A stretch of DNA of 64,000 nucleotides from the IMG/VR virus record IMGVR_UViG_3300020048_000003. One strand, given 5' to 3'. The notes under the pieces were generated by a model. That model ran no database searches. It was not told where the DNA came from and saw only the letters and a program-made list of their open reading frames with translations. Positions 1-64,000 of the stretch are shown here, in pieces. How positions within the stretch are numbered: position 1 is the first letter of the stretch; every line of letters starts with the position of its first letter. The DNA is from a virus. Made by a program: the position numbers and the translations under genes.

Positions 1-291
1 ATTCTTTAAAAGTTACAAAATCAGTCCAAGTAGGTACATATTTATAACCATGATCACCCATAATACAAATATTATCATAAAGTTTGCTTTCTGCTACACA
101 AACTTCATACACATTACCAATTTTTGATAAAACTGTAATCTCTTTTGTATCTCTTGACCAACTTGATACAAAGTCTTGTGTTTTTATACAAACTATTTTT
201 TCTCCTATTTTAAATGGACACCTCATAATGCAAAATTATGAAATAATCTTTAAATAAAAAATTGTTTGAAACAATTTATATATACCAAAAT

Positions 292-1032
292 ATGAAAACA
301 TATAAACAATTTAATGAAGCATATCATTCTAATAATGATGAGAGAATAGATATAAGAGAGTTCTTCGCTAATCTTAAAAAATTCTCTTATGACTTCAAAG
401 ATTATTATAAATTTAAAAGTTTTCTTTTAGATGCAAAGAACAAAATAGATGCTCGTAAATTATTGTTGCATAATAATTTACAATATAGTTTTGATATGTC
501 TTATTTTGGATATACGAATGATTCAGAAACATTTTATATGCCAATAATTGATAACTTAACTAGAGAATTACATAAGATATTTTCATTAATAGTTGATGAA
601 GATTATGAAGAAATTTATGAATACTTTAATAGTGATAAATCTATGAGTAGATTTGAATATATGACACCTAAATATGTTAGTTTTTCAACGAAGACTTATA
701 ATACAGAAAAACTTGCAAGAGCCTTTGAAAAGGATTTTAAACCTTATTATGAGACTAAAATTCGTTCCAATAGAGATGATAAAAAAGAAATTACAAAAAT
801 ACTTGAAAAACTTATAGAAGAATCTAATCTAAGCAAAGATTATAATTTTTCTATGTATGGTGATTGGTTTATTGATGTTCGTATTATAAAGAAAGTAGAA
901 AATACATATACACCAGAAGAAGAATTAAAAATACAAGAAGCAAGAGAATTCGGAATGAGAAAATATGAAATATTAAAATGGCGACAGGATAATAAGGAGA
1001 CATTTATAGACGGAATGAAATATAACTTATGA
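292..1032 (+). CDS. famA (KYNL-family) protein, long member
   Basis: track ORF 262 begins at TTG; first ATG gives MKTYKQFNEA...GMKYNL; stop overlaps next ATG (ATGA). Confidence 0.6.
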   Translation: MKTYKQFNEAYHSNNDERIDIREFFANLKKFSYDFKDYYKFKSFLLDAKNKIDARKLLLHNNLQYSFDMSYFGYTNDSETFYMPIIDNLTRELHKIFSLIVDEDYEEIYEYFNSDKSMSRFEYMTPKYVSFSTKTYNTEKLARAFEKDFKPYYETKIRSNRDDKKEITKILEKLIEESNLSKDYNFSMYGDWFIDVRIIKKVENTYTPEEELKIQEAREFGMRKYEILKWRQDNKETFIDGMKYNL

Positions 1033-1358
1033 AACATATTAAACAATACGAAAATTATAAAGTTAGATACCTCAAAAAAGGAGAGAATATTGGTAATAAA
1101 TTCAATAGAGATGAGTATGTCACTTTGATAAATGATTATGTTAACGGTACTCCCGTAGAAAATATATCTAAACAAGTATTTCAAATAGCAGAAATTCAAA
1201 AACCTAATAAGAATAATATCATATTTAATTGTTTACTTAAATATCCAATAAGTGGTAAATTATATCAGTGGGTGAGAGAAGAAACATTACAATTAGCAAC
1301 AGAAGAACAAGTTGCTAATATAGAATTAGATTATGATGCAAATAAATATAATTTATGA
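1029..1358 (+). CDS. famA small protein
   Basis: MKHIKQYENY...ANKYNL; ATGA coupling both ends. Confidence 0.8.
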   Translation: MKHIKQYENYKVRYLKKGENIGNKFNRDEYVTLINDYVNGTPVENISKQVFQIAEIQKPNKNNIIFNCLLKYPISGKLYQWVREETLQLATEEQVANIELDYDANKYNL

Positions 1359-1609
1359 GATATATAAAACATTTTGAAAATAAAAATAATCCTAATTTTA
1401 AAAAAGGTGATGTTGTTTATATGCAGTACAGAAATATTAAAGGACCTTTAGAATATGGTATACCTTATGTAATTAAATTCTGTAATTTGGATCATTCATC
1501 TGTTTACTATGAAATAGAAGGTACTAATTTAGATTACCTTTTTCCAGAATATATATTTATATCAGAAGAAGAATATTTAGAAAAAATAGCAAATCAATAT
1601 AATCTATGA
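1355..1609 (+). CDS. famA small protein
   Basis: MRYIKHFEN...ANQYNL; ATGA coupling. Confidence 0.8.
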   Translation: MRYIKHFENKNNPNFKKGDVVYMQYRNIKGPLEYGIPYVIKFCNLDHSSVYYEIEGTNLDYLFPEYIFISEEEYLEKIANQYNL

Positions 1610-1902
1610 AATATATTAAAAAATTTGAAGAACAAACAGAATACAAACCTTTTTCATTTAAAGTAGGTGATATTGTAAAAATTATTAGTGATGATAATAG
1701 TGATAGTGAGGTAGTTAATCAAATTCATAAAATAATTGATATAGATGAATATTCTAATCCATATATTTATTTAGTATTATTAGATGATTATAATATAGAT
1801 GGTGAGTGTGATTATTTTAGAAAACAAGATTTACAATTAGCAACATCAGAAGAAATTGAAGAATTTCAATTAAAAATAGATACAAATAAATATAACATAT
1901 GA
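1606..1902 (+). CDS. famA small protein
   Basis: MKYIKKFEE..VGDIV...TNKYNI. Confidence 0.8.
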   Translation: MKYIKKFEEQTEYKPFSFKVGDIVKIISDDNSDSEVVNQIHKIIDIDEYSNPYIYLVLLDDYNIDGECDYFRKQDLQLATSEEIEEFQLKIDTNKYNI

Positions 1903-2177
1903 AATATTTAAAATTATTTGAAGAAGTTGGTGTAGAATTTAAAGTAGGTGATATTGTTAAGTTTTCAGTTGATAAATTAAGAGTACATAACTATGAATTA
2001 ACTGACCTTGAAAAAATGGTATATTATAGAGTAACTGAAATTCACAGAATTATAAATAAAGAAATTTATTATTCAGTACATTCAAAGCAGACAAGCATGT
2101 ATTTTAATGTTGTATTTGCAAATGAAATAGAGAAACTATCTGAATATGAATTAGATGCAATAAGATATAATATATGA
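1899..2177 (+). CDS. famA small protein
   Basis: MKYLKLFEE..VGDIV...YELDAIRYNI. Confidence 0.8.
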   Translation: MKYLKLFEEVGVEFKVGDIVKFSVDKLRVHNYELTDLEKMVYYRVTEIHRIINKEIYYSVHSKQTSMYFNVVFANEIEKLSEYELDAIRYNI

Positions 2178-2491
2178 AACATATAAAACAATTTGAAAAT
2201 TTTGAAGAAGATTTTGAAGAAGAACCAAGAGTTGGGTATTTTGTTATTTGTGAAGTAACTAATTCAGCTATGGGTTCTGCCGCATTAGCCGAGCATGTAA
2301 ATACCAATATAGGAAAAATTACCTCTGTTGATAATTATCAGACTGATTATCCATATCATATATTATATGAAGATTATGCTATAGGTAAAAATTTTGAAAC
2401 AACGGTGGTTTGTAGAGATGAAATAAAATATTTTGCAAAAAATAAAGCGGACTTAGAAACAATAATAGAAGCAGAAAAATATAATATGTAA
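2174..2491 (+). CDS. famA small protein
   Basis: MKHIKQFENF...AEKYNM. Confidence 0.75.
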   Translation: MKHIKQFENFEEDFEEEPRVGYFVICEVTNSAMGSAALAEHVNTNIGKITSVDNYQTDYPYHILYEDYAIGKNFETTVVCRDEIKYFAKNKADLETIIEAEKYNM

Positions 2492-3105
2492 TGATAGAAA
2501 AAACATACGAGAGTTTTTTAGATTTTTTTAAATCACAAAAAAGATTAGGTAGAGAAAGAAGAGAAAGAACTGAGTTTATTATTCAAAATAAACTAAGTAA
2601 AACACGTAAAAAAATTGAAGATTTTGTTAATATAGATTTTAAAAATCTGTTAGAGAAAATATTTCCTGCTTCTCAGAATTTTATGATTGATATGCAAAAT
2701 AGGACTGGTCAAGCAGGCGACTTTAGATTAGCATGGATGATATATATAAGAAAAGATAATTGGGGTAATAATAGATTAATATGGGTAAATCAAAATAATG
2801 AGAATGAAAATGAAAATGGCATTTGGATAAAAATAGAACCTCTATATGATAAGAATAAAAAAACTGGATTTGATGATGAGTTTATTTCATTATTTACATA
2901 TATAGTTGAGACAAATCCTGATCTTGATTATAATTTTTTTGAAAATTCACCACATTATACGTCCTATTATGATTTGACAGATGAAGAAAGAACAAGGCAA
3001 TTTTTTATTCCAATGGATAGATTAAATTTTTTAGATGATTTTAATATAGAAGAGTATAAAGATTGGAAAGAATATAAACAAAATATAATAAAATATAACT
3101 TATAA
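2491..3105 (+). CDS. famA-like divergent long member (204 aa)
   Basis: ends IIKYNL; divergent N-term MIEKTYESF; TAATG overlap with upstream gene. Confidence 0.6.
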   Translation: MIEKTYESFLDFFKSQKRLGRERRERTEFIIQNKLSKTRKKIEDFVNIDFKNLLEKIFPASQNFMIDMQNRTGQAGDFRLAWMIYIRKDNWGNNRLIWVNQNNENENENGIWIKIEPLYDKNKKTGFDDEFISLFTYIVETNPDLDYNFFENSPHYTSYYDLTDEERTRQFFIPMDRLNFLDDFNIEEYKDWKEYKQNIIKYNL

Positions 3106-3158
3106 TATCACGCATATCCGTGATAAATTAAAATATCACGGATATACATGATAAATTA
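3105..3158. repeat. two tandem copies of ~26-nt unit ATCACG(N6)CGTGATAAATTAAAAT, first copy a perfect 6-bp hairpin
   Basis: atcacgcatatccgtgataaattaaaat / atcacggatatacatgataaattaaaat read directly; interrupts famA array. Confidence 0.6.
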
Positions 3159-3171
3159 AAATATATAGTTG

Positions 3172-3453
3172 ATGAAACATATTAAAATATTTGAACATTT
3201 TGAGCATTTTAAGGCTGGAGATTTAGTTAGATTAAAAATCTATTCAATTCCAGAAGATACTGAATACTTAAAGAAATTTGAAGATGATGTGTTTATTATA
3301 ATAGAAATAGATGATAATGATGAATTTCCAGTTACACTTAATTTCTATGACGTAAAAGAAGGAACTGCTCTTGGTTGGTTTGGTAATTTACAAGAAACAA
3401 ATATCAAACATTTAACTGAATATGAATTAGATGCAATAAAATATAACTTATGA
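3172..3453 (+). CDS. famA small protein
   Basis: (M)MKHIKIFEHF..AGDLV...YELDAIKYNL. Confidence 0.75.
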   Translation: MKHIKIFEHFEHFKAGDLVRLKIYSIPEDTEYLKKFEDDVFIIIEIDDNDEFPVTLNFYDVKEGTALGWFGNLQETNIKHLTEYELDAIKYNL

Positions 3454-3600
3454 AATATATAAAATTATTTGAAAATTTAAATAGCAGTATTCCAATTGGA
3501 TATTTTGTAATGTGTCAATATGAAGACCCAAATGGTGCTATGCTAAGACAATAGAAGAAATAGAATTTCTTAGAACAATAAATCAATATAATTTATAGTT
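3454..3600 (+). pseudogene. degenerate famA cassette
   Basis: ATGAAATATATAAAATTATTTGAAAAT start and ...CAATATAATTTATAG end retained but internal stops; ~49 codons. Confidence 0.55.
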
Positions 3601-4072
3601 TATTTATCTTTTTTAACTTTTCAGCACGAACCTGTTTTTCAGTATAAAAATAGTGATATTTTTTTTCTTTTTTTTCTTTTTCTTTTTCTTTTTGTAAAAG
3701 ACTTATTTCATATCTAACAACATCATCTAATTTTTCATTTGCACTTCTTAGACTATAAGAATTTAATGCCATTGATTTAGATTTCATTGATATAAAATAC
3801 ATCAAGGAAAAATAAAAAATAGTAAAACATCCTGAATATAAAAAAAATGTCCAATCTTTACTAAAAATAGTCGCTATGCCAGCAGCAATAGTTAAAATGC
3901 TTGATATTGCAAGTATTAAAAGAAGAAGACCAAACCAAGTTGGAATATCCTGTGGATTACTACTATCACTAACATAATACGACCAACCAAGTGTGGTTTT
4001 CTTTTGAATATAGAAATTATCACCTATTTGATATATTCTATATTGAGATTTTATTTTATCAAATAATTCCAT
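3593..4072 (-). CDS. famB-like protein with 2 predicted TM helices and KEKEKEKKEKK tract
   Basis: IGDNFYIQ N-motif, hydrophobic segments, C-term VRAEKLKKINKL. Confidence 0.55.
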   Translation of the reverse strand: MELFDKIKSQYRIYQIGDNFYIQKKTTLGWSYYVSDSSNPQDIPTWFGLLLLILAISSILTIAAGIATIFSKDWTFFLYSGCFTIFYFSLMYFISMKSKSMALNSYSLRSANEKLDDVVRYEISLLQKEKEKEKKEKKYHYFYTEKQVRAEKLKKINKL

Positions 4073-4289
4073 TTAATCTTTTAAGTTTTATTTTTCTTAA
4101 TTCTTTTTCTGATATAAAATTTGTCCATATTGGGACAATAGGATTTAATCTATTACTATCCCAAGGATCCTTACACATAATGCTTAAGTCTCCCATATTC
4201 ATAATAACTTGATATGTATCATATCTCTTATAAAATATAGAATCTGTTAACGCAACGATTTTATCACCTTCATTATATAGACAAGTCAT
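4059..4289 (-). CDS. famB small protein
   Basis: EGDKIVALTD...ELRKIKLKRLNGII. Confidence 0.7.
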   Translation of the reverse strand: MTCLYNEGDKIVALTDSIFYKRYDTYQVIMNMGDLSIMCKDPWDSNRLNPIVPIWTNFISEKELRKIKLKRLNGII

Positions 4290-4485
4290 TTAATATTTCC
4301 AATTTTTCTTTACGAAATTCACATAATTCTTTAAAAGTACCATTATCATATGCTAATTTTTGACCAATATCATTCTTAATACTGAAAATGAGATATACAT
4401 CCAACCAAGTTTTCTCTTCAATTTGATATATCTTATCTTTTGTGAGATATTGATGTTCTTTTATACAGACTGCTTTCCAACACAT
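4273..4485 (-). CDS. famB small protein
   Basis: WKAVCI...EFRKEKLEILNDLSI. Confidence 0.7.
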   Translation of the reverse strand: MCWKAVCIKEHQYLTKDKIYQIEEKTWLDVYLIFSIKNDIGQKLAYDNGTFKELCEFRKEKLEILNDLSI

Positions 4486-4559
4486 ATTTATTATATACTA
4501 AATTAATCATAATCTTTTAGAAAAAAAATTAATATAAGATTAAAAATAATTTTGTAAAA

Positions 4560-4778
4560 TTGAAAATGATGTGTATAAAAAATGATAAACTACCAAGAAG
4601 TTTGACTTCATTGAAAATATATGATTGTGAAATTATTAAATATCCAACTACAAGTCACAACAGAAACTATTCATTGATAAACGATTATGGATGGTTAGTT
4701 TGCCATTCTAAAAAACATTTTATAACAATTGCGAAAGCAAGAAAATTAAAATTAGAAAAATTGAACAACAATGTATAA
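4560..4778 (+). CDS. famB small protein
   Basis: MKMMCIKND...KARKLKLEKLNNNV. Confidence 0.7.
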   Translation: MKMMCIKNDKLPRSLTSLKIYDCEIIKYPTTSHNRNYSLINDYGWLVCHSKKHFITIAKARKLKLEKLNNNV

Positions 4779-5058
4779 AAAAGACCAAATTCTCCTGTGT
4801 ATAAAAACATATTATAAAAATTCTGATATTATATTAGAATATAATAATGAGTATATTGTGGAAAATTCGTATTTCTCAAAAAATCAACGAAGATTTATAA
4901 AAAATTTAGATATTAACTTACGCACAGTTAATGTTAATAATAACGGATATAGATATACTATTCATTTATTACTACCAATAGAAAAACTTAAAGAACATTT
5001 ATTAACTAAACAACAGATAAGAGAATATAAAATAAGAAAATTAAATGATAGTATCTGA
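4771..5058 (+). CDS. famB small protein
   Basis: ...QQIREYKIRKLNDSI; next ATG inside tail. Confidence 0.7.
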   Translation: MYKKDQILLCIKTYYKNSDIILEYNNEYIVENSYFSKNQRRFIKNLDINLRTVNVNNNGYRYTIHLLLPIEKLKEHLLTKQQIREYKIRKLNDSI

Positions 5059-5352
5059 ACTTAAAAATCATCAATTACTTTGTTGTAAAGAAACATTATA
5101 TACAAATATAGATAAAGATAAAATCATATTCATTAAAAATAAATTATATCCAATTGAAATTTTAGGATTTAAATATCAAAATGATGTTATTAGAATAAGG
5201 ACAGAACTTATAGGTATAGGCGCTTAGGTAATAGTGTATATTTTAATGACTATCCTAGACACGAAAGAGATGATATTTTAGATGTGTCTAAATATTTTTA
5301 TACAGTACAAGAAATAAGACAACAAAAATTAGAAAAAATAAATGTTATATAA
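5045..5352 (+). pseudogene. famB gene with frameshift (N-part ORF 5045-5227 plus famB tail in another frame to 5352)
   Basis: frame shift near 5194-5227; downstream frame encodes ...YFYTVQEIRQQKLEKINVI*. Confidence 0.45.
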
Positions 5353-5656
5353 AAACTTAATTATTAAGACTAAACTTGAAGATGTTGTTGAATTACAAAA
5401 ATATTTATTTAAACTTAAATATTTTTGGTATGACCACCAGTATCATGTAAAAGATAGACAAATAAAGAAATTTAAAAATAATCTACAAGAGTATTTCTAT
5501 ATTGGTGTTGGTAAAAGTTGTGATATTTTTTTTATAGCCAACTATACATTTCCAAGCATAAAAAAAGCCTATGATTATAATAGATATACCATTATTACCT
5601 ATGAACAGTTAATGAGAAAAATTAAAATTAAAAAAATAAACGAATGTCAGAAGTAG
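5342..5656 (+). CDS. famB-like small protein
   Basis: C-term EQLMRKIKIKKINECQK. Confidence 0.6.
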   Translation: MLYKNLIIKTKLEDVVELQKYLFKLKYFWYDHQYHVKDRQIKKFKNNLQEYFYIGVGKSCDIFFIANYTFPSIKKAYDYNRYTIITYEQLMRKIKIKKINECQK

Positions 5657-5976
5657 ATAAATATAAAAAAGGAGATATTGTTATTTGTTATAATACAAAA
5701 GAAGAAGATGATCCTTATATGCAACATGAGGAACATTTAATTGTTGGTAAATTCTATAAAATTCATGGTATTAATTTATTTACAGTACACGAAGGACAGG
5801 ATTATGTGTGGATTGAATTTGAAAATGAAAAAAGAATTGGTTATCCATTAAGATATCCTGGATGTGAGGAATATAATTACTCAGAAGAAGGAACATTTAA
5901 GATTGCCTATTTTGATAGGTTCTTTGCCAATGCAAAAGAAATGCGGAAAGAAAAATTAAAAAAATTAAAAATATAA
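5644..5976 (+). CDS. famB small protein
   Basis: KKGDIVICYN...EMRKEKLKKLKI. Confidence 0.75.
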   Translation: MSEVDKYKKGDIVICYNTKEEDDPYMQHEEHLIVGKFYKIHGINLFTVHEGQDYVWIEFENEKRIGYPLRYPGCEEYNYSEEGTFKIAYFDRFFANAKEMRKEKLKKLKI

Positions 5977-6004
5977 TTTTTAATTTCATTTCTTTTCCAT
6001 ATAT

Positions 6005-6256
6005 TTGTATGAAATTAAAAACATGAAATCCCTTTTGAAAGAAAATATAATTTTTATAATCTTATTGTTAATATCAATAGGGTCCTTATTCTTTATAAGA
6101 GGAAGTGAGAATTCAATATGGTATATTCAAATATGGTTTGTTTGTATATTTGCCCTTTTTTCATTTCGTGAATTTATGTTAATTAAATCAAAAAAATCAA
6201 ATCTAAGAATTATTTACAATAAATATAAAGCAAATGAAACGAAACAAAATTATTAA
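6005..6256 (+). CDS. small membrane protein (2 TM)
   Basis: hydrophobic stretches IIFIILLLISIGSLFFI / IWFVCIFALFSF. Confidence 0.45.
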   Translation: MYEIKNMKSLLKENIIFIILLLISIGSLFFIRGSENSIWYIQIWFVCIFALFSFREFMLIKSKKSNLRIIYNKYKANETKQNY

Positions 6257-6620
6257 ACAAATAAAGAAAGATATCAAAGAACTAGAAGGTATCAAAAAAT
6301 CAGGTTATAAAGATCTAGAAGATGCACATAAACTTCCTGATGATCCATCTATTGGACAAGATGTTTTCAATGATGGTATACTAAACCAAAATCCAGAATT
6401 AAAAATGACTTATGTTGGAAACCGTAATCATACTGTTGGATATTGTGAGGGTGCTATTGTTAAATTGAAAGAAATGATGTTCTTTTTAACTGTTTCTAAA
6501 AAAGAATATAAGAAATATAAAAAAGAACAATCAGAAATTAAAAAACATAACAAAAAAACTTTCAAGAAACTCAAAAAGAAAATAGTTAAAAATGAAAAAC
6601 TGGTTAAAAAAGACAAATAA
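6234..6620 (+). CDS. Lys-rich hypothetical protein
   Basis: 128-aa ORF with KK-rich C-terminus. Confidence 0.45.
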   Translation: MKRNKIIKQIKKDIKELEGIKKSGYKDLEDAHKLPDDPSIGQDVFNDGILNQNPELKMTYVGNRNHTVGYCEGAIVKLKEMMFFLTVSKKEYKKYKKEQSEIKKHNKKTFKKLKKKIVKNEKLVKKDK

Positions 6621-6789
6621 TCAAATATTATTGTTTAATATAACAATATTAACTATACCATTAGTATTTATAAACTTTAGTGGTAATATTATACCTCTTA
6701 TAATAACATTTGGAATATGGATTGTAGGAATATCCTTATCTTTTCTTTTTCGGTATATGTTAAATTACAATGATAAAAATAAAAATTAA
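6592..6789 (+). CDS. small membrane protein
   Basis: 65 aa, two hydrophobic segments. Confidence 0.4.
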   Translation: MKNWLKKTNNQILLFNITILTIPLVFINFSGNIIPLIITFGIWIVGISLSFLFRYMLNYNDKNKN

Positions 6790-6794
6790 AAACT

Positions 6795-7040
6795 ATGTTT
6801 AAATACTCAAATCGTTACAATATTCTCATGCTAATTTCAGCATTTGGTTCAATTATTACTCTACCATTTAATCCTGTGCCAATTATATTGGTTTGGCTAC
6901 TTATTTGCTCATGTATTGCTACAGGCATATTCGCAACGCTTAGTGCAATTAAAGAAGGTAATAAAGGGGATTGGTTTGGTGTTATATGGTTTTTAACAGC
7001 AATAATTTGGGTATATTATATATTTGATAAATTTATATAA
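6795..7040 (+). CDS. small membrane protein (3 TM)
   Basis: 81 aa, almost fully hydrophobic. Confidence 0.5.
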   Translation: MFKYSNRYNILMLISAFGSIITLPFNPVPIILVWLLICSCIATGIFATLSAIKEGNKGDWFGVIWFLTAIIWVYYIFDKFI

Positions 7041-7067
7041 ATCATTTTTTCATATTAATATATAAAT

Positions 7068-7286
7068 ATGAAAAATCTAACACCATTTAATATGTTTTTG
7101 AACGAAAAATTAGGTGATGGCTATACCAGTAAATGTGAATGTGGACACACAACAACATCTAAAGATATGAGATTTGAAGTAGAGCCTACTTATACAAGAG
7201 GTGGTAAAGTTATAGCAATATATACCTGTAAAAAATGTGGAGAATATCACAAAATTCGTACTATTCTCTCACCTGGTGGGTATTAA
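7068..7286 (+). CDS. zinc-ribbon small protein
   Basis: CECGH...29 aa...CKKCGEYH four-Cys pattern. Confidence 0.55.
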   Translation: MKNLTPFNMFLNEKLGDGYTSKCECGHTTTSKDMRFEVEPTYTRGGKVIAIYTCKKCGEYHKIRTILSPGGY

Positions 7287-7300
7287 AATAACCTTATAAT

Positions 7301-7729
7301 TTGAAAACATATGAAAATTTTATAACAGATTTCTTTAAAAAGAATCCTAAGATTGAAAATATCCAATTAGTTGAAGAACTTAATGATGTTTTCTATGATA
7401 CCTTTTTGCCATGTTTTAAAAAAACAACAAAACCAGTCTCAATAGAACCTCTTGTAAAACATGAAGGTAATATAATTGCGCGAACTCATTTTGATACATC
7501 TATTTTTCTTTCAAAAATAGAAAGTCACCATAATAAAATATTTATAGTGTTTTCACAATTCTTTTTACCATATACATATGGTTCACTTAAATTTTTTTAT
7601 GATAAACTTAAAGAACTTACTGAAAGAACTACTGAACCAGATACTACTTTTTTACTTTCAATTGAAAAAACAAGAGAACTTATTGATTTTCTTGAAATGA
7701 GAGATGATATGAATAAATATAACTTATGA
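7301..7729 (+). CDS. famA protein
   Basis: MKTYENF...DDMNKYNL. Confidence 0.75.
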   Translation: MKTYENFITDFFKKNPKIENIQLVEELNDVFYDTFLPCFKKTTKPVSIEPLVKHEGNIIARTHFDTSIFLSKIESHHNKIFIVFSQFFLPYTYGSLKFFYDKLKELTERTTEPDTTFLLSIEKTRELIDFLEMRDDMNKYNL

Positions 7730-7989
7730 AAACTATAAAAAAATTTCAAGAATTTAATAGTAAATTTGAGGACGACTATACTGAAGTTTGGGAAGTAGAT
7801 AAAAATGATAACCTTTCTGGATTTTCTTTATGGTTAACAGATGATGAAATAAATGAATTAGCCGAAAATGATATAATTTTTTATGAAAGAATAGATAAAT
7901 ATGCAGAACCACTATTTAATGAGGATAATAGAGAAAAAGTTGAAGATTTTGTTGAATTAAGACGAAATGCAAAAAAATACAATCTATAA
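7726..7989 (+). CDS. famA small protein
   Basis: MKTIKKFQEF...NAKKYNL. Confidence 0.8.
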   Translation: MKTIKKFQEFNSKFEDDYTEVWEVDKNDNLSGFSLWLTDDEINELAENDIIFYERIDKYAEPLFNEDNREKVEDFVELRRNAKKYNL

Positions 7990-8261
7990 TGAAAATACAA
8001 AGGTTTAATGAGAGTTTAGAGAAAATTGAAAAAAAATACAATAGAACAAGGTATGTAGTTAAAAAAACTAGTGAAAAAGATGGTGATCACCTTAGTATGC
8101 CTTGTCTTACAATTGAAGACGCTGTCTCAGCATATAATAGGGTTTTTTCATATGATGATAATCCAAAAGAGTATGATGTTTACATAGTAGAAGAAAAATT
8201 CAGAATAGTGACGAAAGAAGAAATTGAACTATATTCTTCTACAAATAAATATAATCTATGA
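7989..8261 (+). CDS. famA small protein
   Basis: MKIQRFNES...STNKYNL. Confidence 0.75.
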   Translation: MKIQRFNESLEKIEKKYNRTRYVVKKTSEKDGDHLSMPCLTIEDAVSAYNRVFSYDDNPKEYDVYIVEEKFRIVTKEEIELYSSTNKYNL

Positions 8262-8728
8262 GAACTTACGAATCCTTTATATTTAAAAGAGATAGAAAAA
8301 AAAACTTAATTAAAATCCATCAATTTATTGATGAAGTTAAGAATTTTGTTGAAAAAATTATTGCTAAAAATGAAGATTGGATAGTAGATTTAAAAGATGC
8401 TGACGGTAAATTTGAAACATCAATGAGTGTTGCAACTATTTCAGTTGATGCTTATTATGCAAATCTTATTTTCATTATGATATACTATCATAATAAACAA
8501 GAGTATGTTAATTTTGATATACACAAACAATATAATGATACAGTACCAACACTAAAAAAACTCATAGATTTTTTTGAAGATATATTAAAAGGATATTTAC
8601 TTTTTGGTGATATGGGTGGTAATATTGCAAGATATAAAATAAAAATAGAAGATTTAGATGAAGTATTAAAAGAAATAACAGATGAAAATTTTGACTTTCA
8701 TTCTACAGCAATTGATTATAATCTTTAA
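8258..8728 (+). CDS. famA protein
   Basis: MRTYESF...TAIDYNL; 3' end overlaps convergent famB gene. Confidence 0.7.
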   Translation: MRTYESFIFKRDRKKNLIKIHQFIDEVKNFVEKIIAKNEDWIVDLKDADGKFETSMSVATISVDAYYANLIFIMIYYHNKQEYVNFDIHKQYNDTVPTLKKLIDFFEDILKGYLLFGDMGGNIARYKIKIEDLDEVLKEITDENFDFHSTAIDYNL

Positions 8729-8948
8729 TCTTTAATAATTTTTCTTTACGTATTTCCCTTAATAATTTAAATCTAAAAGCATATCTTTTTATTAGATTAC
8801 CATATCCATTTATAACACCTATTTGTCTAATAGTACTATAATTATCATTAACATATTCTATATGTACAATAATGTAATTAGCGTCTAAAACTAATAATTC
8901 ATCATCTTCCATAGGATTTACATATTTTACCTTATCACCTATTTTCAT
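8703..8948 (-). CDS. famB small protein
   Basis: MKIGDKVKYV...LREIRKEKLLKIKDYNQLL. Confidence 0.75.
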   Translation of the reverse strand: MKIGDKVKYVNPMEDDELLVLDANYIIVHIEYVNDNYSTIRQIGVINGYGNLIKRYAFRFKLLREIRKEKLLKIKDYNQLL

Positions 8949-9312
8949 TCGCTATTTTTTGAAGTTTTTCTTTTCTTTCTTCTTTTTGATAATATTTTGC
9001 ATCAAAAACAAAGTGCCTTACTTTCATTTCAATTTCAACTAATCCTGTTATGGAATTATATCCCCAATCCTCTGGATAACAACTAGTAAACATAACTAAT
9101 CCATTTGGATAGGCTATATTAAATGTATCATAATTTATGAGTCTTTTATAATTTTGATACCAATTTCTAACTGAGTCTAAATTTTTAGAAGATGTTGTAA
9201 ATAATAAAGTTGTATTTCCTAAATATCTAGAAAAATCTTTTTCTATATCTCTATTTATACCATTAGTATAACCTTCAACATCAAATGGTATGTTATTTAT
9301 ATAAGCCTTCAT
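8935..9312 (-). CDS. famB-like protein
   Basis: C-term YYQKEERKEKLQKIANENR. Confidence 0.65.
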   Translation of the reverse strand: MKAYINNIPFDVEGYTNGINRDIEKDFSRYLGNTTLLFTTSSKNLDSVRNWYQNYKRLINYDTFNIAYPNGLVMFTSCYPEDWGYNSITGLVEIEMKVRHFVFDAKYYQKEERKEKLQKIANENR

Positions 9313-9541
9313 TTACTTTCATAATTTTTTTCAGTTTATTTTTACGATAGATTTTTTCTGGTATTACAAATGGCTCGGTGAAATCATTTGTATCACCATA
9401 ATCATCAGCTATCCTATATACTATTTTACCCCATTCATCTAATTTATCTGTATTATCATAAAAGTCTAAAACATGATAACTATTACCAATGGTTAACCTT
9501 AAATCAACACCCTCTCTTTCTTTAACAAATACTACTTTCAT
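9293..9541 (-). CDS. famB small protein
   Basis: MKVVFVKE...LTIGNSYHV...KIYRKNKLKKI. Confidence 0.75.
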   Translation of the reverse strand: MKVVFVKEREGVDLRLTIGNSYHVLDFYDNTDKLDEWGKIVYRIADDYGDTNDFTEPFVIPEKIYRKNKLKKIMKVNEGLYK

Positions 9542-9795
9542 ATTTTGTTGATTTTTAGTAATTTATCTTTTCTTGTTTCTTTTATATCTAAATCATAAAA
9601 TCTGTCAACTTGATATGTTGATACATATTCTCTTTTACCGTCAAGTATTACTATATAATTACTAGGAACGACATCATCAACATTTGTGGAAATTCCTTTA
9701 ATTTGAAACTTTTTACTAAATGAAAAGTTCCATATCGTTAGTGGACCCGCAATTTCTTTATTTCTTATTATTTTATCACCCGGACTGAATTTCAT
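9538..9795 (-). CDS. famB small protein
   Basis: SPGDKIIRN...ETRKDKLLKINKI. Confidence 0.75.
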   Translation of the reverse strand: MKFSPGDKIIRNKEIAGPLTIWNFSFSKKFQIKGISTNVDDVVPSNYIVILDGKREYVSTYQVDRFYDLDIKETRKDKLLKINKI

Positions 9796-10051
9796 TTAAT
9801 TTTTCTAATTTTTTTCTTCTATATTCTTTGAATTCAATAAATAACTCTTTATTAAAATATTGATCATTACCATTATCAGTCTTTATTAAATGAGAACCAT
9901 TATCAAAATATCCCCAACTAACTTTGAGGTTAGGTATAATTTCATAAACTTTACCTAATGTTAATTCATTTTTATATTCATCATACCAATAACCACCACA
10001 AAACTGACTTTCAAATCGTTTCCTACCTCTACTTATACAAACAACTTTCAT
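9776..10051 (-). CDS. famB small protein
   Basis: MKVVCISRG...LTLGKVYEI...EYRRKKLEKLNEI. Confidence 0.8.
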   Translation of the reverse strand: MKVVCISRGRKRFESQFCGGYWYDEYKNELTLGKVYEIIPNLKVSWGYFDNGSHLIKTDNGNDQYFNKELFIEFKEYRRKKLEKLNEIQSG

Positions 10052-10250
10052 ATGCTATTTTTTCTAATTTCATTCTTCTAAACTCATTCCAAGGTATAAA
10101 ACATTCTTTAGGACCCCAATAACCACCCTCTGGTCCTGATTTGAAGTAATAATATTTTGTATTTAGCCAAGAATTTGGATCATCTTGATGAATAGAATAT
10201 ACTACATCACCTTTTTTAAATAAACAATTATCCACACAAACTAATTTCAT
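10029..10250 (-). CDS. famB small protein
   Basis: MKLVCVDN..KGDVVY...EFRRMKLEKIAYES. Confidence 0.8.
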   Translation of the reverse strand: MKLVCVDNCLFKKGDVVYSIHQDDPNSWLNTKYYYFKSGPEGGYWGPKECFIPWNEFRRMKLEKIAYESCLYK

Positions 10251-10452
10251 TTTTTATATTATTTAATTTTCTTCTTCTTGTTTCTTTTATTGTTTCAAAC
10301 GCTTCTTTTTCGTAATAAACAGCATAACCAGCATCATTAATTAAATAATACTCATTACGCCTACCTTCTCCTAAAATCTCATAACTCCTACCAACAGTAA
10401 GCCAATAAGTTCCTACACCAGTAGCATTTTTTGTTTTACAAACAACTTTCAT
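10228..10452 (-). CDS. famB small protein
   Basis: MKVVCKTK...LTVGRSYEI...ETRRRKLNNI. Confidence 0.8.
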   Translation of the reverse strand: MKVVCKTKNATGVGTYWLTVGRSYEILGEGRRNEYYLINDAGYAVYYEKEAFETIKETRRRKLNNIKNEISLCG

Positions 10453-10741
10453 ATGCTATACTTTTTAATTTTTTAAGTTTTTCTTTTCTCATTAATTTGA
10501 ACCATTCTTCATAAAATTTTTCTTCCAAATAATTTAAAGTACACCAACGGAGAGTCTTATCATCATTACACCAAATTACAACGGGATTTTCAAAGTTTTT
10601 CATATCTTTATTATCATACCAATCATCAAAAGACATTGGTGCAGGATGTTTCAGAAGATGAATCCAATGATATCCAGATTCAAATAATTTATCTAAAGTA
10701 GAAATCCATTCGTCTCTGTTCTTAATAAGATATAGTTTCAT
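10436..10741 (-). CDS. famB small protein
   Basis: C-term KLMRKEKLKKLKSIAYESCL. Confidence 0.7.
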   Translation of the reverse strand: MKLYLIKNRDEWISTLDKLFESGYHWIHLLKHPAPMSFDDWYDNKDMKNFENPVVIWCNDDKTLRWCTLNYLEEKFYEEWFKLMRKEKLKKLKSIAYESCL

Positions 10742-10949
10742 TTAGTTTTTTTAATTTTAGTTTTCTATATTCTTGAATTGATATGAATCTCCAACTATAA
10801 TACATATCAAGTAATTTATCATCGTCATATATAGTGTAAGCAATTCTATTAGTATAAGTATATTTTTTGGTATAAACAACAGTATATACTTTACCTATTG
10901 TTAGTTTATCACCTGTTCCAGTTTTTATACATACTACTTGTCTTTCCAT
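10722..10949 (-). CDS. famB small protein
   Basis: VVCIKTGTGDKLTIGKVYTV...EYRKLKLKKLNE. Confidence 0.8.
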   Translation of the reverse strand: MERQVVCIKTGTGDKLTIGKVYTVVYTKKYTYTNRIAYTIYDDDKLLDMYYSWRFISIQEYRKLKLKKLNETISY

Positions 10950-11022
10950 AACTTTTCCTCTTATCCCAAAATTAATAAAAATATTCTATAAAAAAAATTA
11001 TATATAAGAATAAAATTAAATC

Positions 11023-11547
11023 ATGAAAAGACTTCAGACCTTTGAAAATTATGATCCAAATAGAAAAGCCACCCTTGATATAACAAGACAACTTAGTAAA
11101 ACTAAATTCTTTCATATAACTAGTAAAATACTATCAGTTATAGATGATCTTGTTCATTTACATTTAGGTGCAGCGGTACATTCATTTAAAAATAAATCAG
11201 GATTTAATAAACTTACCAATTTTGCTAAGGAACTAGGATTACTTAAAAGTTTATACCTTAATGATGAAACTTTATCCTTTCAAGATTTAAAAGACTATGA
11301 GTTTGATCCTAATCTAATTGATGTATTAGATGAACCAGATGTTATTGAATATATGAAGCATGATGATAGAGTTAAAGGTACTCTTGATAAAATGAAAAAT
11401 TTAATAGATTTTCTAAGAGAATATCAAGAATGGTCATTTCCAGAACAATTTTTCTGGAAGTCAGATAAAATACCAACACCCCCAACACCTCCAATGGATA
11501 GAAATAGAGCAGATGGCGAAGAACCTATAAAACCTATTGGCTATTAA
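11023..11547 (+). CDS. hypothetical protein with famA-like N-terminus
   Basis: MKRLQTFENY start; no KYNL end (ends PIKPIGY). Confidence 0.5.
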   Translation: MKRLQTFENYDPNRKATLDITRQLSKTKFFHITSKILSVIDDLVHLHLGAAVHSFKNKSGFNKLTNFAKELGLLKSLYLNDETLSFQDLKDYEFDPNLIDVLDEPDVIEYMKHDDRVKGTLDKMKNLIDFLREYQEWSFPEQFFWKSDKIPTPPTPPMDRNRADGEEPIKPIGY

Positions 11548-11553
11548 TACCTT

Positions 11554-11922
11554 ATGAAACACTTAAAACTATACGAAAACTTAAACGAACCACAAATAGG
11601 TGATTATGTGCTATGTAGAGAATATCCAAACGAAAAAGAAGATATTCACATGACAGATTTTGAAAGATTTCTTTGTAACCATATAGGTCAAATTGTAGAG
11701 CCAGATGAAAAATATAAAAGAAGTTGGACCAGTAACCGTGAAAGATTAGAATATTATATATGGGTAAAATATTCTAAATCTGATATTAAAAATGATAAAA
11801 ATCTAACAGGTGAGGAATTTGTTAAATATATCAGACCATTTATGAGAAAAGAAATAATACACCATTCAAGAAATAAAGAAGATTTAGAAGGATATTTAAT
11901 AGCAAAAAAGTATAATTTATGA
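11554..11922 (+). CDS. famA protein (subtype with NHIGQI ... NKEDLE)
   Basis: MKHLKLYEN..QIGDYVLC..NHIGQIV..SRNKEDLEGYLIAKKYNL. Confidence 0.85.
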   Translation: MKHLKLYENLNEPQIGDYVLCREYPNEKEDIHMTDFERFLCNHIGQIVEPDEKYKRSWTSNRERLEYYIWVKYSKSDIKNDKNLTGEEFVKYIRPFMRKEIIHHSRNKEDLEGYLIAKKYNL

Positions 11923-12233
11923 AACACTTAAAACATTTTGAATCTATTTTAGATATGCCTGATTTGGATTACTATATGGAATATATTAAAACAAACGAGC
12001 CACAAGTAGATGATTATGTGATATGTAAAATTGACGATGCAATGGAAAAAGAACGTTTATATTTTGAAAATACTATATTACAAATTCAAGGAATTGATTT
12101 TAGAGAAGATTATCCATATAATGTAATTTTAAATAATTTTGAATTTAATCTTAAACGTTCAGAAATAATACACCATTCAAAAAATAAAGAAGATTTAGAA
12201 GTATATTTAACAGCAAAAAAGTATAATTTATAA
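11919..12233 (+). CDS. famA protein
   Basis: MKHLKHFES...VDDYVICK...SKNKEDLEVYLTAKKYNL. Confidence 0.85.
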   Translation: MKHLKHFESILDMPDLDYYMEYIKTNEPQVDDYVICKIDDAMEKERLYFENTILQIQGIDFREDYPYNVILNNFEFNLKRSEIIHHSKNKEDLEVYLTAKKYNL

Positions 12234-12482
12234 ATTTGAATTAATCTCTAATAATTTTTGCTTCCTACATTCTTTTATATCATCACTAAATATTTGAAAG
12301 AAAGTATCCTCTGTTACAAATTTCTCATATCCACAATCATCATAGAAATAAATGCAATTTACACCAAAATGTGAATTCCAAAAAATTGTACGCATCTTAT
12401 AATATTTACCAATAGTTAAACAAGTGGCTCTGTTTATACATTTATAACTATGTCCCTCTTTAATTTCTTTATACACGACCAA
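12228..12482 (-). CDS. famB small protein
   Basis: ...CLTIGKYYKM...IKECRKQKLLEINSNL. Confidence 0.75.
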   Translation of the reverse strand: MVVYKEIKEGHSYKCINRATCLTIGKYYKMRTIFWNSHFGVNCIYFYDDCGYEKFVTEDTFFQIFSDDIKECRKQKLLEINSNL

Positions 12483-12798
12483 AATAGTGTTTAACTTTTC
12501 TATTTAATTTCTTTAATTTTTCTTTACGCAATTCATTATCAGTATAGAAATAATCTGAATATAAATTATCACCAGGTTGTTCTTTTGTTTCATAAAAACG
12601 AGCACCATCTAGATAATACTTGTGTGATATGCCTTCATAAACCCAATAAGAACTTCTCCATCCATATAATTTCTTTTCTTCGTTCGTTTTAAATTGCTTT
12701 GATGCTTTATACCATTTACCTTCCTCAAAACTTGAATAAGGTAATGCCTTTTTACACAAAACCATTACTTCTTCACTCATTTTAAAACTCTCTTTCAT
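12469..12798 (-). CDS. famB small protein
   Basis: C-term NELRKEKLKKLNRKV. Confidence 0.7.
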   Translation of the reverse strand: MKESFKMSEEVMVLCKKALPYSSFEEGKWYKASKQFKTNEEKKLYGWRSSYWVYEGISHKYYLDGARFYETKEQPGDNLYSDYFYTDNELRKEKLKKLNRKVKHYFGRV

Positions 12799-13205
12799 AT
12801 CCGACCAATAGTTTTTAACTTTTCTTTACGTATCTCTTGTTTTAATGATAACGAATCCATAACAATTTTCAATCCTTCATATTTATCCTTATCTTTCAAG
12901 AAATTCAATATTTCTTTTTGTTTTTTCTTTATACGAATTCTTCTTAAAGAATACCATTTAAGTTTTTCGTAATTAGAGTAATATATTTGAATATTATTTT
13001 CATAAATATAAACATAAAATAAACTGTTACTATTAGTAATTTCTATTTTTATATTTTTATACATCAGATGTTTTCTTATCCAGTCTTCACAATTTGATTT
13101 TAAGATAATATTATCAATATGATTATTGAGAATATTCTCCATTTGTGTTAGTTTTTTCATACCATTTTCTTTTTTAATTCTCTTAATTTTATTGAACGAG
13201 ACCAT
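12795..13205 (-). CDS. famB protein
   Basis: C-term KQEIRKEKLKTIGRI. Confidence 0.65.
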   Translation of the reverse strand: MVSFNKIKRIKKENGMKKLTQMENILNNHIDNIILKSNCEDWIRKHLMYKNIKIEITNSNSLFYVYIYENNIQIYYSNYEKLKWYSLRRIRIKKKQKEILNFLKDKDKYEGLKIVMDSLSLKQEIRKEKLKTIGRI

Positions 13206-13426
13206 AATACATAATCCACATGCTTCATTATCTTGAAATTAGATTTACACCAAAAATTATTTGTTGCATAAATTTTAGTCCTTCCATCATTATCACTTAT
13301 AGCATAAGTTGAATAAGAATTTGGATTCTTCAACTGATAAAATCTACCATAAGTAAAATTCTTTTTACCTGAACCTGTATATACTAATCCATTCATTTTA
13401 GTTTCCGTAGTTATCATAATTACCAA
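13157..13426 (-). CDS. famB-like small protein
   Basis: C-term RSIKLRELKKKMV (weaker tail). Confidence 0.5.
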   Translation of the reverse strand: MVIMITTETKMNGLVYTGSGKKNFTYGRFYQLKNPNSYSTYAISDNDGRTKIYATNNFWCKSNFKIMKHVDYVLWSRSIKLRELKKKMV

Positions 13427-13484
13427 AATTATAAAAATTTTGTAAATAAAAAAAATTATCCTTTAAATTTTATATATAAGATAG

Positions 13485-13751
13485 ATGAAATATATTAAAA
13501 CATACGAATCCGCAACTAAATATAAAATAGGTGACTATGTGGTTGCTGCTTTAGATTTGACAGATCGTAAAAATAATCGTATACCAGGTAAAGAGAAATT
13601 CTTTCAAATTGTTGATTTGGCGGGTGATAAATATTATAGATGTAAATTATTGTTATATACAGAAGAAGATTTACATTATGCAATAGAAGATCAAAACATA
13701 ATTAGAAAAATAGATGAATATGAAATAACAGCAATGCAATATAACTTATGA
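13485..13751 (+). CDS. famA small protein
   Basis: MKYIKTYES..KIGDYVV...DEYEITAMQYNL. Confidence 0.85.
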   Translation: MKYIKTYESATKYKIGDYVVAALDLTDRKNNRIPGKEKFFQIVDLAGDKYYRCKLLLYTEEDLHYAIEDQNIIRKIDEYEITAMQYNL

Positions 13752-14074
13752 AATATATTAAAACATACGAAAAATACGAAGAGCCAAAATATAAAGTAGG
13801 TGATTATGTACTATTAGATTTAGATAAAGTGAATTCTGAATATTTAATAGATACAGATAATGATGGCAATTTTACAATTCCAGCATTAGTATTAATAACT
13901 AAAACACCAACTAAACCTGATCCAACAACAGCAAATTTTAATAGGTATTACGATGTAGAATTTTATATTGGTGGATCTCTTGATATCAGAGAAGAATATA
14001 TTAAAAGATTATTAACACCTGAAGAAATAGATGAATACAAAATAAAAAAAGAGGCAAATAAATATAACTTATGA
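13748..14074 (+). CDS. famA small protein
   Basis: MKYIKTYEKY..KVGDYVL...LTPEEIDEYKIKKEANKYNL. Confidence 0.85.
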   Translation: MKYIKTYEKYEEPKYKVGDYVLLDLDKVNSEYLIDTDNDGNFTIPALVLITKTPTKPDPTTANFNRYYDVEFYIGGSLDIREEYIKRLLTPEEIDEYKIKKEANKYNL

Positions 14075-14418
14075 TTAAAAAAGTAAAACAATATTGGCTC
14101 TTACCAACGGATAAAAGATTTGTTCCAGCATTAAAAAAAATTAATGTCGCACCTAGTTATATAGACATATTAATAGGTAAAACATGTGATGCTACTAGAA
14201 GAAGCGATAAAGTATTTATATCTCATAGCAATAGTGCTGATGCTAATTATGAACCATGTTTTGGATGGGGTTGGATGCCTTACACAAACAAACCAGAAGA
14301 AGAAGATAAGGGAGTAATCACAAATGATTATTATGAAACACAACATTATGAATTCAAAGGAATTGTTGATATTGAAGAACTTGAATTGAAATTAGCAATA
14401 AATAAATATAATTTATGA
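14071..14418 (+). CDS. famA small protein
   Basis: MIKKVKQYW...ELELKLAINKYNL. Confidence 0.75.
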   Translation: MIKKVKQYWLLPTDKRFVPALKKINVAPSYIDILIGKTCDATRRSDKVFISHSNSADANYEPCFGWGWMPYTNKPEEEDKGVITNDYYETQHYEFKGIVDIEELELKLAINKYNL

Positions 14419-14741
14419 AGCATATAAATCCTTACACAGCAAAGAAATTTAACAATTTTTATCCACTTAAAGGTGATAGATTCATAGAAAATGATGATTA
14501 TGTAGTTATTAGGAATCCATATATAAGATTGTTTAAAATAATTGAAATACAATCAAAATCAGGTACTGTTACACCTGTAAAAATAAAAGAAGTTGATACA
14601 ATGACACAAAGAGCATATATGAATGATTATCAGTATATGGGAAAAGATTACATTGAACATTATCTATACAAAACAAAAGATTTAAACGATGCAATTGAGA
14701 ATTTTGAATTCTTATTGGCAATGGATAAATATAACTTATAA
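14415..14741 (+). CDS. famA small protein
   Basis: MKHINPY...LKGDRFI...LAMDKYNL. Confidence 0.75.
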   Translation: MKHINPYTAKKFNNFYPLKGDRFIENDDYVVIRNPYIRLFKIIEIQSKSGTVTPVKIKEVDTMTQRAYMNDYQYMGKDYIEHYLYKTKDLNDAIENFEFLLAMDKYNL

Positions 14742-14744
14742 CCT

Positions 14745-15068
14745 ATGAAGTATATTAAAAAATTTGAAGACGTTGAATCCATATTAGCACAACTAAAACA
14801 TAAAATTGGTGACTATGTTTTACTAAAATTTTATGATCCTATAGCAGAAGTACCTGCTAAAATAATAAATATAACTAATGATGAATTTGCAATTAATATA
14901 TTGAAAATGAATGATTTATATGAGGTTGAAGCATTAGTATATCGTTACGATGAAGAAGAAGAATTGTGTGAATTTTCAGTCAGCGATAAAGATATATCTA
15001 GAAAACTAACACCAGAAGAAATAGAAGACTTTGAAACAAAAAAAGATGCATTAAACTATAACTTATGA
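14745..15068 (+). CDS. famA small protein
   Basis: MKYIKKFED..KIGDYVL...LTPEEIEDFETKKDALNYNL. Confidence 0.85.
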   Translation: MKYIKKFEDVESILAQLKHKIGDYVLLKFYDPIAEVPAKIINITNDEFAINILKMNDLYEVEALVYRYDEEEELCEFSVSDKDISRKLTPEEIEDFETKKDALNYNL

Positions 15069-15328
15069 GACATATTAAACAATATGAAGAATATAAATAT
15101 AAGAAATCACAATTAAAAGTAGGTGATGTTGTTGTCTGCATTAAAGATGCTAATCAAAGTGATTTGAAATTGAATCATAAATATATCATAACTAAAATAT
15201 ATCACGACGATGTTTCAGAATTTTGTAATATTAAAGATATTGATACTGATATAGAATATGATTTTGGTTTTTATACAAATAGATTTATGCCAGAATTAGA
15301 ATACGATATGAAAAAATATAACTTATGA
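15065..15328 (+). CDS. famA small protein
   Basis: MRHIKQYEEY..KVGDVVVC...DMKKYNL. Confidence 0.8.
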   Translation: MRHIKQYEEYKYKKSQLKVGDVVVCIKDANQSDLKLNHKYIITKIYHDDVSEFCNIKDIDTDIEYDFGFYTNRFMPELEYDMKKYNL

Positions 15329-15660
15329 AATATATTAAAGAATATGAAACTATTGAAAACCAATTAAATGATGGTGATTATGTAATATGTTATTATGATA
15401 AATTAGCAAGATATGCCTACCATGCTGAATTAACTGATGAATTAAAAGAATTTATAAATAATAATGTAGGTAGAATAAATATAGTATCTAGAGTACAATA
15501 TACATGGATTGATGTGAGTTATGAAAATATTCCCTATAATTTAATGAATAAGTTTAGTGATATTAATTCAATCTTATTAACTAAAGATGCCGTAGTTGAT
15601 ACATCACCAGATAAAGAAGAACTTGAAGTAAAATTATCAGCAAATAAATATAATCTATGA
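15325..15660 (+). CDS. famA small protein
   Basis: MKYIKEYETI..DGDYVIC...NNVGRI...KEELEVKLSANKYNL. Confidence 0.85.
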   Translation: MKYIKEYETIENQLNDGDYVICYYDKLARYAYHAELTDELKEFINNNVGRINIVSRVQYTWIDVSYENIPYNLMNKFSDINSILLTKDAVVDTSPDKEELEVKLSANKYNL

Positions 15661-15965
15661 AATATTTAAAATTGTACGAATCTAATTATAATATCTTGGA
15701 CTATGTAATTGTTTATGAAGAGACTGTTAATCCACTCAGAGATAGAATTGTTAATAGTGCAATAGGTCAGCTAATTAAACCTGATAAAGATGTTGTAGAA
15801 CAATGGAGCAACACTTTTGATTATTATGTTAAATTTGAAAATATACCTGAAATAAGTGGATTTTATGATGGAATTAGACCATTTAATGAGGCTGAAATTG
15901 TTTTTTCTAATCCTGATAAAGAAGTAGTTGAAGCCTATCTCTTAGCAAAAAAATATAATCTATAA
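15657..15965 (+). CDS. famA small protein
   Basis: MKYLKLYES...SAIGQLI...PDKEVVEAYLLAKKYNL. Confidence 0.85.
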   Translation: MKYLKLYESNYNILDYVIVYEETVNPLRDRIVNSAIGQLIKPDKDVVEQWSNTFDYYVKFENIPEISGFYDGIRPFNEAEIVFSNPDKEVVEAYLLAKKYNL

Positions 15966-16315
15966 TGAAATATATCAAACAATATGAAGATAATGACGAT
16001 ATAAAAAATCCATTAAAAATCGGTGTTTATGTGTTATGTGAAAGCCCTCCTGAAGATGATGATATTGATAATACATTAAGAGAATATATGAAAAACCATA
16101 TTGGATATATTATAGGTCATCATATGCACAAAAATAAAAAATTATTATATCATGTCAAATACGAAGGTCTAACAAAAGATAATTATGAAAATGATTATTC
16201 ACTAGTAGAGGACACAGATGATCAACTTTTAGTATGGAGAGATGAAATTAAACATTGGTCCAAAAATAGAGAGGATTTAGAAGTTTTACTATCAGCAAAT
16301 AAATATAATCTCTAA
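15965..16315 (+). CDS. famA small protein
   Basis: MKYIKQYED..KIGVYVLC..NHIGYII...SKNREDLEVLLSANKYNL. Confidence 0.85.
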   Translation: MKYIKQYEDNDDIKNPLKIGVYVLCESPPEDDDIDNTLREYMKNHIGYIIGHHMHKNKKLLYHVKYEGLTKDNYENDYSLVEDTDDQLLVWRDEIKHWSKNREDLEVLLSANKYNL

Positions 16316-16333
16316 ACAAAAAAATATAACCCT

Positions 16334-16666
16334 ATGAAGACACTTAAAACATATGAAGGATTTCAAGATATTATAAACTCTTGGCACGCTATTAATAATA
16401 TTAATAAAAATAAAAAAACAACCGAGCCAAATATAGAAATATATGATGGTGAAGATAAAGATTTAAGAAATTTTATAATGGATATAGTTGATTCAGAATA
16501 TCCAAGTTATGAAGATATGAATCATGATGAACGCAGTACTCTTATATACAAAGTTATTAAAGAACATATAAAAGATTTTGCACGATACGCTAATAAACAA
16601 CCAGACGAAATTGAACAATGGGTATATGGATTCCTTTGGGACTATATTGTAAATGAAGAAGGCTAA
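16334..16666 (+). CDS. famA-like N-terminus, no KYNL tail
   Basis: MKTLKTYEGF start; ends IVNEEG. Confidence 0.55.
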   Translation: MKTLKTYEGFQDIINSWHAINNINKNKKTTEPNIEIYDGEDKDLRNFIMDIVDSEYPSYEDMNHDERSTLIYKVIKEHIKDFARYANKQPDEIEQWVYGFLWDYIVNEEG

Positions 16667-16668
16667 TT

Positions 16669-17121
16669 ATGAAATATATTAAACAATACGAAACAAAAAT
16701 TACACAAAAATCCTTACTAGAAGTTATATCAAACTTTTTGAATAAAGCATTGCCTAATAATTTTTCTATTAAACTATACCAAGATACAATAAATATAAAA
16801 GATACAAATATTAAAACAAATAAAAATATAGGATTCATATACATATTAGGAACACAAAAAACAAAATTTAAAATACAATTGAGTTGCAGAACTTTAGAAG
16901 GTTCAAATATAAATATCGCAATGGAATATATAATAAATGAACTAAATAATAATATTCCAATAGATGAAGAAGGTAGAGAAGAAGATTCTAGTTGGTTATA
17001 TAACTTACATTATAATATCACTTTCAACCCAAAATACTTTGAAAATGTTATTACCTTATTTAATACATTACCAATAGAAGATTTATCCATTATAATGAGT
17101 GCTGAAAAATATAACCTATAA
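16669..17121 (+). CDS. famA protein
   Basis: MKYIKQYET...LSIIMSAEKYNL. Confidence 0.8.
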   Translation: MKYIKQYETKITQKSLLEVISNFLNKALPNNFSIKLYQDTINIKDTNIKTNKNIGFIYILGTQKTKFKIQLSCRTLEGSNINIAMEYIINELNNNIPIDEEGREEDSSWLYNLHYNITFNPKYFENVITLFNTLPIEDLSIIMSAEKYNL

Positions 17122-17475
17122 ATGAAACATATTAAGCAATATCCTCCTAAAAAATACATTCCTAAACCAAATGAACCACACGAAGGTGATTACGTACTTT
17201 GTACAAGAAAAAGTACAACAACAACGTTCTTAGACTTCATAGAAAATCATATAGGTCAAATTTTAAATATTGTTTTAGCACATACATATACATTTCAAAC
17301 AGATAAAGATAATAAACCACTATATACTGTACAATACTTTGATTATAATATTACATCTAGCACAAGCCCAGGTGTACTACCAAGAGTAAATTGCAATAGA
17401 GAAGAAATTATACACTTCTCACCTAATAGAGAAGACTTAGAAGTTATACTTTCAGCAAATAAATATAATCTATGA
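17122..17475 (+). CDS. famA protein
   Basis: MKHIKQY..HEGDYVLC..NHIGQIL..SPNREDLEVILSANKYNL. Confidence 0.85.
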   Translation: MKHIKQYPPKKYIPKPNEPHEGDYVLCTRKSTTTTFLDFIENHIGQILNIVLAHTYTFQTDKDNKPLYTVQYFDYNITSSTSPGVLPRVNCNREEIIHFSPNREDLEVILSANKYNL

Positions 17476-17753
17476 AATATATAAAATTATACGAAGATTC
17501 TACCACACCACAAATTGGACAATACGCTGCCGGCTACTCTGAAACTGCACTTGAACCAGAAAAATCTTTACTACCTACATTAGTTGGTAAAATTACAGAT
17601 ATTGATCAAAGAGGTTTTTATGTTATTACTTATCCACTAGTAATTTATTATAAAACAAGTTGGTGGTATTTTCGTAAAGATCAAATTCTTGCATTTGGTG
17701 ATACAGAAGAAGAAGTAGAATTTAAAATTACAGCAAATAAATATAATCTATAA
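17472..17753 (+). CDS. famA small protein
   Basis: MKYIKLYED..QIGQYA...EEVEFKITANKYNL. Confidence 0.8.
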   Translation: MKYIKLYEDSTTPQIGQYAAGYSETALEPEKSLLPTLVGKITDIDQRGFYVITYPLVIYYKTSWWYFRKDQILAFGDTEEEVEFKITANKYNL

Positions 17754-17770
17754 AAAATAATAAATACAGT

Positions 17771-17923
17771 ATGAAAATAAAAAACTTTAATGACTTTATT
17801 ATTACTGAAAAGAAAAAAGTCGCACCAAAAGGTGTTTGTTGGAAAGGTTACGAAATGGTAGGAATGAAAGAAAAAGATGGTAAAAAAGTACCTAATTGTG
17901 TACCAAAAAAAGAAAAGAAATAA
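17771..17923 (+). CDS. small Cys-containing Lys-rich protein (50 aa), not in ORF track
   Basis: MKIKNFNDFIITEKKKVAPKGVCWKGYEMVGMKEKDGKKVPNCVPKKEKK translated manually; sits between famA genes. Confidence 0.4.
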   Translation: MKIKNFNDFIITEKKKVAPKGVCWKGYEMVGMKEKDGKKVPNCVPKKEKK

Positions 17924-17926
17924 CCT

Positions 17927-18205
17927 TTGAAATATATTAAAGAATACGAAGCTTATTATGATGATTGGACTAAACCTAAAAAATATAAAAAAGGTGACTA
18001 TGTCCGAGATATAACTTCTTCTCAAGATACTATTTATATTATACTCAATACAATAGATCACGGTGATGGTGCTGGATTTCCAGGTTCTAAAACTGGCTAT
18101 CATTATTTGATAGAAACCTCAGATGGTATACCATTTTGGAAAGCAGAAGATGATTTAAAACCACTCTCTGATTTAGAAATAGCCGCAATAAAATATAATA
18201 TCTAA
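17927..18205 (+). CDS. famA small protein with TTG in the conserved start position
   Basis: TTGAAATATATTAAAGAATACGAA -> (M)KYIKEYEAYY...LEIAAIKYNI. Confidence 0.6.
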   Translation: MKYIKEYEAYYDDWTKPKKYKKGDYVRDITSSQDTIYIILNTIDHGDGAGFPGSKTGYHYLIETSDGIPFWKAEDDLKPLSDLEIAAIKYNI

Positions 18206-18206
18206 T

Positions 18207-18437
18207 ATGAAAATAAAGAAATTAAACGAATTATACGAAGAAACTACTTCAGTACATAGTGCAGAATTTTATGATTTAATGCAAGAATATAGATTTACAC
18301 CACCCCGTGACCAAAAAATGACAATTAAATCATACGAAAATGTTAAAGATTTTATAGAAAAAAACTATATCTTAAAAGATATACCAACCATTAAACAATG
18401 GCTACTAGAACAAGACGCAAATAAATATAATCTATGA
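18207..18437 (+). CDS. famA small protein
   Basis: MKIKKLNELYEE...LEQDANKYNL. Confidence 0.75.
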   Translation: MKIKKLNELYEETTSVHSAEFYDLMQEYRFTPPRDQKMTIKSYENVKDFIEKNYILKDIPTIKQWLLEQDANKYNL

Positions 18438-18730
18438 GATATATTAAAACATTTGAAAACTTAAATGAAAATGAACCAAAAGTTGGTGATTATGTTATTA
18501 TACAACAAGATGCTGTACTGGATCCATATAAAATCTGGCAAATAAAAGAAATAATTCCAAAAGAACACTTTCGAACATCTAATCCATATAATTACACTTT
18601 AAGATATGAAAGATGGGAAAATGATAGAAATTGGAAACAAATACAAGTTAGTAGAGATTACATTAAATATTGGTCAAATAATAAAGAAGACTTGAAAAAT
18701 ATAATAGAAATACAAAAATATAACCTATGA
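18434..18730 (+). CDS. famA small protein
   Basis: MRYIKTFEN..KVGDYVI...NKEDLKNIIEIQKYNL. Confidence 0.85.
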   Translation: MRYIKTFENLNENEPKVGDYVIIQQDAVLDPYKIWQIKEIIPKEHFRTSNPYNYTLRYERWENDRNWKQIQVSRDYIKYWSNNKEDLKNIIEIQKYNL

Positions 18731-19092
18731 AATATATAAATCAATACGAAGCAGTTACACCACAACCAAGAATCGGTGATTACGTGTTGTGTGAACTTGA
18801 TCCCATTGTTAATGACCAAGATAAAAAACTTATTAACTTCGTAGAAAACAATATTGGAGTAATTATAGAAAGAAAATTAACCAAATCATCATTTGGAGAA
18901 TATAATAGAAAAAAATTCTTCTACTCAATAGAATATGAAAATATGCGAGCAGGTAGAGATTATGATAGTACATACTCAATGAAAGATGGAACAACTAATG
19001 TAATCCTAGTGTTTAGAACAGAAATTCAATACTTCTCAAATAATAGAGAAGATATAGAAGCAATATTAACAGCAAAAAAATATAACCTATGA
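18727..19092 (+). CDS. famA protein
   Basis: MKYINQYEA..RIGDYVLC..NNIGVII..SNNREDIEAILTAKKYNL. Confidence 0.85.
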   Translation: MKYINQYEAVTPQPRIGDYVLCELDPIVNDQDKKLINFVENNIGVIIERKLTKSSFGEYNRKKFFYSIEYENMRAGRDYDSTYSMKDGTTNVILVFRTEIQYFSNNREDIEAILTAKKYNL

Positions 19093-19466
19093 TAAAAACT
19101 TACGAAGGCTTTTTTGATAGATTTAAAAAGAAACCTAAACCAGTTCAAATACAAGGTGAATATTGGTTCATTTCAAGCAATAGTCCAAACTATATGAAAT
19201 TGGCTTTTATTAAAATAAGCGAAGTTTTAGCAAAACAAGTTCCATATCAATTAGATAGTATAAATAAATTAGAACAACTATTTCAAATTCTTTTGAATGA
19301 TCACGTAAATAGTAGTTCATTGACAAGTTTTTACCTTGCATTAGATTACTACACAAAACATTGGACATATAGCGCAGGCTCATATCCATTTGAAAGACTC
19401 TATAAATTCAATGGAGAAATTATAGTAGACGACTTTGAACTAGACGCAGAAAAATATAACCTATAA
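19089..19466 (+). CDS. famA protein
   Basis: MIKTYEGFF...FELDAEKYNL. Confidence 0.75.
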   Translation: MIKTYEGFFDRFKKKPKPVQIQGEYWFISSNSPNYMKLAFIKISEVLAKQVPYQLDSINKLEQLFQILLNDHVNSSSLTSFYLALDYYTKHWTYSAGSYPFERLYKFNGEIIVDDFELDAEKYNL

Positions 19467-19774
19467 TGAAATCATATAAATTATTTACAGAATCTATAAG
19501 ATATATTAATATTAACAAGGGTGACTATGTTAAAATTAAAACTTCTATTTATAGCGATGCTGAAAAAGAAAAAATATTCAAAGTAATTGGAAAATACTAT
19601 GACGATGGCTGCAGCGATGCAGAAGATGGTGGTAAAGAAAATCTTTTTACCTTAATTAATGCAATTGATACTGATGAAAAACAAACACTTCATAAAGACC
19701 ACCTTAGAAAATTAACAAAGAAAGAACTAGAAAAATTTGAATTAGAACAATCAGCAAATAGATATAACCTCTAA
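19466..19774 (+). CDS. famA small protein
   Basis: MKSYKLFTES..KGDYVKI...LTKKELEKFELEQSANRYNL; 3' end overlaps convergent famB by 4 nt. Confidence 0.8.
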   Translation: MKSYKLFTESIRYININKGDYVKIKTSIYSDAEKEKIFKVIGKYYDDGCSDAEDGGKENLFTLINAIDTDEKQTLHKDHLRKLTKKELEKFELEQSANRYNL

Positions 19775-20082
19775 ATATCTTCATAAATTTTCTTTAACTT
19801 ATTATACCTTATTAAACCACCTACCGTACCCATATACTTACCCAAATTATCATTGTTTTCATAGTTTACTATAAATAAACACCAACCTTGAGAAGTTTTG
19901 CTAAACTCACCATCATCATAAGTTAATAATACCTTTACATTACTCCTTCCAAAATTGTACTTGAGATAATTTAATAACCATTCCTTATACCCTATATCAG
20001 CCTTTGCAGGTATTATATATGTGTCCACAACTTGATTGATTAAATGTAATTCATTAAACCTTAATACCCAATACTTTTTCAT
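19771..20082 (-). CDS. famB-like protein
   Basis: C-term LIRYNKLKKIYEDI. Confidence 0.55.
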   Translation of the reverse strand: MKKYWVLRFNELHLINQVVDTYIIPAKADIGYKEWLLNYLKYNFGRSNVKVLLTYDDGEFSKTSQGWCLFIVNYENNDNLGKYMGTVGGLIRYNKLKKIYEDI

Positions 20083-20088
20083 AACAGT

Positions 20089-20394
20089 TTACCAAAATCT
20101 AAACCAACTAACTTTCTTTAACCTCTTTAACTTCTTGACCCTCTCTTGCTTAAGTGTAAGTTTAGGCTTAGATGATCTAACAATAACTAAATTCTCGTCA
20201 CTACCAAGATCCATTAATAAAAAAATTAAAAGAATCAATATATTTATAGGTCCCGCAATAGATATAACAGACGCAAATATGTAATCTTGCCTGTCCAATT
20301 CATTATCCATCAACCTGTTTAATATCATAATAGAACCAAACAAACCAACCAATAACCAAAATATTAAAAGAATTATCATAAGAAAAATAATCAT
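20089..20394 (-). CDS. membrane protein with famB-like basic tail
   Basis: 2 TM (IIFLMIILLIFWLLVGLFG / ISIAGPINILILLIFLL) + KQERVKKLKRLKKV. Confidence 0.55.
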   Translation of the reverse strand: MIIFLMIILLIFWLLVGLFGSIMILNRLMDNELDRQDYIFASVISIAGPINILILLIFLLMDLGSDENLVIVRSSKPKLTLKQERVKKLKRLKKVSWFRFW

Positions 20395-20657
20395 AACATT
20401 GCCTCTTTTATAGTTTTTAACTTCATTCTCCGCATCTCCTGAATATCATAAAAATATTCATAAAAATAATTAATTCCAGGATTGTATATAAGTGAAAATG
20501 ATTTAGGTTTACCTTTAAACCTTATAAACTCACAAGTTATAGGACTATCACTTATAATACCTATATCCTCTATTATATAATAATTACCCTTATTATATAA
20601 TACATAATTACCACCAGTATAATCCTCCTTACATAAAATTCTATCACCTACTTTCAT
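20391..20657 (-). CDS. famB small protein
   Basis: MKVGDRILCKED...IQEMRRMKLKTIKEAML. Confidence 0.8.
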   Translation of the reverse strand: MKVGDRILCKEDYTGGNYVLYNKGNYYIIEDIGIISDSPITCEFIRFKGKPKSFSLIYNPGINYFYEYFYDIQEMRRMKLKTIKEAML

Positions 20658-20895
20658 ATATCTCCTTTAACTTTCTTTTACGATACTCCTTCAAACTTAT
20701 AAACCTACAAGAATAATAATGCCTCTCCTCACCATTATCATCACATAAATAATACCTCTCATAAAACTTACCACTTCCATGCTCAAAATCTTCCTTTAAT
20801 ATACTATATACCTTGCCATACGTTAAATTTACAGAAGTATTAAACCAAGATTCATCTATATCACTCACATCTATACATACTACCTTAGTCAACAT
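20644..20895 (-). CDS. famB small protein
   Basis: VVCIDVSD..LTYGKVY...RFISLKEYRKRKLKEI. Confidence 0.85.
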   Translation of the reverse strand: MLTKVVCIDVSDIDESWFNTSVNLTYGKVYSILKEDFEHGSGKFYERYYLCDDNGEERHYYSCRFISLKEYRKRKLKEIYESR

Positions 20896-21115
20896 AACTA
20901 TATAATCTTTTTAATTTCTCTTTCCGATACTCCCTTAAACTTATAAACCTACGAGAATAATACCGCCTTTTCTCACCCGTATCATCACACAAATAAAATC
21001 CACCTTCATCTTCACCAGTTAATAAGATATATACCTTACCTACTGTTAAATTTATAGAACCCTTAACAGGATCTATCTTATCTGCATTTACACACACCAC
21101 TTTATTCATTAACAA
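20885..21115 (-). CDS. famB small protein
   Basis: VVCVNADK..LTVGKVY...RFISLREYRKEKLKRL. Confidence 0.85.
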   Translation of the reverse strand: MLMNKVVCVNADKIDPVKGSINLTVGKVYILLTGEDEGGFYLCDDTGEKRRYYSRRFISLREYRKEKLKRLYSYVD

Positions 21116-21362
21116 TCTTTTTTAACTTTATTCTTCTACTCTCACTTAACGATACAAAATACTCAGACTCATAACCAGCATTATGATTATTATCATTTAT
21201 AATCCATATTCTCAACCTCATACCACTATTATGAATATGTGACTGAAGTACAATATATACCTTACCCTCAGTCAAATCATTAGAACTAACCTTAGATACA
21301 ACACGATTACCAGTACTGAACTCCTTCTTCTTACTATCCGTTACCTTATCATACAGACCCAT
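21102..21362 (-). CDS. famB small protein
   Basis: LTEGKVYIV...SLSESRRIKLKKIVNE. Confidence 0.75.
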   Translation of the reverse strand: MGLYDKVTDSKKKEFSTGNRVVSKVSSNDLTEGKVYIVLQSHIHNSGMRLRIWIINDNNHNAGYESEYFVSLSESRRIKLKKIVNE

Positions 21363-21690
21363 AACTATTCAACTTTTTTAATTTGTCCCTCCTTCTATCA
21401 GCAATACTTATTATATCAAAATATTTAAAAATATCATCACAACGAAAAATAATAAATTCATTCTTATCATCAATTATATCACACTTCCAATAATAACTCC
21501 TACTAGAACCAAAAGATTTATCATAACATACAGCAACACTACCAATACTATACTCCTTACCAATAGTAAAATGCCAACGCCTTAACCTTTTCGGTGCCTT
21601 CTCATTTCCCACCTGTAAAAAAGCAACATACCTATCACGCTTACATATAATAGGTGTGTTCCTCATTGATAAATACTCATACAGATCCAT
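21349..21690 (-). CDS. famB protein
   Basis: FTIGKEYSI...IADRRRDKLKKLNSY. Confidence 0.7.
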   Translation of the reverse strand: MDLYEYLSMRNTPIICKRDRYVAFLQVGNEKAPKRLRRWHFTIGKEYSIGSVAVCYDKSFGSSRSYYWKCDIIDDKNEFIIFRCDDIFKYFDIISIADRRRDKLKKLNSYGSV

Positions 21691-21934
21691 TCTCTATCTC
21701 CTTTAACTTTCTCTTACGATACTCCTTTATTGTTATAAACCTTTTTTCACTATACTGCCGAACTTGTTTCACATCATTTTCCATTTCATAAAAATAACAA
21801 CCATCATATTCCATATCAACAATAACATATAACTTGTCCAAAGTTAAAAAACAAGACTTATCAACACCATAAGCACCAAACTTACCATTATTAATACATA
21901 TAACCTTATCACCGATTTTTATATTATCCCTCAT
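21677..21934 (-). CDS. famB small protein
   Basis: IKIGDKVICINN...RFITIKEYRKRKLKEIENG. Confidence 0.85.
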   Translation of the reverse strand: MRDNIKIGDKVICINNGKFGAYGVDKSCFLTLDKLYVIVDMEYDGCYFYEMENDVKQVRQYSEKRFITIKEYRKRKLKEIENGSV

Positions 21935-22208
21935 TTAACCTCCGTAACTTTAACCTCCTTATAAATAATATACTACTTACAATTTCATAATCACTTGTAT
22001 CTATATGAATATAATTATTCGCCTTATACCGAGAAACCTTACCCAAAGCCTCAATAGTATCATTCCTAATCCTTAAAGCACAATTTTCATAATCACTCTC
22101 CCTTAATTCTCCACACCTATCACGCCAATCTATATCCATAGAAAATAATACCAATTGAACATTCCTAAACTCCTTCGCATTACTACAACATATTATAACA
22201 TTATTCAT
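21924..22208 (-). CDS. famB-like small protein
   Basis: C-term LFIRRLKLRRLNEG. Confidence 0.6.
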   Translation of the reverse strand: MNNVIICCSNAKEFRNVQLVLFSMDIDWRDRCGELRESDYENCALRIRNDTIEALGKVSRYKANNYIHIDTSDYEIVSSILFIRRLKLRRLNEG

Positions 22209-22476
22209 ATAACCTCCGTAACTTTAACATTCGCATTAACTTTATATCATCCGTCTCCCAACCTTCACAATTACCTTCCTCCTCACTCTTGAAAACATTA
22301 TACTTCTTACTACATGATGTATAATAATCTGAACCATCATGAAACTTACAAGAATAACACTTCTTATTCATAGGATTAAAACAACACCTTGTCTCATGCA
22401 CAACTACTTTCATACTTGAAATATCAGTATGACTACAAAAATCACATTTCCAAACTCTCTTCATCTGTGTCCACAT
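22201..22476 (-). CDS. Cys-rich (zinc-binding type) famB protein
   Basis: WKCDFCSH...RCCFNP..KKCYSCKF...NCEGW...LMRMLKLRRLYE; paralog of 63581..63877. Confidence 0.7.
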   Translation of the reverse strand: MWTQMKRVWKCDFCSHTDISSMKVVVHETRCCFNPMNKKCYSCKFHDGSDYYTSCSKKYNVFKSEEEGNCEGWETDDIKLMRMLKLRRLYE

Positions 22477-22657
22477 TTAACTTATCCAACTTATACTTCC
22501 TAACATCCTTAATATTATATTCAATACAATCTATCTGTTCATCATTATTAACACTACAAGTACCAGACCAACACATAACATCCTTATCATGTTGTACCCG
22601 ATGTGGACATTCTGTAACATCACACTCCAATCCCCTTGAACATATCATTTTTTCCAT
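22442..22657 (-). CDS. Cys-rich famB small protein
   Basis: CSRGLECDVTECPH...CWSGTC...IKDVRKYKLDKLN. Confidence 0.7.
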   Translation of the reverse strand: MEKMICSRGLECDVTECPHRVQHDKDVMCWSGTCSVNNDEQIDCIEYNIKDVRKYKLDKLNVDTDEESLEM

Positions 22658-22881
22658 TCTCCTTTTAATTTATTTAACTTATACTTCCGTGCCTCCTTCA
22701 AACTCATAAACCTATAAGCATAAAAATAATTGGTAAATATAACACCATTCTTCGCAATATCCACCATCTTACGCTTTTCTCCATCAAAAACACCAACAAC
22801 ATCATATACACCACCTATATCTAAATCATTCTCCTTATAAGTATTATCCTTACAAATTATTTTATCACCTACATTAAACAT
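22645..22881 (-). CDS. famB small protein
   Basis: MFNVGDKIICKDN...FMSLKEARKYKLNKLKG. Confidence 0.85.
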   Translation of the reverse strand: MFNVGDKIICKDNTYKENDLDIGGVYDVVGVFDGEKRKMVDIAKNGVIFTNYFYAYRFMSLKEARKYKLNKLKGEWKK

Positions 22882-22893
22882 AACACATTACTA

Positions 22894-23112
22894 TTAAAGA
22901 CGACTTACAATCTTTTCCAATTTTAACCTCCTATACTCTTTAAGTTCTATGAAAAAACTCCGAGGATATGCAAAATACTCTCCAATATCATTCAACACAA
23001 CTATCCTATCATCCGTATATTTCCACTTATTCCTCCTATTATAATCAATTTCATATACCCTTCCAATAGTTATGAAAATCTGACCCTTACTATTTATACA
23101 TATCACTCTCAT
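22894..23112 (-). CDS. famB small protein
   Basis: MRVICINSKG..ITIGRVYEI...ELKEYRRLKLEKIVSRL. Confidence 0.85.
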   Translation of the reverse strand: MRVICINSKGQIFITIGRVYEIDYNRRNKWKYTDDRIVVLNDIGEYFAYPRSFFIELKEYRRLKLEKIVSRL

Positions 23113-23312
23113 ATTCTTTCTAATTGAAGTTTATCTAATTTCTTCTTACGCTCATCCCTTATACTATATTTAACACACTTTATATTCATATCATGAACAC
23201 CACAAATACCATGTAAACAATCCCTATAAGTTTCTATATGCGGCTTAATATGTGGACACTCCACCTTTTTACAACCTTCAGCCATTGAACATACCATCAC
23301 TATTTCTGTCAT
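23109..23312 (-). CDS. Cys-rich famB small protein
   Basis: CSMAEGCKKVECPH...CLHGICGVH...IRDERKKKLDKLQ. Confidence 0.7.
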   Translation of the reverse strand: MTEIVMVCSMAEGCKKVECPHIKPHIETYRDCLHGICGVHDMNIKCVKYSIRDERKKKLDKLQLERI

Positions 23313-23313
23313 A

Positions 23314-23502
23314 TTATTCTCTCCAACTATCTAAATTTTCTAATTTCTTTTTACGAACCTCCTTTAATGAAATAAACCTCCAAGCATAATAACCATTAAT
23401 GAAAACTCCACCACTATAATCCTCAATTATATAAATCTTATTCTCCTCCAGTACCTTAGTACTACGAGCATCAATACAAATAACCCTATCTCCTATCTTC
23501 AT
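23314..23502 (-). CDS. famB small protein
   Basis: MKIGDRVICIDAR...RFISLKEVRKKKLENL. Confidence 0.85.
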   Translation of the reverse strand: MKIGDRVICIDARSTKVLEENKIYIIEDYSGGVFINGYYAWRFISLKEVRKKKLENLDSWRE

Positions 23503-23753
23503 ATCTCCGGTTCTATTAAAGACGACTTATTAATTTTTTCCAACTTTAACCTCCGATACTCACTCTCAGTAGCAAAATAACAACAATCGTAAGAAAATAT
23601 ATCACCACTATTATTCTCAATCAGATAATGAGTTAATTTCTTATTATTAATATTATGAATTTGAAATCCATCATCATCATAAAATAAAACAGTATACCAC
23701 TTTCCAGGTGTTATCCAAGTATGCTGACCCTTATCTACACATAATATCTTCAT
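23499..23753 (-). CDS. famB small protein
   Basis: MKILCVDKG...ESEYRRLKLEKINKSSLIEPEI. Confidence 0.8.
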   Translation of the reverse strand: MKILCVDKGQHTWITPGKWYTVLFYDDDGFQIHNINNKKLTHYLIENNSGDIFSYDCCYFATESEYRRLKLEKINKSSLIEPEI

Positions 23754-23983
23754 AACTCCGGTTCTATTAAAGACGACCTATTTATTCTTTCCAATTTCTT
23801 ACGACGATACTCCTTTAATGTAACAAAATGCCGATCAGCATAACAAAATCGTGACCCCATATCATTAATAATCCAATACTCCTTGAAAATCCTCTGAGAA
23901 ATACAAGCCACAACCTCATACTTTCTACCAACAGTTATAAAACTCTGCTCACCTCTATTTATACAAACTACCTTCAAATTCAT
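23750..23983 (-). CDS. famB small protein
   Basis: VVCINRGEQSFITVGRKYEV...LKEYRRKKLERINRSSLIEPEL. Confidence 0.85.
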   Translation of the reverse strand: MNLKVVCINRGEQSFITVGRKYEVVACISQRIFKEYWIINDMGSRFCYADRHFVTLKEYRRKKLERINRSSLIEPEL

Positions 23984-24210
23984 AACTCACTCTTATTTCT
24001 TAACTCCAACAACTTTAACCTACGATACTCCTTATTATTGTTAAATAACTTCATAGGATAACTAAAACTAAATCCCATATCATTAAAAACTAAATACTCA
24101 CCATAAGTAGAAGATAACTCACAATCATACAACTTACCAACAGTTAATAAAAAATATCCACAATACTCTCCATTACGAATATTATTCTTCTCAATACATA
24201 TTAACCTCAT
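23980..24210 (-). CDS. famB small protein
   Basis: MRLICIEKN...LTVGKLY...NKEYRRLKLLEL. Confidence 0.85.
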   Translation of the reverse strand: MRLICIEKNNIRNGEYCGYFLLTVGKLYDCELSSTYGEYLVFNDMGFSFSYPMKLFNNNKEYRRLKLLELRNKSEL

Positions 24211-24433
24211 ATTTCATCCTTATCTTGTTTAACTTTTCACTCCTTTCATCCTTTATATCCATAAAACATTCAGCCTCATATGGTCCACAAAAACCATCAT
24301 CATTATTTATTCTGTAATATATACAACCATCATAAGAACGATAAGAATCATGTACAAAATACCGCCTACCAACAGTTATAAAATTATAATCAAAAGCATT
24401 TATACATATTAAATAATCACCAACCTTTTTCAT
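24191..24433 (-). CDS. famB small protein
   Basis: KKVGDYLICINA..ITVGRRY...IKDERSEKLNKI. Confidence 0.8.
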   Translation of the reverse strand: MKKVGDYLICINAFDYNFITVGRRYFVHDSYRSYDGCIYYRINNDDGFCGPYEAECFMDIKDERSEKLNKIRMKYEVNMY

Positions 24434-24678
24434 AACTCCATAATTATTTTTAACTTCTTCTTCCTTATATCCCGAACCTTCTCAAACCTCCAACTATAAT
24501 AACCATTAATGTAAAATTCTCCATCATAATCACCAAGATAACTTAACTTCTCTATAATATATACACGACCCAGCTTTAACTCCATAACATTAGCAGCAGG
24601 ATGCTTGTCATTAATACATACAACCCTATCACCTAATTTGAAATTATTAATACTTGATACCCTATTCTCCATTATCAT
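24430..24678 (-). CDS. famB small protein
   Basis: FKLGDRVVCIND...KVRDIRKKKLKII. Confidence 0.85.
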   Translation of the reverse strand: MIMENRVSSINNFKLGDRVVCINDKHPAANVMELKLGRVYIIEKLSYLGDYDGEFYINGYYSWRFEKVRDIRKKKLKIIMEL

Positions 24679-24914
24679 ACCGTTTCTATTAGAGACGACC
24701 TACTTATTCTTTCCAATTTCTTACGACGATACTCCCGAACATCCTCAAACCGCCAAGTAAAATAACCATTGATATATGTATCACCATCAGGCGAATAACT
24801 ATAATCCTCAACCTCCTTTATAATATAAATTTTACCAATAGTTAAATAGTTCTCAACCATCGCATTATCTATACATACTACCCTATCACCTACTTTACAA
24901 TCTAATATATTCAT
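24675..24914 (-). CDS. famB small protein
   Basis: CKVGDRVVCIDN..LTIGKIY...DVREYRRKKLERISRSSLIETV. Confidence 0.85.
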   Translation of the reverse strand: MNILDCKVGDRVVCIDNAMVENYLTIGKIYIIKEVEDYSYSPDGDTYINGYFTWRFEDVREYRRKKLERISRSSLIETV

Positions 24915-24923
24915 ATATTCATA

Positions 24924-25181
24924 CTACCACCTATTATTAATCTTTTCCAATTTACGCTTACGATAATCCCTCAAACTTATAAACCTATTCTCATAATAAC
25001 CATTTACATAATATTCATCTGACCGAGCAGTCCTACCATACTCAACCACATAAACTTGATTAAGAACTAAACAATCCTCTACTCCAAAATTATCTATACA
25101 TACAACCCTCTCACCCTCATTATACTTACAAGAGTTCTTATTCTTAGAACTCACTGCCGAATCACTCAAATACCTACCCAT
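24924..25181 (-). CDS. famB small protein
   Basis: EGERVVCIDN...RFISLRDYRKRKLEKINNRW. Confidence 0.85.
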   Translation of the reverse strand: MGRYLSDSAVSSKNKNSCKYNEGERVVCIDNFGVEDCLVLNQVYVVEYGRTARSDEYYVNGYYENRFISLRDYRKRKLEKINNRW

Positions 25182-25416
25182 TAAAGACGACCTCCCCCAA
25201 TTTCCTTAATTTCAAACAACGACTCTTCTTCTCCTCCATCACATATGGCTCCGTATACCAACTCTTATTACCATAATCATCTACTATTAAAAACCTCACA
25301 CTTCCCCACTCATCTACCCTCTGTGTATTAGGCAAAATATTTAACACCTCATAACTCTTTCCAATAGTTAATCCCATATAATCACCAAAATATGTCTTTA
25401 CAAATATTACCCTCAT
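25174..25416 (-). CDS. famB small protein
   Basis: MRVIFVKTY..LTIGKSYEV...KKSRCLKLRKLGE. Confidence 0.75.
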   Translation of the reverse strand: MRVIFVKTYFGDYMGLTIGKSYEVLNILPNTQRVDEWGSVRFLIVDDYGNKSWYTEPYVMEEKKSRCLKLRKLGEVVFNG

Positions 25417-25511
25417 TCCCCAAAGATAAAAATAATTACCAATATAAAAAAATATCCACTCAAAATTTAATATAAAATTTTAATATATAAAGAAAAATAA
25501 TCATATCACAC

Positions 25512-25712
25512 ATGAAAAACTTTGAAGAATATCAACAAACAAAAGAACAAACAAACGAATCAGTTACTCCCGGTAACCTTTATAGAGATATGAACCAACA
25601 ATTTACACAACTATTACAAACAGTCTGCGATAAATACCAAATAACAAACGAAGAAGCATCACAAGTTATAGCCGATTACTTTACATCTAAACAATGGAAC
25701 GTTACAGCATAA
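25512..25712 (+). CDS. hypothetical small protein
   Basis: 66-aa ORF after divergent intergenic region; followed by terminator. Confidence 0.45.
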   Translation: MKNFEEYQQTKEQTNESVTPGNLYRDMNQQFTQLLQTVCDKYQITNEEASQVIADYFTSKQWNVTA

Positions 25713-25868
25713 AAACATTAACAAAAAAATACCAAAATGTTCAGAAATACCACCTAAAATTTATTATATCTATCACAAAATTGTGTCAAAAAGTGGAGAA
25801 AAGTGGTAAAAAGTGGCGAAAAATGGAGGTAAAAAGATAACACTATAAGAATAAACACTTTAAGAAAA

Positions 25869-25901
25869 CCTGGATAACCGACGACTATCCAGGTATTTTT
25901 T
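25869..25901 (+). terminator. rho-independent terminator
   Basis: CCTGGATAaccgacgacTATCCAGG + TATTTTTTT. Confidence 0.65.
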
Positions 25902-26047
25902 TAGGATCCTAAAATAAGCCTCTGTATCACTCTCCAATACAGCATCCTATTCTCCTGACCCCGAGATACTTACAAAGTTCTTAATCTTTTGATAATGAAC
26001 AAGTTGCGACTGACAAAAAGTCACATGCCAAAGTATAAAAAAGGAGT

Positions 26048-26066
26048 AATTTAGAATTGTTCTAAA
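26048..26066. promoter_or_regulatory. perfect palindrome AATTTAGAA-TTG-TTCTAAATT (operator-like)
   Basis: 9-bp arms read directly; second copy 26228-26246. Confidence 0.5.
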
Positions 26067-26094
26067 TTGCTCAAATATTCAAACGGAGTTTGAA

Positions 26095-26116
26095 GTTCAG
26101 AACTTTGTTCTGAATA
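26095..26116. promoter_or_regulatory. palindrome AGTTCAGAAC-TTT-GTTCTGAAT (operator-like)
   Basis: 9 of 10 bp arms. Confidence 0.4.
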
Positions 26117-26150
26117 TTTTTTAGTTTGACTTTAAAGTATTATCTTTGTT

Positions 26151-26426
26151 ATGTGGGAGTGTGAGCCGATTTTTCCGGTTAATAAAGGTGAAATTACAAT
26201 TGTAAACTTGATAGGTTTACTAAAGCAATTTAGAATCGTTCTAAATAGTGGATGCCCAATTTTTTTATTCAACTTTTCTCCCTATCTTTGTATTCTAAAA
26301 ATAACAACTATGGGTTTCTTAGCATTCTTTCTTATTGTAATTGGAATAGTAAATGGTAAAACAGGATTAGTTTTGCTTGGATGTTTGGTATATCTATTAA
26401 GTTATAAAACAAAAAAATCAAAATGA
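26151..26426 (+). CDS. small hydrophobic peptide (real start probably internal Met at ~26311: MGFLAFFLIVIGIV...)
   Basis: track ORF; C-terminal 38 aa strongly hydrophobic; N-part overlaps palindromes. Confidence 0.35.
   Translation: MWECEPIFPVNKGEITIVNLIGLLKQFRIVLNSGCPIFLFNFSPYLCILKITTMGFLAFFLIVIGIVNGKTGLVLLGCLVYLLSYKTKKSK
26228..26246. promoter_or_regulatory. second copy of TTTAGAA-N3-TTCTAAA palindrome
   Basis: AATTTAGAA-TCG-TTCTAAAT. Confidence 0.5.
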
Positions 26427-26608
26427 TAGTAGAAGTATGGAATGACGATTATAGTACATCAGCATTCACTCAAGGTGATCCTAATAAAGACATCATCTTG
26501 GGACCAAATCCTGTATTCGTTAGAACTATTGAAGGGGAAGATTGGAACGATTGCATGAAACAACATCACGAACTAATGGGTTGGGAACCTTATATACCTT
26601 TTGAATAA
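26423..26608 (+). CDS. hypothetical small protein
   Basis: 61 aa, acidic; ATGA-type overlap with flanking ORFs. Confidence 0.45.
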   Translation: MIVEVWNDDYSTSAFTQGDPNKDIILGPNPVFVRTIEGEDWNDCMKQHHELMGWEPYIPFE

Positions 26609-26793
26609 TGATCGAACATTTTATAAATTACTTGGGTACATTTGCACTATTACTATTTGGTTGGTGGTTCACACTACTACTAATAGATTATATCTTAATT
26701 GATACCAATAAAGAACATTGGAAAATGAAACTATGGAAATGGATAACATTCATTTATATTATACTAGCAATATACTTCTATATTAGAAAATAA
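26608..26793 (+). CDS. small membrane protein (2 TM)
   Basis: ALLLFGWWFTLLLIDYILI / WITFIYIILAIYFYI. Confidence 0.45.
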   Translation: MIEHFINYLGTFALLLFGWWFTLLLIDYILIDTNKEHWKMKLWKWITFIYIILAIYFYIRK

Positions 26794-26901
26794 TGTGGAC
26801 CCATTTGGGGACACAGAATAGAAGGGAATAGGTTTAATTAAGGATTAAGTAAATTTCACCCGGGTGATCGTTTTAAATTAATATAAAAAACAATAAAAAA
26901 T

Positions 26902-27261
26902 ATGAAAGAATCAAAGAAATATGTAATAGCTTTTTTATTTGCTATGATTACTCTTGTACTCATGAGTGGATTAAATGAATGGACTCGTTGGGGTATAGAT
27001 TTATTAGTTGGGTGGTTTCCGATTACTGCTTGGTTCTCAACTATAAGAGTTATTAATATGAATAATGGTACTAAGTATGAACATACATCTTGGGGAACAG
27101 TAGGTTTTGCATTTGTAATAGCATTACTATTATCTTCTTTATGTTCTATTCTTCTTATGCCATTAGTAGTAAATGGATTCTTAACTGGTTTATTGTATAA
27201 CTTAATGACTAAGCCAGATGTGATAGAGGAAGAAATTGAAAAAAAAGATACAGATTTTTAA
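26902..27261 (+). CDS. membrane protein (3-4 TM)
   Basis: 119 aa hydrophobic. Confidence 0.5.
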   Translation: MKESKKYVIAFLFAMITLVLMSGLNEWTRWGIDLLVGWFPITAWFSTIRVINMNNGTKYEHTSWGTVGFAFVIALLLSSLCSILLMPLVVNGFLTGLLYNLMTKPDVIEEEIEKKDTDF

Positions 27262-27897
27262 AACTTTTGGTTTAAAATAACATATACTAATACACAAGTT
27301 AAGTTTTTAAGTTTAACAACAACATAAAGTAATTGCCGCAAGCTTTTGCTTAGTTGATAAAGACTTTAACTGAGGATTTGAATCCAGTTCATCCTGTTCT
27401 ACGGAACTTAAAGTTAATTGGCAGTCGGTTTACAAAGACTTATAAAACAGTTAATCGCGCCCTACTAAAATTTTGGGGCAGTTAGCACCTCCTAAATAGG
27501 TGACAGATGTTAAACATATGTTTACATACCGTTTAACACTCCGTTTTTCTTAGAAACTGTTACGTGAAATTTTCTAAGGTCTTTTCCCTTCAACTTGCAA
27601 GGGTAGTCTAAGTGGACGACGTGAGTCACGCTGAACTAACACAGGTTAAAGTTAGTGTTTATAGAGTTAAACTCTATAGTTTGGGAACCTTATATCCCTA
27701 CACTTGTTTACAATATTAGAATATTGTTAAGTTCTTGTAAACAATGTATCTGGCTCAAAGCCAGGTCAGTAACTACATTAATACAACAGTAATGTTCTGT
27801 TTATGTAAAGTGCTGATAGCATAGAAGAATCTACGGGTTCTATTATGTTAATAGAGAAGCCTCATTGAAGATAATTCTTTGAGGCTTCTTTTTTTAT
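27262..27897 (+). ncRNA. candidate structured ncRNA or long 3' UTR (unidentified class)
   Basis: ~600 nt with no ORF >=60 aa on either strand, higher G+C, internal palindromes (CGTGAgTCACG, GGATTtgAATCC), ends in strong terminator. Confidence 0.35.
27855..27897 (+). terminator. rho-independent terminator
   Basis: AGAAGCCTCA...TGAGGCTTCT + TTTTTTTATT. Confidence 0.7.
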
Positions 27898-27994
27898 TAA
27901 AACAATTAGCTTATATTTGAACAGTAGTTCAAACTTTCAAACTTTGTTTGAATATTTGTATAGATAATTAATAACAATATAATACAATAACATT

Positions 27995-28357
27995 ATGATA
28001 ATACTCTATATTCTTTTAGCGTTAGGCTTCATTACAATAGGTATACTTGCCTACCAATCTGATAAGCATCTCAAATGGTTCAACTCTCTACAGCCCGGTG
28101 ACCAGGTGTTGGTACGTATATACTCTAAGTACTGTGAGTGTGCTAGGGTAGCCACGGTAACGGTAGCAAGTGATGGTAAGTACATACAATGTACAATGAG
28201 TGAACAAGTGTCTAAGGATTGTAAAGACTGTGCAGCTATTAATGGTAGGGACAGTAAGGGTAACAATACTTGTTGGCACCATGTGACATACTATAAGCGT
28301 AAGGATATATCTAAGGTCACTGATAAGGCTAAGATATATACCACATTGGGTAAATAG
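27995..28357 (+). CDS. membrane-anchored Cys-rich protein (atypical G+C-richer codon usage)
   Basis: N-terminal TM then CEC...C..C..C...C; AAG/GTG-rich codons unlike neighbours. Confidence 0.5.
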   Translation: MIILYILLALGFITIGILAYQSDKHLKWFNSLQPGDQVLVRIYSKYCECARVATVTVASDGKYIQCTMSEQVSKDCKDCAAINGRDSKGNNTCWHHVTYYKRKDISKVTDKAKIYTTLGK

Positions 28358-28415
28358 TCTACACACTCTACACTATTCTACACTACCTTAATAGGAGGTG
28401 GTGTGATAGGTATGC

Positions 28416-28718
28416 TTAGCCGATTGAGTCTATGCGTACTATTATATTATTATATAGGGTAACAACAATACGATATTGATCGTATTCGTAAGGCTTAAGC
28501 TGTAGTTCGTTATCTTTATTGCCCACGAATATATAATAATGTCGTGGTAATATTGTGCGTCCTTGTTCAAGTAATTCGTCTGTACCGTTATCAAACAATA
28601 TAATATCGTTGGGGTTCATGCCGACTATATGACTAAAATCTTCTGGTGTCTTATTACTTGTCTGTACGTTACCGTATATCCCTTTCACCACCCTGGGTGG
28701 TATGTATATATTACCCAT
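28416..28718 (-). CDS. hypothetical protein (atypical codon usage)
   Basis: 100-aa ORF in G+C-richer island. Confidence 0.45.
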   Translation of the reverse strand: MGNIYIPPRVVKGIYGNVQTSNKTPEDFSHIVGMNPNDIILFDNGTDELLEQGRTILPRHYYIFVGNKDNELQLKPYEYDQYRIVVTLYNNIIVRIDSIG

Positions 28719-28916
28719 AGAATATCTCTCTTTTTTAACTATATATTATTAGGTGGAGGCTCTCTACAATTTTTCTGAATTTTAATAGGATTTTTTTTCT
28801 ACACAAGGTGACTAGGCTTAGTGCCTTGAGGCAACAAACTTTTCTACACTAGGCAAGGCGCTCGCCCTCCCCAATTTAGGAGGTAGACAACAATAACATA
28901 TTGTTATCATCTACCT

Positions 28917-28941
28917 ATGTCCATGTGTGTCACATGGACAT
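28917..28941. repeat. perfect inverted repeat ATGTCCATGTG-tgt-CACATGGACAT
   Basis: 11-bp arms, 3-nt spacer; followed by direct repeats ATGTAGAT x2. Confidence 0.6.
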
Positions 28942-29140
28942 ATGTAACATACTTGGATATGACTCCAAGGAGCATACGTATGTAGATATGTAGATATGTG
29001 TATATGGGGTCCATACAAAAATTGGCGCATATTTGAATGTTTTTCTCCCAGCACATTTTTAAAATAAAAGAAATTTTTATATGCCCTTTCCCCTATATAT
29101 AGCGTGGCCCCATATGTGGGTATAAACACTTCCCAATATT

Positions 29141-29290
29141 GATTTTGAAAATTTTTTTTTTGGGGAAAAATTTAGCAAAAATTCGCCAGGATTGATTTTC
29201 AAAAATTTTTTTTGGGGAAAATTTTTTATATAGATTTTCAAAAATTTTTTTGGGGAAAATTTTTGGATTTTTTTGGGAAAATTTTTTTAT
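29141..29290. repeat. ~4 tandem imperfect copies of ~35-nt unit GATTTTCAAAAATTTTTTTTGGGGAAAATTTTT (iteron-like)
   Basis: read directly; abuts tRNA-like element. Confidence 0.6.
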
Positions 29291-29296
29291 TCTTAT

Positions 29297-29388
29297 ATTG
29301 TGGTGTGGGATTCGAACCCACGCGCCAGTGATTAACTGACCTGTTTGTTTTCAAGACAAATCTCTTACAACCGCTTGAGTAATCTTCC
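29297..29388 (-). tRNA. tRNA-Ser(UGA)-like: D-arm, anticodon arm (CU-UGA-AA), long variable arm and T-arm (GGTTCGAATCC) intact, 3' acceptor strand does not pair (possible pseudo-tRNA or junction)
   Basis: revcomp GGAAGATTACTCAAGCGGTTGTAAGAGATTTGTCTTGAAAACAAACAGGTCAGTTAATCACTGGCGCGTGGGTTCGAATCCCAC then ACCACAAT instead of ATCTTCC-N-CCA. Confidence 0.5.
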
Positions 29389-29536
29389 GTTATTTTTCCC
29401 TTAGTATTTTTTCTTTCCAATACTTTCTTCTTCTGGTTGAATTTTTCGTTTTAGATTTGAATGTACTTGTCTGTGAATCACAATTAGGACATATCAATCT
29501 AAGATTAATCCTTTTGTTATTCGATGCGTCACCTTA

Positions 29537-30295
29537 TTATAATTGTGATGTATTAATAGGTAGATTAAATGAAAAAGTACTACCCTTCTTTATTTTACTA
29601 CTAATTTGTAGTGTTCCGCCATTTAATTTTATGAAACTTTTACACAACTTCAATCCCAATCCGCTTCCCTTTTCTGCATTTGTTCCAAACGTTGTATAAA
29701 ATTCGTTATCAGATAAAATTCTATCAATATTATCTTGACTAATACCAATTCCATTATCCGATATTTCAATTTTTATAAACTCATTGTCAGTTGTCATGTT
29801 AATACTAATCTTACCGTTTTTATTTGTAAATTTTATGGCATTAGATAATAAATTTCTAACTACAGATTCTATCATTATTTTATCAGCGTATGCTGTGAAT
29901 ACTCCAGAATAGTTTTTTTCTACTGTAATATTTTTCTCAATAAATCTATAATCTAAAATCATAAATTTTTTATCAATTATTTCGTTTAGATTAATTATGA
30001 CAGGATTATATGAAAGTGCATTTTTATTATGTGTTGCCCACTGTAATAGATTTTCTAACAACTCAAATGTACGTTTAGACAAGTCTTTTATAAAACCCAA
30101 GTATTGATATAATTCAGATTCAGTTACATCATCCTTTTCTGCAATTAATTCAGATATTTGCATTATACTACCTATCGGACCTCGTAAGTCATGCCCAATA
30201 ATGGCTAAAATAGTATCCTTTGTCTCATTTAATACACGAAACTGTTCAAGAGATTCTTCTAAATCGTTACATCGGCAACCCGATTTTCTTTCCAT
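29537..30295 (-). CDS. histidine kinase core (HisKA + HATPase_c), no sensor/TM domain
   Basis: H-box IIGHDLRGPIGSI; N-box LLSNAIKFT; G1 DNGIGIS; G2 GSGLGLKLCKSFI. Confidence 0.8.
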   Translation of the reverse strand: MERKSGCRCNDLEESLEQFRVLNETKDTILAIIGHDLRGPIGSIMQISELIAEKDDVTESELYQYLGFIKDLSKRTFELLENLLQWATHNKNALSYNPVIINLNEIIDKKFMILDYRFIEKNITVEKNYSGVFTAYADKIMIESVVRNLLSNAIKFTNKNGKISINMTTDNEFIKIEISDNGIGISQDNIDRILSDNEFYTTFGTNAEKGSGLGLKLCKSFIKLNGGTLQISSKIKKGSTFSFNLPINTSQL

Positions 30296-30379
30296 TTTTA
30301 TGATTTGTTTTTTATAAATAGATTCTTTTTAATTTAATCTATCACTTCTGATTCCATTTCCTCGTTATCGACACCGTTA

Positions 30380-30586
30380 TCAGTATCTTCTATTTTGGTT
30401 ATTGTAACTGGGTATTTGGTTATTGTAACTGGATAAACTTGCCCAACAACATTTAGGGTCTTGCCTGGTAGCAACTCGCGCGCTAACCAGAGCAATTATT
30501 GTAATTTGGTATTCTTGGAATCCAATTTGTAGGATAAGTGCTGATACAACGAGGATCATTTTCAATATTTCAAGGAATGGTTTCAT
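30380..30586 (-). CDS. small membrane protein with QIPSYNN repeat
   Basis: start ATGA-coupled to famB gene 30583..30915; contains 15-bp direct repeat GGTTATTGTAACTGG x2. Confidence 0.4.
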   Translation of the reverse strand: MKPFLEILKMILVVSALILQIGFQEYQITIIALVSARVATRQDPKCCWASLSSYNNQIPSYNNQNRRY

Positions 30587-30915
30587 GTTTTTAATTTTTT
30601 AAGTTTTAATTTTCTAATTTCTTGTTGTGTATAGAAGTATTGGTTATAGTCGTAGAATGTGTAGTTATTGGGTATTTGTGGTATTAATATGGAGAGCCAT
30701 ATATGGTCGTAATTATTAGGGTGGTTAGTTTCAATTTGGTATGATATTATTTTCACTCCTGTTTTTTCTCCGTTGGGTAGTGAAAATTCGTCTTTATATA
30801 CTCCAATGATGTTATACCATTTATTTTTTGTAAATAGTTCTAGTGATTTATCTTCTTTTCGTATCACAAATAATTCGTCTTTAATGGAGAATGATTTTTT
30901 ACAAAGTATTTTCAT
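30583..30915 (-). CDS. famB protein
   Basis: MKILCKKS...YFYTQQEIRKLKLKKLKT. Confidence 0.8.
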   Translation of the reverse strand: MKILCKKSFSIKDELFVIRKEDKSLELFTKNKWYNIIGVYKDEFSLPNGEKTGVKIISYQIETNHPNNYDHIWLSILIPQIPNNYTFYDYNQYFYTQQEIRKLKLKKLKT

Positions 30916-31150
30916 TTAGTTCGTTAAGTTTTTGTAATTTTTCTTTTCTTCTTGATATTGGGTGTAGGTTAGTATTCATTTCAAGTAGTTCTTTATCAAT
31001 ATAGGGTGATATTATTTTTAGTGAGTTGAGTATTCCTTTTACTTTATAGAATTGGTATTTATCGCTATCAATTATTATATCTATTATTTTGACTTTATAG
31101 AAATTGCCTGATACGACTATATCTCCTATTTTATATTTGAATGTTTTCAT
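30899..31150 (-). CDS. famB small protein
   Basis: KYKIGDIVVSGN...ISRRKEKLQKLNELNENTL. Confidence 0.8.
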   Translation of the reverse strand: MKTFKYKIGDIVVSGNFYKVKIIDIIIDSDKYQFYKVKGILNSLKIISPYIDKELLEMNTNLHPISRRKEKLQKLNELNENTL

Positions 31151-31451
31151 TTAGTTTTTGTATTTTTTGTTTTCTCAGGTAATTTTTTGCGTTTATAAAT
31201 TCAAATTTTTCTTTATTAGTTTGGATATAAAAATCATAACTATCTTCTACTAAGATTTCATTTCCTATTTCATCGTCATTTCTATAATTTTTAATTATTA
31301 GTGGATATTTCCTGGAGGAGAAGCGAATTTCTTGTCCACAGCTTTTCCATTTATATCCAAGTTTGAATAATTCTTTTTGTATTTCGCACCATTCTGTATC
31401 GTTATTACAAATGATGCTAAATTTAAAATATTTAATTCTGCTTATTATCAT
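31131..31451 (-). CDS. famB protein
   Basis: C-term NYLRKQKIQKLNENIQI. Confidence 0.75.
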   Translation of the reverse strand: MIISRIKYFKFSIICNNDTEWCEIQKELFKLGYKWKSCGQEIRFSSRKYPLIIKNYRNDDEIGNEILVEDSYDFYIQTNKEKFEFINAKNYLRKQKIQKLNENIQI

Positions 31452-31600
31452 TTAGTTTTTGTAATTTTTCTTTTCGTTGTAATTTTTTAAGTTGGATTTC
31501 GTCTTCAATAGTAAAGTTATATATTTCTTTAATCCAAATTGGTTTAAGTTCTGGTATATTTTTAAGTATTTGGTATACTTGTTTTACTTTTGTATTCATT
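31431..31600 (-). CDS. short famB member (~55 aa, below track cutoff)
   Basis: manual: MNTKVKQVYQILKN...LKKLQRKEKLQKLNDNKQN*. Confidence 0.5.
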
Positions 31601-31867
31601 TTTTATTAATTTTTTCAATTTTTGTTTTCTCAGGTGTTTATTAAATACTGGGTCTTTTTTGATTTCGTCAATTTCGCCCCAGTAGAGTCGTTTTTCGTTA
31701 CCTTGTTCAAATCCTATTATTATATAGAGGGGGTATTCTTGTTCTTGGAATAGTAGCATTTGTTCTTCAATTGGTCTATTGTAGAATCCCCAGTTATATC
31801 CTTTTTGAAGGTATTTGAGTTGTATTTTATAACAATTTTTTTGATTTTTGCAGAGTATAAATTTCAT
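31562..31867 (-). CDS. famB protein
   Basis: C-term NKHLRKQKLKKLIKNEY. Confidence 0.75.
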   Translation of the reverse strand: MKFILCKNQKNCYKIQLKYLQKGYNWGFYNRPIEEQMLLFQEQEYPLYIIIGFEQGNEKRLYWGEIDEIKKDPVFNKHLRKQKLKKLIKNEYKSKTSIPNT

Positions 31868-32148
31868 ATTTCGTCTTTAATAGTATTGAGTTTTTTCAGT
31901 TTGAGTTGTCTAAGTTCTTGTTGTGTATAGAAGTAGTCTTCAAAGAGTGGTAGGTATTTATCACCATATCTTGATAGTCTTGATGTATATAGGTAGTGAG
32001 ATTTATAGAAAAATCTAGTATGTGACATTATGTTATTGTATATTATTAATATTTCGCAACTATCTTTATTTTTATCGTCTTGAGCGGTATAAGTTTGATT
32101 TTCTTTATAGTTGTAATATGTTTTTTTACAAGTTGTTTGGAATATCAT
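31864..32148 (-). CDS. famB small protein
   Basis: DYFYTQQELRQLKLKKLNTIKDEI. Confidence 0.8.
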   Translation of the reverse strand: MIFQTTCKKTYYNYKENQTYTAQDDKNKDSCEILIIYNNIMSHTRFFYKSHYLYTSRLSRYGDKYLPLFEDYFYTQQELRQLKLKKLNTIKDEI

Positions 32149-32461
32149 TTATATTTGAATTAAGGTGTTGTAATTTTTTATATCTATTAAATATTTTTTC
32201 TTTTAGTTGTTTACCGTTTATGTGGTAGCCGAGGTTTTCGCCTGGTTTATCGTATCTAACGTTTTGGAATATTATGGAGGGTCCGAATTCGTTATGGAAG
32301 AGGTTATAACGGTGGTAGAATATACCAACGTTTTGAATTATAATTTTGCTATATTCGTGTTTTGAGAAGAATTCTTCAAGGTCAAATGGGTTTATCTCTT
32401 GTGCTGTAAGTTGAACTACTTGGTATAGTAGGTTATTTTCTTCTATTGTATATGTGTACAT
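32126..32461 (-). CDS. famB-like protein
   Basis: C-term NRYKKLQHLNSNINDIPNNL (variant tail). Confidence 0.6.
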   Translation of the reverse strand: MYTYTIEENNLLYQVVQLTAQEINPFDLEEFFSKHEYSKIIIQNVGIFYHRYNLFHNEFGPSIIFQNVRYDKPGENLGYHINGKQLKEKIFNRYKKLQHLNSNINDIPNNL

Positions 32462-32473
32462 TGTTGGTATGAT

Positions 32474-32857
32474 TTAAATTTCGTCTTTAATGGATAGGCG
32501 GTCTTTAATATGTTGGAGTTTTTCTTTTCTAATTATTTTGATATCTATAATTTTTTGTATATCAATATTATATTGATCTTTTACTTTTTTTATTTTTCTA
32601 ATATCGTCTGGTGTTAATTTTTTTTGTATTAGTGAGTATATTTCTTTTTTTGATAGATCTCTATAATTGTAATATGCTAGTCCGGCGCTATACCAATCGT
32701 ATTTTGCTAAGCCACCGTTATGTGAAATATCTTCAAGTGATATAATGCAATAATCGTTTCTAATATTTGTAAAGATGATACATTTTGCGAATGTTTTATC
32801 TTTATACATTCTGGCACATAGTTTAGGATTACCTATTGTTGGTTTAACAAAGTTCAT
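32474..32857 (-). CDS. famB subfamily MNF(V/I)KP protein
   Basis: MNFVKPTIGNPKLCARMY...IIRKEKLQHIKDRLSIKDEI; close paralog of 32854..33258. Confidence 0.8.
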   Translation of the reverse strand: MNFVKPTIGNPKLCARMYKDKTFAKCIIFTNIRNDYCIISLEDISHNGGLAKYDWYSAGLAYYNYRDLSKKEIYSLIQKKLTPDDIRKIKKVKDQYNIDIQKIIDIKIIRKEKLQHIKDRLSIKDEI

Positions 32858-33258
32858 AAAATTTCGTCTTTAATAGATAGGTTTTTAATTTTTTGTAATT
32901 TTTCTTTTCTTAATTTTTTAATATCTATAAGTTTTTTTAAGTCAATGCAGAAGTCGTTTTTAATTCTTCGTATTTGTTCGGTATCTTTTTGGGATAATTT
33001 TTCGGTTAAATATGGTAATGAATAGATTTCAAGGTTATTTAAGTTTCTATATTTATATGAATTTAGACCTGCGTTATACCATTCATATTTTGATAGACCA
33101 CCGTTATGATTAATATCTTCAAGTGCTATTATGAGGTAATTTTTTTCTGATGTTTTATTGTCGGAGGATTTGAACATGATACATCTTGCGAATCTATTAT
33201 CTTCGTATACTCTGGCACATAATTTTGTTTCACCGATTTTAGGTTTAATAAAGTTCAT
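32854..33258 (-). CDS. famB subfamily MNF(V/I)KP protein
   Basis: MNFIKPKIGETKLCARVY...KLRKEKLQKIKNLSIKDEIL. Confidence 0.8.
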   Translation of the reverse strand: MNFIKPKIGETKLCARVYEDNRFARCIMFKSSDNKTSEKNYLIIALEDINHNGGLSKYEWYNAGLNSYKYRNLNNLEIYSLPYLTEKLSQKDTEQIRRIKNDFCIDLKKLIDIKKLRKEKLQKIKNLSIKDEIL

Positions 33259-33263
33259 ATAAT

Positions 33264-33518
33264 TTAAATTTCGTCTTTAATTGATAGGTCTTTAATATGT
33301 TGTAATTTTTGTTTTCTAAGTTCTTGTATGGTGTAGAAGAAGTAGTTTATTTCAAGTTCGGTAAAAGAGTAATTGTAGTACCAATCATTTCTATCGTCTT
33401 TAATTGGTATTATCCAGTCGTAGGGATTTATGTTTGATTTATTGGTATATTTAAAAGCCAGGTAATATTCGTTTTCAACAATATACTGGTTTATTCTTTT
33501 TTTACAAAGTAGTTTCAT
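33264..33518 (-). CDS. famB small protein
   Basis: FFYTIQELRKQKLQHIKDLSIKDEI. Confidence 0.8.
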   Translation of the reverse strand: MKLLCKKRINQYIVENEYYLAFKYTNKSNINPYDWIIPIKDDRNDWYYNYSFTELEINYFFYTIQELRKQKLQHIKDLSIKDEI

Positions 33519-33912
33519 GTTGTATTTGTTGTAATTTTTTTAATCTAAGGTATTTAGTTCTATTATATACTTCTTTTACAATTATTTCGTTATTTATATA
33601 TTGTGATAGTTTTATTATTTTGATATGTTCATTTTCTTTAACGGTTGATACTACTTCAAGTAATTCAGTTAGATCTTCTTTTTTTTCTAGTGAGCCGCCG
33701 ACTCCACCTGTTGAACTTTTTGCGTGGTAGTAACCGTAGGGGTTAGCGATAAGAGTTTCTTTGAATTCGTTATCTTCTTCACTTCTATAGTAACTATGGT
33801 AGTAGCCACAGTTATAACATATTGTAAATTCTTCACCTGATTTATAATAGTAATCATTATATGCTTCGTGGTGGCAATTAGGGCATTCTATATAATCTAT
33901 TACGCTTCCCAT
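33502..33912 (-). CDS. zinc-ribbon protein with famB-like tail
   Basis: CPNCHH...CYNCGYYH; C-term TKYLRLKKLQQI. Confidence 0.6.
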   Translation of the reverse strand: MGSVIDYIECPNCHHEAYNDYYYKSGEEFTICYNCGYYHSYYRSEEDNEFKETLIANPYGYYHAKSSTGGVGGSLEKKEDLTELLEVVSTVKENEHIKIIKLSQYINNEIIVKEVYNRTKYLRLKKLQQIQHETTL

Positions 33913-34340
33913 TTTTGTAGTTGTTTTAATTTTTCTTTTCTACTATATTCTATAATTAGGTTTTTTACTTTTGCACCGATATTAGGATATTTACAACCGT
34001 TATTCCAGAGATAACCCCAGCAATAATCTTTTGATACTTTATAGATATCATCTAGTGGTGTTTCTTCGTAAATGGTCCATAGGCATTGGTGTGAAAAGGT
34101 GTTTTCTTTATTACTTAGTATCAAACTAAAATGGTGAATTGGTCCAAATTTCAATGTATTTTTATATCCGAACCAAGAATCACATTTTATTCCATTTTTT
34201 CCATTGAATTCTACTATTTTTATGCAATTATGCATATTTTTATTAGGATCGCATTCTAATAATTCAGGTGCGTTAGTATCAATATATTCTTCTAGTCCAT
34301 GTCTAAACGAATCAGAACACAGTAATTTATATAGATTCAT
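33900..34340 (-). CDS. famB-like protein
   Basis: C-term EYSRKEKLKQLQKWEA. Confidence 0.65.
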   Translation of the reverse strand: MNLYKLLCSDSFRHGLEEYIDTNAPELLECDPNKNMHNCIKIVEFNGKNGIKCDSWFGYKNTLKFGPIHHFSLILSNKENTFSHQCLWTIYEETPLDDIYKVSKDYCWGYLWNNGCKYPNIGAKVKNLIIEYSRKEKLKQLQKWEA

Positions 34341-34548
34341 TGAGTTTTTTTAATTTTTCTTTTCTAAATTCTTTTAAGTCTATAAAATTGGTTTTAAGTA
34401 TATGTCCAATTCCGTCAATCCAATAGAATTGGCTATAATTCATTGTATAATCAAAAAAAGTTTCTTCAGCATAATAGATTTTATTTTTAATTAATCTATT
34501 TGTTGTTTTATTTATATAAATAACTTTTTTTTTAACTACTTTTTTCAT
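34327..34548 (-). CDS. famB small protein
   Basis: LKEFRKEKLKKLNESI. Confidence 0.8.
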   Translation of the reverse strand: MKKVVKKKVIYINKTTNRLIKNKIYYAEETFFDYTMNYSQFYWIDGIGHILKTNFIDLKEFRKEKLKKLNESI

Positions 34549-34774
34549 TGAGTTCTTTTAATTTTTCTTTTCTAAGGTATATTCCGTATGGTGTAATAGA
34601 GGTTATTTTAGTAATTTTTTTACAATCAGAGCACCAATGATTATTAATATAGTGTTCTGATTCTTTCATTGCCAGATATACTCCATAATATTTAGAATAA
34701 GGTTTTGAATAGTGTCCACATTCGTATTGATCTATTATTGTGATTACGTCTTTAGGTAGTTTGGACATTTTCAA
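34532..34774 (-). CDS. Cys-containing famB small protein
   Basis: CGHY...CSDC; YLRKEKLKELNEKSS. Confidence 0.75.
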   Translation of the reverse strand: MKMSKLPKDVITIIDQYECGHYSKPYSKYYGVYLAMKESEHYINNHWCSDCKKITKITSITPYGIYLRKEKLKELNEKSS

Positions 34775-35033
34775 GTTCTTTTAATTTTTGTTTTCTTAAT
34801 TCTTTTATTGTTGCGTGTATTTTATTTTGTTCAATGAGTTCTGTGAGGTCCCAGCCATATCGTCCACAGGTCATGGAGTAGTTACCAAATATATTTCTAT
34901 CAATTTTTTTAATTGTGCAGGTATATGGAAAATGTACAAATGCTGGATAGTTTGGATTAAGTCTGCTACTCCATGAGCCGGGGTAGCCAGTTATAATAAC
35001 ATTCATACCTATTTTAAAATCATCTATATTCAT
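34752..35033 (-). CDS. famB small protein
   Basis: FKIGMNVIITGY...IKELRKQKLKELENV. Confidence 0.8.
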   Translation of the reverse strand: MNIDDFKIGMNVIITGYPGSWSSRLNPNYPAFVHFPYTCTIKKIDRNIFGNYSMTCGRYGWDLTELIEQNKIHATIKELRKQKLKELENVQTT

Positions 35034-35302
35034 TTGTTGAGTTGTTTTAATTTTTCTTTTCTAAGGTAAATTTTAAGTCTATCGTCTAAGTATTTTGCTA
35101 ATTTTGCATAGTATGGATGACTTTTAAAGTTGAATGTCATTCCGCTAATTCTTTGTGTCCAATTTGGACCATTTTTGAAGTAGCAGGAGAAGTCATTTAG
35201 TCCAAAACTATGTAGTATTCTTTTTTCTTCTTCTGTTGCGTAGTTAAAGAAGTCAATTTCGTAGAATCCCCAACTATTTTTTTCAAATTGAGCCATAGTC
35301 AT
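35030..35302 (-). CDS. famB small protein
   Basis: C-term KIYLRKEKLKQLNK. Confidence 0.75.
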   Translation of the reverse strand: MTMAQFEKNSWGFYEIDFFNYATEEEKRILHSFGLNDFSCYFKNGPNWTQRISGMTFNFKSHPYYAKLAKYLDDRLKIYLRKEKLKQLNK

Positions 35303-35492
35303 TTTTGGGTTGTTGTATGAGTTTAACTATTGATGATTTTGCTGGGCAGGAGAATACAATATCTTGTATTGATGAATTTTCGGTTACTGCATAGAATATA
35401 ACGGAATTACTTTTATATACTATTGTTTTTGCTTCAATTGTAATTCTTTGTATACCTTGTTTAGTATAGATTGATACTTCGTATTTTTTCAT
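35283..35492 (-). CDS. hypothetical small protein (no famB tail)
   Basis: 69-aa ORF within array, beta-rich sequence. Confidence 0.45.
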   Translation of the reverse strand: MKKYEVSIYTKQGIQRITIEAKTIVYKSNSVIFYAVTENSSIQDIVFSCPAKSSIVKLIQQPKNDYGSI

Positions 35493-35505
35493 AGTTTTAT
35501 GGTTT

Positions 35506-35712
35506 TTATGGTTTAATTTCGTCTTTAATGGATAAGTTATTTATTTTTTGTTTTCTTATTAGTTTAATATTAAATGGTATGCAGGGTTGTATATTTTCGT
35601 GATATTTACAAATACCGCTATCACAATTTATTTCTCTCATATGTGGTTTTTTATGTGGACATATTTTGCTTTTACAATTTAAGTCTGGACAAATGAGGTT
35701 ATTTTCTTTCAT
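35506..35712 (-). CDS. Cys-rich famB small protein
   Basis: CPDLNCKSKICPH...CDSGICKYH...IRKQKINNLSIKDEI. Confidence 0.75.
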   Translation of the reverse strand: MKENNLICPDLNCKSKICPHKKPHMREINCDSGICKYHENIQPCIPFNIKLIRKQKINNLSIKDEIKP

Positions 35713-35887
35713 TTAGTATAGTTATTTTATCTTTTCTAAGTTCTTGTATGGTATAGATTCTACATGGAAGTAATATACCTTTGCAATGTCCGTGATAACA
35801 ATTATAATCTTCTTGGTGTGCTATTTTATGTGTACAACTATAGGTTGTACAATTATTAGATTCTGTACATATCATAGTATTTTTCAT
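35699..35887 (-). CDS. Cys-rich famB small protein
   Basis: CTESNNCTTYSCTH...CYHGHC...IQELRKDKITILNE. Confidence 0.75.
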   Translation of the reverse strand: MKNTMICTESNNCTTYSCTHKIAHQEDYNCYHGHCKGILLPCRIYTIQELRKDKITILNERK

Positions 35888-35903
35888 ATATTTTGATCTA
35901 ATA

Positions 35904-36161
35904 TTATTTTTTTTTAAGTTGTTTTAATTTTATTATTCTTAATTCTTGTTTTGTATAGAAGTAGTCTGTTATAGTATGTGCGAAATGTGGTCCGAACCAT
36001 AAGCCTTTTATTGGTATAGAATCTTGTGAATGTTCGTCAGTTAACACATAGCAATTTCCATCGTTTGGTTCTCTATATCCATTAGTACGGATTTCGTATT
36101 TTTGGTTTATTCGGTATATTCTAAAACCTATAAGATTTTTTTTACAAATTAGGTATTTCAT
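35904..36161 (-). CDS. famB small protein
   Basis: MKYLICKKNLIG...DYFYTKQELRIIKLKQLKKK. Confidence 0.85.
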   Translation of the reverse strand: MKYLICKKNLIGFRIYRINQKYEIRTNGYREPNDGNCYVLTDEHSQDSIPIKGLWFGPHFAHTITDYFYTKQELRIIKLKQLKKK

Positions 36162-36426
36162 TTAATTTTTGGAGTTTTATTTTTCTTAATTCTTGTTTTG
36201 TATAGAAGTAGTCTGTTACTTTATTTCCGAATTGTGGTCCGAACCAAAGTCCTTTTGTAACTGCAGGATCGTTAGTATATTCATCTGTTAGCATAAAGCA
36301 GTTCTGTCTAGAAAGTGATTTTTCGTTATTTTGGCTACTAACAAACATTTGTCCGATTTCGTATTCATTACCGGATCTAAATATTCTATCACCAAAAAGT
36401 TCTTTTTTACAAATTAGGTATTTCAT
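36142..36426 (-). CDS. famB small protein
   Basis: MKYLICKKELFG...DYFYTKQELRKIKLQKLNEIPNL. Confidence 0.85.
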   Translation of the reverse strand: MKYLICKKELFGDRIFRSGNEYEIGQMFVSSQNNEKSLSRQNCFMLTDEYTNDPAVTKGLWFGPQFGNKVTDYFYTKQELRKIKLQKLNEIPNL

Positions 36427-36700
36427 TTTGGTAAATTTCGTCTTTAATTGTTAGTTTTAGTAATTTTGCTTTTCTTAGTTCTTGATTGGTAAAATAGAAG
36501 TAATCGTTTATATCTTTTGCATAAAGATTATTGACATTATTACTGAACCACAAACCTTTTATAGTATGTGAATCTTTAGCAAATTCATCAGTTAGTATAA
36601 AAAATCCTGTGTTACTATCTTCTATATAAACTTCATATTCTTTACCGACTCTATATGTTCTATCACCTATTAAATCTTTTTTACAAATCAATGTTTTCAT
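36407..36700 (-). CDS. famB small protein
   Basis: MKTLICKKDLIG...DYFYFTNQELRKAKLLKLTIKDEI. Confidence 0.85.
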   Translation of the reverse strand: MKTLICKKDLIGDRTYRVGKEYEVYIEDSNTGFFILTDEFAKDSHTIKGLWFSNNVNNLYAKDINDYFYFTNQELRKAKLLKLTIKDEIYQNEIPNL

Positions 36701-36932
36701 TTAGTTTTTTCAATTTTTGTTTTCTAATTTCTTGTGTTGTATAGAAATATCTTTCTTTTTCGTATTTGGTTAGGTAGTATTCTATAGATGGATCAATTAT
36801 TATTAAGGCACCTCCAAATTCGTTTATTGATTTAATTCTATAAAAATTTCCTTTGGTTATCCATTTTGTTCTTTCAAAATTGGTTATCCAGTTTTTATTT
36901 TTTTTACATAGAAGTTGTTCGGGTGTTTTCAT
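36681..36932 (-). CDS. famB small protein
   Basis: RYFYTTQEIRKQKLKKLNENIDL. Confidence 0.8.
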   Translation of the reverse strand: MKTPEQLLCKKNKNWITNFERTKWITKGNFYRIKSINEFGGALIIIDPSIEYYLTKYEKERYFYTTQEIRKQKLKKLNENIDL

Positions 36933-37206
36933 TTAGTTTTTTCAATTTTTGTTTTCTTATTTGTTTGATATCAAATCTATTATGAAAATCTTTTATTTTC
37001 ATTAGAACGTGATAACCTTCTTTTATGTTAATTAGTTCTACATAAGGTATTGTACCTGAACCTTTTGTATTTTCTAAATTTTCAAAAGAGTCAATTTCAA
37101 ATGCTTCGTTTGCTGGAACGTTATGCCATTTATTTTCACCATGAGTTTGGTGCCATCTATATTCTTTAAAGGTATAGACTATATCGTGTATTTTAAATTT
37201 TTTCAT
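36904..37206 (-). CDS. famB protein
   Basis: KFKIHDIVYTF...DIKQIRKQKLKKLNENTR. Confidence 0.8.
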   Translation of the reverse strand: MKKFKIHDIVYTFKEYRWHQTHGENKWHNVPANEAFEIDSFENLENTKGSGTIPYVELINIKEGYHVLMKIKDFHNRFDIKQIRKQKLKKLNENTRTTSM

Positions 37207-37555
37207 TTAATTTAGTTAATTTATCTTTTCTCATTTCTTTAATTCCTGTATAGAAGTGTTTGCTAAAATAATCTTCACCTTTTTTTTTATCTTTTTTCCA
37301 GTTATTCCAGTTTATAGATGATACATTTTTATTTTGAACGGCTGCTGCTGGATTTATTATAAATCTTTCAAAATCTTTTTCAGTAAACATTGTTATAGAG
37401 TTTGGTATATTATCATCGTCAAAATCAAGTATATAGTATGTTTCACCTTTTTTCAAGAATGTATTTGGTTCTTTTTCAAAGATGCGGATTAGCCAGTATC
37501 TGGATAATCCAGCGTAGTCATTTTTCTTACATATAACTGGATCTCCTTTTTTCAT
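37193..37555 (-). CDS. famB protein
   Basis: MKKGDPVICKKND...GIKEMRKDKLTKLNEKI. Confidence 0.8.
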   Translation of the reverse strand: MKKGDPVICKKNDYAGLSRYWLIRIFEKEPNTFLKKGETYYILDFDDDNIPNSITMFTEKDFERFIINPAAAVQNKNVSSINWNNWKKDKKKGEDYFSKHFYTGIKEMRKDKLTKLNEKI

Positions 37556-37809
37556 ATTTCTATTTTTTGTAATTTTTTTAGTTTTTCTTTTCTAAAGTCT
37601 TTTATTGTTTTTGAATCTTCTTTTATTTGTTTTTTCACGAAGAATATATGTATTGTTAAACTAACTGCTGTACATATTAATGATATCCATATATTCCAGA
37701 AGTCTTGTATAAATAGGTTTATCAAGTTACACCAGAAGAAGAACAAATTTGCAAAGAAGAACAGTTTAATAAGTATTGAAAATATTGTTTTTATTATTTT
37801 TTTTATCAT
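37552..37809 (-). CDS. membrane protein with famB tail
   Basis: 2 TM + IKDFRKEKLKKLQKIEI. Confidence 0.6.
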   Translation of the reverse strand: MIKKIIKTIFSILIKLFFFANLFFFWCNLINLFIQDFWNIWISLICTAVSLTIHIFFVKKQIKEDSKTIKDFRKEKLKKLQKIEI

Positions 37810-37907
37810 TATTATGGTTATAATTATATTCTATAAATATAGGGGTAAACTTTTAATAAAAAAAGTTTTTATATATATGAATATAAAAAAAATTGTCTTT
37901 AATAGGT

Positions 37908-38201
37908 ATGAAGCATTTAAAATTATTTGAAGAAACAATCTTAAAGTTTCATATAGGTAATATCGTTAAGGTTACTAAGAATGTACGGTTGGATGAATAT
38001 AATCATATATTCAAAGTAGTAAATGTTAGGACTGATAATGTGAATAATACTTTTATGTATATGATAAAGGATATATCTAGATGTGATGATGGTATATTTT
38101 ATAGTGATTGTTGGGTATTTGATGATGATATTGAATTTGCGACAGTTGAAGATATAGAATTGGATGAGATGAAGGGTAATGCAAAAAAATATAATTTATG
38201 A
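37908..38201 (+). CDS. famA small protein (first of 42-gene array)
   Basis: track ORF 37893; likely start MKHLKLFEE...GNAKKYNL. Confidence 0.75.
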   Translation: MKHLKLFEETILKFHIGNIVKVTKNVRLDEYNHIFKVVNVRTDNVNNTFMYMIKDISRCDDGIFYSDCWVFDDDIEFATVEDIELDEMKGNAKKYNL

Positions 38202-38518
38202 AATATTTGAAAACATTTGAAAGTATTGATGAACCAAAAGAGGGTGATTATATTATTGCTAAATTGCCTAATCATTTGGCTTATAAAGATACTGCTGAGA
38301 TTTTTTGTCATAATAATATAGGTCAAATTATTGGTATTATTTATAATAATATTGATAAACCTATTTATAAGGTTAAGTATGAAAATGTACCTGCTGGACT
38401 TAAAATATCTAATTTAAATAACAATATTAGAGGGTTTTTTAAAAAGGATTTTGAATTGTGGAGTAAAGATAAAGAAGAATTAGAAGCAATGATAGCAGCG
38501 AAAAAATATAATATATGA
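38198..38518 (+). CDS. famA protein
   Basis: MKYLKTFES..EGDYII...NNIGQII...KEELEAMIAAKKYNI. Confidence 0.85.
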   Translation: MKYLKTFESIDEPKEGDYIIAKLPNHLAYKDTAEIFCHNNIGQIIGIIYNNIDKPIYKVKYENVPAGLKISNLNNNIRGFFKKDFELWSKDKEELEAMIAAKKYNI

Positions 38519-38598
38519 GATATATCAAAACATTTGAAAATAGTAATAAAAAAGAAGATTTATTTTTCAAATTAGATGCAAAAAAATACAATTTATGA
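38515..38598 (+). CDS. minimal famA cassette (27 aa: conserved N- and C-termini only)
   Basis: ATG AGA TAT ATC AAA ACA TTT GAA AAT ... GAT GCA AAA AAA TAC AAT TTA TGA = MRYIKTFENSNKKEDLFFKLDAKKYNL*. Confidence 0.5.
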   Translation: MRYIKTFENSNKKEDLFFKLDAKKYNL

Positions 38599-38936
38599 AA
38601 TATATTAAATTATTTGAAAGTGAGGATAAACCAAAGGTTGGTGATTATGTTATTTGTGATGAGTCTGAAGTATATATGTTAGATAATGAGTTGGATATAT
38701 TTTTAAGTAAGAATATTGGTAGGGTAGTTAATTATGATTTTGAAATGAAAAATGAATATATGGTACAATATGAGAATATTCCTAAAAATTTAGAACTTAA
38801 TTATTTTTCTCATGGTGATAGTTATGATGGTGGTTTTAAAAGATGTAGGGAGATGGCAAGAGATGAGATTAAGTTTTGGAATTCGGATAAGGAGACGGTT
38901 GAGGCTGCTCTTAATGCTCAAAAATATAATTTATAA
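38595..38936 (+). CDS. famA protein
   Basis: MKYIKLFES..KVGDYVIC..KNIGRVV...DKETVEAALNAQKYNL. Confidence 0.85.
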   Translation: MKYIKLFESEDKPKVGDYVICDESEVYMLDNELDIFLSKNIGRVVNYDFEMKNEYMVQYENIPKNLELNYFSHGDSYDGGFKRCREMARDEIKFWNSDKETVEAALNAQKYNL

Positions 38937-38938
38937 GA

Positions 38939-39298
38939 ATGAAGATAATGAGGTTTTATGAGAAAATATGGAATAATAAGGTTGAAACACCATATTGTGA
39001 TTATTATATTCCCTATGATGATTTGGTATTAATCAGGTATATTTTTGAAAAATTAGAAATCAATAGTGATTCTATAAATGTGATGATTACTACGATTAAG
39101 GAGTTTAAAGGTGAATTTGAAGGTTTATTTATTTTTTTATATTATGATGGTGATGGTGAATTTTGGTTAAATAGAAAAGATGTAAGTAAGGATGATATTA
39201 ATTGGGTTAGACAATATGAAGAAAAAGAAAATATTGAATATAAAGGTGAGATAAGATTGGAAGATCATGAGATTGAAGCAATAAAATATAATTTATAA
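38939..39298 (+). CDS. famA protein
   Basis: MKIMRFYEKI...HEIEAIKYNL. Confidence 0.8.
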   Translation: MKIMRFYEKIWNNKVETPYCDYYIPYDDLVLIRYIFEKLEINSDSINVMITTIKEFKGEFEGLFIFLYYDGDGEFWLNRKDVSKDDINWVRQYEEKENIEYKGEIRLEDHEIEAIKYNL

Positions 39299-39300
39299 AA

Positions 39301-39615
39301 ATGAAGATAATTAAACCTTATGAGGAATTAGATTTTACAAATTATAAAATTGGTAATTTATACAAATTATATGTTGATGGACATGATAAGGAAAAGAATA
39401 TTGATGTAAGTGGATTAGTGTTTATAGTTAAATTGGAAGTGAAGAGATTTGGTGGAAGTTATGGTCGGATAAGTGGTATTTGTGTTTCACCTGATGAGTA
39501 TAAGGGTCGGTATATGCCAATTAGGGGAGAAGAATTAGTGAAGTTATCTGAGCCTAGTGAAAAAGAAGTAGAAGAATATCATTTTTTAATGAATACAAGA
39601 AAATATAATTTATGA
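39301..39615 (+). CDS. famA protein
   Basis: MKIIKPYEE...FLMNTRKYNL. Confidence 0.75.
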   Translation: MKIIKPYEELDFTNYKIGNLYKLYVDGHDKEKNIDVSGLVFIVKLEVKRFGGSYGRISGICVSPDEYKGRYMPIRGEELVKLSEPSEKEVEEYHFLMNTRKYNL

Positions 39616-40004
39616 AGATAAGGAAAATATATGAAGTAAAATCATTTGCTACTGCGGAGGATGAGAAAAAATTTTTCAGATTCGTAGTAAATCGTTATAT
39701 AACTGATAAGGGTAATTTAAGAGATCCTTATATTACTACTCCTGTGAATAATAAATTTTCTTTTAATTTTGGTTTTTATAAAATTGATGAGAAAATTTTG
39801 AGAGAGGTAATGGAGTTAAAGGATTTTTTTAGTCAGACAATGAACTGTAATTTTACTATAACTTCTGGTGGAAATGAATTTGTAATTATAAGATTTGTAA
39901 CTGAATTTCAATATTTTTTTGATTTTTTGGATATAGAGGATTATAATAAAAAAACTATTGATGAGATATTGGTAGAGTTAGATGCAAAAAAGTACAATTT
40001 ATAA
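39612..40004 (+). CDS. famA protein
   Basis: MKIRKIYEV...LVELDAKKYNL. Confidence 0.75.
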   Translation: MKIRKIYEVKSFATAEDEKKFFRFVVNRYITDKGNLRDPYITTPVNNKFSFNFGFYKIDEKILREVMELKDFFSQTMNCNFTITSGGNEFVIIRFVTEFQYFFDFLDIEDYNKKTIDEILVELDAKKYNL

Positions 40005-40005
40005 A

Positions 40006-40347
40006 ATGAAGATAATGAAATTTAATGAGAGTGAAAGGTCTGTTATTGGTTGTTATTATGTACCTTATAATGTAGATCAAATTGAGTTAATAAAGAGAGT
40101 TTTAGAGAAACTAGATATTACTAATGCGAAAAGAATAATTAATCAAATGAGTGAATATCCTAATTGGAGAGGTTTTTATCTTTTTGTAAGTAAAATACTT
40201 GGTCAGAAAGATGGTAGTTTTTGGATAATAAGAGATGATCATGATCTGCTTGAATGGAAAAAACATATTACTAAAGATAAAATTGAGTATTTGGGAGAGT
40301 ATGAATTGGATGAACATGAAATTTCTGCGATAAAATATAATTTATAA
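40006..40347 (+). CDS. famA protein
   Basis: track ORF 39982 overlaps upstream gene; likely start MKIMKFNES...HEISAIKYNL. Confidence 0.75.
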   Translation: MKIMKFNESERSVIGCYYVPYNVDQIELIKRVLEKLDITNAKRIINQMSEYPNWRGFYLFVSKILGQKDGSFWIIRDDHDLLEWKKHITKDKIEYLGEYELDEHEISAIKYNL

Positions 40348-40751
40348 TGATAACGAAATATAAGATATTTGAGAGTAAGAATAGGGATTTAATAAGTAAT
40401 TTACAAAGTTATTTACAGAATAAACTTTGGGTTGATATTAAATTTAAGGAAGGTGCAGAAAAGTTGAGTTCTAAATTTAATGATATTTATTCTGGTGATC
40501 AGTCTATTATACCAGGTAAGACATATAAGTTAGCGATCTCAAAGAGGGAGGGAATAGAAGGTTGGTTTATAATATCTGGTGAGTATAAAGTTAATAGTCA
40601 AGAAGAGAAAGAAAGATTAGATGTAAGAGATGTTGCAAGTTATGCTTTATTATATTCACCATATCAATTTTTACAATTATTAAAATATGTTGACAAAGAA
40701 TATTTAGAAAATCTAAAAATGATGTCAGATGTAGAAAAATACAATTTATAA
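40347..40751 (+). CDS. famA protein
   Basis: MITKYKIFES...MSDVEKYNL. Confidence 0.75.
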   Translation: MITKYKIFESKNRDLISNLQSYLQNKLWVDIKFKEGAEKLSSKFNDIYSGDQSIIPGKTYKLAISKREGIEGWFIISGEYKVNSQEEKERLDVRDVASYALLYSPYQFLQLLKYVDKEYLENLKMMSDVEKYNL

Positions 40752-40753
40752 AT

Positions 40754-41140
40754 ATGAAACACATAAAAAAATTTGAAGCGTCATCAGCAAGTCTTTCTTC
40801 TGAATTTCTAGGTGATTATACGCCTGATAGGTATTGGAAGATTAGTTTATCTAGTCCAGAGTATGAAATAAGTATAAATAAGGTTGTAAAAAATGAAAAT
40901 TATAAAAAGAATTATTTGACTAAATTAGTTTTATTAAAGGGGTTATATCCAGATTCTAAATATTTTTATTTATTGGAGGATAATGGAACAGCAGAGTATG
41001 GTTCGGATAAAATTACTATATCTTATCACAATTCAAAAACACCATATGGTAATGCTGCTTTTATGGGTAAAGTTGAAGTTACAAAGGAGGAGATTGATGA
41101 GTGGTGGTTGGAACATGATATGGAAAAATATAATTTATAA
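40754..41140 (+). CDS. famA protein
   Basis: MKHIKKFEAS...LEHDMEKYNL. Confidence 0.8.
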   Translation: MKHIKKFEASSASLSSEFLGDYTPDRYWKISLSSPEYEISINKVVKNENYKKNYLTKLVLLKGLYPDSKYFYLLEDNGTAEYGSDKITISYHNSKTPYGNAAFMGKVEVTKEEIDEWWLEHDMEKYNL

Positions 41141-41166
41141 GATGAAGTATATAAAAAAATAAAAAT

Positions 41167-41433
41167 ATGAGAAATTATAAGAGTTTTATTGAGGAAGAGA
41201 TAGAGAAATTAAGTGTAGGTGATTTGGTTCTTGATGTTGCAAATAAGCCAACATTATTTTTTATTGATAAAATTTTCAATTCTCCTAGTGATGGTATTCG
41301 TTATGGTTTAAATTATGCGAGTTATCCTGATTTTTTTCACAGATGGTGTCATAAAGAAGATTTAATTAAGCCAAGTCAGGATCAGCTAGATGAATGGAAA
41401 ATGAAAAAAGATGCAGAAAAATATAATTTATAA
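41167..41433 (+). CDS. famA small protein
   Basis: MRNYKSFIEE..VGDLVL...MKKDAEKYNL. Confidence 0.75.
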   Translation: MRNYKSFIEEEIEKLSVGDLVLDVANKPTLFFIDKIFNSPSDGIRYGLNYASYPDFFHRWCHKEDLIKPSQDQLDEWKMKKDAEKYNL

Positions 41434-41434
41434 G

Positions 41435-41716
41435 ATGAAGTATATTAAGAAGTTTGAAAGTGAAGATAACACAGAAAATGCTAAAATTGGTGATTTAGTA
41501 AAATTTACAGTTGATAAAACATATTTTGGTGGTAAGTTAAATATTAATTCTTTAAATAATTTATGGAAAATTACAAAAATTGATTATTGGTTACTGAATT
41601 CTGAAACGGTTTATCAGTTAACAGATTTAAAATCTACTGGATATTATAAAGCGTTGAGACATGAATTTAAGTTAATACCTGATTATGAGATAGATGCAGA
41701 AAAATATAATTTATAA
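41435..41716 (+). CDS. famA small protein
   Basis: likely start MKYIKKFES..KIGDLVK...PDYEIDAEKYNL. Confidence 0.8.
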   Translation: MKYIKKFESEDNTENAKIGDLVKFTVDKTYFGGKLNINSLNNLWKITKIDYWLLNSETVYQLTDLKSTGYYKALRHEFKLIPDYEIDAEKYNL

Positions 41717-41717
41717 G

Positions 41718-42062
41718 ATGAAGTTTATTAAACAATATGAATATACATATAAGCGTAGAGTTAATCACAAAAAGTATGTGATAGCAAAAGAAATAATATC
41801 AAAAGAAAAGAGATATGATTATTGCATTTATAAAATAGATCCATACATAAATAGTACCGAATATTATATTACAATAACAAGGGTGATGTTTTTTGATAAA
41901 GATTGTAAAGAAATTAAAAAACCTAAAACATCAGATAAAGTTAAAGATAGTTATTGGATATTTGATAAAGAAATTAATACATATTATTATGAAACTGATA
42001 CTTTAAATGATGCTATAGAACATTTAGAATTATCATTTGCTGGAAATAAATACAATTTATAA
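41718..42062 (+). CDS. famA protein
   Basis: likely start MKFIKQYEY...LSFAGNKYNL. Confidence 0.75.
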   Translation: MKFIKQYEYTYKRRVNHKKYVIAKEIISKEKRYDYCIYKIDPYINSTEYYITITRVMFFDKDCKEIKKPKTSDKVKDSYWIFDKEINTYYYETDTLNDAIEHLELSFAGNKYNL

Positions 42063-42170
42063 TGAAGTATATTAAAGAATTTGAGGCGAGGAAGGCTATT
42101 TTATACCAAGTAATGTAAAAAAGATTGTTGATGAGATTAATATGAATACGGATGCAAATAAATATAATTT
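42063..42170 (+). pseudogene. degenerate famA cassette
   Basis: ATGAAGTATATTAAAGAATTTGAG start, stop after 18 codons, C-terminal ...DANKYNL remnant retained. Confidence 0.5.
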
Positions 42171-42512
42171 ATGATAACTAAATTTAGAATATTTGAGAGT
42201 AATGAAGATGAGCCTGAAGTGGGTGATTATGTTATTTGTTATGAAGATGGACCAGTTCGTGATACTAGGATAAATACTTTTTTACTTGATAATATTGGTC
42301 AAATAATAGAAATAGATAATGAAGATGAACAGGAAAAATGGAAATTTTTGGTACAATTTGAAAATTTTTCAGATACTTATGTAAAAGCACATTATTTTAA
42401 TGATTATAATAAAGATGGTTGTAGGAAAATGTCAAAAGATGATATTAAATTTTGGAATTCAGATAGAAATATGTTAGAGGCAATAATTATCGCGAAAAAA
42501 TATAATTTATGA
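42171..42512 (+). CDS. famA protein (MITKFRIFES subtype)
   Basis: EVGDYVIC...DNIGQII...KDGCRKMSKDDIKFWNSDRNMLEAIIIAKKYNL. Confidence 0.85.
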   Translation: MITKFRIFESNEDEPEVGDYVICYEDGPVRDTRINTFLLDNIGQIIEIDNEDEQEKWKFLVQFENFSDTYVKAHYFNDYNKDGCRKMSKDDIKFWNSDRNMLEAIIIAKKYNL

Positions 42513-42862
42513 TAACTAAATTTAGAATATTTGAAAGTAATGAAGATGAGCCTAAATTAGGTGATTATGTTATTTGTAATGAATCTGAGACAGAGTTTGG
42601 TAGTATTAGTTCAGATAATTATCGTTTTCAGGTAGATGAGTTTTTAAGTAAAAATGTTGGACAAATAATAGAATTAATAGAAGATGATAGATGTGAATTT
42701 TTAGTACAATTTAATAATGTTCCAGATGATATAGCACCAATTTATTTTAATCATGGCAATAAAGATGGTTGTAGAAAAATGTCTAGAAGTGAAATTGAAT
42801 TTTGGAATTCAGATAGAGAAGTTTTAGAAGTAATGGTTGATGCAGAAAAATATAATTTATAA
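42509..42862 (+). CDS. famA protein (close paralog of 42171..42512)
   Basis: identical 45-nt start MITKFRIFESNEDEP; ...KDGCRKMSRSEIEFWNSDREVLEVMVDAEKYNL. Confidence 0.85.
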   Translation: MITKFRIFESNEDEPKLGDYVICNESETEFGSISSDNYRFQVDEFLSKNVGQIIELIEDDRCEFLVQFNNVPDDIAPIYFNHGNKDGCRKMSRSEIEFWNSDREVLEVMVDAEKYNL

Positions 42863-43197
42863 TGAGATATATTAAGAAATTTGAAAGTAATAATTCTTTA
42901 ACTAATTTAAGGATTGGTGATATTGTTGTGTGTATTCAAAAAGATGGAATTAATAGTTTTACATTAGAGAATGGTGAAAGTTATAAAATTGAGCGAATTC
43001 TAAAAATGAGAGATGATGAAAGAAAATTAGATGATGTTGAGAAAATTTCTGATTATAGTATTGAAAAATATTATTTTACTCTTTATGATATGGATGGTGG
43101 ATTATTATTGGATTCTGGAAAAGTAGGTGCTTTACTATTTCAGGCTATAAGGTTTACAACTGAATATGAGTATAGTGCAAATAAATATAATTTATGA
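42862..43197 (+). CDS. famA protein
   Basis: MRYIKKFES..RIGDIVVC...YEYSANKYNL. Confidence 0.8.
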   Translation: MRYIKKFESNNSLTNLRIGDIVVCIQKDGINSFTLENGESYKIERILKMRDDERKLDDVEKISDYSIEKYYFTLYDMDGGLLLDSGKVGALLFQAIRFTTEYEYSANKYNL

Positions 43198-43490
43198 AAT
43201 TTCTAAAATCATTTGAACATATATTAACTACTAAATATCACTCATATTATATGAGGTTTAAGGTTGGTGATTATGTTATTCGTAAAGATGTTAATCAAAG
43301 GTTTTATCCAGAAGAAATACTTTATATATATGATATTGATCCACAGGACACAGAATTAACATATAGAATGAGAGATATTAGAATTTCGGAAAAGGATTTT
43401 AATCCAAAATATGATACACATTTTAGTAATGGTAAAGATATAAGATTAGCAACGGATGAGGAGTTGTACGTGGTAAAATATAATTTATAA
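43194..43490 (+). CDS. famA small protein
   Basis: MKFLKSFEH..KVGDYVI...EELYVVKYNL. Confidence 0.8.
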   Translation: MKFLKSFEHILTTKYHSYYMRFKVGDYVIRKDVNQRFYPEEILYIYDIDPQDTELTYRMRDIRISEKDFNPKYDTHFSNGKDIRLATDEELYVVKYNL

Positions 43491-43491
43491 G

Positions 43492-43794
43492 ATGATAATA
43501 AAAACTTTTGAAAAATATACAAGTGATGATTTTAAATCATATATTATTTGGAAAGGTAAAAAAATATTTATGATATTATCTGTGATACAGGTCACTGAAA
43601 ATCATTTAAAATTTAAAAAATTATATAATTATTATGGTAATGGTAAAATTGAAAAAATAAGAGATGAACAAGCAATGAGCATTTATCATAATTATGATCA
43701 AATAAAAAGACATATCGTATACGAAAGTGATAATTTACAAGATTGTATTGATATGCTATCAGATATAGATATTGCAATAAAATATAATTTATAA
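43492..43794 (+). CDS. famA small protein
   Basis: MIIKTFEKY...DIDIAIKYNL. Confidence 0.75.
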   Translation: MIIKTFEKYTSDDFKSYIIWKGKKIFMILSVIQVTENHLKFKKLYNYYGNGKIEKIRDEQAMSIYHNYDQIKRHIVYESDNLQDCIDMLSDIDIAIKYNL

Positions 43795-43798
43795 ATTT

Positions 43799-44299
43799 AT
43801 GAATCATATAAAATTATTTGAAAATTTCAACAAATACAATATAGATGATATGATTATTGTGACTAATAAAAAATTAGGTCTTGATAATAGGCTGGTTGTT
43901 ATAGATTCCATGTTGAAAAATAGAAATGGTGTTGAGTTTAAAGTTTGGAATGCATCAAAAGATTGTAAAGATGAAGAGTTTACAATATCAGAAAATGATA
44001 TAGTTAAAAAAATGCCATCTTATAAAAAAGGTGATTATATTTTATTAAAAGATTATTTTACTGGTAAACCAAAGCCAATGATAATGTCTGTACACATAGA
44101 ATGTGGTTTATTTGAAATGTGTGATTTAGAAGGATTTCTATTTCAGTACCAAAAGGAAAATAATGTAGAAGAGTTAGAATGGGTTGAAGAACCTTATTAC
44201 AATATAATTAGAAAGATGACTAAACGAGATTTAGAGAAATATAAATCCATAATAGAAGAATATCATCTAAAAAAAGATTCAAATAAATACAATTTATGA
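43799..44299 (+). CDS. famA protein (166 aa)
   Basis: MNHIKLFENF...KKGDYIL...KKDSNKYNL. Confidence 0.8.
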   Translation: MNHIKLFENFNKYNIDDMIIVTNKKLGLDNRLVVIDSMLKNRNGVEFKVWNASKDCKDEEFTISENDIVKKMPSYKKGDYILLKDYFTGKPKPMIMSVHIECGLFEMCDLEGFLFQYQKENNVEELEWVEEPYYNIIRKMTKRDLEKYKSIIEEYHLKKDSNKYNL

Positions 44300-44715
44300 G
44301 AAATTATAATGAATTTATAAATGAGCAAAAAATAATATCACTAAAATATTTTGGTGATGAGCCATTTACATTTACAATAAAAAAGTTCATTGGAGTAGAT
44401 CCTAATCAAAAATTAGAAAAATTTATTAAAAAGTTAAGAGAATATTTTGATTATGAGGATTGTAATAGAATTAAAAAATATATTCTTCTTGAACCTCAAT
44501 ATTCTATACAATTTTGGTTATATGAAACTGCGGGTAATGCAGGTTCAAGAAGAACAACAGCAAAATTTCAGACGAAATATTATAATATATGGGGATCAAG
44601 GAATAATAAAAATGGTGAAAATAGTTATACCTTAGATGAATTTTTAGAACTTGGAATAGAAGGTATAAAAGAAGATATTGAAGCAAAAGAAGCAGCAAAT
44701 AAATATAATTTATGA
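44296..44715 (+). CDS. famA protein
   Basis: MRNYNEFINE...KEAANKYNL. Confidence 0.75.
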   Translation: MRNYNEFINEQKIISLKYFGDEPFTFTIKKFIGVDPNQKLEKFIKKLREYFDYEDCNRIKKYILLEPQYSIQFWLYETAGNAGSRRTTAKFQTKYYNIWGSRNNKNGENSYTLDEFLELGIEGIKEDIEAKEAANKYNL

Positions 44716-45125
44716 AACATATTAAAAAGTTTGAGAACAACAAATTTAAGATTATGTCGCAATCTGATTATCAAAAATTTAAAGATAGTAGAAAGCATCT
44801 TTCTGCTGAAGATAAATTTTTATTTGATTGGCAAAAAATTGATCCAGAAACTAAAGCAAAATTACCATATAAAGAAGGAGATTTTGTTGAAGTTCATGTT
44901 GGATATTATGGTGAAAGACCAGCAGGTAGACCAGATGATATTCATAAAAACATGCAAATCATTTCTGTTAGATGGTATTCAAAGGAAGATCACGATATTG
45001 ATAAAGTTACATATGCTGTTAAAGATATTGGTGCTGATGATGAAGATCATTTTGAATTAGGAGAAATAGATATAGTTAGAAAACTTAAAGATTACGAAGT
45101 AGAAGCAGAAAAATATAATTTATAA
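44712..45125 (+). CDS. famA protein
   Basis: MKHIKKFEN...KEGDFVEV...YEVEAEKYNL. Confidence 0.8.
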   Translation: MKHIKKFENNKFKIMSQSDYQKFKDSRKHLSAEDKFLFDWQKIDPETKAKLPYKEGDFVEVHVGYYGERPAGRPDDIHKNMQIISVRWYSKEDHDIDKVTYAVKDIGADDEDHFELGEIDIVRKLKDYEVEAEKYNL

Positions 45126-45445
45126 TGAAGATAAAGAAATTTAATGAAAATTTTAAAATTGATCCAGAAGTTGGTGATTATGTTATTGTTTGTGAAGAAG
45201 ATTCTGTGATTGATAATTTCACATTAAATAATATTGGACGGATAATACCTATTCCAGAATCTTGGAAAAAAGAAAAAAAATATTTATTTGTTCAATATGA
45301 ATATATACCTCCTGAATTAGCAGAATGGTTTCAGTCTTATGGTGCACCAAGAACTAGAATTTTTTCTAGAAATGAAATTCTTTTTTGTGGTGAAAATAAA
45401 GAACAATTGGAATTAGAAGTTTTTGCAAATAAATATAATTTATGA
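45125..45445 (+). CDS. famA protein
   Basis: MKIKKFNEN..EVGDYVIVC..NNIGRII...NKEQLELEVFANKYNL. Confidence 0.85.
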   Translation: MKIKKFNENFKIDPEVGDYVIVCEEDSVIDNFTLNNIGRIIPIPESWKKEKKYLFVQYEYIPPELAEWFQSYGAPRTRIFSRNEILFCGENKEQLELEVFANKYNL

Positions 45446-45729
45446 TAAAGGATTATGAAAAATATATAAATGGTGAGTATGTTCGTTTATCGGATATGGT
45501 TTTAGACTATATGGATTTATATCCTATTGTAAAAATATTGGGAAAAAGATCATCAAAAATAAACAAATCTTTTTTATATAGAGTTGAAGGAATAGATTCA
45601 AAAAAAAATATTTTAAGAATAGTATCATTTGACAAAGATGAATTGGAATTTTCTAAAGATAGAATAGCGACACAGGAGGAAATAGATGAGTATGAATTTT
45701 TAAAAAGTGCAAATAAATATAATTTATGA
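45442..45729 (+). CDS. famA small protein
   Basis: MIKDYEKY...ATQEEIDEYEFLKSANKYNL. Confidence 0.8.
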   Translation: MIKDYEKYINGEYVRLSDMVLDYMDLYPIVKILGKRSSKINKSFLYRVEGIDSKKNILRIVSFDKDELEFSKDRIATQEEIDEYEFLKSANKYNL

Positions 45730-46019
45730 AATATTTAAAAGAATATTATGCGACACAAAGGGGGAAATTAAGTAATTTTAATTGTGGTGATTGGGTCGTA
45801 CCTGCGTTCAGTACATTGAAATATGATGCTAACCGACCATATCAAATAGGTGGAGAATATGCTCCAGCTGTTGGACAAACAGAATGGCATTTCCGTTTAG
45901 AAAATACAGATTATGAAGATCATGGAACAGAATTTAAAGAATCACAATTAAGACGAGCAACATGGCAAGAAATAGAGGAAGAAAAATTAAGAAGAGATGC
46001 AAAAAAATACAATTTATGA
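45726..46019 (+). CDS. famA small protein
   Basis: MKYLKEYYA..CGDWVV...ATWQEIEEEKLRRDAKKYNL. Confidence 0.8.
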   Translation: MKYLKEYYATQRGKLSNFNCGDWVVPAFSTLKYDANRPYQIGGEYAPAVGQTEWHFRLENTDYEDHGTEFKESQLRRATWQEIEEEKLRRDAKKYNL

Positions 46020-46483
46020 GATATATTAAAGAGTTTGAAAAATTTAATTTTCTTGATAGGCTTTTATATAGTAAAGGTGCTAATAATCAAAAATTGGTTA
46101 AAGATAGAATTTTTGAGTTCGCAAAAGAAGTTTTTAAAAATTCTGACATAGAACCATTAGTTCCTATGAAAAATCCAAATAAAGGAAAAGGTAATTATCA
46201 CAGAATAGCATTCAATCATAAATCTGGTGGTGGTGCAGTTGGATTTATTGATATTAAAGAAGATGGAAAAAAATGGATTCAGGTATGGTGTAGTTTTATT
46301 GATGATTATCCAGAATTAACTAATTTTATGCAATATTTAAGAAATGATTTAGTAAAGAATAGTCATTTTTCAGCCACAACAATAGAGTATAGATTATATT
46401 TTGAAGATATAGAAAATTTTTTAAATGAGTTAACAATGGATAAATATGAACTTTATTGTGATATGAAAAATTATAATTTATAA
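46016..46483 (+). CDS. famA protein
   Basis: track ORF 45962 overlaps upstream; likely start MRYIKEFEKF...CDMKNYNL. Confidence 0.75.
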   Translation: MRYIKEFEKFNFLDRLLYSKGANNQKLVKDRIFEFAKEVFKNSDIEPLVPMKNPNKGKGNYHRIAFNHKSGGGAVGFIDIKEDGKKWIQVWCSFIDDYPELTNFMQYLRNDLVKNSHFSATTIEYRLYFEDIENFLNELTMDKYELYCDMKNYNL

Positions 46484-46761
46484 TGATAAAAAAATATAAT
46501 ATTTTCAAAAAAAAATTTAAGATTGGTGATTTAGTAAAACTAAAATCTGAAGGATATATTCCTGCTTATTGGGCATATTATAAAAATAGAGATAATATTG
46601 ATTTAAGTGTATTGGAAGTAGTATCGGTGGATTCAACAGATAAATTAGCATATGAAATTAAACCTATTAAACAGAATACTTTGGCGGAGTATTGGTTTGA
46701 AGAGTATATGTTGGAAAAATTATCTGATTATGAAATTGCAGCAATAAAATATAATTTATAA
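46483..46761 (+). CDS. famA small protein
   Basis: MIKKYNIF..KIGDLVK...LSDYEIAAIKYNL. Confidence 0.8.
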   Translation: MIKKYNIFKKKFKIGDLVKLKSEGYIPAYWAYYKNRDNIDLSVLEVVSVDSTDKLAYEIKPIKQNTLAEYWFEEYMLEKLSDYEIAAIKYNL

Positions 46762-47315
46762 TGAAGTATATTAAAGAATATTTTAATCCTATAAAGGATC
46801 ACAAAGAAAATAGATTACCAACAATAGGTGATTATGTGATATTTACTGATGATTTTTATGATGAAAAAATCAAAGATATTAGTTATGTTGGAAAGCATAG
46901 TTTAGATAATAAATTATATAGAAATGTAATTGGTGAAATTGTTGATTATTATCCTGGTTATCCAACAAAATATTTTGTATATTTTGATAAAAATGAATTT
47001 TGGCGTGAACAATATGTGGCTTCTATAGAAGATATTAAAAGTTATTCTAAAGTAAAAGAAGATTTAGAAAATCTACCAAATGTGGGAGATTATGTAATAT
47101 TAGGTAGTGATAATTATATTTATATTTGTAAAGTAATATCAAAAGAAAAATCAGATTTAAGGTGGACTAATTATAATTATACCGTTAAAAAGTTAAATCC
47201 AGGTCCGCATGATGGTAAAGGTGTAATTAATACGAATGATGATTCAATAAGATATTGGTCTAAAGATATAGGAGAATTAGAAACTATAATAGATGCAAAA
47301 AAATATAATTTATGA
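46761..47315 (+). CDS. famA protein with internal duplication (184 aa)
   Basis: MKYIKEYFN; two GDYVI segments (PTIGDYVIFTDD / PNVGDYVILGSD); ...ETIIDAKKYNL. Confidence 0.8.
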   Translation: MKYIKEYFNPIKDHKENRLPTIGDYVIFTDDFYDEKIKDISYVGKHSLDNKLYRNVIGEIVDYYPGYPTKYFVYFDKNEFWREQYVASIEDIKSYSKVKEDLENLPNVGDYVILGSDNYIYICKVISKEKSDLRWTNYNYTVKKLNPGPHDGKGVINTNDDSIRYWSKDIGELETIIDAKKYNL

Positions 47316-47575
47316 GATATATAAAAACATTTGAAGTTAATATAGGTGAACCAAGATTTTCATATGATACATTGGTAAAAATGAAACATCCTAATAGTGA
47401 TCATATTTTCATTGTTGATTTTAGTAAATATGATTATAATGCAAGTGAATGGGTTTATTATGTTATGAATGTTAATATAGATAAGACTTCTCTTACTGGA
47501 GGAATTTGGGCAAAAGAAAGTAATTTAAGATTTTTAACAGAATTAGAAAAAGATATGGAGAAATATAATTTATGA
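47312..47575 (+). CDS. famA small protein
   Basis: MRYIKTFEV...LEKDMEKYNL. Confidence 0.8.
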   Translation: MRYIKTFEVNIGEPRFSYDTLVKMKHPNSDHIFIVDFSKYDYNASEWVYYVMNVNIDKTSLTGGIWAKESNLRFLTELEKDMEKYNL

Positions 47576-47883
47576 AACATTTAAACGAATATAAAAGAAT
47601 TGATTATAGTGATTTTTACAAATGTAAAGTCGGTGATTATGTAATAGTTAAATCAAGAATAGGTGGATATGCACCTGAATATTTAGATTTTGCTAGTAAT
47701 AGAATTGGAGAAATAATAGGTATAAATTTAGAAAAGAAAACAATTTGGGTTCAATTTGATTCTCCTTGGAATAATGGTAATAAAAATGATACTAATAATT
47801 TTAAAGCTTCTCAAGTTGAATTTTGGTCAAAAGATAAGGAAGATTTAGAAGGAATATTAGTTGGAAGAAAATATAATTTATAA
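47572..47883 (+). CDS. famA protein
   Basis: MKHLNEYKR..KVGDYVI..NRIGEII...SKDKEDLEGILVGRKYNL. Confidence 0.85.
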   Translation: MKHLNEYKRIDYSDFYKCKVGDYVIVKSRIGGYAPEYLDFASNRIGEIIGINLEKKTIWVQFDSPWNNGNKNDTNNFKASQVEFWSKDKEDLEGILVGRKYNL

Positions 47884-47905
47884 TTAAAAAATTGTCTTTA
47901 ATAGT

Positions 47906-47935
47906 AATGGGAACTTTTGTTCTCATTTTTTTTTG
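47906..47935 (+). terminator. intra-array hairpin + T8 (terminator-like)
   Basis: ATGGGAAC-tttt-GTTCTCAT TTTTTTTT in the 79-nt gap between two famA genes. Confidence 0.5.
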
Positions 47936-47962
47936 CGGTAAATTTTTATATATAACTATAAT

Positions 47963-48370
47963 ATGAAATATATCAAATTATTTGAAGAAAAAGAATTAAT
48001 AAATGGTCCGGAGATTGGTGATTATGTGTTATTAGATAGGGAAGAATTATGGTATGATGATGGTAGTAATGAAGCTAGTCTTGATAATTATCTTTCTACT
48101 AATCTTGGTTTAGTTATAGGATTTGAAGATGGTTGGAATACGTCATTAGTTGATTATAAGAAGTCAAAACGTAATAATGATATGTTCTATGTATTGCAGT
48201 ATTCGGATTTACCAGATAAAGTAAAAGAGTATGCTTATCCTTATTTGGGTAGAACTATTGATGGTAGATATCAAGATAATATATTATCTGTTCCAAGAGA
48301 TATGATTAAGTTTTTTGGCTCAGATAAAGAGATAGAACTTCAAAAAGCAACAATTAAATATAATTTATGA
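47963..48370 (+). CDS. famA protein
   Basis: MKYIKLFEE..EIGDYVL...KATIKYNL. Confidence 0.8.
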   Translation: MKYIKLFEEKELINGPEIGDYVLLDREELWYDDGSNEASLDNYLSTNLGLVIGFEDGWNTSLVDYKKSKRNNDMFYVLQYSDLPDKVKEYAYPYLGRTIDGRYQDNILSVPRDMIKFFGSDKEIELQKATIKYNL

Positions 48371-48867
48371 AATACATTAAAAAGTTTGAAAATGATAGAT
48401 ATTATTCATCTGATTCTCAGAAATTAGAAGGTTATAACGGTAAGATTCTTATTAATATACCATCTACAACATATTTTAAGAGTGCAATTAGATTTCAAAT
48501 TGTTTTTGTTCATGAAGTATATAAACACAAACTTATATTTAAAGGGTCTGATAATGAAGATAGATATGAATATCAAGTTCTCGCAGATAATATTATTAGA
48601 TGTAATTCAGATGATTCTATTAATTTTACTTATAGATGGGATCAGGCTCATAATGAAGATGGATTTAAAAGATTAGAATTTATAACGGTTGAACAATTTT
48701 ATAATCAACATACGGATGTTTTTGTAGGATTATTAGAAGCAGCAATAGAAGAGAGTAATAATACTAAATTTTCAGAGCAACATAGATCTGAGGTAAAGAA
48801 GATAATAGATAAAATGACAATACCTGAAACTGAACATATTATTGGAGCAAATAAATACAATTTATGA
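48367..48867 (+). CDS. famA protein (166 aa)
   Basis: MKYIKKFEND...HIIGANKYNL. Confidence 0.8.
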   Translation: MKYIKKFENDRYYSSDSQKLEGYNGKILINIPSTTYFKSAIRFQIVFVHEVYKHKLIFKGSDNEDRYEYQVLADNIIRCNSDDSINFTYRWDQAHNEDGFKRLEFITVEQFYNQHTDVFVGLLEAAIEESNNTKFSEQHRSEVKKIIDKMTIPETEHIIGANKYNL

Positions 48868-49247
48868 AATATATTAAATTATTTGAAAGTGAATATAAAG
48901 GAGATTTTTGGCTCATTAGAGCAGATGATCCGTATTTATCTATTAGTATAGATAAACTTAAATTACCATTAAAACAAAAAAATTATTTAAAAAATAATGG
49001 ATATATAAACGGTAAGGATACATATTATGATTTTGATCATAACAATAATGGTGAAATTCTTAAAATCAAAAAAGTTTATATACCAGATGCAAATTTTGAT
49101 GTAGGTAAATATTCTGCTAGTTGGATGCCTTATAAAGAAAATGATAATAAATATGCATTTGAGACATTTGAAACAATGGGGTTAGTTTATAAAGGTGAAG
49201 TTGAAGTTGAAGATTGGGAAGTTGAAGCATATAAATATAATCTATAA
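48864..49247 (+). CDS. famA protein
   Basis: MKYIKLFES...WEVEAYKYNL. Confidence 0.8.
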   Translation: MKYIKLFESEYKGDFWLIRADDPYLSISIDKLKLPLKQKNYLKNNGYINGKDTYYDFDHNNNGEILKIKKVYIPDANFDVGKYSASWMPYKENDNKYAFETFETMGLVYKGEVEVEDWEVEAYKYNL

Positions 49248-49249
49248 AG

Positions 49250-49522
49250 ATGAAATATATTAAAACATTTGAAATTATGAATAGTGATGGTATGTTGATT
49301 AATCCAATATATAAAGTTGGTGACTATATCTTAGTTGATAGTAGATTAACAAGTAAACATAATGATCGTGTTGAGAATGGAATACTAATAATTGAAGGTA
49401 TAACAGATTATTGGTATGTCGCACGATATTTAGAAAAACAATATGTTGAATGGATTTATGAAGATGAAATTGTTAGAAAATTAGATGATTATGAAATTGA
49501 AGCATTAAAATATAATCTCTGA
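49250..49522 (+). CDS. famA small protein
   Basis: MKYIKTFEI..KVGDYIL...LDDYEIEALKYNL. Confidence 0.85.
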   Translation: MKYIKTFEIMNSDGMLINPIYKVGDYILVDSRLTSKHNDRVENGILIIEGITDYWYVARYLEKQYVEWIYEDEIVRKLDDYEIEALKYNL

Positions 49523-49557
49523 AAGAGATGTTTACAAAAGTAAAATAATTTATAAAA

Positions 49558-49908
49558 ATGAAGATAGAAAGATTTAATGAGAGTGCTACAAATCCTGAAC
49601 CGAAACGTATAGATTATATGGAAGAGTGTAAAAGGCTTTTTAGAGAAGTATGGGAAGATAAATTATTATTAGTCACCGTGAATATTCAGCCAACAAATGA
49701 TTTTGAAGGGTATCAAATGTGGTGTAGAGTTAATCGTGATATAAAAAATGACACTCTTAAAGATTTTGTAAATTTATTTGAATTGGTAGATAAACTTAAT
49801 TTTAAATATAGATTTGGCAATGAAAGATTAGATATTTATATGGATAATATAGCATCATTTATAGATGAAATGAATTTGATATTAAATGTAAAAAAATATA
49901 ATTTATGA
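49558..49908 (+). CDS. famA protein
   Basis: MKIERFNES...LILNVKKYNL. Confidence 0.75.
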   Translation: MKIERFNESATNPEPKRIDYMEECKRLFREVWEDKLLLVTVNIQPTNDFEGYQMWCRVNRDIKNDTLKDFVNLFELVDKLNFKYRFGNERLDIYMDNIASFIDEMNLILNVKKYNL

Positions 49909-49962
49909 TAGAATATTTTTGGTTTTTGATATAATAGGTGCTACAAAAAAATATAACATATA

Positions 49963-50142
49963 ATGAAAAAATTTACAGAAACAGCAACATATATACAACC
50001 AGAAAAACAGTATAGAAAATATTTCAAATTTATTGAAGATAAATTTTTAAATATCCCTTTTGGTCGTTTAGTTTTTGATGAGATAAATGATTCTGTTGTT
50101 AAAATATATTTAAGGCGTGATATGAAAAAATACAATTTATAA
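49963..50142 (+). CDS. short famA member (59 aa, below track cutoff)
   Basis: manual: MKKFTETATYIQPEK...VKIYLRRDMKKYNL*; preceded by remnant ...GATKKYNI*. Confidence 0.55.
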   Translation: MKKFTETATYIQPEKQYRKYFKFIEDKFLNIPFGRLVFDEINDSVVKIYLRRDMKKYNL

Positions 50143-50675
50143 TGAAGTATATAAAAGAATTTGAAGTGAGTGGATATTTTGTTAATAAAACAAAGGATTT
50201 TATAGTTAGTGATTTTGTTAAACATACAACAAATTTTCAAGATACAAATATTTATAGAGTAAAAAGAGTTGGAAAAGGAACTAAACTTAAGAAGTATTAT
50301 ATTGAACTTTATCAAAATGGTGATGGTCAAGGTTTTTGGAGAAGTGGAAATTCGTTAGAATTGGCAGATCAGTCACCTGCATTGAAATATGAATCTGGTG
50401 ATTATGTGTTTGTTAATAATTATGATTGGGTAAATAAATATTATCGTAGTCCTTATTGTAAAATAAAATTTCTAAATTCTAAGAAGGTTATACGCGCTTG
50501 GGATTATATGGTCACTACATTTGAAACAAAACAAGTAAGTTCTGGTAATCCAGTTTCAAGCAAAGAAAGGGAGATTGATGCTTATTTAAATCAATATGAT
50601 ATAAAGAGAAAAATGACACAAGATGAGATTGATACATTTGATGCTCGTTGTATTGCAACAAAATACAATTTATAA
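50142..50675 (+). CDS. famA protein (177 aa)
   Basis: MKYIKEFEV...ESGDYVFV...ARCIATKYNL. Confidence 0.8.
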   Translation: MKYIKEFEVSGYFVNKTKDFIVSDFVKHTTNFQDTNIYRVKRVGKGTKLKKYYIELYQNGDGQGFWRSGNSLELADQSPALKYESGDYVFVNNYDWVNKYYRSPYCKIKFLNSKKVIRAWDYMVTTFETKQVSSGNPVSSKEREIDAYLNQYDIKRKMTQDEIDTFDARCIATKYNL

Positions 50676-50942
50676 ATGAAATATATAAAGACATTTGAAT
50701 TACAATATCAAACAAATGAAAATAATCCAAAGTTTAAGGAAGGAGATTATGTGTTTGTATTACAAACAGCTTATACTGGAATGATATTTCAAATAAATAG
50801 TAAGTTATATGATCATAATGGAAAAACATTTAAATATTTTGTTAGTAGTATAGATCAAGAGCATTTTGATGGATGGGTTAAAGAATATCAATTGAAGTTG
50901 GTACCTGATTACGAAGTTGCCGCACATAAATATAATTTGTAA
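50676..50942 (+). CDS. famA small protein
   Basis: MKYIKTFEL..KEGDYVFV...PDYEVAAHKYNL. Confidence 0.85.
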   Translation: MKYIKTFELQYQTNENNPKFKEGDYVFVLQTAYTGMIFQINSKLYDHNGKTFKYFVSSIDQEHFDGWVKEYQLKLVPDYEVAAHKYNL

Positions 50943-50944
50943 AG

Positions 50945-51247
50945 ATGATAAAATTATTTGAACAATTTAATGAAGAAAGAGTTATTTGTTTACGCAAGTT
51001 ATATGATTATCTTATTAGTAATGGTATTAGTGATATAAATTTCATAGAGAGTATTCCATTAATAAATACCACCTATTTTAGTGTATCATTAAGTAATGAT
51101 ATTTATAAAGATATTATTATTTCATGTCTCTCAGATGATAGATATGCTGTTATAAATAACAATTTTAGATATCATAATTTTGATGGTGTTGTGGATTTTT
51201 TGAAAGATTTAGAATTAAAACATAGTGCAAAAAAATATAATATATGA
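50945..51247 (+). CDS. famA small protein
   Basis: MIKLFEQFNE...LKHSAKKYNI. Confidence 0.75.
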   Translation: MIKLFEQFNEERVICLRKLYDYLISNGISDINFIESIPLINTTYFSVSLSNDIYKDIIISCLSDDRYAVINNNFRYHNFDGVVDFLKDLELKHSAKKYNI

Positions 51248-51591
51248 TAAAAGTATTTGAATTATTTAATACAAATAATGAAAATAGAATTTTCATCACC
51301 AAAAGTAAAGTTGATGGTCCTATATGTTATCGTCCAAATAAGATACCAGATGAATATAAACTTGCTTATGAAAATATGAAATTTCATGTTGGTGATCATG
51401 TTTGGTATTCTGAAAATTTTCAATTTAAATATGCTGAACATAGAATAATTGAAATTGTTGAATTGTTTTGTGAAGAAGAAGATGAATACTATTTATTTAA
51501 AAATAATGAAAATAGTGGAACATGGGCAGGCGAAAAAGAATTAATATTAATACCTGATTATGAGGTAGATGCAGAAAAATATAATTTATGA
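51244..51591 (+). CDS. famA protein
   Basis: MIKVFELFN...HVGDHVW...PDYEVDAEKYNL. Confidence 0.8.
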   Translation: MIKVFELFNTNNENRIFITKSKVDGPICYRPNKIPDEYKLAYENMKFHVGDHVWYSENFQFKYAEHRIIEIVELFCEEEDEYYLFKNNENSGTWAGEKELILIPDYEVDAEKYNL

Positions 51592-51905
51592 AACATATAA
51601 AATTATTTGAAGATTTATATATCACTTGGGATAGTGTGGATAAGAGATCACCAGTTGATTATAAATATCAATTGGGTGATTATGTAAAAGTAAAAAATCC
51701 AAGATATTATAGATGGCTTAGTGCTGGATATTCTAGTGATACGATTTGTATAATTTGTCTTGTAAATACTATACCGTATAATGATCATAAATATGCAATT
51801 GTTCCAATAGAAGCACCTAATAGTAGTTTTGAAGAGTGGGTAACTGAAGATGAAATAGAACTTGCGGCTGATTATGAAATTAGTGCGATGAAATATAATT
51901 TATAA
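51588..51905 (+). CDS. famA protein
   Basis: MKHIKLFED..QLGDYVKV...ADYEISAMKYNL. Confidence 0.85.
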   Translation: MKHIKLFEDLYITWDSVDKRSPVDYKYQLGDYVKVKNPRYYRWLSAGYSSDTICIICLVNTIPYNDHKYAIVPIEAPNSSFEEWVTEDEIELAADYEISAMKYNL

Positions 51906-51908
51906 TTT

Positions 51909-52274
51909 ATGATAATAAAATTCAAAATTTTTGAGAGTATAGATATGACTGATAATAACCAAAAAATAAATTGGTTAGATTACGGTGAGCCGACGTATCA
52001 TGATTATGTTGTTGCATCTGAACCATTGTGGAGTTTAGATCAAAATATGTTCTTTTTAAGTAATATAGGACAAATTCAATCTATTTCTAATGTTAAAGGT
52101 AAGCCTTTATATGGTGTATATTATGACAAAGAAATTCCAAATATGCCTAATTTTAAAATTGGTAAGGATCGTACTGTGTTTTGGCGCAAAGATATAAAAC
52201 ATTGGTCAAAGAATAAAGAGGATTTAGAACAATTTGTTGAACTTTATGATGATATATCTAAATATAATTTATAA
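51909..52274 (+). CDS. famA protein
   Basis: MIIKFKIFES...SNIGQIQ...SKNKEDLEQFVELYDDISKYNL. Confidence 0.85.
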   Translation: MIIKFKIFESIDMTDNNQKINWLDYGEPTYHDYVVASEPLWSLDQNMFFLSNIGQIQSISNVKGKPLYGVYYDKEIPNMPNFKIGKDRTVFWRKDIKHWSKNKEDLEQFVELYDDISKYNL

Positions 52275-52277
52275 GAA

Positions 52278-52646
52278 ATGAAGTATATAAAATTATTTGA
52301 ATATAAAGATAAAAATAAAATTGAAGTAGCAAAATTTGTTTTACTTAAAGCCGAAAGAGGAAATAGTTATTGGAATAATTGGTATGGTATAAATCTTGGG
52401 AAATATCCTGATGATGATGAATCATATAAAATCGGTATATTAACTCCTAATGCAGAAGAACTTGATACTAATCATTATATGAAAGGAAAGTTTTTACATG
52501 TAAATAAATATTATCTTGAATTTTACGAAACCATTGATAGTTTTTATCAAGATTTATCAATTTATTATGATATAGATTTTGACGAATTAAAGGAACAAAT
52601 TGAAATGTTTGAAGCAATTGTAAATGCTGAAAAGTATAATCTTTAA
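52278..52646 (+). CDS. famA protein
   Basis: MKYIKLFEY...FEAIVNAEKYNL; 3' end overlaps convergent gene. Confidence 0.8.
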   Translation: MKYIKLFEYKDKNKIEVAKFVLLKAERGNSYWNNWYGINLGKYPDDDESYKIGILTPNAEELDTNHYMKGKFLHVNKYYLEFYETIDSFYQDLSIYYDIDFDELKEQIEMFEAIVNAEKYNL

Positions 52647-53236
52647 ACAGCATAAACATTAACCTCATCTATTTCTAACCAAGCACCTTTACCGAAATAT
52701 TCTATTATCCAATCGCTATATGTGCCAGTTCCTCCATAACCAGTAGAAGATGCAGTAGTTGCACCTGTAGAAGGATTATATGCAGTTATTTCTGCCTGTA
52801 TCCATGGACTCCCAAATCCAGTTCTAACTAATCTAAGAGCAAACCCTACACCATAATCAAGATTAGTTCCCATTGTAAAACTAAAAGAAGTGGGATTACT
52901 TGTTGGAGTAGCAATACTAGAAGCGCTTGTTGTATTTAATCCCGCAACATTTACGTAAAATCCAATAGATGAAGCACCAGTCCAAAGACCAATAGTATTT
53001 AAGGTGTATAGCGTAGCATTAGATGTATTTTTAGTTATAGAACTTGATACAATATCACCATACGCAGTAACTACATATATTGGAATGTTACTTCTATATA
53101 AAAAGGTAACATTGTATTGCGCATTTGCTATCGTGGTAGTACTACCAAATCCTGGATACGCACAACCGTCATAATTATCTTCTCCTCTCTGTGCATTTCC
53201 TGCAAATCCATTTCCTGTTACTATACTAAATGGCAT
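52643..53236 (-). CDS. Gly/Ser/Thr/Asn-rich beta-type protein (structural/fiber/lectin-like), atypical G+C-richer codon usage
   Basis: track ORF 52643..53290; probable start MPFSIVTGNGFAGNAQ; composition 20+% S/T, many G, Y. Confidence 0.55.
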   Translation of the reverse strand: MPFSIVTGNGFAGNAQRGEDNYDGCAYPGFGSTTTIANAQYNVTFLYRSNIPIYVVTAYGDIVSSSITKNTSNATLYTLNTIGLWTGASSIGFYVNVAGLNTTSASSIATPTSNPTSFSFTMGTNLDYGVGFALRLVRTGFGSPWIQAEITAYNPSTGATTASSTGYGGTGTYSDWIIEYFGKGAWLEIDEVNVYAV

Positions 53237-53249
53237 ATGTTTTATTTTT

Positions 53250-53456
53250 TTAAGGTAATTGTACAGCAGCCCAATTATCAGCAAGTCCATCTGAATTTGT
53301 ATCTATCCAATCGGTGGTTTCTGCACCATCACCATTTACAATTAATTGTAATGGATTAAAAAGATAAACTAAATGATTATTTCCTGATTCGGGTGTTGGT
53401 TTAAATTCTACTTTACCAGAATTTGCTTGATCGTATACTACTCTAATTTGTGCCAT
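53250..53456 (-). CDS. small acidic protein upstream of 52643 gene, same atypical composition
   Basis: MAQIRVVYDQANSGKVEF...TDWIDTNSDGLADNWAAVQLP; 13-nt spacer to downstream gene. Confidence 0.5.
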   Translation of the reverse strand: MAQIRVVYDQANSGKVEFKPTPESGNNHLVYLFNPLQLIVNGDGAETTDWIDTNSDGLADNWAAVQLP

Positions 53457-53481
53457 GTAATATATATAAAAAAATACAAAT

Positions 53482-53748
53482 CTAAATTTCTACGATTTTT
53501 ATATCAGTATTAGGATCTTTCACATCTTCAAGAATTGCAACTTTTCTATCTTCTTTTTGACATTTTAGTAAGAACTCATAATTATAGTTCATAGAATATT
53601 CTGACGTAAATTTGAATTTCAACATTGAAGTTTGTTGAAGATTTGGAACAAAATACATTGTGAATATTCCGTGTTCACCAGTATTTTGAATAAAAAATTG
53701 TAGTATATTGTCAAGATTGATTGTTTGAGTTTTATATTTTACTAACAT
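53482..53748 (-). CDS. hypothetical small protein
   Basis: 88-aa ORF. Confidence 0.4.
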   Translation of the reverse strand: MLVKYKTQTINLDNILQFFIQNTGEHGIFTMYFVPNLQQTSMLKFKFTSEYSMNYNYEFLLKCQKEDRKVAILEDVKDPNTDIKIVEI

Positions 53749-53853
53749 TAAGATAGATTATTTTTTTATATGTTTTTAGATATAGTATTTATATCTATAA
53801 ACTTTATGTTCTCCTTATTGCAAAGGATTTTAATGATAATATTGCTTTATAAA

Positions 53854-54138
53854 TTATATGTTTTTAGATATAATTTTTACCTTTGATAATTTATATTGTC
53901 TGATTTGGCTTTTGTTTAGAAAATTTTCTGTCATTTCTTTTTGTTTGAATAAAAATGTTGATTTTTTAGATTTCATTTCTATCCAAAATAGATTATTTGT
54001 TATATCATATAATTTTGATATGACAAATTTTTGATATAGATTTATTCTATGTACATTACCATCTTCATCATACCATAAATATTTTTTGTTAGTAAAAAAA
54101 TAATCACCTATCTTATATTCATCATCATTTTTATCCAT
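53854..54138 (-). CDS. famB-like small protein
   Basis: EYKIGDYFFTNKK...KSQIRQYKLSKVKII. Confidence 0.6.
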   Translation of the reverse strand: MDKNDDEYKIGDYFFTNKKYLWYDEDGNVHRINLYQKFVISKLYDITNNLFWIEMKSKKSTFLFKQKEMTENFLNKSQIRQYKLSKVKIISKNI

Positions 54139-54472
54139 GTTTTGCTATATTATTCAGTTTTAATAATTTATCTTTTCTGTGTTTTATTATATTTTTTCTA
54201 AAATTCTTATAATCATCTTTTTTGAAATGAGGATGATTTATTAATATTGCAACTAAATCTCTATCAGTTAAAAACATAAATCCATGATATTTTAAATGTC
54301 TTTCATTTGAATCATTTGATGAATCATATTCATGTTTTATGGAATTCAGATCGCATATTTTTCTAATTGGACAAGTACATATCACATCATATAGTGTTTT
54401 ACGATTGTTGCGCCAATCAAGATAAATTATTGCGACTTTTTCATTCATAAATAATATATTTATTATTAACAA
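54131..54472 (-). CDS. famB-like protein
   Basis: C-term NIIKHRKDKLLKLNNIAKHG. Confidence 0.6.
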   Translation of the reverse strand: MLIINILFMNEKVAIIYLDWRNNRKTLYDVICTCPIRKICDLNSIKHEYDSSNDSNERHLKYHGFMFLTDRDLVAILINHPHFKKDDYKNFRKNIIKHRKDKLLKLNNIAKHG

Positions 54473-54514
54473 AAAAGTTCAATAATTTTTTTATTTGTAA
54501 TTTATTTAATAAAT

Positions 54515-54802
54515 TTGGGAATGGAAAAGTCAAAATACATAGTCGTAAATAAAGGAGGAGCATATAAATATTTTCCTTACCAATGCGGACCTTCTAAAAT
54601 TAGGTGGCAAGATAGGCGAACAGCCTTCACTTGGGTTCTTAGTAATGCAAGGGAATTTGATACTATTGAAGAAGCAGAAAAAGAATGTAAATGGTTAGAA
54701 GAAAACCTAGTTAAAACAAAAGGTCATCCTGATATACTTAAAGTGGTAGAAAAGAATATACTACAAAGAAAAGATAAATTATTAAAACTTAATACATTAT
54801 GA
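54515..54802 (+). CDS. famB small protein
   Basis: C-term KNILQRKDKLLKLNTL; ATGA coupling. Confidence 0.75.
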   Translation: MGMEKSKYIVVNKGGAYKYFPYQCGPSKIRWQDRRTAFTWVLSNAREFDTIEEAEKECKWLEENLVKTKGHPDILKVVEKNILQRKDKLLKLNTL

Positions 54803-55065
54803 ATATAGGTGAAATAATCTATACTGATCAAGAATATCAATGGCACGATACAAATACAAATGGAGAATTTCATATTGTAGAAAAAATGACAGCTTTCAAG
54901 ATAACTGGGTTAACGAATGGTGGTGATGATAATTATATAAGGATTCATAATATAAAAGAGAAGTATAGTGTTTTAATGTTGAAAGAACAATATAAAGACT
55001 TTTTTAATAATAAAATAATTCGTAAACAGAAATTAGAAAAATTAAATGAAAAGAGTAATTTGTAG
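54799..55065 (+). CDS. famB small protein
   Basis: MNIGEIIYTDQE...NKIIRKQKLEKLNEKSNL. Confidence 0.8.
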   Translation: MNIGEIIYTDQEYQWHDTNTNGEFHIVEKMTAFKITGLTNGGDDNYIRIHNIKEKYSVLMLKEQYKDFFNNKIIRKQKLEKLNEKSNL

Positions 55066-55270
55066 TAATTATAAAACTTGTGATAATAATGGATGTCTTC
55101 ATAAAAGAGAACACAATCACAATACAAAAGGTTATCAATCAGAGAATTATACTTGTTTTCATTGTTATTATGATAATATAGATGGTAGTGAATGTGTAGA
55201 TGTAATAAAGGTGTTTCGTAAAGAAAAATTGATAAAAATAAATGAAAAAAATCAAATTCAACAAATTTAA
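55046..55270 (+). CDS. Cys-rich famB small protein
   Basis: CSNYKTCDNNGCLH...CFHC; VFRKEKLIKINEKNQ. Confidence 0.75.
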   Translation: MKRVICSNYKTCDNNGCLHKREHNHNTKGYQSENYTCFHCYYDNIDGSECVDVIKVFRKEKLIKINEKNQIQQI

Positions 55271-55511
55271 AATCGGTGATATTGTTACTGTAGATTTAAA
55301 TCTATTAGATGGATGGGCGGATTTACCAAAATGGTACACAAAAGAAGATTATGAGATTATTGGATTTAGTCTTACAACTTATCAAGGTGTTATATTAGAT
55401 AGAAATATGCCTGATAGTGATAATATTATACATTACTCCTGGTTGAAATTATCTATAGCTGGACAAAGAAAAAGAAAATTAAAAGAAATTGAAAATGGAA
55501 ATAAATTTTAA
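55242..55511 (+). CDS. famB small protein
   Basis: FKIGDIVTVDL...AGQRKRKLKEIENGNKF. Confidence 0.8.
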   Translation: MKKIKFNKFKIGDIVTVDLNLLDGWADLPKWYTKEDYEIIGFSLTTYQGVILDRNMPDSDNIIHYSWLKLSIAGQRKRKLKEIENGNKF

Positions 55512-55761
55512 AATTGGTGATGATATTATTTGTCATAAAGCATGTATAATGAAATATTCTGGTAGTGTAGCTACTACAGTTGGCAAAAAATATAAAATAA
55601 TAGAAGCTAAAAATAGTTATAAGGGTGATAATAGAATAATAATTGATGATCATAATGAAGAACATTATTTTTCAAATAAATGGGAAAAATATTTCCGAGG
55701 CTTGAGAAAAGAAAAACTGATTAGATTAAAAGAAGTAAGTAATGGACAGGAAAAAGTATAA
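55489..55761 (+). CDS. famB small protein
   Basis: FKIGDDIICHKA...FRGLRKEKLIRLKEV. Confidence 0.8.
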   Translation: MKMEINFKIGDDIICHKACIMKYSGSVATTVGKKYKIIEAKNSYKGDNRIIIDDHNEEHYFSNKWEKYFRGLRKEKLIRLKEVSNGQEKV

Positions 55762-55966
55762 GGTAGGTGATTATCTTATAAGTAAGATAGATTTTAATAT
55801 GAACAATGGAGAATTGGCGTTAATAAAAAATAAGGCTTATCCAATTACAGATTTTAATTATGATGACAGGGTAGAAATACATTCTGAATATCATGAATTT
55901 CATGTATTTAGTGATGAATTTTTTTATACTAAAAAAGAATTGAGGAAAATGAAAATAAAAAAATAA
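55742..55966 (+). CDS. famB small protein
   Basis: YKVGDYLISKID...FFYTKKELRKMKIKK. Confidence 0.8.
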   Translation: MDRKKYKVGDYLISKIDFNMNNGELALIKNKAYPITDFNYDDRVEIHSEYHEFHVFSDEFFYTKKELRKMKIKK

Positions 55967-55969
55967 TAA

Positions 55970-56296
55970 ATGAAACTAATTAAAATAAAACCATACTTTA
56001 TTCAATATGTAGATAATAATGAAAATTTTTCTAAATTGCAATTAGAATTATTTGCACAAGGATATCGTTGGTTAAACGGCACAAAAGTTTGGATAGTAGA
56101 TAATCAATTTATAGAATTTCCTCTTTATGTGTCAAATTTGGATTTTGATGATGTAAATACTGAACATATAATAAAAATAAGAAAAGAACATGAAAGCTTC
56201 GGTAATGATGTAATGTTTGTTTCTGAAAAGAAAGAAGATTTTAATTTAAATTTATTAAGAAAAGAAAAACTGAAAAGATTATTAGAATATGAATAA
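55970..56296 (+). CDS. famB protein
   Basis: C-term NLLRKEKLKRLLEYE. Confidence 0.75.
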   Translation: MKLIKIKPYFIQYVDNNENFSKLQLELFAQGYRWLNGTKVWIVDNQFIEFPLYVSNLDFDDVNTEHIIKIRKEHESFGNDVMFVSEKKEDFNLNLLRKEKLKRLLEYE

Positions 56297-56555
56297 GAGT
56301 TATTGTTATAAAGATATGTATAATAGTATTGATGCAGATACACCAATATTTTATAAAGGTAAATTATATGAATGTAATTTTATTCATAAACCATTTGCTT
56401 TTGTTAAAGATGATGTAAATAGATTAAATGGGTATAATACTTGGATTCAATTTTCACTTGTTGTAATGGCTAGAAAAGATTATTTTTATGACTATTTCTA
56501 TAGTGAACAAGAATTTAGAAATTTTAAACTAAAAAAATTAAAATCTATATGTTAA
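56289..56555 (+). CDS. famB small protein
   Basis: DYFYSEQEFRNFKLKKLKSIC. Confidence 0.8.
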   Translation: MNKSYCYKDMYNSIDADTPIFYKGKLYECNFIHKPFAFVKDDVNRLNGYNTWIQFSLVVMARKDYFYDYFYSEQEFRNFKLKKLKSIC

Positions 56556-56803
56556 TTAATAGGTATGATTGTTTAGAGTGTATAAAAAAGATTAACTATC
56601 CTAGTGGTGCTGCTATAAGTGTTGGAAAGGTATACCAAATAATAGAAGAAAATCACGTTGGAAATATTTTATATTTTTTTATAATAAACGATGATGGAAG
56701 AAAGGTAAGTTTTAAACCAGTTGAGGAAGGAAGAACCATGTTAGAATATTTCAAAATTGTAACCCGTAGGGAAAAACTAAAAAAACTAAAAACAAAATGT
56801 TAA
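56549..56803 (+). CDS. famB small protein
   Basis: ISVGKVYQI...KIVTRREKLKKLKTKC. Confidence 0.8.
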   Translation: MLINRYDCLECIKKINYPSGAAISVGKVYQIIEENHVGNILYFFIINDDGRKVSFKPVEEGRTMLEYFKIVTRREKLKKLKTKC

Positions 56804-57093
56804 ATATTTTTTTGATAAGTAAAGGTGATGTAGTATATTGCATTCGTGATTACGTTGAAACAGAATTTGGTTGGGTAAATAAAATATATGCACAAAAAAA
56901 TAGATTTGGTAAATTATATTTAATTCATTTAACTAAAGGTAATAGTTATATAATTGAAAATGTTAATAAAGATACAATTCAAGTTAAAAATGATTTTGGT
57001 GAATCTTGTTGGTATAATATTGAAAGATTTGATACAATAAAAGAATTAAGAAAACAAAAATTAAAATTCTTAAAAAATGTTGAAAAAAGGTGA
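56797..57093 (+). CDS. famB small protein
   Basis: SKGDVVYCIRD...IKELRKQKLKFLKNVEKR. Confidence 0.8.
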   Translation: MLNIFLISKGDVVYCIRDYVETEFGWVNKIYAQKNRFGKLYLIHLTKGNSYIIENVNKDTIQVKNDFGESCWYNIERFDTIKELRKQKLKFLKNVEKR

Positions 57094-57340
57094 TAAAGTT
57101 TTTTGTAAAAAAGATTATGGTATATTATTTTATGAAAATAAAATGTATGTAATTGAATCTGTTCCTGATATTCCATATAACAATTTTTATTATGTTTGGG
57201 TATGTGGTGATAAATTGGAAAATAAAATATTTGCTGTAAGGTTTTTGCTTAATGAAAAAACTAGTGTATCATTTGGTGATTATTTTTATACAATGAAAGA
57301 ATATAGAAAAATGAAATTAAAAAAAATAAATGAAAACTAA
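57077..57340 (+). CDS. famB small protein
   Basis: MLKKGDKVFCKKD...DYFYTMKEYRKMKLKKINEN. Confidence 0.85.
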   Translation: MLKKGDKVFCKKDYGILFYENKMYVIESVPDIPYNNFYYVWVCGDKLENKIFAVRFLLNEKTSVSFGDYFYTMKEYRKMKLKKINEN

Positions 57341-57623
57341 GAAATTTTGGAAAGTTAATGTTGAAGATGTTTTTGCCTTCTGGAAAGAAAGAGGAGTAGG
57401 AGATTATTATGGATATTGGGATATATCAAATATAGGGGATTTTGTTTATATAAATCATATTGATTTGGGATTGAAAAATGGTCATGGTGAGTATGGACTT
57501 AGAACTTGTACAAATATGAATTATTATTCTTATATTGAAAATAGTTATGGTTATATGGGGGAGTTTATACCAAAAGCAAAACTTAGAAAATTAAAATTAA
57601 AAAATATAAATGAAAAAATATAA
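57330..57623 (+). CDS. famB small protein
   Basis: C-term PKAKLRKLKLKNINEKI. Confidence 0.7.
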   Translation: MKTKKFWKVNVEDVFAFWKERGVGDYYGYWDISNIGDFVYINHIDLGLKNGHGEYGLRTCTNMNYYSYIENSYGYMGEFIPKAKLRKLKLKNINEKI

Positions 57624-57932
57624 ATGAAAAAATTTTGGAGAATTAATTTCAATTCAGATATAAAACAATCATTAGAATTTTTATCTGTAGATAAAAATTA
57701 TATTGATATTGTGATAGATAAAACATCTGATATTATGAAATGTAAAAATGAAGAAGGACACAAATATTTTTTCATTTGTTATAATGATGAAGATAGTCCT
57801 AATTTATATTATAATCTTTGGGGTTGGGGTGAACAAATTGATGAAAAATGGTTTCGCTCCAGAGAATATTTTTATTGTGGTGAAGTGAATTTAAGAAAAG
57901 AAAAAATAAAAAAGTTAAATGACACTATCTGA
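57624..57932 (+). CDS. famB protein
   Basis: C-term EVNLRKEKIKKLNDTI. Confidence 0.75.
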   Translation: MKKFWRINFNSDIKQSLEFLSVDKNYIDIVIDKTSDIMKCKNEEGHKYFFICYNDEDSPNLYYNLWGWGEQIDEKWFRSREYFYCGEVNLRKEKIKKLNDTI

Positions 57933-58125
57933 AAAATGGATCCGAAGTTATTATATTAGTGTATCTCTTGTTTTGAAAAATAAAGGAAATACAGGATATT
58001 ATATTAAGTTTAAAAATAATGATATTAAATTTATACATAAAAAATCAATTTTTCGTATATTAACAGCAGGAACTTATAATGATAGAAAAAAGAAATTAAT
58101 GTATTTAAAAATAATGAACGAATAG
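57919..58125 (+). CDS. famB-like small protein
   Basis: C-term YNDRKKKLMYLKIMNE. Confidence 0.5.
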   Translation: MTLSEKWIRSYYISVSLVLKNKGNTGYYIKFKNNDIKFIHKKSIFRILTAGTYNDRKKKLMYLKIMNE

Positions 58126-58140
58126 AAAATTTAAACAAAC

Positions 58141-58416
58141 ATGATAAAGAGATATAAATGTGTTTATACTAAACCTGTACAGCATTTTCCTTTTTTCTTA
58201 ACTATTGGTGCTGAGTATGAATACGCCTTTGCAGATTTGTCAGGATTCTGTAAAGATGATAGACATGTGTTGCTTTATTATAAAGATTATTTTGGTATTA
58301 ATAATGGAAAAGAATGTAGTGTATTATTTGAAGAAAAATTGTTTCTTAAATATTTTTCAACATTAAAAGAAGAAAGAAGAAAAAAATTAGAAAAAATAAA
58401 AAATGAAAGCTGGTGA
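58141..58416 (+). CDS. famB small protein
   Basis: LTIGAEYEY...TLKEERRKKLEKIKNESW. Confidence 0.8.
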   Translation: MIKRYKCVYTKPVQHFPFFLTIGAEYEYAFADLSGFCKDDRHVLLYYKDYFGINNGKECSVLFEEKLFLKYFSTLKEERRKKLEKIKNESW

Positions 58417-58657
58417 TACTGTAATTTTTAATGACAAAGGTTGGGTGGATTTTACATTCAATAAAAAATATTATGTTATAAGAACAACATCAATAGGACC
58501 AAAATATAATATAGGTTTAATGTTTTGGTTAGTTGATGATAAAGGACATTCTTGTTGGATAGAATCAGAAGTTTTTAAATCTCTTAAAGAAGTAAGAAAA
58601 GAAAAATTAAAAAATATTGAAAATTATGGAAGAATTAAAAAATATTGGAAATTATGA
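58403..58657 (+). CDS. famB small protein
   Basis: MKAGDTVIFNDKG...SLKEVRKEKLKNIENYG. Confidence 0.8.
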   Translation: MKAGDTVIFNDKGWVDFTFNKKYYVIRTTSIGPKYNIGLMFWLVDDKGHSCWIESEVFKSLKEVRKEKLKNIENYGRIKKYWKL

Positions 58658-58965
58658 ACTACCCAAACTATCCTGATATTTATGCTGGTGAGCATTTTTA
58701 CCCTGGTCAATTTATTAAGTGTATTGATGATAGAAAAATTGAATTGTATATTAATAAATCAAAATGGCAAGATCTTGGTGAATATCTTGAAATGAATAAA
58801 ATTTATAAAGTAACTAAATTTGAGTTAGTACATGGTAGAGCAAAAGTCTGGATTATAAGAAATGGTTCTGAATCTTGGTATTATCCTGATAGATTTATTT
58901 CAATATTAAAAGAAGAAAGAAAAAGTAAATTAAAAAAATTAATGAGTTATGAATTGGGTAAATAA
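58645..58965 (+). CDS. famB protein
   Basis: C-term SILKEERKSKLKKLMSYELGK. Confidence 0.75.
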   Translation: MEIMNYPNYPDIYAGEHFYPGQFIKCIDDRKIELYINKSKWQDLGEYLEMNKIYKVTKFELVHGRAKVWIIRNGSESWYYPDRFISILKEERKSKLKKLMSYELGK

Positions 58966-59293
58966 ATTAGAGAACAATAAATCTAAAAAAATTGAAATAA
59001 AAGAAATTTTTGATGGACCTTATTTTTTTAAGGATGAGATAGTTACCTGTATAAATAATGAAGATATACAGTTCAATTTTGATGGTAGTTCTAATGATTG
59101 GGATGACTATGGTAGTATGCTTAAACTAAAAAAATATAAAGTTATAAAATTTCAAAAATTTGAAGAAAGATATAAATTATATGTAACTGATCTTGATGGT
59201 CTTAATGAGGATTGGTATTATCCCGAAAGATTTACTTCAGTAAGAATGGAAAGAAAAGAAAAACTAAAAAAAATAGCACGACATGACAAGTAA
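58949..59293 (+). CDS. famB protein (paralog of 58645..58965: ...WYYPERF(T/I)S(V/I)...)
   Basis: C-term SVRMERKEKLKKIARHDK. Confidence 0.75.
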   Translation: MNWVNKLENNKSKKIEIKEIFDGPYFFKDEIVTCINNEDIQFNFDGSSNDWDDYGSMLKLKKYKVIKFQKFEERYKLYVTDLDGLNEDWYYPERFTSVRMERKEKLKKIARHDK

Positions 59294-59534
59294 AGAATTT
59301 TACAAAAAAAATCACACATTTTCAAATTCAATAGTATCTATGTACGAAATAGAAATAATTGAATTAATGAATAATTTTGCATTAGAAAAAAAAGAAGGAT
59401 TAGAGAAAAAATTAAATTCTCAGGAATTTTATGAATTGATGCAAACTTATAGACATTCAGATATTTCTGATCAAGATGCAGTTATTGAAAATTTTCAAGC
59501 AGTAAAAGATTATATTTTAGAAATGTTAAAATGA
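59283..59534 (+). CDS. hypothetical helical small protein (not famB)
   Basis: 83-aa ORF, no tail motif. Confidence 0.45.
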   Translation: MTSKEFYKKNHTFSNSIVSMYEIEIIELMNNFALEKKEGLEKKLNSQEFYELMQTYRHSDISDQDAVIENFQAVKDYILEMLK

Positions 59535-59761
59535 AATTTAATATTGGTGATAAAGTTAAATGCGTTGATGCAGGTACATATGCTCCTAGATTAATTCAAG
59601 GACGAAATTATACTATAATAGGAATTAATGAATCCTATGGAACATATGATGTTATTGATGATTTTGATAATAATGAATTTTTTTGTTATGAATTTAGATT
59701 TGAAGATATTAAAAAAGTTAGAAAACAAAAATTAGAAAAATTAAATGATACTTGGAGATAA
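59531..59761 (+). CDS. famB small protein
   Basis: MKFNIGDKVKCVDAG...FEDIKKVRKQKLEKLNDTWR. Confidence 0.85.
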   Translation: MKFNIGDKVKCVDAGTYAPRLIQGRNYTIIGINESYGTYDVIDDFDNNEFFCYEFRFEDIKKVRKQKLEKLNDTWR

Positions 59762-60138
59762 AGTGATTTGTAAAAAATCAATAGAAATTGATAAAAATTG
59801 TCATCCTATTCCATATGTAGATGGTAAAAATATTCATTATGGATTTTTTATAAAAGATGAAAAATATACATTTATACTTGAAGAAAACACCTTTAATGAA
59901 GGTTGGTTTAATGAAGATATGAATGGTGAGATACCAAACAAACAAACAAAAATATATTTATATTCATTTTCATAGAAATAATTTGGCATTTTCAGGCTGT
60001 AGATTTCATCTTGATAAAATTAATAGACAAATTAGAACTCCAAGAAATATCTATGCGGCAAGTTGTTTTGAAGTTTTTTGCTTCTATGATTATTTCTATA
60101 CAGAACAAGATATTAGAAAACAAAAAATAAAAAAATAA
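59745..60138 (+). pseudogene. famB gene split by frameshift (N-part 59745..59975, tail-bearing part 59923..60138 in another frame)
   Basis: N-part MILGDKVICKKS... lacks tail; overlapping frame ends ...DYFYTEQDIRKQKIKK. Confidence 0.45.
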
Positions 60139-60141
60139 AAA

Positions 60142-60366
60142 ATGTACAAGTGTCCTAAAAGATTTAAATGTGGTCATTCCAGATGTGTTAGACAGGAAAC
60201 AGTTTATCTTGAGCCAACTCCAGTTCATGAGGCTTGTAGTTGGTATTACAAATTTAATATAAGAAAACAAAAATTAGAAAAATTAAATGAAACTTGCTTC
60301 TATGATTATTTCTATATAGAACAAGAATTAAGAAAAGAAAAATTAGAAAAATTAAATGAAGTTTAG
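60142..60366 (+). CDS. Cys-containing famB protein with duplicated tail
   Basis: CPKRFKCGHSRC...; two tails: FNIRKQKLEKLNE and YFYIEQELRKEKLEKLNEV. Confidence 0.7.
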   Translation: MYKCPKRFKCGHSRCVRQETVYLEPTPVHEACSWYYKFNIRKQKLEKLNETCFYDYFYIEQELRKEKLEKLNEV

Positions 60367-60625
60367 AAATTTATATTTGGGGTTAAAGGATCAAATGCCT
60401 TTGAGTAGATTTATTCGTAATCTACGCAAAGGTCATGTTCTTGGATTATTTAGTAAGAGAAGTCATTATACATTTGCTGGCAAAGAAAAAGTTTCTTATG
60501 GTAGTAAAGCTACTGCAATAAAATCAGCAGAAAAAATGAGGGAAAAAAACGGTACTTATTATAGTAATTATAAATGTATCTATTGTGATGGTTATCATTT
60601 AGGTAGAAATAGAGAAAATAAATAA
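60356..60625 (+). CDS. hypothetical small basic protein (not famB)
   Basis: 89-aa ORF; C-terminal CIYCDGYH. Confidence 0.45.
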   Translation: MKFRNLYLGLKDQMPLSRFIRNLRKGHVLGLFSKRSHYTFAGKEKVSYGSKATAIKSAEKMREKNGTYYSNYKCIYCDGYHLGRNRENK

Positions 60626-60882
60626 TGTTCAAGAAGGACGATAAAATAGTTTGTATTGATAATCTTAGATTTGCGGACACAAGTTATACCTGTAAATTAA
60701 CTATTGGAAAAATATATATCATTAAAAACACTACAGGAATACATTCTGCTGTTGGTGTTTATGATGATTGGGGAGAATATCATCAATTTAATAAAACAAG
60801 ATTTGTTACATATAATGAATATCGCAAACGGAAGTTATTAAAAATCAATGAAACAGAAAAGATACTATATAAGGGAATGTGA
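60625..60882 (+). CDS. famB small protein
   Basis: KKDDKIVCIDN..LTIGKIYII...RFVTYNEYRKRKLLKINETEK. Confidence 0.85.
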   Translation: MFKKDDKIVCIDNLRFADTSYTCKLTIGKIYIIKNTTGIHSAVGVYDDWGEYHQFNKTRFVTYNEYRKRKLLKINETEKILYKGM

Positions 60883-61213
60883 TCATACTTGGTATTGGGA
60901 TGTCAATGCTGGTAATAGTGATGCTCTTTGTAATGAAGATTCGTCTGATATTCATTGCTCTCCATGTGATGAAAAATGGACTTGTAGATTTGCTAATTTT
61001 CCTGCACAACTAAAACGTAAAAGGACTTATAAATTAAGAATTTTTCCACCGGATAATTTCAATTTTTATGAAACATTAATAAACAATAGAAAAAAGAAAA
61101 GAAATACTGATTTATGTTTAAAATGTGCATATAATAATCATTATGAAAACATTTGGTTAAATTCAAAAGAACTTAGAAAAGTTAAATTAACTCAACTTAA
61201 TAGAGAAATCTAA
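60848..61213 (+). CDS. Cys-rich famB protein
   Basis: CDHTWYW...CSPCDEKWTCRF...CLKCAY; KELRKVKLTQLNREI. Confidence 0.7.
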   Translation: MKQKRYYIRECDHTWYWDVNAGNSDALCNEDSSDIHCSPCDEKWTCRFANFPAQLKRKRTYKLRIFPPDNFNFYETLINNRKKKRNTDLCLKCAYNNHYENIWLNSKELRKVKLTQLNREI

Positions 61214-61241
61214 AATATAATAAACTTAATATTTTATATAG

Positions 61242-61273
61242 ACGCATGTATTTTATACATGCGTTTTTATTTT
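61242..61273 (+). terminator. rho-independent terminator ending the famB + array
   Basis: ACGCATGTAttttaTACATGCGT + TTTTTATTTT. Confidence 0.7.
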
Positions 61274-61327
61274 AGAAAAAAACGACTTTTAAATATTTAT
61301 ATATAATAATAAATAAATATAATCAAA

Positions 61328-61498
61328 ATGAAAATCACAAAAACTTTTACTATCTCAGAGGAAATTTTTAAAAAATTTGACGAAATTTCAAAGGTAGAAT
61401 CTATTAATAAATCTCTATTTATAGAAAATAGTATGAAAAATTTCCTAGATAAAAGAAAAAAAGAAGATGATAGGTATATACAAGATAAGAAACATTAA
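61328..61498 (+). CDS. ribbon-helix-helix-like small protein (56 aa, below track cutoff)
   Basis: manual: MKITKTFTISEEIFKKFDEISKVESINKSLFIENSMKNFLDKRKK... ; beta-strand + two helices pattern; 3' end overlaps endonuclease start. Confidence 0.45.
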   Translation: MKITKTFTISEEIFKKFDEISKVESINKSLFIENSMKNFLDKRKKEDDRYIQDKKH

Positions 61499-62342
61499 AA
61501 ATGATAAATATTATATTGGTTCATCAATAGATATACAAGATAGATGGTATCAACATAAAAATTCATTATCAAACAATAAACATCATTCTATAAAATTACA
61601 AAGATCCTATAATATTTATGGTGAAAATAATTTTATATACGATATTATTGAAGAATGTGATAAAAATTTATTAATTGCTCGTGAACAATATTATATTGAT
61701 ACTTACAATTCTTATAAAAATGGATATAATTCTACCAAATTTGCTGGCAGTAATCTAGGAATGAAACATAGTATTGAAACAAAAGAAATACTTAGGCAAA
61801 AAAGTTTGGGTAATCAAAATATGCTAAATAAAAAGCATACAGAAGAAACAAAGGAAAAAATAAAATTGAAATTAAAAGGTAGAATAGTATCAGAAATAAC
61901 TAAACAAAAAATGAAAATTTCTTCTCAAAATAGAAAAGAAATGAGTATTGAGACTAGAACAAAAATTAGCGTTTCTAAAAAAGGTAAAAAATTATCAGAT
62001 GAAAATAAAAATAAAATAAGTATGTCTCATTTAGGTAAAAAACAAAGCAATGAAACTATTACAAAAAGAGTTGAAAAAAATAAAGGACAAAAAAGAACAG
62101 AAGACATTAGGCAGAAAATGAGTGAAAATATGAGAGGAATTAAAAAGGGTCAAATGACAGAAGAAAATAAATTATTAAGATCAAAAAGAATTGCTCTTAT
62201 ATCTGATAATGATGATATCTTGAAAGAATTTAATGGTGTAAAAATATGTGCGACAGAACTAAATATTGATCGTAGAAGAATTGGTGAAATACTATCAGGA
62301 AAAAGAAAATCATTTAAAAATTTCAAATTCAAAATTATTTAA
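61467..62342 (+). CDS. GIY-YIG endonuclease with NUMOD3-type repeats (homing-endonuclease-like)
   Basis: IYKIRNIKNDKYYIGSS...RWYQHK...NIYGENNFIYDIIEEC...ARE.YYI; downstream repeats GMKHSIETKEIL / KKHTEETKEKI / GRIVSEITKQKM. Confidence 0.85.
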   Translation: MIGIYKIRNIKNDKYYIGSSIDIQDRWYQHKNSLSNNKHHSIKLQRSYNIYGENNFIYDIIEECDKNLLIAREQYYIDTYNSYKNGYNSTKFAGSNLGMKHSIETKEILRQKSLGNQNMLNKKHTEETKEKIKLKLKGRIVSEITKQKMKISSQNRKEMSIETRTKISVSKKGKKLSDENKNKISMSHLGKKQSNETITKRVEKNKGQKRTEDIRQKMSENMRGIKKGQMTEENKLLRSKRIALISDNDDILKEFNGVKICATELNIDRRRIGEILSGKRKSFKNFKFKII

Positions 62343-62410
62343 ACTTATTATTTTTTATTACTATATACTAAGTGGAATTTTCCACAAAAATAAAAAAATA
62401 ATAATCAAAT

Positions 62411-62611
62411 ATGAGTAAAATGACAGGCAGATGTAAATTTTTTAACGATGCCAAAGGTTTCGGATTTATTAAAGATAATGAATCAGAAAAAGAATATTTT
62501 GTACATGCTACAGGTTTAGTTGACAGAATAGAAGAAAATGATGAAGTAAGTTTTGAACTTACTGAAGGAAAAAGAGGATTAAATGCAGTTAATGTTGAAT
62601 TAATGGATTAA
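62411..62611 (+). CDS. cspA: cold-shock protein (CspA family)
   Basis: MSKMTGRCKFFNDAKGFGFI...YFVHATGL...VSFELTEGKRGLNAVNV; RNP1/RNP2 motifs. Confidence 0.9.
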   Translation: MSKMTGRCKFFNDAKGFGFIKDNESEKEYFVHATGLVDRIEENDEVSFELTEGKRGLNAVNVELMD

Positions 62612-62642
62612 GAATCATATAGATTTTCTGAAAAAGTCTCAA

Positions 62643-62676
62643 ATTTATTTGAGACTTTTTTATTTTAAATCTTTTG
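62643..62676 (+). terminator. rho-independent terminator after csp
   Basis: AAAAGTCTCAAAtttaTTTGAGACTTTT + TTATTTT. Confidence 0.7.
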
Positions 62677-62708
62677 TTTATATTTGTAAAAAATAAAAAT
62701 CTAAAAAG

Positions 62709-63146
62709 ATGATAACAAATATTATTTTAGGGTCACTCGCACTTGTATTATTTATTGCTCTTATTGAATTAAATATTAGATACTACAAGTTGGTTAATAA
62801 AGAAACTATAACGAATAAGTATATATCCGAATTAAACAAACCACTTAGGTATGGATATATATCTAAGCCTTTAACATGGAATGATACTACTAAGTTTACT
62901 TGTAGAGTTTATGTTAAAGAGTTGGATAGATTTACAAATGGTGAAAGTAGAATAGAGATTGATAAAATTGAATCAGGAATAACTAGTGGACAAATATCAC
63001 CAACAGCAGTTGAAAACTTTATTCGTGATCAATTTATAAGTGTTGTAGAAACTTCTGATGTAGTTTGGTTAGAAAGTGAAAATGCAATAAAGGATGTTCG
63101 TAGAAAAAAATTAGAGCAATTAAAAGAAAATATAGAAAAAAAATAA
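62709..63146 (+). CDS. membrane-anchored protein with famB-like tail
   Basis: N-terminal TM ILGSLALVLFIALIEL; C-term IKDVRRKKLEQLKENIEKK. Confidence 0.6.
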   Translation: MITNIILGSLALVLFIALIELNIRYYKLVNKETITNKYISELNKPLRYGYISKPLTWNDTTKFTCRVYVKELDRFTNGESRIEIDKIESGITSGQISPTAVENFIRDQFISVVETSDVVWLESENAIKDVRRKKLEQLKENIEKK

Positions 63147-63150
63147 TATG

Positions 63151-63318
63151 GAAAATAATCTAATGCCTGATTCTCTGATTGATATATTCTATAAAAGAAT
63201 TGAACAAAAATTAAAAGATGGACACAAAATTGAAGATAGAGCAATTCAGCAAGAATTGAATAGAATTATAATGGTAAATGGATTTATACCTCAGAAAATT
63301 AAAGATTTAATAAAATGA
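63151..63318 (+). CDS. hypothetical small protein (55 aa, below track cutoff)
   Basis: manual: MENNLMPDSLIDIFYKRIEQKLKDGHKIEDRAIQQELNRIIMVNGFIPQKIKDLIK*; ATGA-coupled to next gene. Confidence 0.35.
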   Translation, partial: ENNLMPDSLIDIFYKRIEQKLKDGHKIEDRAIQQELNRIIMVNGFIPQKIKDLIK

Positions 63319-63584
63319 GCAAATTCAAAATAGGAGACAAAGTAGTTTGTATAGCATTAAAAACAGAAAAAGGATTTGCCTCTGCTTCATTAGAAATAGG
63401 TAAAACCTATACTTGTATTCCTTATTATGGTTCTGATATCTATACTGATGATAAAAAAAATGTGTGTGTATCAGTTTTCTTCTCAATGACAAAAAAACAT
63501 CAAATAGTTCAATATGAAGAAAAATTATTCATTTCATTAAAAGAATTTAGAAAACAAAAATTGGAAAGACTAAAAAATATATGA
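63315..63584 (+). CDS. famB small protein
   Basis: FKIGDKVVCIALK...ISLKEFRKQKLERLKNI. Confidence 0.85.
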   Translation: MSKFKIGDKVVCIALKTEKGFASASLEIGKTYTCIPYYGSDIYTDDKKNVCVSVFFSMTKKHQIVQYEEKLFISLKEFRKQKLERLKNI

Positions 63585-63877
63585 AAAAGATTTCTGTTTG
63601 GAAATGTGATTTTTGTTCTGAGGTTAATTTTGATTCAGAAAAGATAAAAGAGCATGAAAAAGATTGTCCTTATAATCCAATATACAAAAAATGTTATTCT
63701 TGTGAATACCATTTTGGTGATGGATATACCTATTGTGCATTGGGATATTTTGGTGTAAAATCTTATAATGTTCAAGATGGTGAAGATAATGGAAATTGTG
63801 AAGGTTGGGTGGCGGCAGATAAACAATTGTTAAGAAAAGTGAAATTAACTAAAATAAATGAAATTCAAAAAGGATGA
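63581..63877 (+). CDS. Cys-rich famB protein (paralog of 22201..22476)
   Basis: WKCDFCSE...CPYNP..KKCYSCEYH...NCEGW...LLRKVKLTKINEIQKG. Confidence 0.8.
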   Translation: MKKISVWKCDFCSEVNFDSEKIKEHEKDCPYNPIYKKCYSCEYHFGDGYTYCALGYFGVKSYNVQDGEDNGNCEGWVAADKQLLRKVKLTKINEIQKG

Positions 63878-64000
63878 TTGGGTTTATTCAAAAGTAAAAC
63901 GGTATATGATATTACCTTATAAAAATTATAAGGTTTTGGATATATTAGTTTTCTTTGATGAATATATTTTAATAATTGATGAAACTGGTGCTACTGTTGG

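Follow-up and report, generated by a model that had tools for sequence, protein, structure and literature searches.

Positions 27255 to 27895 (+ strand) of the 64,000-nucleotide viral DNA analysed here, referred to below as the window, most probably form a gene, complete in itself, for a structured non-coding RNA about 0.6 kb long, from an undescribed family of a very AT-rich, jumbo-phage-like lineage. Judged on sequence comparison, this appears to be a new RNA family of a known general kind, and a rare one, with about 12 supporting sequences so far. Its resemblance to GOLLD and ROOL would be in kind only, that is, in size, genomic niche, multi-helix fold and conserved loops. A sequence-only reading of the window had proposed a candidate structured non-coding RNA at this place, and the proposal is now supported by covarying helices, same-strand terminators and the lack of a shared ORF across seven clades of homologous regions.

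The window comes from a metagenomic contig that measures at least 209 kb, and a flanking protein is recorded on a 286-kb contig, while relatives of one gene of this genome are found on IMG/VR contigs of up to 235 kb. The genome has a G+C content of 26% and is crowded with genes of 60 to 130 aa having no Pfam family. Its genetic code is standard; stop-codon reassignment was considered as the cause of the short ORFs and rejected, as recoding yields no long ORFs. DNA similarity searches with the region itself (distant mode) and with the surrounding 20 kb (near mode) gave no match among 50,697 phage records, and neither did a tblastn search of the same records with a conserved 100-aa protein encoded just downstream. 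Based on contig size, composition, the tiny Pfam-less genes, the standard code, the absence of matches among these phage records and the size of the related contigs, we treat the genome as that of an uncultured jumbo phage. The gene for the 100-aa protein (28416-28718, − strand) is convergent with the RNA and belongs to a family of 118 clusters. This protein has no Pfam family; its AlphaFold model is of moderate quality (pLDDT 72.7), and its best fold match in the PDB is not significant (E = 0.08). The only tRNA-like feature near the RNA in the window is a truncated sequence at 29301-29388.

The RNA lies in a gap bounded by the stop codon of a 119-aa gene for a small membrane protein (26902-27261, +) and the start of a gene for a Cys-rich protein of 120 aa (27995-28357, +). 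This gap (27262-27994, 733 nt) holds no ORF of at least 60 aa on either strand and is the longest of its kind in the window, where only one other ORF-free gap of at least 300 nt is present (25713-26150). The region had been described as ORF-free and richer in G+C, and both statements hold: between 27262 and 27897 the longest ORFs are of 43 aa (TTG start) and 45 aa (GTG start), and the G+C content is 33.5%, against a window mean of 26.1%. The zone of elevated G+C nevertheless extends to about 29100 across coding genes, so that composition alone does not delimit the element. At a distance of about 1.5 kb from the region, gene orientation and G+C skew switch, and short direct repeats are found nearby.

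Scans of IMG/VR, of JGI metagenome contigs and of GTDB genome contigs with four exact patterns taken from conserved blocks returned no match, and the search for homologues was therefore routed through the neighbouring genes in metagenomic contigs. The two flanking proteins, for which no relatives were found in IMG/VR, led to contigs L006, L007, L008 and L009, and the family of the 100-aa protein led to L010-L038. The ORF-free homologous regions recovered in this way form seven diverged clades, with about 12 distinct sequences. Clade A contains the window, L007 and L006, the latter being 86% identical to the window; clade B contains L008, L009 and a partial L012; clade C, L028-L031; clade D, L027; clade E, L024 and L025; clade F, L036-L038 and L011; and clade G, L034 and L035, which are cut short where the contig stops. 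When a profile was made with clades A and B only, it matched C and D, and pairwise nhmmer comparisons connect E with D, F with E and D, G with A, C and E, and C with B. These inter-clade links appear weak but collinear, and the membership of clade E, which shares fewer motifs than the others, is only probable. Position and orientation of the region are kept across the seven clades. The RNA, of which the window has one copy, measures about 0.6 kb there and 0.45 to 0.7 kb in the other lineages. Across clades, a full-length MAFFT alignment was poor, and RNAalifold gave a covariation term of only -0.14 on it.

Both ends of the putative transcript are marked by features common to most or all clades. 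At the 5′ end, a conserved, promoter-like block (27255-27291, +) consists of a T-run, AAAACTTTTGG (27260-27270), an A-run and the TATA-like ACATATAC (27280-27287). Its consensus, AAAC(C)TTT, about 19 nt, then ACTATAWAT, is found at a constant spacing upstream of the RNA in clades A to F. In clade A it overlaps the last codons or stop of the upstream ORF, which is the 119-aa gene in the window, and in clade B it lies entirely outside the upstream ORF. We infer from this conservation that the block AAACYTTT...ACTATAWAT may be a promoter at which transcription starts. It does not recur as a motif within the window, and its use as a general promoter of this genome was not supported. Similar AAACTTTT...TATATA strings were seen ahead of ORFs in some of the related contigs.

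At the 3′ end stands an intrinsic terminator (27855-27895, +), made of a 10-bp stem, AGAAGCCTCA/TGAGGCTTCT (27855-27889), followed by T7 (27889-27895), with a predicted energy of -19.4 kcal/mol. The strong terminator announced by the sequence-only reading is thus present, with a T-run of 7 rather than the 9 reported. A simple terminator scan had missed it because its loop exceeds 8 nt. With its G+C-rich stem and U-run it matches a Rho-independent terminator, which accounts for the last 40 nt only. Every clade has its own terminator hairpin on the same strand, differing in sequence, with a U-run and energies of -10.8 to -21.2 kcal/mol. In clades B and C it faces the 3′ end of the convergent 100-aa gene, and a cis-regulatory leader or riboswitch was excluded on this ground. 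An intron or leader reading was likewise a misfit: the terminator and an AT-rich spacer stand between the region and the following gene, whose start codon is its own, and in clades B and C no co-directional gene follows at all.

Folding of the whole region was compared with that of dinucleotide shuffles, and gave z-scores of -6.3 for the + strand and -5.1 for the − strand. In windows of 160 nt, the excess structure was concentrated at 27600-28000, with none in the 5′ half. Despite their divergence in sequence, the clades share one order of elements: the upstream block, a 5′ hairpin with UUAACA, P2, P3 with CAGUC, variable hairpins, P-w with CCGUU, P-x (CGUGAAA), two to five middle hairpins, P-y (UGUUAAG), a variable expansion site, P-z (YNMG) and the terminator. 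The loops CGUGAAA and UGUUAAG and the junctions CAGUC and CCGUU are constant or nearly so.

In the 5′ part, hairpin H1 (27296-27319, +) runs from AAGTTAAG to TTTAAC and carries the conserved TTAACAA (27313-27319); TTAACA is kept in clades A to E and is replaced by CTTAAT in clade F. P2 (27320-27356, +) has an outer CAAC/GTTG pairing around an AAGC-TTTT-GCTT hairpin (27340-27351). Clades A and B both appear to form a hairpin here, the sequences being unrelated (AAGC/GCTT in the window, GTAAC/GTTAC in L006 and TATCC/GGATA in clade B). P2 contains one of three short palindromes that had been quoted as perfect. Two of them are so, namely CGTGAgTCACG (27620-27630) and GGATTtgAATCC (27374-27385), but the third, GCAAGCttttGCTTAG, is imperfect, its pairing being limited to the 4 bp of AAGC/GCTT in P2. 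P3 (27384-27426, +) pairs CCAGTT (27384-27389) with AATTGG (27416-27421), encloses a GTTC-TACG-GAAC tetraloop hairpin (27396-27407) and is followed by CAGTC (27422-27426). Its stem is distinct in all six clades having it: CCAGUU/AAUUGG, UCGG/CCGA, GUUACU/AGUAAC, UCCAA/UUGGA, GGAU/AUCC and CUGUU/AACAG.

Further downstream, the P-w hairpin (27507-27533, +) is formed by ATGT...ACAT and continues into the conserved junction ACCGTT. Its stem covaries across clades (AUGU/ACAU, GUGUGA/UCACAU, GACAAU/AUUGUC, GAC/GUC) and always adjoins CCG, and its loops include GUAA, UUCG and GAAA tetraloops. P-x (27549-27578, +) pairs CTTAGAAA with TTTCTAAG around a 14-nt loop with CGTGAAA (27563-27569). This loop is near-invariant, with variants in two of the seven clades, while the stem has seven sequences in seven clades, each fully paired. 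The middle hairpins (27586-27698, +) were predicted by single-sequence folding and are the least resolved part of the RNA. They comprise CCCTT/AAGGG (27586-27603), GTGGAC...GTCAC with CGTGAgTCACG (27612-27630), ACGCTGA/TTAGTGT (27628-27658), a 9-bp palindrome TATAGAGTT/AACTCTATA (27660-27678) and GGGA/TCCC (27683-27698). A G-U to G-C change in L006 supports the ACGCUGA/UUAGYGU helix, and the other clades also have hairpins in this part, varying in number and sequence.

P-y (27704-27744, +) has an outer stem TTGTTTACAA (27704-27713)/TTGTAAACAA (27735-27744), an inner stem AGAA/TTCT and a loop TTGTTAA (27724-27730); the same arms are returned by an inverted-repeat search. The loop UGUUAA(G/A) is kept in clades A to E and G and becomes AUUAAG in clade F. 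Between P-y and P-z, the window has a lineage-specific insertion of about 70 nt (27748-27818, +), made of a hairpin CTGGCTCAAAGCCAG (27750-27764) and a long imperfect hairpin (27765-27817). It is present in L007 and absent from the close relative L006. Hairpins resembling CTGGC-N3-5-GCCAG are found at other places in L007, L008 and L009, and once in the window. L007 has a different insertion within P-w, consisting of CTGGCGAAAGCCAG and TCAGAACTTTGTTCTGA; copies of such small hairpins are also seen in L008 (outside the RNA), in L009 (near the 5′ end) and, in the window, at 26097-26113. Peripheral positions therefore seem to tolerate added hairpins, as in other large RNAs. Finally, P-z (27820-27847, +; core 27826-27841) carries a C(UACG)G tetraloop directly 5′ of the terminator. 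A tetraloop of the YNMG type (UACG or CACG) caps P-z in five clades (A, B, C, D and G), on stems that differ.

A covariation analysis with homologous regions, which had been suggested together with the original proposal, was carried out. For six helices (P3, P-w, P-x, outer P-y, inner P-y and P-z), each strand was paired either with its own partner or with the partner from another clade. Pairing was 100% with the own partner, against 37 to 48% with the foreign one (37% for P3, 40 to 42% for the two P-y stems). The registers had been picked visually and with a search for the best stem, a procedure biased towards pairing. For this reason, more neutral tests were added, namely flank shuffles and a covariance model for P-x and a plain MAFFT alignment for P-z. 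When the sequences flanking the P-x loop were shuffled, per-clade p values ranged from 0.001 to 0.19, or about 2×10−4 once combined by Fisher's method (our own arithmetic). Column counting on a MAFFT alignment of P-x was shifted in register by the differing loop lengths, and a covariance model was used instead. This model, R1, for which only clades B, D and G were used, found two clades outside this set, F (E = 0.0013) and C (E = 0.0018). In clade A it found L006 weakly (E = 4.9), and the P-x copy of the window, which has a longer loop, was not reported at E ≤ 10. On the R1 alignment, which is fitted to the model and includes two extra weak matches, six of six P-x pairs were changed on both sides and 94% of cells were paired. 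The covariation score was 0.917, compared to 0.286 in shuffles, none of 500 reaching the observed value, and it did not exceed 0.24 with slid partners. For P-z, in the plain MAFFT alignment of clades A and B (A7), 94% of cells were paired, against 28 to 51% with slid partners; two pairs had double changes, and 2 of 500 shuffles reached the covariation score. Compensatory base-pair changes, the mark of a structured non-coding RNA, are present in P-x and P-z, in a small number of sequences; with about 12 distinct sequences, the number of independent changes behind most helices is low.

Several observations place the element on the + strand. The two CTACGG sites of the region are on that strand, and the five found elsewhere in the window on the − strand; G-U pairs occur in the helices, and these would be A-C on the opposite strand; the + strand folds better than the − strand by 18 kcal/mol; and the terminators are all on the same strand.

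A long-range contact may be added to these local helices. The P-y loop is complementary to a 5′ site after H1, about 400 nt upstream, with 7 to 8 Watson-Crick bp in every clade, except that in clade E the 8-bp match lies elsewhere, the homologous UUAACA site forming no more than 6 bp. In this candidate helix clade F has an A-U pair where the other clades have G-C, and clade D extends it by a G-C pair; most positions are invariant. Covariation was not significant (80% of cells paired versus 75% in shuffles, with 157 of 500 shuffles reaching the score), and a local 5′ hairpin competes for the same bases. The pseudoknot between UUAACA and the P-y loop is accordingly a plausible hypothesis only, proposed on complementarity and without statistical support. 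Self-complementary cores are also present within the P-x loop: ACGU/CACGUG for clades A and B, GAUC for clades C, D, F and G. These would suit loop-loop dimerisation, but we give this little weight, 4-nt palindromes being common by chance.

Next, the region was compared with known RNA families. The sequence-only reading had failed to recognise tmRNA, RNase P, SRP or 6S RNA, and had suggested an Rfam scan. Run with Rfam 15, the scan reported no family at gathering thresholds in the region. At relaxed thresholds (E ≤ 10 for 27100-28100, E ≤ 1 for six homologues from different clades), only scattered matches were obtained, mostly to the terminator hairpin, and no family recurred. Models for RNase P, SRP, 6S and group I and II introns had no match at these same thresholds, ROOL had none in the region or the six homologues at any threshold used, and ARAGORN detected neither tRNA nor tmRNA in the whole window. 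A few resemblances seen by eye, to the hammerhead (CUGANGA), to RNase P CR-I, to group I R/S elements and to a T-arm in GGATTTGAATCC, were dropped, since the homologues do not retain these motifs and Rfam reports nothing. A search of the literature found no description of such an RNA.

The comparison with GOLLD (RF02032) was more informative. Its model, which covers the conserved 3′ domain and has a gathering threshold of 150 bits, had no match in the window at that threshold, none at E ≤ 10 in 27100-28100 and none at E ≤ 1 in the six homologues, whereas in the same Rfam run it scored 262 to 290 bits on true GOLLD genes in the related contigs L010, L032 and L024. Reciprocally, the profile of the new family had no match on these GOLLD regions. 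In L010 and L032, GOLLD fills the slot beside the 100-aa gene, convergent with it. In L024, the order is GOLLD, tRNA-Leu, the new RNA and, further downstream, tRNA-Met; a tRNA-Met gene is also found downstream of the new RNA in L036, L011 and L038. Since GOLLD and the new RNA are both present in L024, parted by a tRNA gene, they are separate genes within a single neighbourhood of RNA genes. Like GOLLD, the new RNA is large, multi-helix and phage-borne, has its own terminator and occupies the same slot in relatives. Its closeness to tRNA genes is established through these relatives, the window itself having the truncated tRNA-like sequence only. It differs from GOLLD by the absence of any sequence or covariance-model similarity, by its length (about 0.45 to 0.7 kb, against more than 0.8 kb) and by its conserved motifs.

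ROOL, which we take to be Rfam entry RF03087, is closer in size, with a length of about 580 nt. It occurs in phages and prophages near tRNA islands and has pseudoknots and conserved kissing loops, with no known protein partner or function (PMC12286853). GOLLD and ROOL are both described as phage RNAs near tRNA islands, of unknown function, that form RNA-only nanocages held by kissing loops and A-minor contacts (PMC12286853). The new RNA differs from ROOL in hosts and phage lineage, and its one candidate pseudoknot lacks statistical support. Another point of comparison is offered by the stable RNAs of the phage T4 tRNA region (species 1 and 2, rnaC/rnaD), which are non-coding, of unknown function and located beside phage tRNA genes. 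These RNAs are about 100 to 140 nt long and are processed from a tRNA precursor transcript. The new RNA is likewise a phage non-coding RNA near tRNA genes, but it is four to five times longer and has its own terminator.

Several other explanations of the region were weighed. That it is a decayed protein gene, or the source of one or more very small proteins, might be suspected from the 43- and 45-aa ORFs and from the crowd of tiny genes around it. As expected of a non-coding RNA, however, no reading frame is conserved. Six-frame translations of all members showed no cross-clade similarity beyond a few short matches of 8 to 34 aa, at chance level (best E about 0.001, the database being tiny); on the RNA strand, the longest ORFs with an ATG start measure 11 to 37 aa, at positions that are not conserved; indels between close relatives are not multiples of three; and gene callers called nothing in the region on any contig examined. 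Seven clades without a common ORF or peptide similarity, but with compensatory pairing, rule out the degraded protein gene that the sequence-only reading had named as its own refutation, and we regard any coding explanation as having a negligible chance of being correct. It is also very improbable that the RNA is a highly diverged member of a described large family (GOLLD, ROOL, RNase P, tmRNA, or a group I or II intron) left unscored by Rfam. Distant members can indeed escape the Rfam models of large RNAs, and size, phage setting and closeness to tRNA and GOLLD genes would fit GOLLD and ROOL. But no family was retained at gathering thresholds or recurred at E ≤ 1 to 10, in the window and six homologues; the GOLLD model recognises true GOLLD readily, once on the very contig that carries the new RNA; ARAGORN finds no tmRNA; and the profile of the new family misses the GOLLD regions.

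An explanation that keeps the structure and denies the independent gene is that of a long structured 3′ UTR, or cis element, of the upstream small membrane-protein gene, serving mRNA stability, localisation or termination. The region is on the same strand as the 119-aa gene and begins at its stop codon, a related small membrane protein (GWF..AWF motif) lies directly upstream in clades A, B and C, and the promoter is only a conserved block overlapping the 3′ end of the upstream ORF, so that read-through is possible. Nevertheless, the upstream neighbour is unrelated in D (lipoprotein-like), in F and in E (a tRNA-Leu gene), yet the RNA and the block are kept, and within clade A the upstream gene has been replaced (119 versus 71 aa) while the RNA is still 86% identical. 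Moreover, it would be uncommon for a 3′ UTR to measure 0.6 kb and to have covarying helices and conserved loops, and we consider this explanation unlikely. Less likely still is an element acting at the DNA level (a replication origin, for example, or a packaging site or a cluster of protein-binding palindromes), whose hairpins would function as duplex or cruciform DNA. Such an element would agree with the strongly negative fold z-scores on both strands, with the perfect palindromes among the hairpins, with the proximity of the orientation and skew switch and of the direct repeats, and with a clade B palindrome, GGTTTCACGTGAAACC, which holds the P-x heptamer just outside the RNA. Against it, the conserved features are strand-specific (YNMG tetraloops, G-U pairs, U-run terminators on one strand), there are no iterons within the region, and stem sequences are replaced while pairing stays, which protein-binding sites would not allow.

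With an independent RNA gene as the preferred explanation, a working scheme can be proposed. Transcription would initiate at the conserved upstream block, so that the RNA would be independently transcribed, and the product would fold as a trans-acting scaffold. The molecule may be closed by pairing between the UGUUAAG loop and the 5′ UUAACA site. The conserved loops would be contact surfaces, the exposed CGUGAAA loop possibly docking a partner, be it a second molecule of the same RNA, a tRNA or ribosomal component, or a protein, and peripheral positions would accept inserted hairpins. By analogy, the most likely role would be the same as that of GOLLD and ROOL, an infection-stage, RNA-centred assembly; we propose it because related contigs hold tRNA and GOLLD genes in the same neighbourhood. 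A bolder and distinctly less probable idea, which we put forward as speculation, is that the RNA represents a third large 'ornate' phage class, structurally unrelated to GOLLD and ROOL, and functions as an RNA-only machine, either a homo-oligomer held by its conserved loops or a new ribozyme whose targets would be RNAs of the phage or the host encoded in the vicinity.

Few bacterial or phage RNAs both exceed about 400 nt in length and have a conserved, intricate fold. To our knowledge, the large RNAs understood so far are ribozymes or, as in the case of GOLLD, ROOL and OLE, unprecedented RNA-only assemblies. Were the region only a UTR or a DNA site, its interest would be merely local. As a gene for a new RNA family beside tRNA and GOLLD genes, it would give a second, independent handle on the 'RNA islands' of phages during infection, and the size of the RNA suits chemical probing and cryo-EM. 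It would also indicate that real genes are present in the 'hypothetical, ORF-free' gaps of uncultured jumbo phages.

The new RNA, a candidate structured RNA gene of about 0.6 kb, lies in a G+C-rich island of the window (27300-29100; 34-41% G+C against a mean of 26%), together with the gene for a 120-aa, cysteine-rich, membrane-anchored protein and the convergent 100-aa gene (28416-28718, minus strand). A homologue of the 120-aa protein is likewise found downstream of the new RNA in L024, one of the related metagenomic contigs reached via neighbouring genes. The 100-aa protein has an invariant core, NDIILFD(D/N)GTDELLEQGRTILPR, and its family comprises 118 clusters in metagenomes. No Pfam family was matched by this protein, and a search of PDB folds gave no significant match; its AlphaFold model has a pLDDT of 72.7.

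The 100-aa gene recurrently adjoins tRNA genes, the new RNA, or GOLLD RNA (RF02032). GOLLD genes adjoining members of this family were found in related phage contigs, all on the minus strand and with scores of 262-290 bits: L010 (3040-3457), L032 (1815-2221) and L024 (3339-3745). On the last of these contigs, GOLLD is accompanied by two tRNA genes as well as by the new RNA. GOLLD was not found anywhere in the 64-kb window.

A tRNA-Ser(UGA)-like sequence is present in the window at 29301-29388 (minus strand; Rfam tRNA, 36 bits). Its D, anticodon, long variable and T arms are present, the acceptor stem lacks its 3′ strand, and no tRNA was called there by ARAGORN. It could be a pseudo-tRNA, or the relic of an integration or recombination event. 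The ORF-poor segment separating it from the 100-aa gene contains about four direct copies of GATTTTCAAAAATTTTTTTTGGGGAAAAT (29130-29295), which could be iterons or promoters. The stretch at 28801-29040 is also non-coding and strongly structured, with a fold z-score of -6.6 on the minus strand; long hairpins surround GTCCATGTGTGTCACATGGAC in it.

Few ORFs of the window have recognisable domains; among these are a soluble histidine kinase (29537-30295, minus strand; HisKA and HATPase_c) and a GIY-YIG/NUMOD homing endonuclease (61467-62342, plus strand). A family of paralogues that start with MKYIK(E/Q)FE and end with KYNL or YNL accounts for many of the window's larger ORFs (for instance 8258-8728, 16669-17121, 43799-44299, 45962-46483, 46761-47315, 48367-48867 and 50142-50675), and a Pfam family was found for none of them.

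A second ORF-free gap (25713-26150) coincides with a switch in gene orientation and in G+C skew. It contains four copies of AAAAGTGG (25780-25830) and several strong hairpins, with a lowest z-score of -8.9 at 26001-26160. One hairpin, TCAGAACTTTGTTCTGA (26097-26113), recurs in L007, as an insertion within its RNA, and in L008, downstream of its RNA.

In clade B, a perfect palindrome, GGTTTCACGTGAAACC, is placed a short way 3′ of the terminator of the new RNA (L009, 3202-3240, plus strand; L012, about 1130-1150, minus strand). None of this type was found in the window. The palindrome has the heptamer CGTGAAA in common with the near-invariant loop of P-x, a hairpin of the new RNA, which may hint at one protein binding both.

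Follow-up and report, generated by a model that had tools for sequence, protein, structure and literature searches.

Partial, non-canonical tRNA gene fragments are known to confuse the annotation of prokaryotic genomes (van der Gulik et al. 2023, PMC9897764). In phages, homing endonucleases located in tRNA regions drive the preferential inheritance of flanking DNA, as with SegB of T4 (PMC2330249), and homing endonucleases sit at the boundaries of exchange between phages, where "HEG islands" have been described (PMC10448857). Here, we describe a tRNA-Ser(UGA) gene copy that breaks off before its 3' acceptor strand (the stump), in a 64,000-nt stretch of viral DNA (the window, from IMG/VR record IMGVR_UViG_3300020048_000003). 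We conclude that the stump is very probably a dead, 3'-truncated copy of a phage tRNA-Ser(UGA), brought in with a 1.1-kb piece of a tRNA island by non-site-specific recombination.

The window has 26% G+C and consists of tightly packed ORFs of 60 to 140 aa (code 11) with almost no database matches; the annotated exceptions are a GIY-YIG homing endonuclease (61467-62342) and a histidine-kinase (HK) core gene directly upstream of the stump on the same strand (Table 1). The exact kinase protein is found on metagenome contigs of 209 to 287 kb, and a neighbouring gene has relatives on IMG/VR contigs, 235 and 501 kb long, that also carry T4-like baseplate genes. Given these long contigs and baseplate genes, we take the source to be a huge phage. 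Two long arrays of overlapping, paralogous ORFs of 60 to 140 aa are present (20000-25416 and 30583-36161, both on the minus strand), nearly all with a basic, leucine-rich tail (...LRKxKLxKL...); in the left array, the coding strand is extremely G-rich (GC skew of about -0.6). The sole match to a GenBank phage within 26500-33500 of the window is an 83-nt segment (26522-26604) with 81% DNA identity to LR756501.1 343735-343817, from the 735-kb uncultured huge phage LR756501/LR756503; it apparently lies in a small ORF in the region 26424-26609 (plus strand; boundaries read by eye).

Table 1. Positions of the stump, the shared patch with its junctions, and the flanking block in the window (the L152 interval is given where it applies)
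Feature	Position	Strand	Basis
Conserved 100-aa ORF anchoring the recipient block	28416..28718	-	109 homologues
Conserved structured non-coding region, including ACACATATCTACATATCTACATACG and several hairpins	28719..29137	-	Fold and homology
Motif array TTTTCCC(C)A7-10T4-5(G)AAAATC, four copies	29138..29290	-	Repeat search, comparison with relatives
Right recombination junction	29301..29304	-	Alignment and junction listing
3'-truncated tRNA-Ser(UGA) gene copy	29304..29388	-	Rfam RF00005, identity to L152 tRNA-Ser
Patch common to window and L152	29304..30416 (L152 3880-5032)	-	blastn and alignment
C-terminal remnant of HNH homing endonuclease (GDASNNKRINLRLICPNCDSQT...)	29390..29533	-	Translation
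Histidine-kinase core gene (HisKA and HATPase_c, 252 aa)	29537..30295	-	Pfam
Left patch junction, 21-nt imperfect tandem duplication TATCCAGTTACAATAACCAAA / TACCCAGTTACAATAACCAAA	30394..30435	-	Alignment

The truncated tRNA gene and the patch shared with a tRNA island

The stump comprises 85 of about 92 nt of a tRNA-Ser gene, the last 7 to 8 bases being gone. Read from 29388 down to 29304, the minus strand is GGAAGAT TA CTC AAGCGGTTGTAA GAG A TTTGT CTTGAAA ACAAA CAGGTCAGTTAATCACTGGCGC GTGGG TTCGAAT CCCAC A, and it continues with CCACAAT. This includes the 5' acceptor strand (GGAAGAT, followed by U8), a D arm with a 3-bp stem and the loop AAGCGGTTGTAA (with GG), an anticodon arm with a 5-bp stem (TTTGT/ACAAA) and a 7-nt loop (CTTGAAA, with U33 and the anticodon UGA), a long variable arm (CAGT-TAATC-ACTG), a T arm (GTGGG-TTCGAAT-CCCAC), and the first base of the 3' acceptor strand. 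The initial annotation had described a tRNA-Ser(UGA)-like fold on the minus strand, and both the reading of the sequence and the Rfam alignment bear out all four arms (D, anticodon, long variable, and T) of a class II tRNA-Ser body.

The canonical 7-bp acceptor stem, in which nucleotides 1 to 7 pair with 66 to 72 and are followed by a discriminator base, is missing. The 3' continuation of the stump, ACCACAAT, is unable to pair with GGAAGAT. The match to RF00005 (29301-29388, minus strand) scores 36.0 bits, against a gathering score of 29, with the 3' strand aligned as a deletion and four acceptor pairs flagged as non-pairs. ARAGORN reports no tRNA anywhere in the 64-kb window and makes no call for the stump at thresholds down to 80%; with alternative tRNA boundaries it returned nothing at 80% and only junk at 60 to 70%. 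The Rfam deletion and the ARAGORN rejection confirm the non-pairing 3' acceptor strand that had been noticed at the outset. When TCTTCCG was inserted in silico, ARAGORN again called a tRNA-Ser(tga), and thus the missing 3' acceptor strand is the sole defect of the stump. RNase P, CCA addition, and seryl-tRNA synthetase require the acceptor/T-arm helix. Because the stump has no 3' acceptor strand, and hence no such helix, it should not be aminoacylated and, judged by its structure, should be non-functional in translation.

An intact version of the same gene occurs on a related 8.7-kb contig, L152, which is a tRNA island with 15 tRNAs. Its gene order is a histidine-kinase gene, a spacer matching that of the window, and an intact tRNA-Ser(tga) at 4948-5040 (55 bits on the Rfam tRNA model versus 36 for the stump). 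The stump is identical to L152 4948-5032 at 85 of 85 positions. After the tRNA body, L152 reads TCTTCC-T-CAATCC, which supplies a proper 3' strand and a discriminator with no encoded CCA, and a tRNA-Leu follows. Another tRNA of this contig, at 2446-2519 (plus strand), was given an undetermined isotype and a 2-base "anticodon" (ca) by ARAGORN and 52.8 bits by Rfam; its anticodon loop may be unusual.

Identity between the two sequences extends well beyond the tRNA. The patch aligns over 1113 nt, in which the differences are 5 mismatches and two indels (43 and 3 nt), and includes the tail of a 130-aa ORF, the kinase gene, an HNH remnant, and the truncated tRNA-Ser. Its flanks are unrelated, as blastn finds no match between the remainder of the 8.7-kb contig and the 64-kb window. 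The last identical bases before the break are ...GGGTTCGAATCCCACA, after which the window reads CCACAATATAAG: identity ends right after ...GAATCCCACA (...CCCACA), at the T-stem/acceptor border, where L152 goes on with ATCTTCC and the window with CCACAAT. Donor-type identity ends at A29304, and the next bases, CCA(CAAT), belong to the recipient block, whose junction sequence is ...CACACCACAAT...; the CACA common to both sides at the join is a possible 4-nt microhomology. The initial annotation had proposed that the 3' end was replaced at a recombination junction or that the gene was a pseudo-tRNA, and the identical 85-nt body followed by ATCTTCC in L152, with identity lost at the T-stem/acceptor border, upholds this. 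At the opposite end, the junction sits inside the truncated 130-aa ORF, in which the tandem duplication is translated as YPVTITK YPVTITK. The 21-nt duplication falls exactly on the left patch boundary and looks like a repair or slippage signature.

The HNH remnant fills the spacer between the kinase gene and the stump, and a single nucleotide separates its stop codon from the first base of the tRNA. A slightly longer version in L152 matches PHROG HNH endonuclease families (E=1.6e-14), and the 43-nt deletion relative to L152 takes away the start of the remnant. Near the patch, L152 also has an intact HNH gene (3021-3413) and a NUMOD3 protein. The kinase of the L152 island is at least 90% identical in amino acid sequence to that of the window, and a member of the 90%-identity kinase cluster, P0233, occurs on ten JGI contigs, L152 among them. 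More distant homologues, at 70 to 75% identity, adjoin topoisomerase genes in T4-like huge-phage contigs, and the kinase relatives L126 to L128 (70 to 77% identity) have no tRNA nearby. The sensor-less kinase core (about 250 aa) is conserved in several huge-phage lineages (L126 5161-5907, L128 2037-2783, L152 4001-4759), beside a topoisomerase gene in some and within a tRNA island in L152; its nearest cellular homologues, where the source is named, are mostly Bacteroidota hybrid kinases at 40 to 50% identity. It may be a phage auxiliary signalling gene.

The resident block beyond the break

The sequence into which the stump runs has its own history of conservation. The initial annotation had reported about four copies of an iteron-like repeat abutting the tRNA, and the repeats are confirmed, with a 23-nt core in four copies and a 35-nt unit in three. 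An 18-mer, AAATTTTCCCCAAAAAAA, has 11 matches with up to 3 mismatches, versus 1.09 expected, and 9 of them lie within 29155-29285; no other place in the window has such an array. The shorter form of the motif, TTTTCCC(C)A7-10T4-5, occurs in 1 to 4 copies upstream of the orthologous 100-aa gene in L132, L133, L139, L140, L142, and L144, always in the orientation of that gene and nowhere else in those six loci. Iteron-type replication origins have several direct repeats of about 17 to 22 bp at regular spacing, next to the gene of an initiator (Rep) that binds them. "Iteron-like" is a possible description of the four copies in the window, which are irregularly spaced (52, 38, and 23 nt) and number 1 to 4 among relatives. 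The adjacent 100-aa gene does not look like an iteron-type Rep initiator, its protein having neither a family match (Pfam or PHROG) nor, in its predicted structure, a DNA-binding-like fold match; the AF2 model (pLDDT 73) gave no PDB fold match below E=0.1, with insignificant CI2-like matches only.

The block as a whole is shared with the relatives. The 100-aa ORF has homologues at 40 to 98% identity, all of about 100 aa, and the orthologues in L132/L133, L139, L140, L142, and L144 have 56 to 72% protein identity. The non-coding region 28719-29140 has an RNA fold z-score of -3.95 on the minus strand, and the structured region is homologous to L139, L140, L142, L133, and L144, with a conserved stretch that reads ...TACACA.ATA.ACA..TCTACATACG.AAGTC. 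Homology of the window to the relatives' block starts at about 29307-29312, coinciding with the tRNA break. Where contigs bridge this region (L140, L142, and L144), a small protein gene lies directly upstream of the block, and there is no tRNA. The block opens with CACACCACGA in L144 and with ACCACAA in L133; in L133 and L139, only about 50 nt of contig sequence precede the motif block, and these weakly resemble a decayed T arm. Because the block is conserved in relatives without the tRNA, the ACCACAAT tail and the repeats are resident features of the recipient locus. The same comparison argues that the motif array is a cis element that belongs to the downstream gene and is conserved across the clade, and that it neither derives from the tRNA nor was created by the truncating event. 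A 7-nt deletion that kept an encoded CCA was also considered for the stump and is ruled out, as L152 has no CCA after its tRNA and ACCACAA / CACACCAC opens the block in L133 and L144 too.

The module extends over 28416-29303 of the window (minus strand), L133 1-940, L139 1-792, L140 5700-7303, L142 100-800, and L144 7340-8297. It could consist of tandem promoters, regulator sites, origin-like iterons, or a structured leader or non-coding RNA. Scans for sigma-70 promoters and terminators around the block gave nothing above shuffled expectation, and a search for the motif TTTTCCCNAAAAAAATTTT across IMG/VR returned 20 loci, about the chance level by a rough estimate, with no homologue of the 100-aa protein in them.

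Several side observations concern the surroundings of this module. Small genes that precede the motif block in L140 and L142 also have the C-terminal ...LRKxKLxKL... motif of the ORF arrays. A GOLLD RNA (RF02032, 290 bits) lies a few kilobases from the orthologous 100-aa gene in L132 (3339-3745) and L133 (3419-3709), on the minus strand in both, and tRNA-Met/Leu genes are found near that gene in L132 (1020-1096, 2397-2482, and 4854-4927). The 501-kb IMG/VR phage contig L144 has two tRNA-like genes with paired acceptor stems and about 27 to 30 nt extra (8363-8462 and 9619-9721, both minus strand; 47 and 26 bits on RF00005), which ARAGORN missed and which may be tRNAs with insertions or introns. 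The corresponding island of the window, 25417-29536, contains three non-coding gaps of 730 to 820 nt with no Rfam match, which may hold diverged or novel RNAs; an Rfam search of 25000-31000 (group I/II intron, GOLLD, ROOL, tmRNA, YrlA) gave no match at E<=10. At its other edge, the island has a 733-nt non-coding gap in which GTGGNGAAAA is repeated five times head to tail with an exact 10-nt period (25783-25832, plus strand); these repeats could be phased A-tracts or a protein-binding array.

Proposed origin of the stump and the competing readings

We propose that the source had the L152-type arrangement, in which a kinase gene, a decayed HNH gene, and a tRNA-Ser(UGA) lie within a phage island dense in tRNA genes. 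From such an island, a 1.1-kb piece would have been copied into a huge phage, where it has an array of small paralogous genes on one side and the regulatory block of the 100-aa gene on the other, with both ends of the piece cutting through genes, the left within the 130-aa ORF and the right after nucleotide 85 of the tRNA. Copying would have proceeded by illegitimate or short-homology repair of a double-strand break, involving either different phage genomes or two sites of a single genome. Ends that cut through genes, together with the possible microhomology, fit illegitimate repair rather than site-specific integration. The homing endonucleases of tRNA islands may have triggered the event: an HNH remnant lies within the tract, 1 nt from the tRNA, an intact HNH gene and a NUMOD3 protein are nearby in L152, and the window has a GIY-YIG endonuclease. 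The kinase gene would then be intact cargo, and the tRNA stump a passenger or by-product. Since the patch is about 99.5% identical including its non-coding spacer, the event is recent. As for the donor, a different phage is conceivable, and so is a second locus in the same genome (at least 209 kb); a comparison of composition did not separate a same-genome donor from a foreign one. The L152-type kinase variant is recorded from JGI samples only and the window type from ENA, Logan, and JGI, a slight hint that the donor was a separate phage.

It is very unlikely that the stump has been retained as a tRNA-like RNA, acting as a decoy for tRNA-targeting defence nucleases or as a processing or stability element of the kinase or 100-aa transcript. 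Its anticodon, variable, and T arms are perfectly intact, it lies on the same strand as and between two genes, and phage tRNA loci take part in counter-defence (PMC13096335). However, the perfect tRNA body says nothing about selection, because the whole patch is near-identical and recency explains the intactness. No diverged truncated homologue was found in IMG/VR, the metagenome collection, or GTDB: in IMG/VR, the tRNA 5' end and the anticodon arm matched only phage tRNA-Ser genes that are intact and have different acceptor stems, and a scan of metagenome contigs returned two unrelated intact tRNA-Ser genes only. Nor is the length of the region conserved, as the gap between the kinase and 100-aa genes in a close strain (JGI 3300059473, a contig of about 4.5 kb) is 656 nt, versus 818 nt in the window, and thus 162 nt shorter. 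We likewise see little chance that the stump is active, as a co-transcript of the kinase gene, by serving as a mimic, closed by AAUUUUCC or lacking an acceptor, that titrates a tRNA-binding factor (SerRS, a modification enzyme, or a host nuclease acting on the anticodon or variable loop) or by punctuating the transcript before it reaches the motif array and the structured leader of the 100-aa gene. If this were true, the huge phage would have, in the stump, a regulatory RNA newly exapted from a tRNA.

Even less likely is a functional, non-canonical tRNA that uses the downstream AAUUUUCC (29276-29283) to close its acceptor stem and in which the 21-nt insert is looped out or removed. The initial annotation had allowed for a fully paired acceptor stem with other boundaries; ARAGORN found none at 80%, and this part of the idea falls, whereas a pairing does appear in the minimum free energy (MFE) fold with a 3' extension, in which GGAAGAUU pairs with AAUUUUCC in the first repeat and a 21-nt insert follows the T stem. 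The MFE fold of 29268-29388 is a cloverleaf with an 8-bp helix (z = -2.0), in silico deletion of the 21 nt yields a tRNA-Ser call by ARAGORN, and complements of the 5' strand (with at most one G-U) occur at 0.00075 per nt in the window, which gives about a 2% chance of one within 30 nt. In this predicted fold, the acceptor helix could persist in a crippled form through the 8-bp complement, 21 nt past the T stem. Against this, the complementary heptamer belongs to a motif conserved in relatives without a tRNA, and the pairing is therefore coincidental in origin. In L152, ATCTTCC follows the T stem directly, which indicates that this is the authentic 3' strand and that AAUUUUCC is part of an unrelated conserved block. 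Furthermore, a 21-nt bulge would break the stacking of the acceptor and T arms, neither ARAGORN nor Rfam accepts the stump as a full tRNA, and we know of no bacterial or phage pathway that removes an insert at position 66.

The initial annotation had also raised the possibility of an att-site remnant, in which an integrase-driven element or phage recombined at a tRNA-Ser and the junction represents attL/attR or an attP core. The break does lie at the T-stem/acceptor border, and tRNA 3' ends and T loops are classical integration targets, as reportedly set out by Williams in 2002. We nevertheless consider this reading highly improbable. The longest ORF in the window has 297 aa, and domain searches of the 14 ORFs that reach 150 aa brought up no integrase or recombinase. 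The displaced 3' tRNA-Ser fragment that was expected to mark the other att end is absent from the 64 kb, which contains no second copy of the T arm (up to 3 mismatches) and no CCCACATCTTCC-like fragment (up to 2 mismatches). Integration normally regenerates an intact tRNA, and none is found here; at its opposite end, the patch stops within an ORF and shows a 21-nt tandem duplication in place of a matching core. The nearest tRNA bodies to the stump are phage tRNAs, and a 22-nt anticodon-arm probe found no tRNA match in 185,579 GTDB representative genomes, although the host may be unsampled. A host-derived tRNA or attP thus finds no support in the GTDB genome scan, which gave a chance match only, and a GGAAGAT at 26536 was rejected as an att partner, as it lies inside the small ORF that matches the 735-kb phage LR756501.

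Finally, an assembly chimera of two phages joined at a short common sequence, which could be imagined because the sequence is metagenome derived and several relatives' metagenome contigs break inside the motif array, is ruled out for practical purposes by the 100% identity of 28700-29540 in three contigs from three sample accessions (the window, ENA ERZ27262924, and Logan SRR7760390), including the outputs of two named assemblers, and the kinase gene adjoins the 100-aa gene in the fourth strain, JGI 3300059473, as well.

Significance and relation to known systems

The stump alone matters little. It exemplifies a mosaic exchange in huge phages resolved to the base, in which a sensor-less histidine kinase would have come out of a tRNA island and left a tRNA stump behind, and which documents recombination at about 99.5% identity between huge-phage lineages or between loci of one genome. 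There is also a caveat for annotation: covariance models call the stump a tRNA (Rfam, above its gathering threshold), whereas the window should encode no functional tRNA. More interesting than the stump is the module of conserved motif array, structured region, and 100-aa gene, which GOLLD/tRNA islands adjoin in relatives.

The locus resembles several described systems in part. Like phage tRNA islands with GOLLD/ROOL (PMC12286853), the relatives L132 and L133 have GOLLD and tRNAs beside the 100-aa gene, and the source locus is a dense tRNA island; unlike those islands, the window has neither a GOLLD/ROOL match in Rfam nor an intact tRNA, and the stump does not lie in a recognisable GOLLD. As in integrase att sites of tRNA genes, with cores in the T loop, anticodon loop, or 3' end, the breakpoint falls in the 3' part of the tRNA, but the window lacks an integrase, a duplicated core, a regenerated tRNA, and, among GTDB representative genomes, a match to a host tRNA. 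Exchange of the SegB and HEG-island type is similar in other ways: a tract of near identity lies amid dissimilar phage DNA, its origin is a tRNA island with HNH and NUMOD genes, and an HNH remnant lies inside it. No active endonuclease or cleavage site was identified at the window junction, and the patch has only a remnant of its HNH gene. One end of the patch was resolved without homology, truncating the tRNA, whereas flanking homology is what classical homing depends on.

Further counterparts are the partial tRNA fragments of prokaryotic genomes (PMC9897764). Like these, the stump is a leftover of rearrangement that keeps most arms intact, passes the thresholds of some detectors, and can be misannotated as a tRNA. 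It differs from them in being an 85-nt 5' piece in a phage genome, with a junction that is not site specific and that reflects mosaic recombination rather than integration. Thus, the stump is a fresh instance of an already known class of partial tRNA fragments, and an ordinary scar of recombination.

Follow-up and report, generated by a model that had tools for sequence, protein, structure and literature searches.

Fixed ends and variable cores in a large family of small proteins, arrayed head to tail in a probable T4-type megaphage

Introduction

Why would a phage carry dozens of small genes in a row whose products begin and end alike and differ in between? The question is raised by a 64,000-nt stretch of viral DNA (IMG/VR record IMGVR_UViG_3300020048_000003), all of which was analysed and which we refer to as the window. 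A first-pass annotation of its letters had described a single 42-gene array of one family, here called famA, with about 75 copies in the window, and had likened it to integron cassettes, orphan immunity arrays and viral accordion families.

Results

The array was borne out: 42 consecutive + strand ORFs of 27–184 aa lie within 37908–52646, the first of them starting most likely at ATG 37908 rather than at the TTG at 37893 proposed earlier. All 42 end in (K/N)-Y-N-(L/I)-stop (KYNL in 39, KYNI in two, NYNL in one). The terminus YN[LIM] closes 71 ORFs of 50 aa or longer across the window, every one of them on the + strand, and such ORFs numbered zero in each of 20 codon-triplet shuffles. Together with a 27-aa gene and several decayed copies, these ORFs confirmed the estimate of about 75 copies. 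The family, with its fixed ends (below, N-tag and C-tag) and variable cores set head to tail, is genuine and very large, and the whole phage genome probably holds more than 100 famA genes.

The further famA blocks, all on the + strand, were found as annotated. Eight genes and a truncated 34-aa copy (3450–3555) belong to the block at 292–3453, with promoter motifs at 277 and 3160. Four genes occupy 7301–8728; the promoter motif at 7057 stands ahead of an N-tag-like gene. The two famA genes at 11554–12233 follow an N-tag-only gene (11023–11547) in a unit spanning 11023–12233, with a promoter motif at 10999. The largest upstream block, of about 19 genes, lies at 13485–19774 (promoter motif at 13471), and its member at 16334–16666 has the N-tag and lacks the C-tag.

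The main block proved less uniform than annotated. The strict start M-K-(Y/H)-I-K-x-F-E, ascribed to every gene, was found in 12 of 42; nine more carry conservative variants (MRYIK, MKHLK, MKFLK), and the other 21 have related but shifted starts (MITKFRIFE, MIKLFE, MKIMKFNE, MRNYNEFINE). Likewise, the ATGA overlap claimed for every junction occurs at 17 of 41, the remainder being TAATG overlaps (6), spacers of 0–4 nt (13) and gaps of 26–108 nt (5). Nor is the block one array, since a 79-nt gap (47884–47962) with a terminator-like hairpin and a promoter motif divides it into two transcription units. Operon 1 (37908–47883, + strand) comprises 29 translationally coupled famA genes, all ending (K/N)YN(L/I) and most joined by junctions of at most 4 nt; operon 2 (47963–52646, + strand) comprises 13. 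The late-type promoter motif TTATATATA, of the form [AT]ATATATA, heads operon 1 at 37870–37878 and recurs at 47947–47955, 7 nt upstream of the operon 2 ATG, and the hairpin with its T-run closes operon 1 at 47906–47927 (all + strand).

Operon 1 contains, on the + strand, a 27-aa ‘tags-only’ member, MRYIKTFENSNKKEDLFFKLDAKKYNL (38515–38598), in which the N-tag is joined to the C-terminal helix with no core. Junction sequences revealed a stub ORF, MKYIKK*, the decayed remnant of the 5' end of a member since lost (41142–41162, + strand), and three-frame translation revealed a frameshifted relic (42062–42174, + strand) reading MKYIKEFEARKAILYQVM* and then, in another frame, ...NMNTDANKYNL*.

The interiors are as diverged as the annotation held: identity reaches 54% in the closest paralog pair and is about 30% or undetectable in most others. 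An iterative profile search with the tags included recruited 120 of 139 members. Once the tags were trimmed, 45 of the 71 window members were unlinked to the main subfamily, and their cores had no mutual similarity. Models of the main subfamily gave its core the five-stranded topology of an SH3-like/PsaE-Tudor-KOW small barrel. A shared small beta-barrel, which had been raised as a prediction, thus holds for only about a third of members, as judged by structure prediction and tag-trimmed profile links. The SH3-like subfamily alone amounts to 2,868 clusters at 50% identity in public metagenomes. Among 56 larger relatives from related contigs, ankyrin repeats (4/56) and LRRs (2/56) were found between the same tags, and Pfam scans of these 56 gave only ankyrin, LRR and ExoX-like_C matches. 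Ten window members had no match in Pfam or PHROGs, in line with the first-pass annotation, and we found no literature match for the family. This tag-bracketed mini-protein family is undescribed.

In 72 genes, YNL has an unvarying Tyr and Asn. Synonymous codons at these positions (TAC 14%, AAC 19%) are no rarer than in gene bodies; therefore, selection acts on the protein. For the Leu, five codons are in use and I or M occasionally takes its place, and N-terminal substitutions are conservative in protein terms (K/R, Y/H/F, I/L, F/Y). We concluded that the fixed ends are conserved as protein and not as DNA recombination sites. Proteins with the N-tag only or the C-tag only exist; the tags are separable from the core and from one another.

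An AlphaFold2 model, built like the others as a monomer, predicted for the SH3-like member at 38595–38936 (+ strand) a disordered N-terminal peptide (residues 1–9, pLDDT <50), a small beta-barrel, and a C-terminal helix (residues 99–111) that ends KYNL. The helix is packed on the barrel (pLDDT 84–92), and the last residues, with their free YNL end, are again of low pLDDT. A low-confidence model of a second famA subfamily also placed a helix at the C-terminus.

The famA junction pattern was absent from all 185,579 genomes of bacteria and archaea searched and matched 30 times in IMG/VR viral contigs. On a related contig a T4-type portal (PF07230, E 3.7e-63) adjoins famA genes. A famA array (L037) shares one 155-kb contig with genes for the portal, the head protease (phrog_207), the major capsid protein (phrog_138) and a gp55-like late sigma factor (phrog_234; L085); these head genes lie on related contigs, not on the window’s own. 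This portal and its counterpart in the 735-kb Mahaphage genome LR756501 share 62% identity, and the Mahaphage clade has Bacteroidetes as predicted hosts (PMC7162821). TAnnTTTG promoter elements are enriched. The source is probably a T4-type megaphage, a relative of the Mahaphage clade, and its host probably a Bacteroidota bacterium; the related contigs, the portal match and the TAnnTTTG elements thus uphold the earlier proposal of a Bacteroidota host or its phage.

The motif TATATATA heads every famA block in the window, and the same motif precedes portal, protease and capsid genes. In related contigs, [AT]ATATATA was present upstream of the portal in 27 of 30 cases, the protease-scaffold gene in 18 of 24 and the major capsid gene in 18 of 18, and before clamp loader genes in only 2 of 14. 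It is enriched 15-fold upstream of operon-leading genes and stands at 24 of 45 famA array leaders overall. The T4 late promoter is TATAAATA, one base apart from this motif. Because famA shares the motif with portal, protease and capsid genes, its members are probably late genes. This timing rests on analogy with T4, since the motif is palindromic and also stands ahead of other kinds of gene. Starts without a Shine-Dalgarno (SD) sequence, noted at first pass, were confirmed: SD-like motifs precede just 13 of 194 genes, and A-rich sequence lies 5' of the start codons. Array leaders have the promoter motif 4–9 nt from the ATG, implying near-leaderless mRNAs.

Discussion

We tentatively favour reading famA as a repertoire of binders, all docked by their two tags on a single common partner, for which the assembling capsid is the likeliest candidate. 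The two operons, translationally coupled and each under a late-type promoter, would yield proteins of three parts: an exposed, amphipathic N-terminal peptide of 8–10 residues (consensus M-K-Y-I-K-x-F-E); a variable, putatively protein-binding core (an SH3-like barrel in about one third, ankyrin or LRR in relatives, otherwise unrecognised folds); and an amphipathic C-terminal helix with a free -K-Y-N-L carboxyl end. The tags would act as docking peptides, so that one shared partner could handle more than 100 different cores. By comparison with the capsid-targeting sequence of T4 internal proteins, that partner may be the assembling prohead or capsid, in which case the repertoire would travel with the virion. 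The variable cores might then bind host proteins, in anti-defence or takeover, as the next infection begins.

The T4 internal proteins are diverse defence proteins that have in common only an N-terminal capsid-targeting sequence, MKTYQEFIAE (PMC3012670, PMC8442874). FamA resembles these proteins (IPI, IPII, IPIII and the polymorphic IP loci of T-even phages) in that both go with T4-type heads, both consist of small, diverse, non-homologous proteins sharing an N-terminal peptide of about 10 residues (the only common element in T4), and both are probably expressed late. T4 internal proteins are thought to be anti-defence effectors. Three famA N-termini fit the pattern M-[KR]-x-Y-x-x-F-I-x-E, against 0.0125 expected. 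One fitting member begins MRNYKSFIEE (41167–41433, + strand), and the member at 44296–44715 (+ strand) begins MRNYNEFINE, identical to the T4 sequence at six of ten residues. The consensus N-tag matches that sequence at three of ten residues (mean 2.6 vs 1.8 for unrelated N-termini). It has no counterpart of the (L/I)-x-E protease site at the end of the T4 sequence: in the I-K-x-F-E consensus the position three before Glu8 varies (Leu in 9%), and a fit is seen only in the FIxE variants. The scaffold protein of the clade contains repeated YIAE/YLAE motifs.

Other features set the two groups apart. T4 internal proteins are highly basic (PMC8442874), a DNA-associated character that is absent from famA, whose proteins are small, soluble and mostly acidic (median pI 5.8; 75% below pI 7). 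They number three in T4, whereas the window holds about 75 famA genes, and famA differs further in its long translationally coupled arrays and in an extra, more strongly conserved C-terminal helix ending YNL-COOH. To our knowledge, T4 internal proteins have no conserved C-terminal tag, and more than 100 different cargo proteins per virion would be far beyond any case known to us.

Large protein cargoes do occur in other heads. In giant phages the head can contain about 50 protein species, with ejection proteins exceeding 40 MDa (PMC7411985), and in SPN3US and phiKZ dozens of proteins, many from paralog families, are packaged and delivered into the host (PMC7411985, PMC5694885). The ejection and inner-body proteins of these two phages belong to an unrelated head lineage, are larger than famA and are processed at protease sites. 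We know of no description of a shared terminal tag pair or of tandem mini-gene arrays in them. Encapsulin cargo-loading peptides and the peroxisomal signals PTS1 and PTS2 (of C-terminal tripeptide or N-terminal nonapeptide type) are likewise short terminal peptides that address unrelated proteins to one shell or compartment; they have no sequence similarity to the famA tags and serve as analogies only.

The poor fit of famA acidity and of the C-tag to T4 internal proteins would be explained if the repertoire stayed unpackaged in the cytoplasm, a possibility that we regard as doubtful. Here the cores would bind diverse host or rival-phage proteins, and the tags would dock on a shared non-capsid partner, such as a protease, a chaperone, a phage-built compartment or, for the N-tag, the C-helix of the next protein; targets would be inhibited, degraded or relocated. 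Small, acidic, soluble proteins are typical of phage inhibitors, SH3-like, ankyrin and LRR cores are classic protein-binding scaffolds, and a free hydrophobic C-terminal tripeptide with a disordered N-peptide, as modelled, would be typical docking motifs. Functionally, famA would then resemble F-box adaptors or the ankyrin-repeat/PRANC families of poxviruses, in which variable repeats are combined with a short conserved module at one end that binds a single common cellular machine. The poxvirus adaptors are, like famA, a large diversified family with variable binding repeats and a conserved terminal module; they differ in belonging to eukaryotic viruses and in that the module folds into a domain of some 40 residues binding Skp1, whereas famA arrays are polycistronic. 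No homology between the two was detected. Against a cytoplasmic role, host-takeover proteins are usually early and famA shares a late-type promoter with head genes; moreover, no candidate partner (PDZ or TPR protein, protease) was identified.

It is unlikely that famA is simply an old, fast-evolving paralog family whose termini, as ancestral caps in the structure of a single fold, persist for folding or stability and serve no shared partner or address, with cores merely diverged past recognition. The recruitment of most members by tag-inclusive profiles, the packing of the C-terminal helix on the barrel and the terminal helix of the second subfamily are what such a family would show. It would not readily account for the same tags around ankyrin and LRR repeats, independent folds that need no such caps, nor for an N-tag predicted to be disordered, the loss of links to the main subfamily on trimming, the separate occurrence of tags on other proteins, or a tags-only gene that is kept intact.

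Least probable, and by our estimate quite improbable, is that the junction works as nucleic acid, either as a homology patch of about 40 nt through which recombination would shuffle, add or remove whole cassettes, or as an AU-rich re-initiation or leaderless signal for SD-less translation, with the peptides as by-products. In its favour, every DNA repeat in the block has a junction at its centre (40–95 nt, 60–92% identity), stubs and relics sit exactly at junctions, a natural two-copy fusion exists (P0017), spacing is tight, start regions are A-rich and SD-less and array leaders near-leaderless. Against it, YNL synonymous sites vary as in gene bodies around invariant amino acids, N-terminal substitutions are conservative, the register varies (ATGA, TAATG, TAA + 1–4 nt) so that no fixed RNA element is preserved, there is no preference for the Ile codon able to recreate the promoter motif, a gene and its best paralog seldom lie side by side (3 observed, 0.8 expected), and the compared assemblies are collinear.

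The systems to which the array had first been likened were not supported either. Integron cassettes share with famA head-to-tail ORFs in one orientation, unrelated contents and conserved boundaries; in famA, however, the boundaries lie inside coding sequence, selected as amino acids, and there is no intergenic space. With 36 of 41 junctions at most 4 nt, attC sites would not fit, inverted repeats local to the junctions were not detected, and scans of 20 larger non-famA ORFs yielded no integrase, the only matches being a GIY-YIG endonuclease and a histidine kinase. A further comparison is with PeSL mobile regulatory cassettes, reportedly described by Arbiol et al. 2010 in hyperplastic regions of T4-type phages; there too, novel small ORFs of T4-type genomes are bordered by short conserved sequences that may favour the shuffling of modules. 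PeSL is an intergenic early promoter with a stem-loop, whereas the famA conserved sequence is coding; the arrays have no intergenic space, their late-type promoter motifs are confined to the heads of arrays, and one hairpin is all that the block contains. Neither toxin nor immunity families were matched by the ten window members or the 56 larger relatives, which argues against orphan immunity arrays and polymorphic toxins.

A viral accordion was likewise not supported, as there are no recent tandem copies: paralogs at about 30% identity (best pair 54%) are ancient, and three independent assemblies from several samples are collinear at 99.7–100%. The 184-aa two-domain member at 46761–47315 (+ strand) has a 57% identical ortholog in a related 531-kb contig (L005, 15047–15598), the only clear ortholog within the 20 kb of that contig sampled.

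Structure of the famA array

The first-pass annotation had claimed a 42-gene array of famA, the family of mini-proteins ending in KYNL, and about 75 famA copies in the window. Both counts were confirmed. The block contained exactly 42 consecutive + strand ORFs of 27–184 aa within 37908–52646, and every one carried the C-terminal signature (KYNL in 39, KYNI in two, NYNL in one). Window-wide, 71 ORFs of at least 50 aa ended in YN[L/I/M]; all were on the + strand, and each of 20 codon-triplet shuffles yielded none. The 27-aa gene and several decayed copies bring the total to about 75. Decayed copies included a stub reading MKYIKK-stop (41142–41162), a frameshifted relic (42062–42174), a truncated copy of 34 aa (about 3450–3555), and two copies with a TTG start (7301 and 17927) that we counted as decayed. 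The famA ORFs are real genes, because ORFs of ~100 codons are very improbable at 25% G+C, because public gene callers found the same ORFs in independent assemblies, and because the codon pattern at conserved residues is that of translated sequence.

Two other claims held in part. The start M-K-(Y/H)-I-K-x-F-E, ascribed to every gene, was strict in 12 of the 42 and conservatively varied in nine, whereas 21 genes had related but shifted forms (e.g., MITKFRIFE, MIKLFE, MKIMKFNE, MRNYNEFINE). The ATGA overlap said to run throughout was present at 17 of 41 junctions, the boundaries between one gene’s KYNL end and the next gene’s start; the rest comprised six TAATG junctions, 13 with spacers of 0–4 nt, and five gaps of 26–108 nt. 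The block consisted of two units, operon 1 (37908–47883) and operon 2 (47963–52646), and the gap separating them (47884–47962) held a terminator-like hairpin (47906–47927) and a promoter motif (47947–47955). The sequence lets us predict with confidence that the genes of a famA array are tightly coupled and share a polycistronic transcript.

Two identical 17-mers in direct orientation (AAAATTGTCTTTAATAG; 37889–37905 and 47888–47904, +) bracket the 10-kb operon 1, one immediately ahead of its first gene and the other immediately behind its last. As a general signal the repeat was rejected, being present in this genome only among all fetched loci.

Conservation of the terminal tags

Consensus sequences for the fixed head peptide (N-tag) and the fixed tail peptide (C-tag) were built from 251 famA members (window plus related loci). 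The N-terminal consensus was M-K(76%)-Y(54%)/H-I(50%)/L-K(75%)-x-F(52%)/Y-E(71%), and the C-terminal consensus was ...E-E-L-E-L-x-L-D-A(47%)-N/K-K(94%)-Y(92%)/F-N(100%)-L(84%)/I; conservation at the C-terminus thus extends beyond four residues to an amphipathic helix of ~15. The Tyr and Asn of YNL were unchanged in 72 genes, encoded by TAT (62) or TAC (10) and by AAT (58) or AAC (14), respectively, and the synonymous share at these codons equaled or exceeded that of gene bodies. The last Leu used five codons and was sometimes replaced by Ile or Met, and N-terminal substitutions were conservative (K/R, Y/H/F, I/L, F/Y). We concluded that conservation of the famA tags acts on the protein. The free synonymous variation and the conservative replacements argue against the junction as primarily a promoter, recombination site, or RNA element. 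Accordingly, the level of synonymous variation at the K-Y-N codons led us to reject both TATAAT within them as an internal promoter and the junction as a DNA recombination site. Some C-terminal segments reach 92% identity as DNA, which raised gene conversion; this too was rejected, because identical residues and strong codon bias explain the match.

The tags were also found separately. A 410-aa protein in L085 (the head module of a related contig) and window genes 11023–11547 and 16334–16666 had the N-tag only, and several genes in two other related loci (L007 and L039) had the C-tag only. Gene 38515–38598 (27 aa) was essentially N-tag plus C-helix, without core or linker domain. The occurrence of tags with differing cores and of separate tags thus reveals a design of tag, interchangeable core, tag, and showed that the tags are independent of core fold. 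A lysozyme with an N-tag-like start (related locus L017) was considered as a packaged lysin and rejected: it has a membrane-anchor-like segment and looks like an ordinary endolysin.

Core domains

When the tags were trimmed, 26 of the 71 window members still joined a main subfamily, characterized by the motifs GDYVIC, NIGQI, and FWS-x-KEDLE; the other 45 were mostly singletons or pairs. The main subfamily core is modeled as an SH3-like barrel, an assignment made at fold level only. The AlphaFold2 model of 38595–38936 (35 input sequences, pLDDT 78.9, pTM 0.73) comprised a disordered N-tag (residues 1–9, pLDDT <50), a small beta-barrel, a well-packed C-terminal helix (residues 99–111), and a floppy end, and the N-tag is predicted to be exposed. 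For a second, non-SH3 subfamily, the AlphaFold2 model was built from just five sequences and was of low confidence (pLDDT 61.7), so that it played no part in fold assignment; a non-SH3 member used as query in a word-indexed search for homologs matched only itself. A structural search of BFVD gave nothing significant, and ten famA members had no Pfam or PHROGs match. Among 56 larger tagged proteins from related contigs, Pfam identified ankyrin repeats in four, LRRs in two, and an ExoX-like C-terminal motif in one, the others being unmatched. The recognizable cores are in all cases protein-binding scaffolds. As a group, famA proteins are soluble, and most of them are acidic (median pI 5.8).

The second family, famB

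A second mega-family, famB, comprised about 79 genes of 55–146 aa on both strands (4059–6000, 8703–10949, 12228–13205, 20391–25416, 30583–37809, 54131–61213, and 63315–63877). At the C-terminus its proteins have a basic helix, (E/Y)-R-K-x-K-L-x-K-(L/I)-N-E, and then a short tail of variable sequence, and many start K-(I/V)-G-D-x-V-x-C; neighboring genes often overlap by ~14–30 nt. These proteins are rich in Cys and have a basic median pI (9.1); ten members had no Pfam match. An hhalign comparison of famA with famB aligned 16 columns around K-(I/V)-G-D-x-V-I-C, the first strand only, with a probability of 50%. The two tag-defined families (~75 famA and ~79 famB) fill about 150 of the 194 genes of the 64-kb window; therefore, a sizeable coding share goes to diversified small proteins of one plan.

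Promoters and expression

The 8-mer TATATATA was 15-fold enriched upstream of operon-leading genes (63 observed vs 4.2 expected). A single base separates it from the T4 late promoter, TATAAATA. Calibration on orthologous genes in about 40 related loci placed the motif upstream of the portal in 27/30 loci, the protease-scaffold in 18/24, the major head protein in 18/18, the clamp loader in 2/14, and the gp55-like sigma in 5/36, the last at 54–79 nt from the ATG. Clade-wide the motif, [AT]ATATATA, is palindromic and lies 16–24 nt from the ATG at the portal, protease, and most other genes. It stood at the head of each famA block in the window (277, 3160, 7057, 10999, 13471, 37870, 47947). Overall, 24 of 45 famA array leaders had it, usually just 4–9 nt from the ATG, a spacing that implies nearly leaderless transcripts and is shared by two small head-region genes. 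The host-type element TAnnTTTG preceded 6/17 famB leaders vs 2/45 famA leaders (Fisher p = 0.004). By analogy with T4, and with the caveat that the motif is palindromic, we infer that the famA operons are probably late genes, expressed together with the head genes.

Source phage and relatives

The earlier guess of a Bacteroidota phage gained support: the Bacteroidota-type promoter element TAnnTTTG was enriched upstream of genes (TATCTTTG 17-fold), SD motifs were nearly absent (upstream of 13/194 genes), and the region upstream of start codons was A-rich. The window has 23–33% G+C, and its genes are almost all ~60–130 aa. Lak-like TAG recoding (an alternative genetic code) appears unlikely, as TAG ends 12 of the 194 called ORFs and nothing points to it. 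Identical proteins were found on 209-kb and 51-kb metagenome contigs from one sample (ERZ27262924), both of which break inside the array, and in a second run (SRR7760390); these assemblies were 99.7–100% identical to the window. On a related 531-kb contig (23% G+C) the array was denser still: of 55 genes in 20 kb, 46 belonged to it.

The junction DNA pattern AAATAYAAYYTATGAAATAYATHAAA matched 30 stretches of viral contigs in IMG/VR, the largest of 330 kb; it was absent from all 185,579 species genomes of bacteria and archaea. On IMG/VR contigs with this pattern, famA genes adjoin a T4-type portal (PF07230, E 3.7e-63), and a famA array (L037) and the head module L085 lie together on a single 155-kb contig. 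The module encodes a portal, a head-maturation protease joined to a repeat-rich scaffold, a major head protein, a head-closure protein, a clamp loader, and a gp55-like late sigma factor. These head genes were observed on related contigs, outside the window’s own. In the protease fusion (L085 12317–14689), the long scaffold-like region contains ~12 tandem (Y/F)-S-E-Y-(I/L)-A-E-N-L-D-x-x-I repeats followed by a Pro/Gln/Ala-rich linker, and the repeated (I/L)-A-E fits the T4 protease cleavage consensus.

No known phage genomes exceed those of Mahaphage-type megaphages, whose genes are for the most part unexplained. The portal shared 62% identity with its counterpart in LR756501 (an uncultured phage of 735 kb), 47–49% with those of 634–642-kb genomes, and 32% with those of Lak phages. 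The portal-matching genomes belong to the Mahaphage clade, with Bacteroidetes as predicted hosts (PMC7162821). Dozens of IMG metagenomes contained close portal relatives (74–98% identity). No famA gene lay in the 41 kb surrounding the 735-kb genome’s portal.

Age and spread of famA

The closest paralogs (42171 and 42509) were 54% identical and typical pairs about 30%, and best paralogs were adjacent slightly above chance (3 observed vs 0.8 expected). Between the window and the sampled 20 kb of the 531-kb contig we found one clear ortholog pair (46761–47315 and L005 15047–15598, 57% identity). By these comparisons, famA is an old, deeply diverged repertoire with no recent accordion; the suggested likeness to viral accordion families fell away, recent copies being absent.

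A profile search with the SH3-like subfamily returned at least 2,868 cluster representatives at 50% identity (E ≤1e-3), 1,817 of them at E ≤1e-10. The best 150 matches were nearly all 99–131 aa, and all matches inspected had the N-tag and a KYNL-type end. In the phage records of INPHARED (50,697), neither the block by megablast nor two members by tblastn gave a match even at E 1, and a literature search on ‘KYNL’ found no relevant paper and no mention of famA. We concluded that famA is a real and so far undescribed family, very large and widespread; even among giant phages, its scale and dual-tag architecture are unusual.

Strains within the phage population differ. Between assemblies, a stretch of about 100 nt within the famB array (window 23720–23829, L001 16583–16677) did not align. 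A third sample contained a 97%-identical variant of 38541–39368 with indels (L043), and its protein P0002 was 91% identical with one extra NELD repeat. In the metagenome protein P0017 (243 aa), two famA copies are naturally fused head to tail, with loss of the stop and start at their junction, and a second metagenome protein, P0059 (124 aa), has an internal duplication of the GKPEVGDYVICTD segment; rearrangements of junction and core therefore do occur.

Proposed role of the tags

Among known systems, famA would work most like the T4 internal proteins with a capsid-targeting sequence, or like viral adaptor multigene families. The proposed resemblance to integron cassettes failed for want of attC, of intergenic space, and of an integrase among 20 of the larger non-famA ORFs, and membership tests placed famA outside toxin or immunity arrays, contrary to the orphan immunity comparison, and outside PeSL cassettes. 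Cleavage site and charge also set famA apart from true T4 internal proteins. As judged from the sequences, famA may belong to a known kind, the tagged, diversified phage effector families.

The simplest reading is that the two tags would be docking peptides by which a single partner recognizes very diverse cores, and the best candidate for that partner would be the assembling head. In T4, varied internal proteins with defense roles have in common just an N-terminal capsid-targeting sequence, MKTYQEFIAE (PMC3012670, PMC8442874), to which the famA consensus bears a loose likeness (M, K, and F7 in common). A variant class from these arrays fitting M-[KR]-x-Y-x-x-F-I-x-E (MRNYNEFINE at 44296, MRNYKSFIEE at 41167, and MKNYNNFINE in related locus L038; 3 observed vs 0.0125 expected) appears closer to the T4 sequence than the consensus does. 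Giant-phage heads have room for ~50 protein species and >40 MDa of ejection proteins (PMC7411985). Several points stand against a capsid address. The consensus N-tag lacks an (L/I)-x-E site, and the many Y(I/L)AE repeats of the scaffold suggest that the clade’s protease keeps T4-like specificity; famA proteins are acidic, unlike the highly basic T4 internal proteins; and the C-tag has no T4 counterpart, while the number of cargo species would be unprecedented. We therefore hold the capsid-address model tentatively, as possible rather than probable. If the tags are address peptides, they might offer a tool to load cargo into large capsids.

A broader and more doubtful version of the capsid-address model is that the tags form a general address system loading >100 late-made binders (with SH3-like, ankyrin, LRR, or unknown folds) in or on the giant capsid, thereby arming each infection with a pre-made, co-delivered arsenal to bind and neutralize targets in host defense or takeover, with famB as the early-expressed counterpart. 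If true, this would be a phage-encoded ‘repertoire’ strategy at unprecedented scale.

It is also conceivable, albeit rather unlikely, that famA is a non-packaged repertoire of adaptors or inhibitors whose tags dock on another partner or on each other. We consider it unlikely that the tags are mere structural caps in an old family. A primary role of the junction at the nucleic-acid level is very improbable, as synonymous codons vary freely while amino acids are kept. Junction-centered homology may still help cassette turnover as a side effect: all DNA repeats in the block are junction-centered, and stubs, relics, and a natural two-copy fusion are present.

If the cores bind host proteins, famA would be a large untapped source of inhibitors of Bacteroidota defense or physiology. 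Even with a mundane function, famA, the late-promoter motif, and the tag signature would serve as metagenome markers for this phage group.

Other features of the window

A stretch of 733 nt without an ORF (27262–27994, +) had G+C above its surroundings, a folding energy well below that of shuffles (MFE −194.9 vs −146.5 ± 5.5 kcal/mol, z = −8.8), and a strong hairpin with a U-run at its 3' end; it matched no Rfam family at E up to 0.1 and is a candidate large structured phage non-coding RNA. A tRNA at 29301–29388 (−) was detected by Rfam (36 bits) and missed by ARAGORN; by eye its anticodon loop is CUUGAAA (UGA, Ser-type, long extra arm), and it adjoins three to four direct repeats of GATTTTCAAAAATTTTTTTGGGGAAAATTT (about 29180–29300). 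The phage also encodes the core of a histidine kinase (252 aa; HisKA + HATPase_c; 29537–30295, −) that lacks a sensor domain, and a cREC_REC receiver-like gene lies ~4 kb past the window end (L009). A 291-aa GIY-YIG/NUMOD homing endonuclease (61467–62342, +) is followed on its 3' side by a cold-shock-protein-like gene (62411–62611, +). Related contigs carried HNH homing endonucleases and an intein-containing ClpB-like ATPase (L013).
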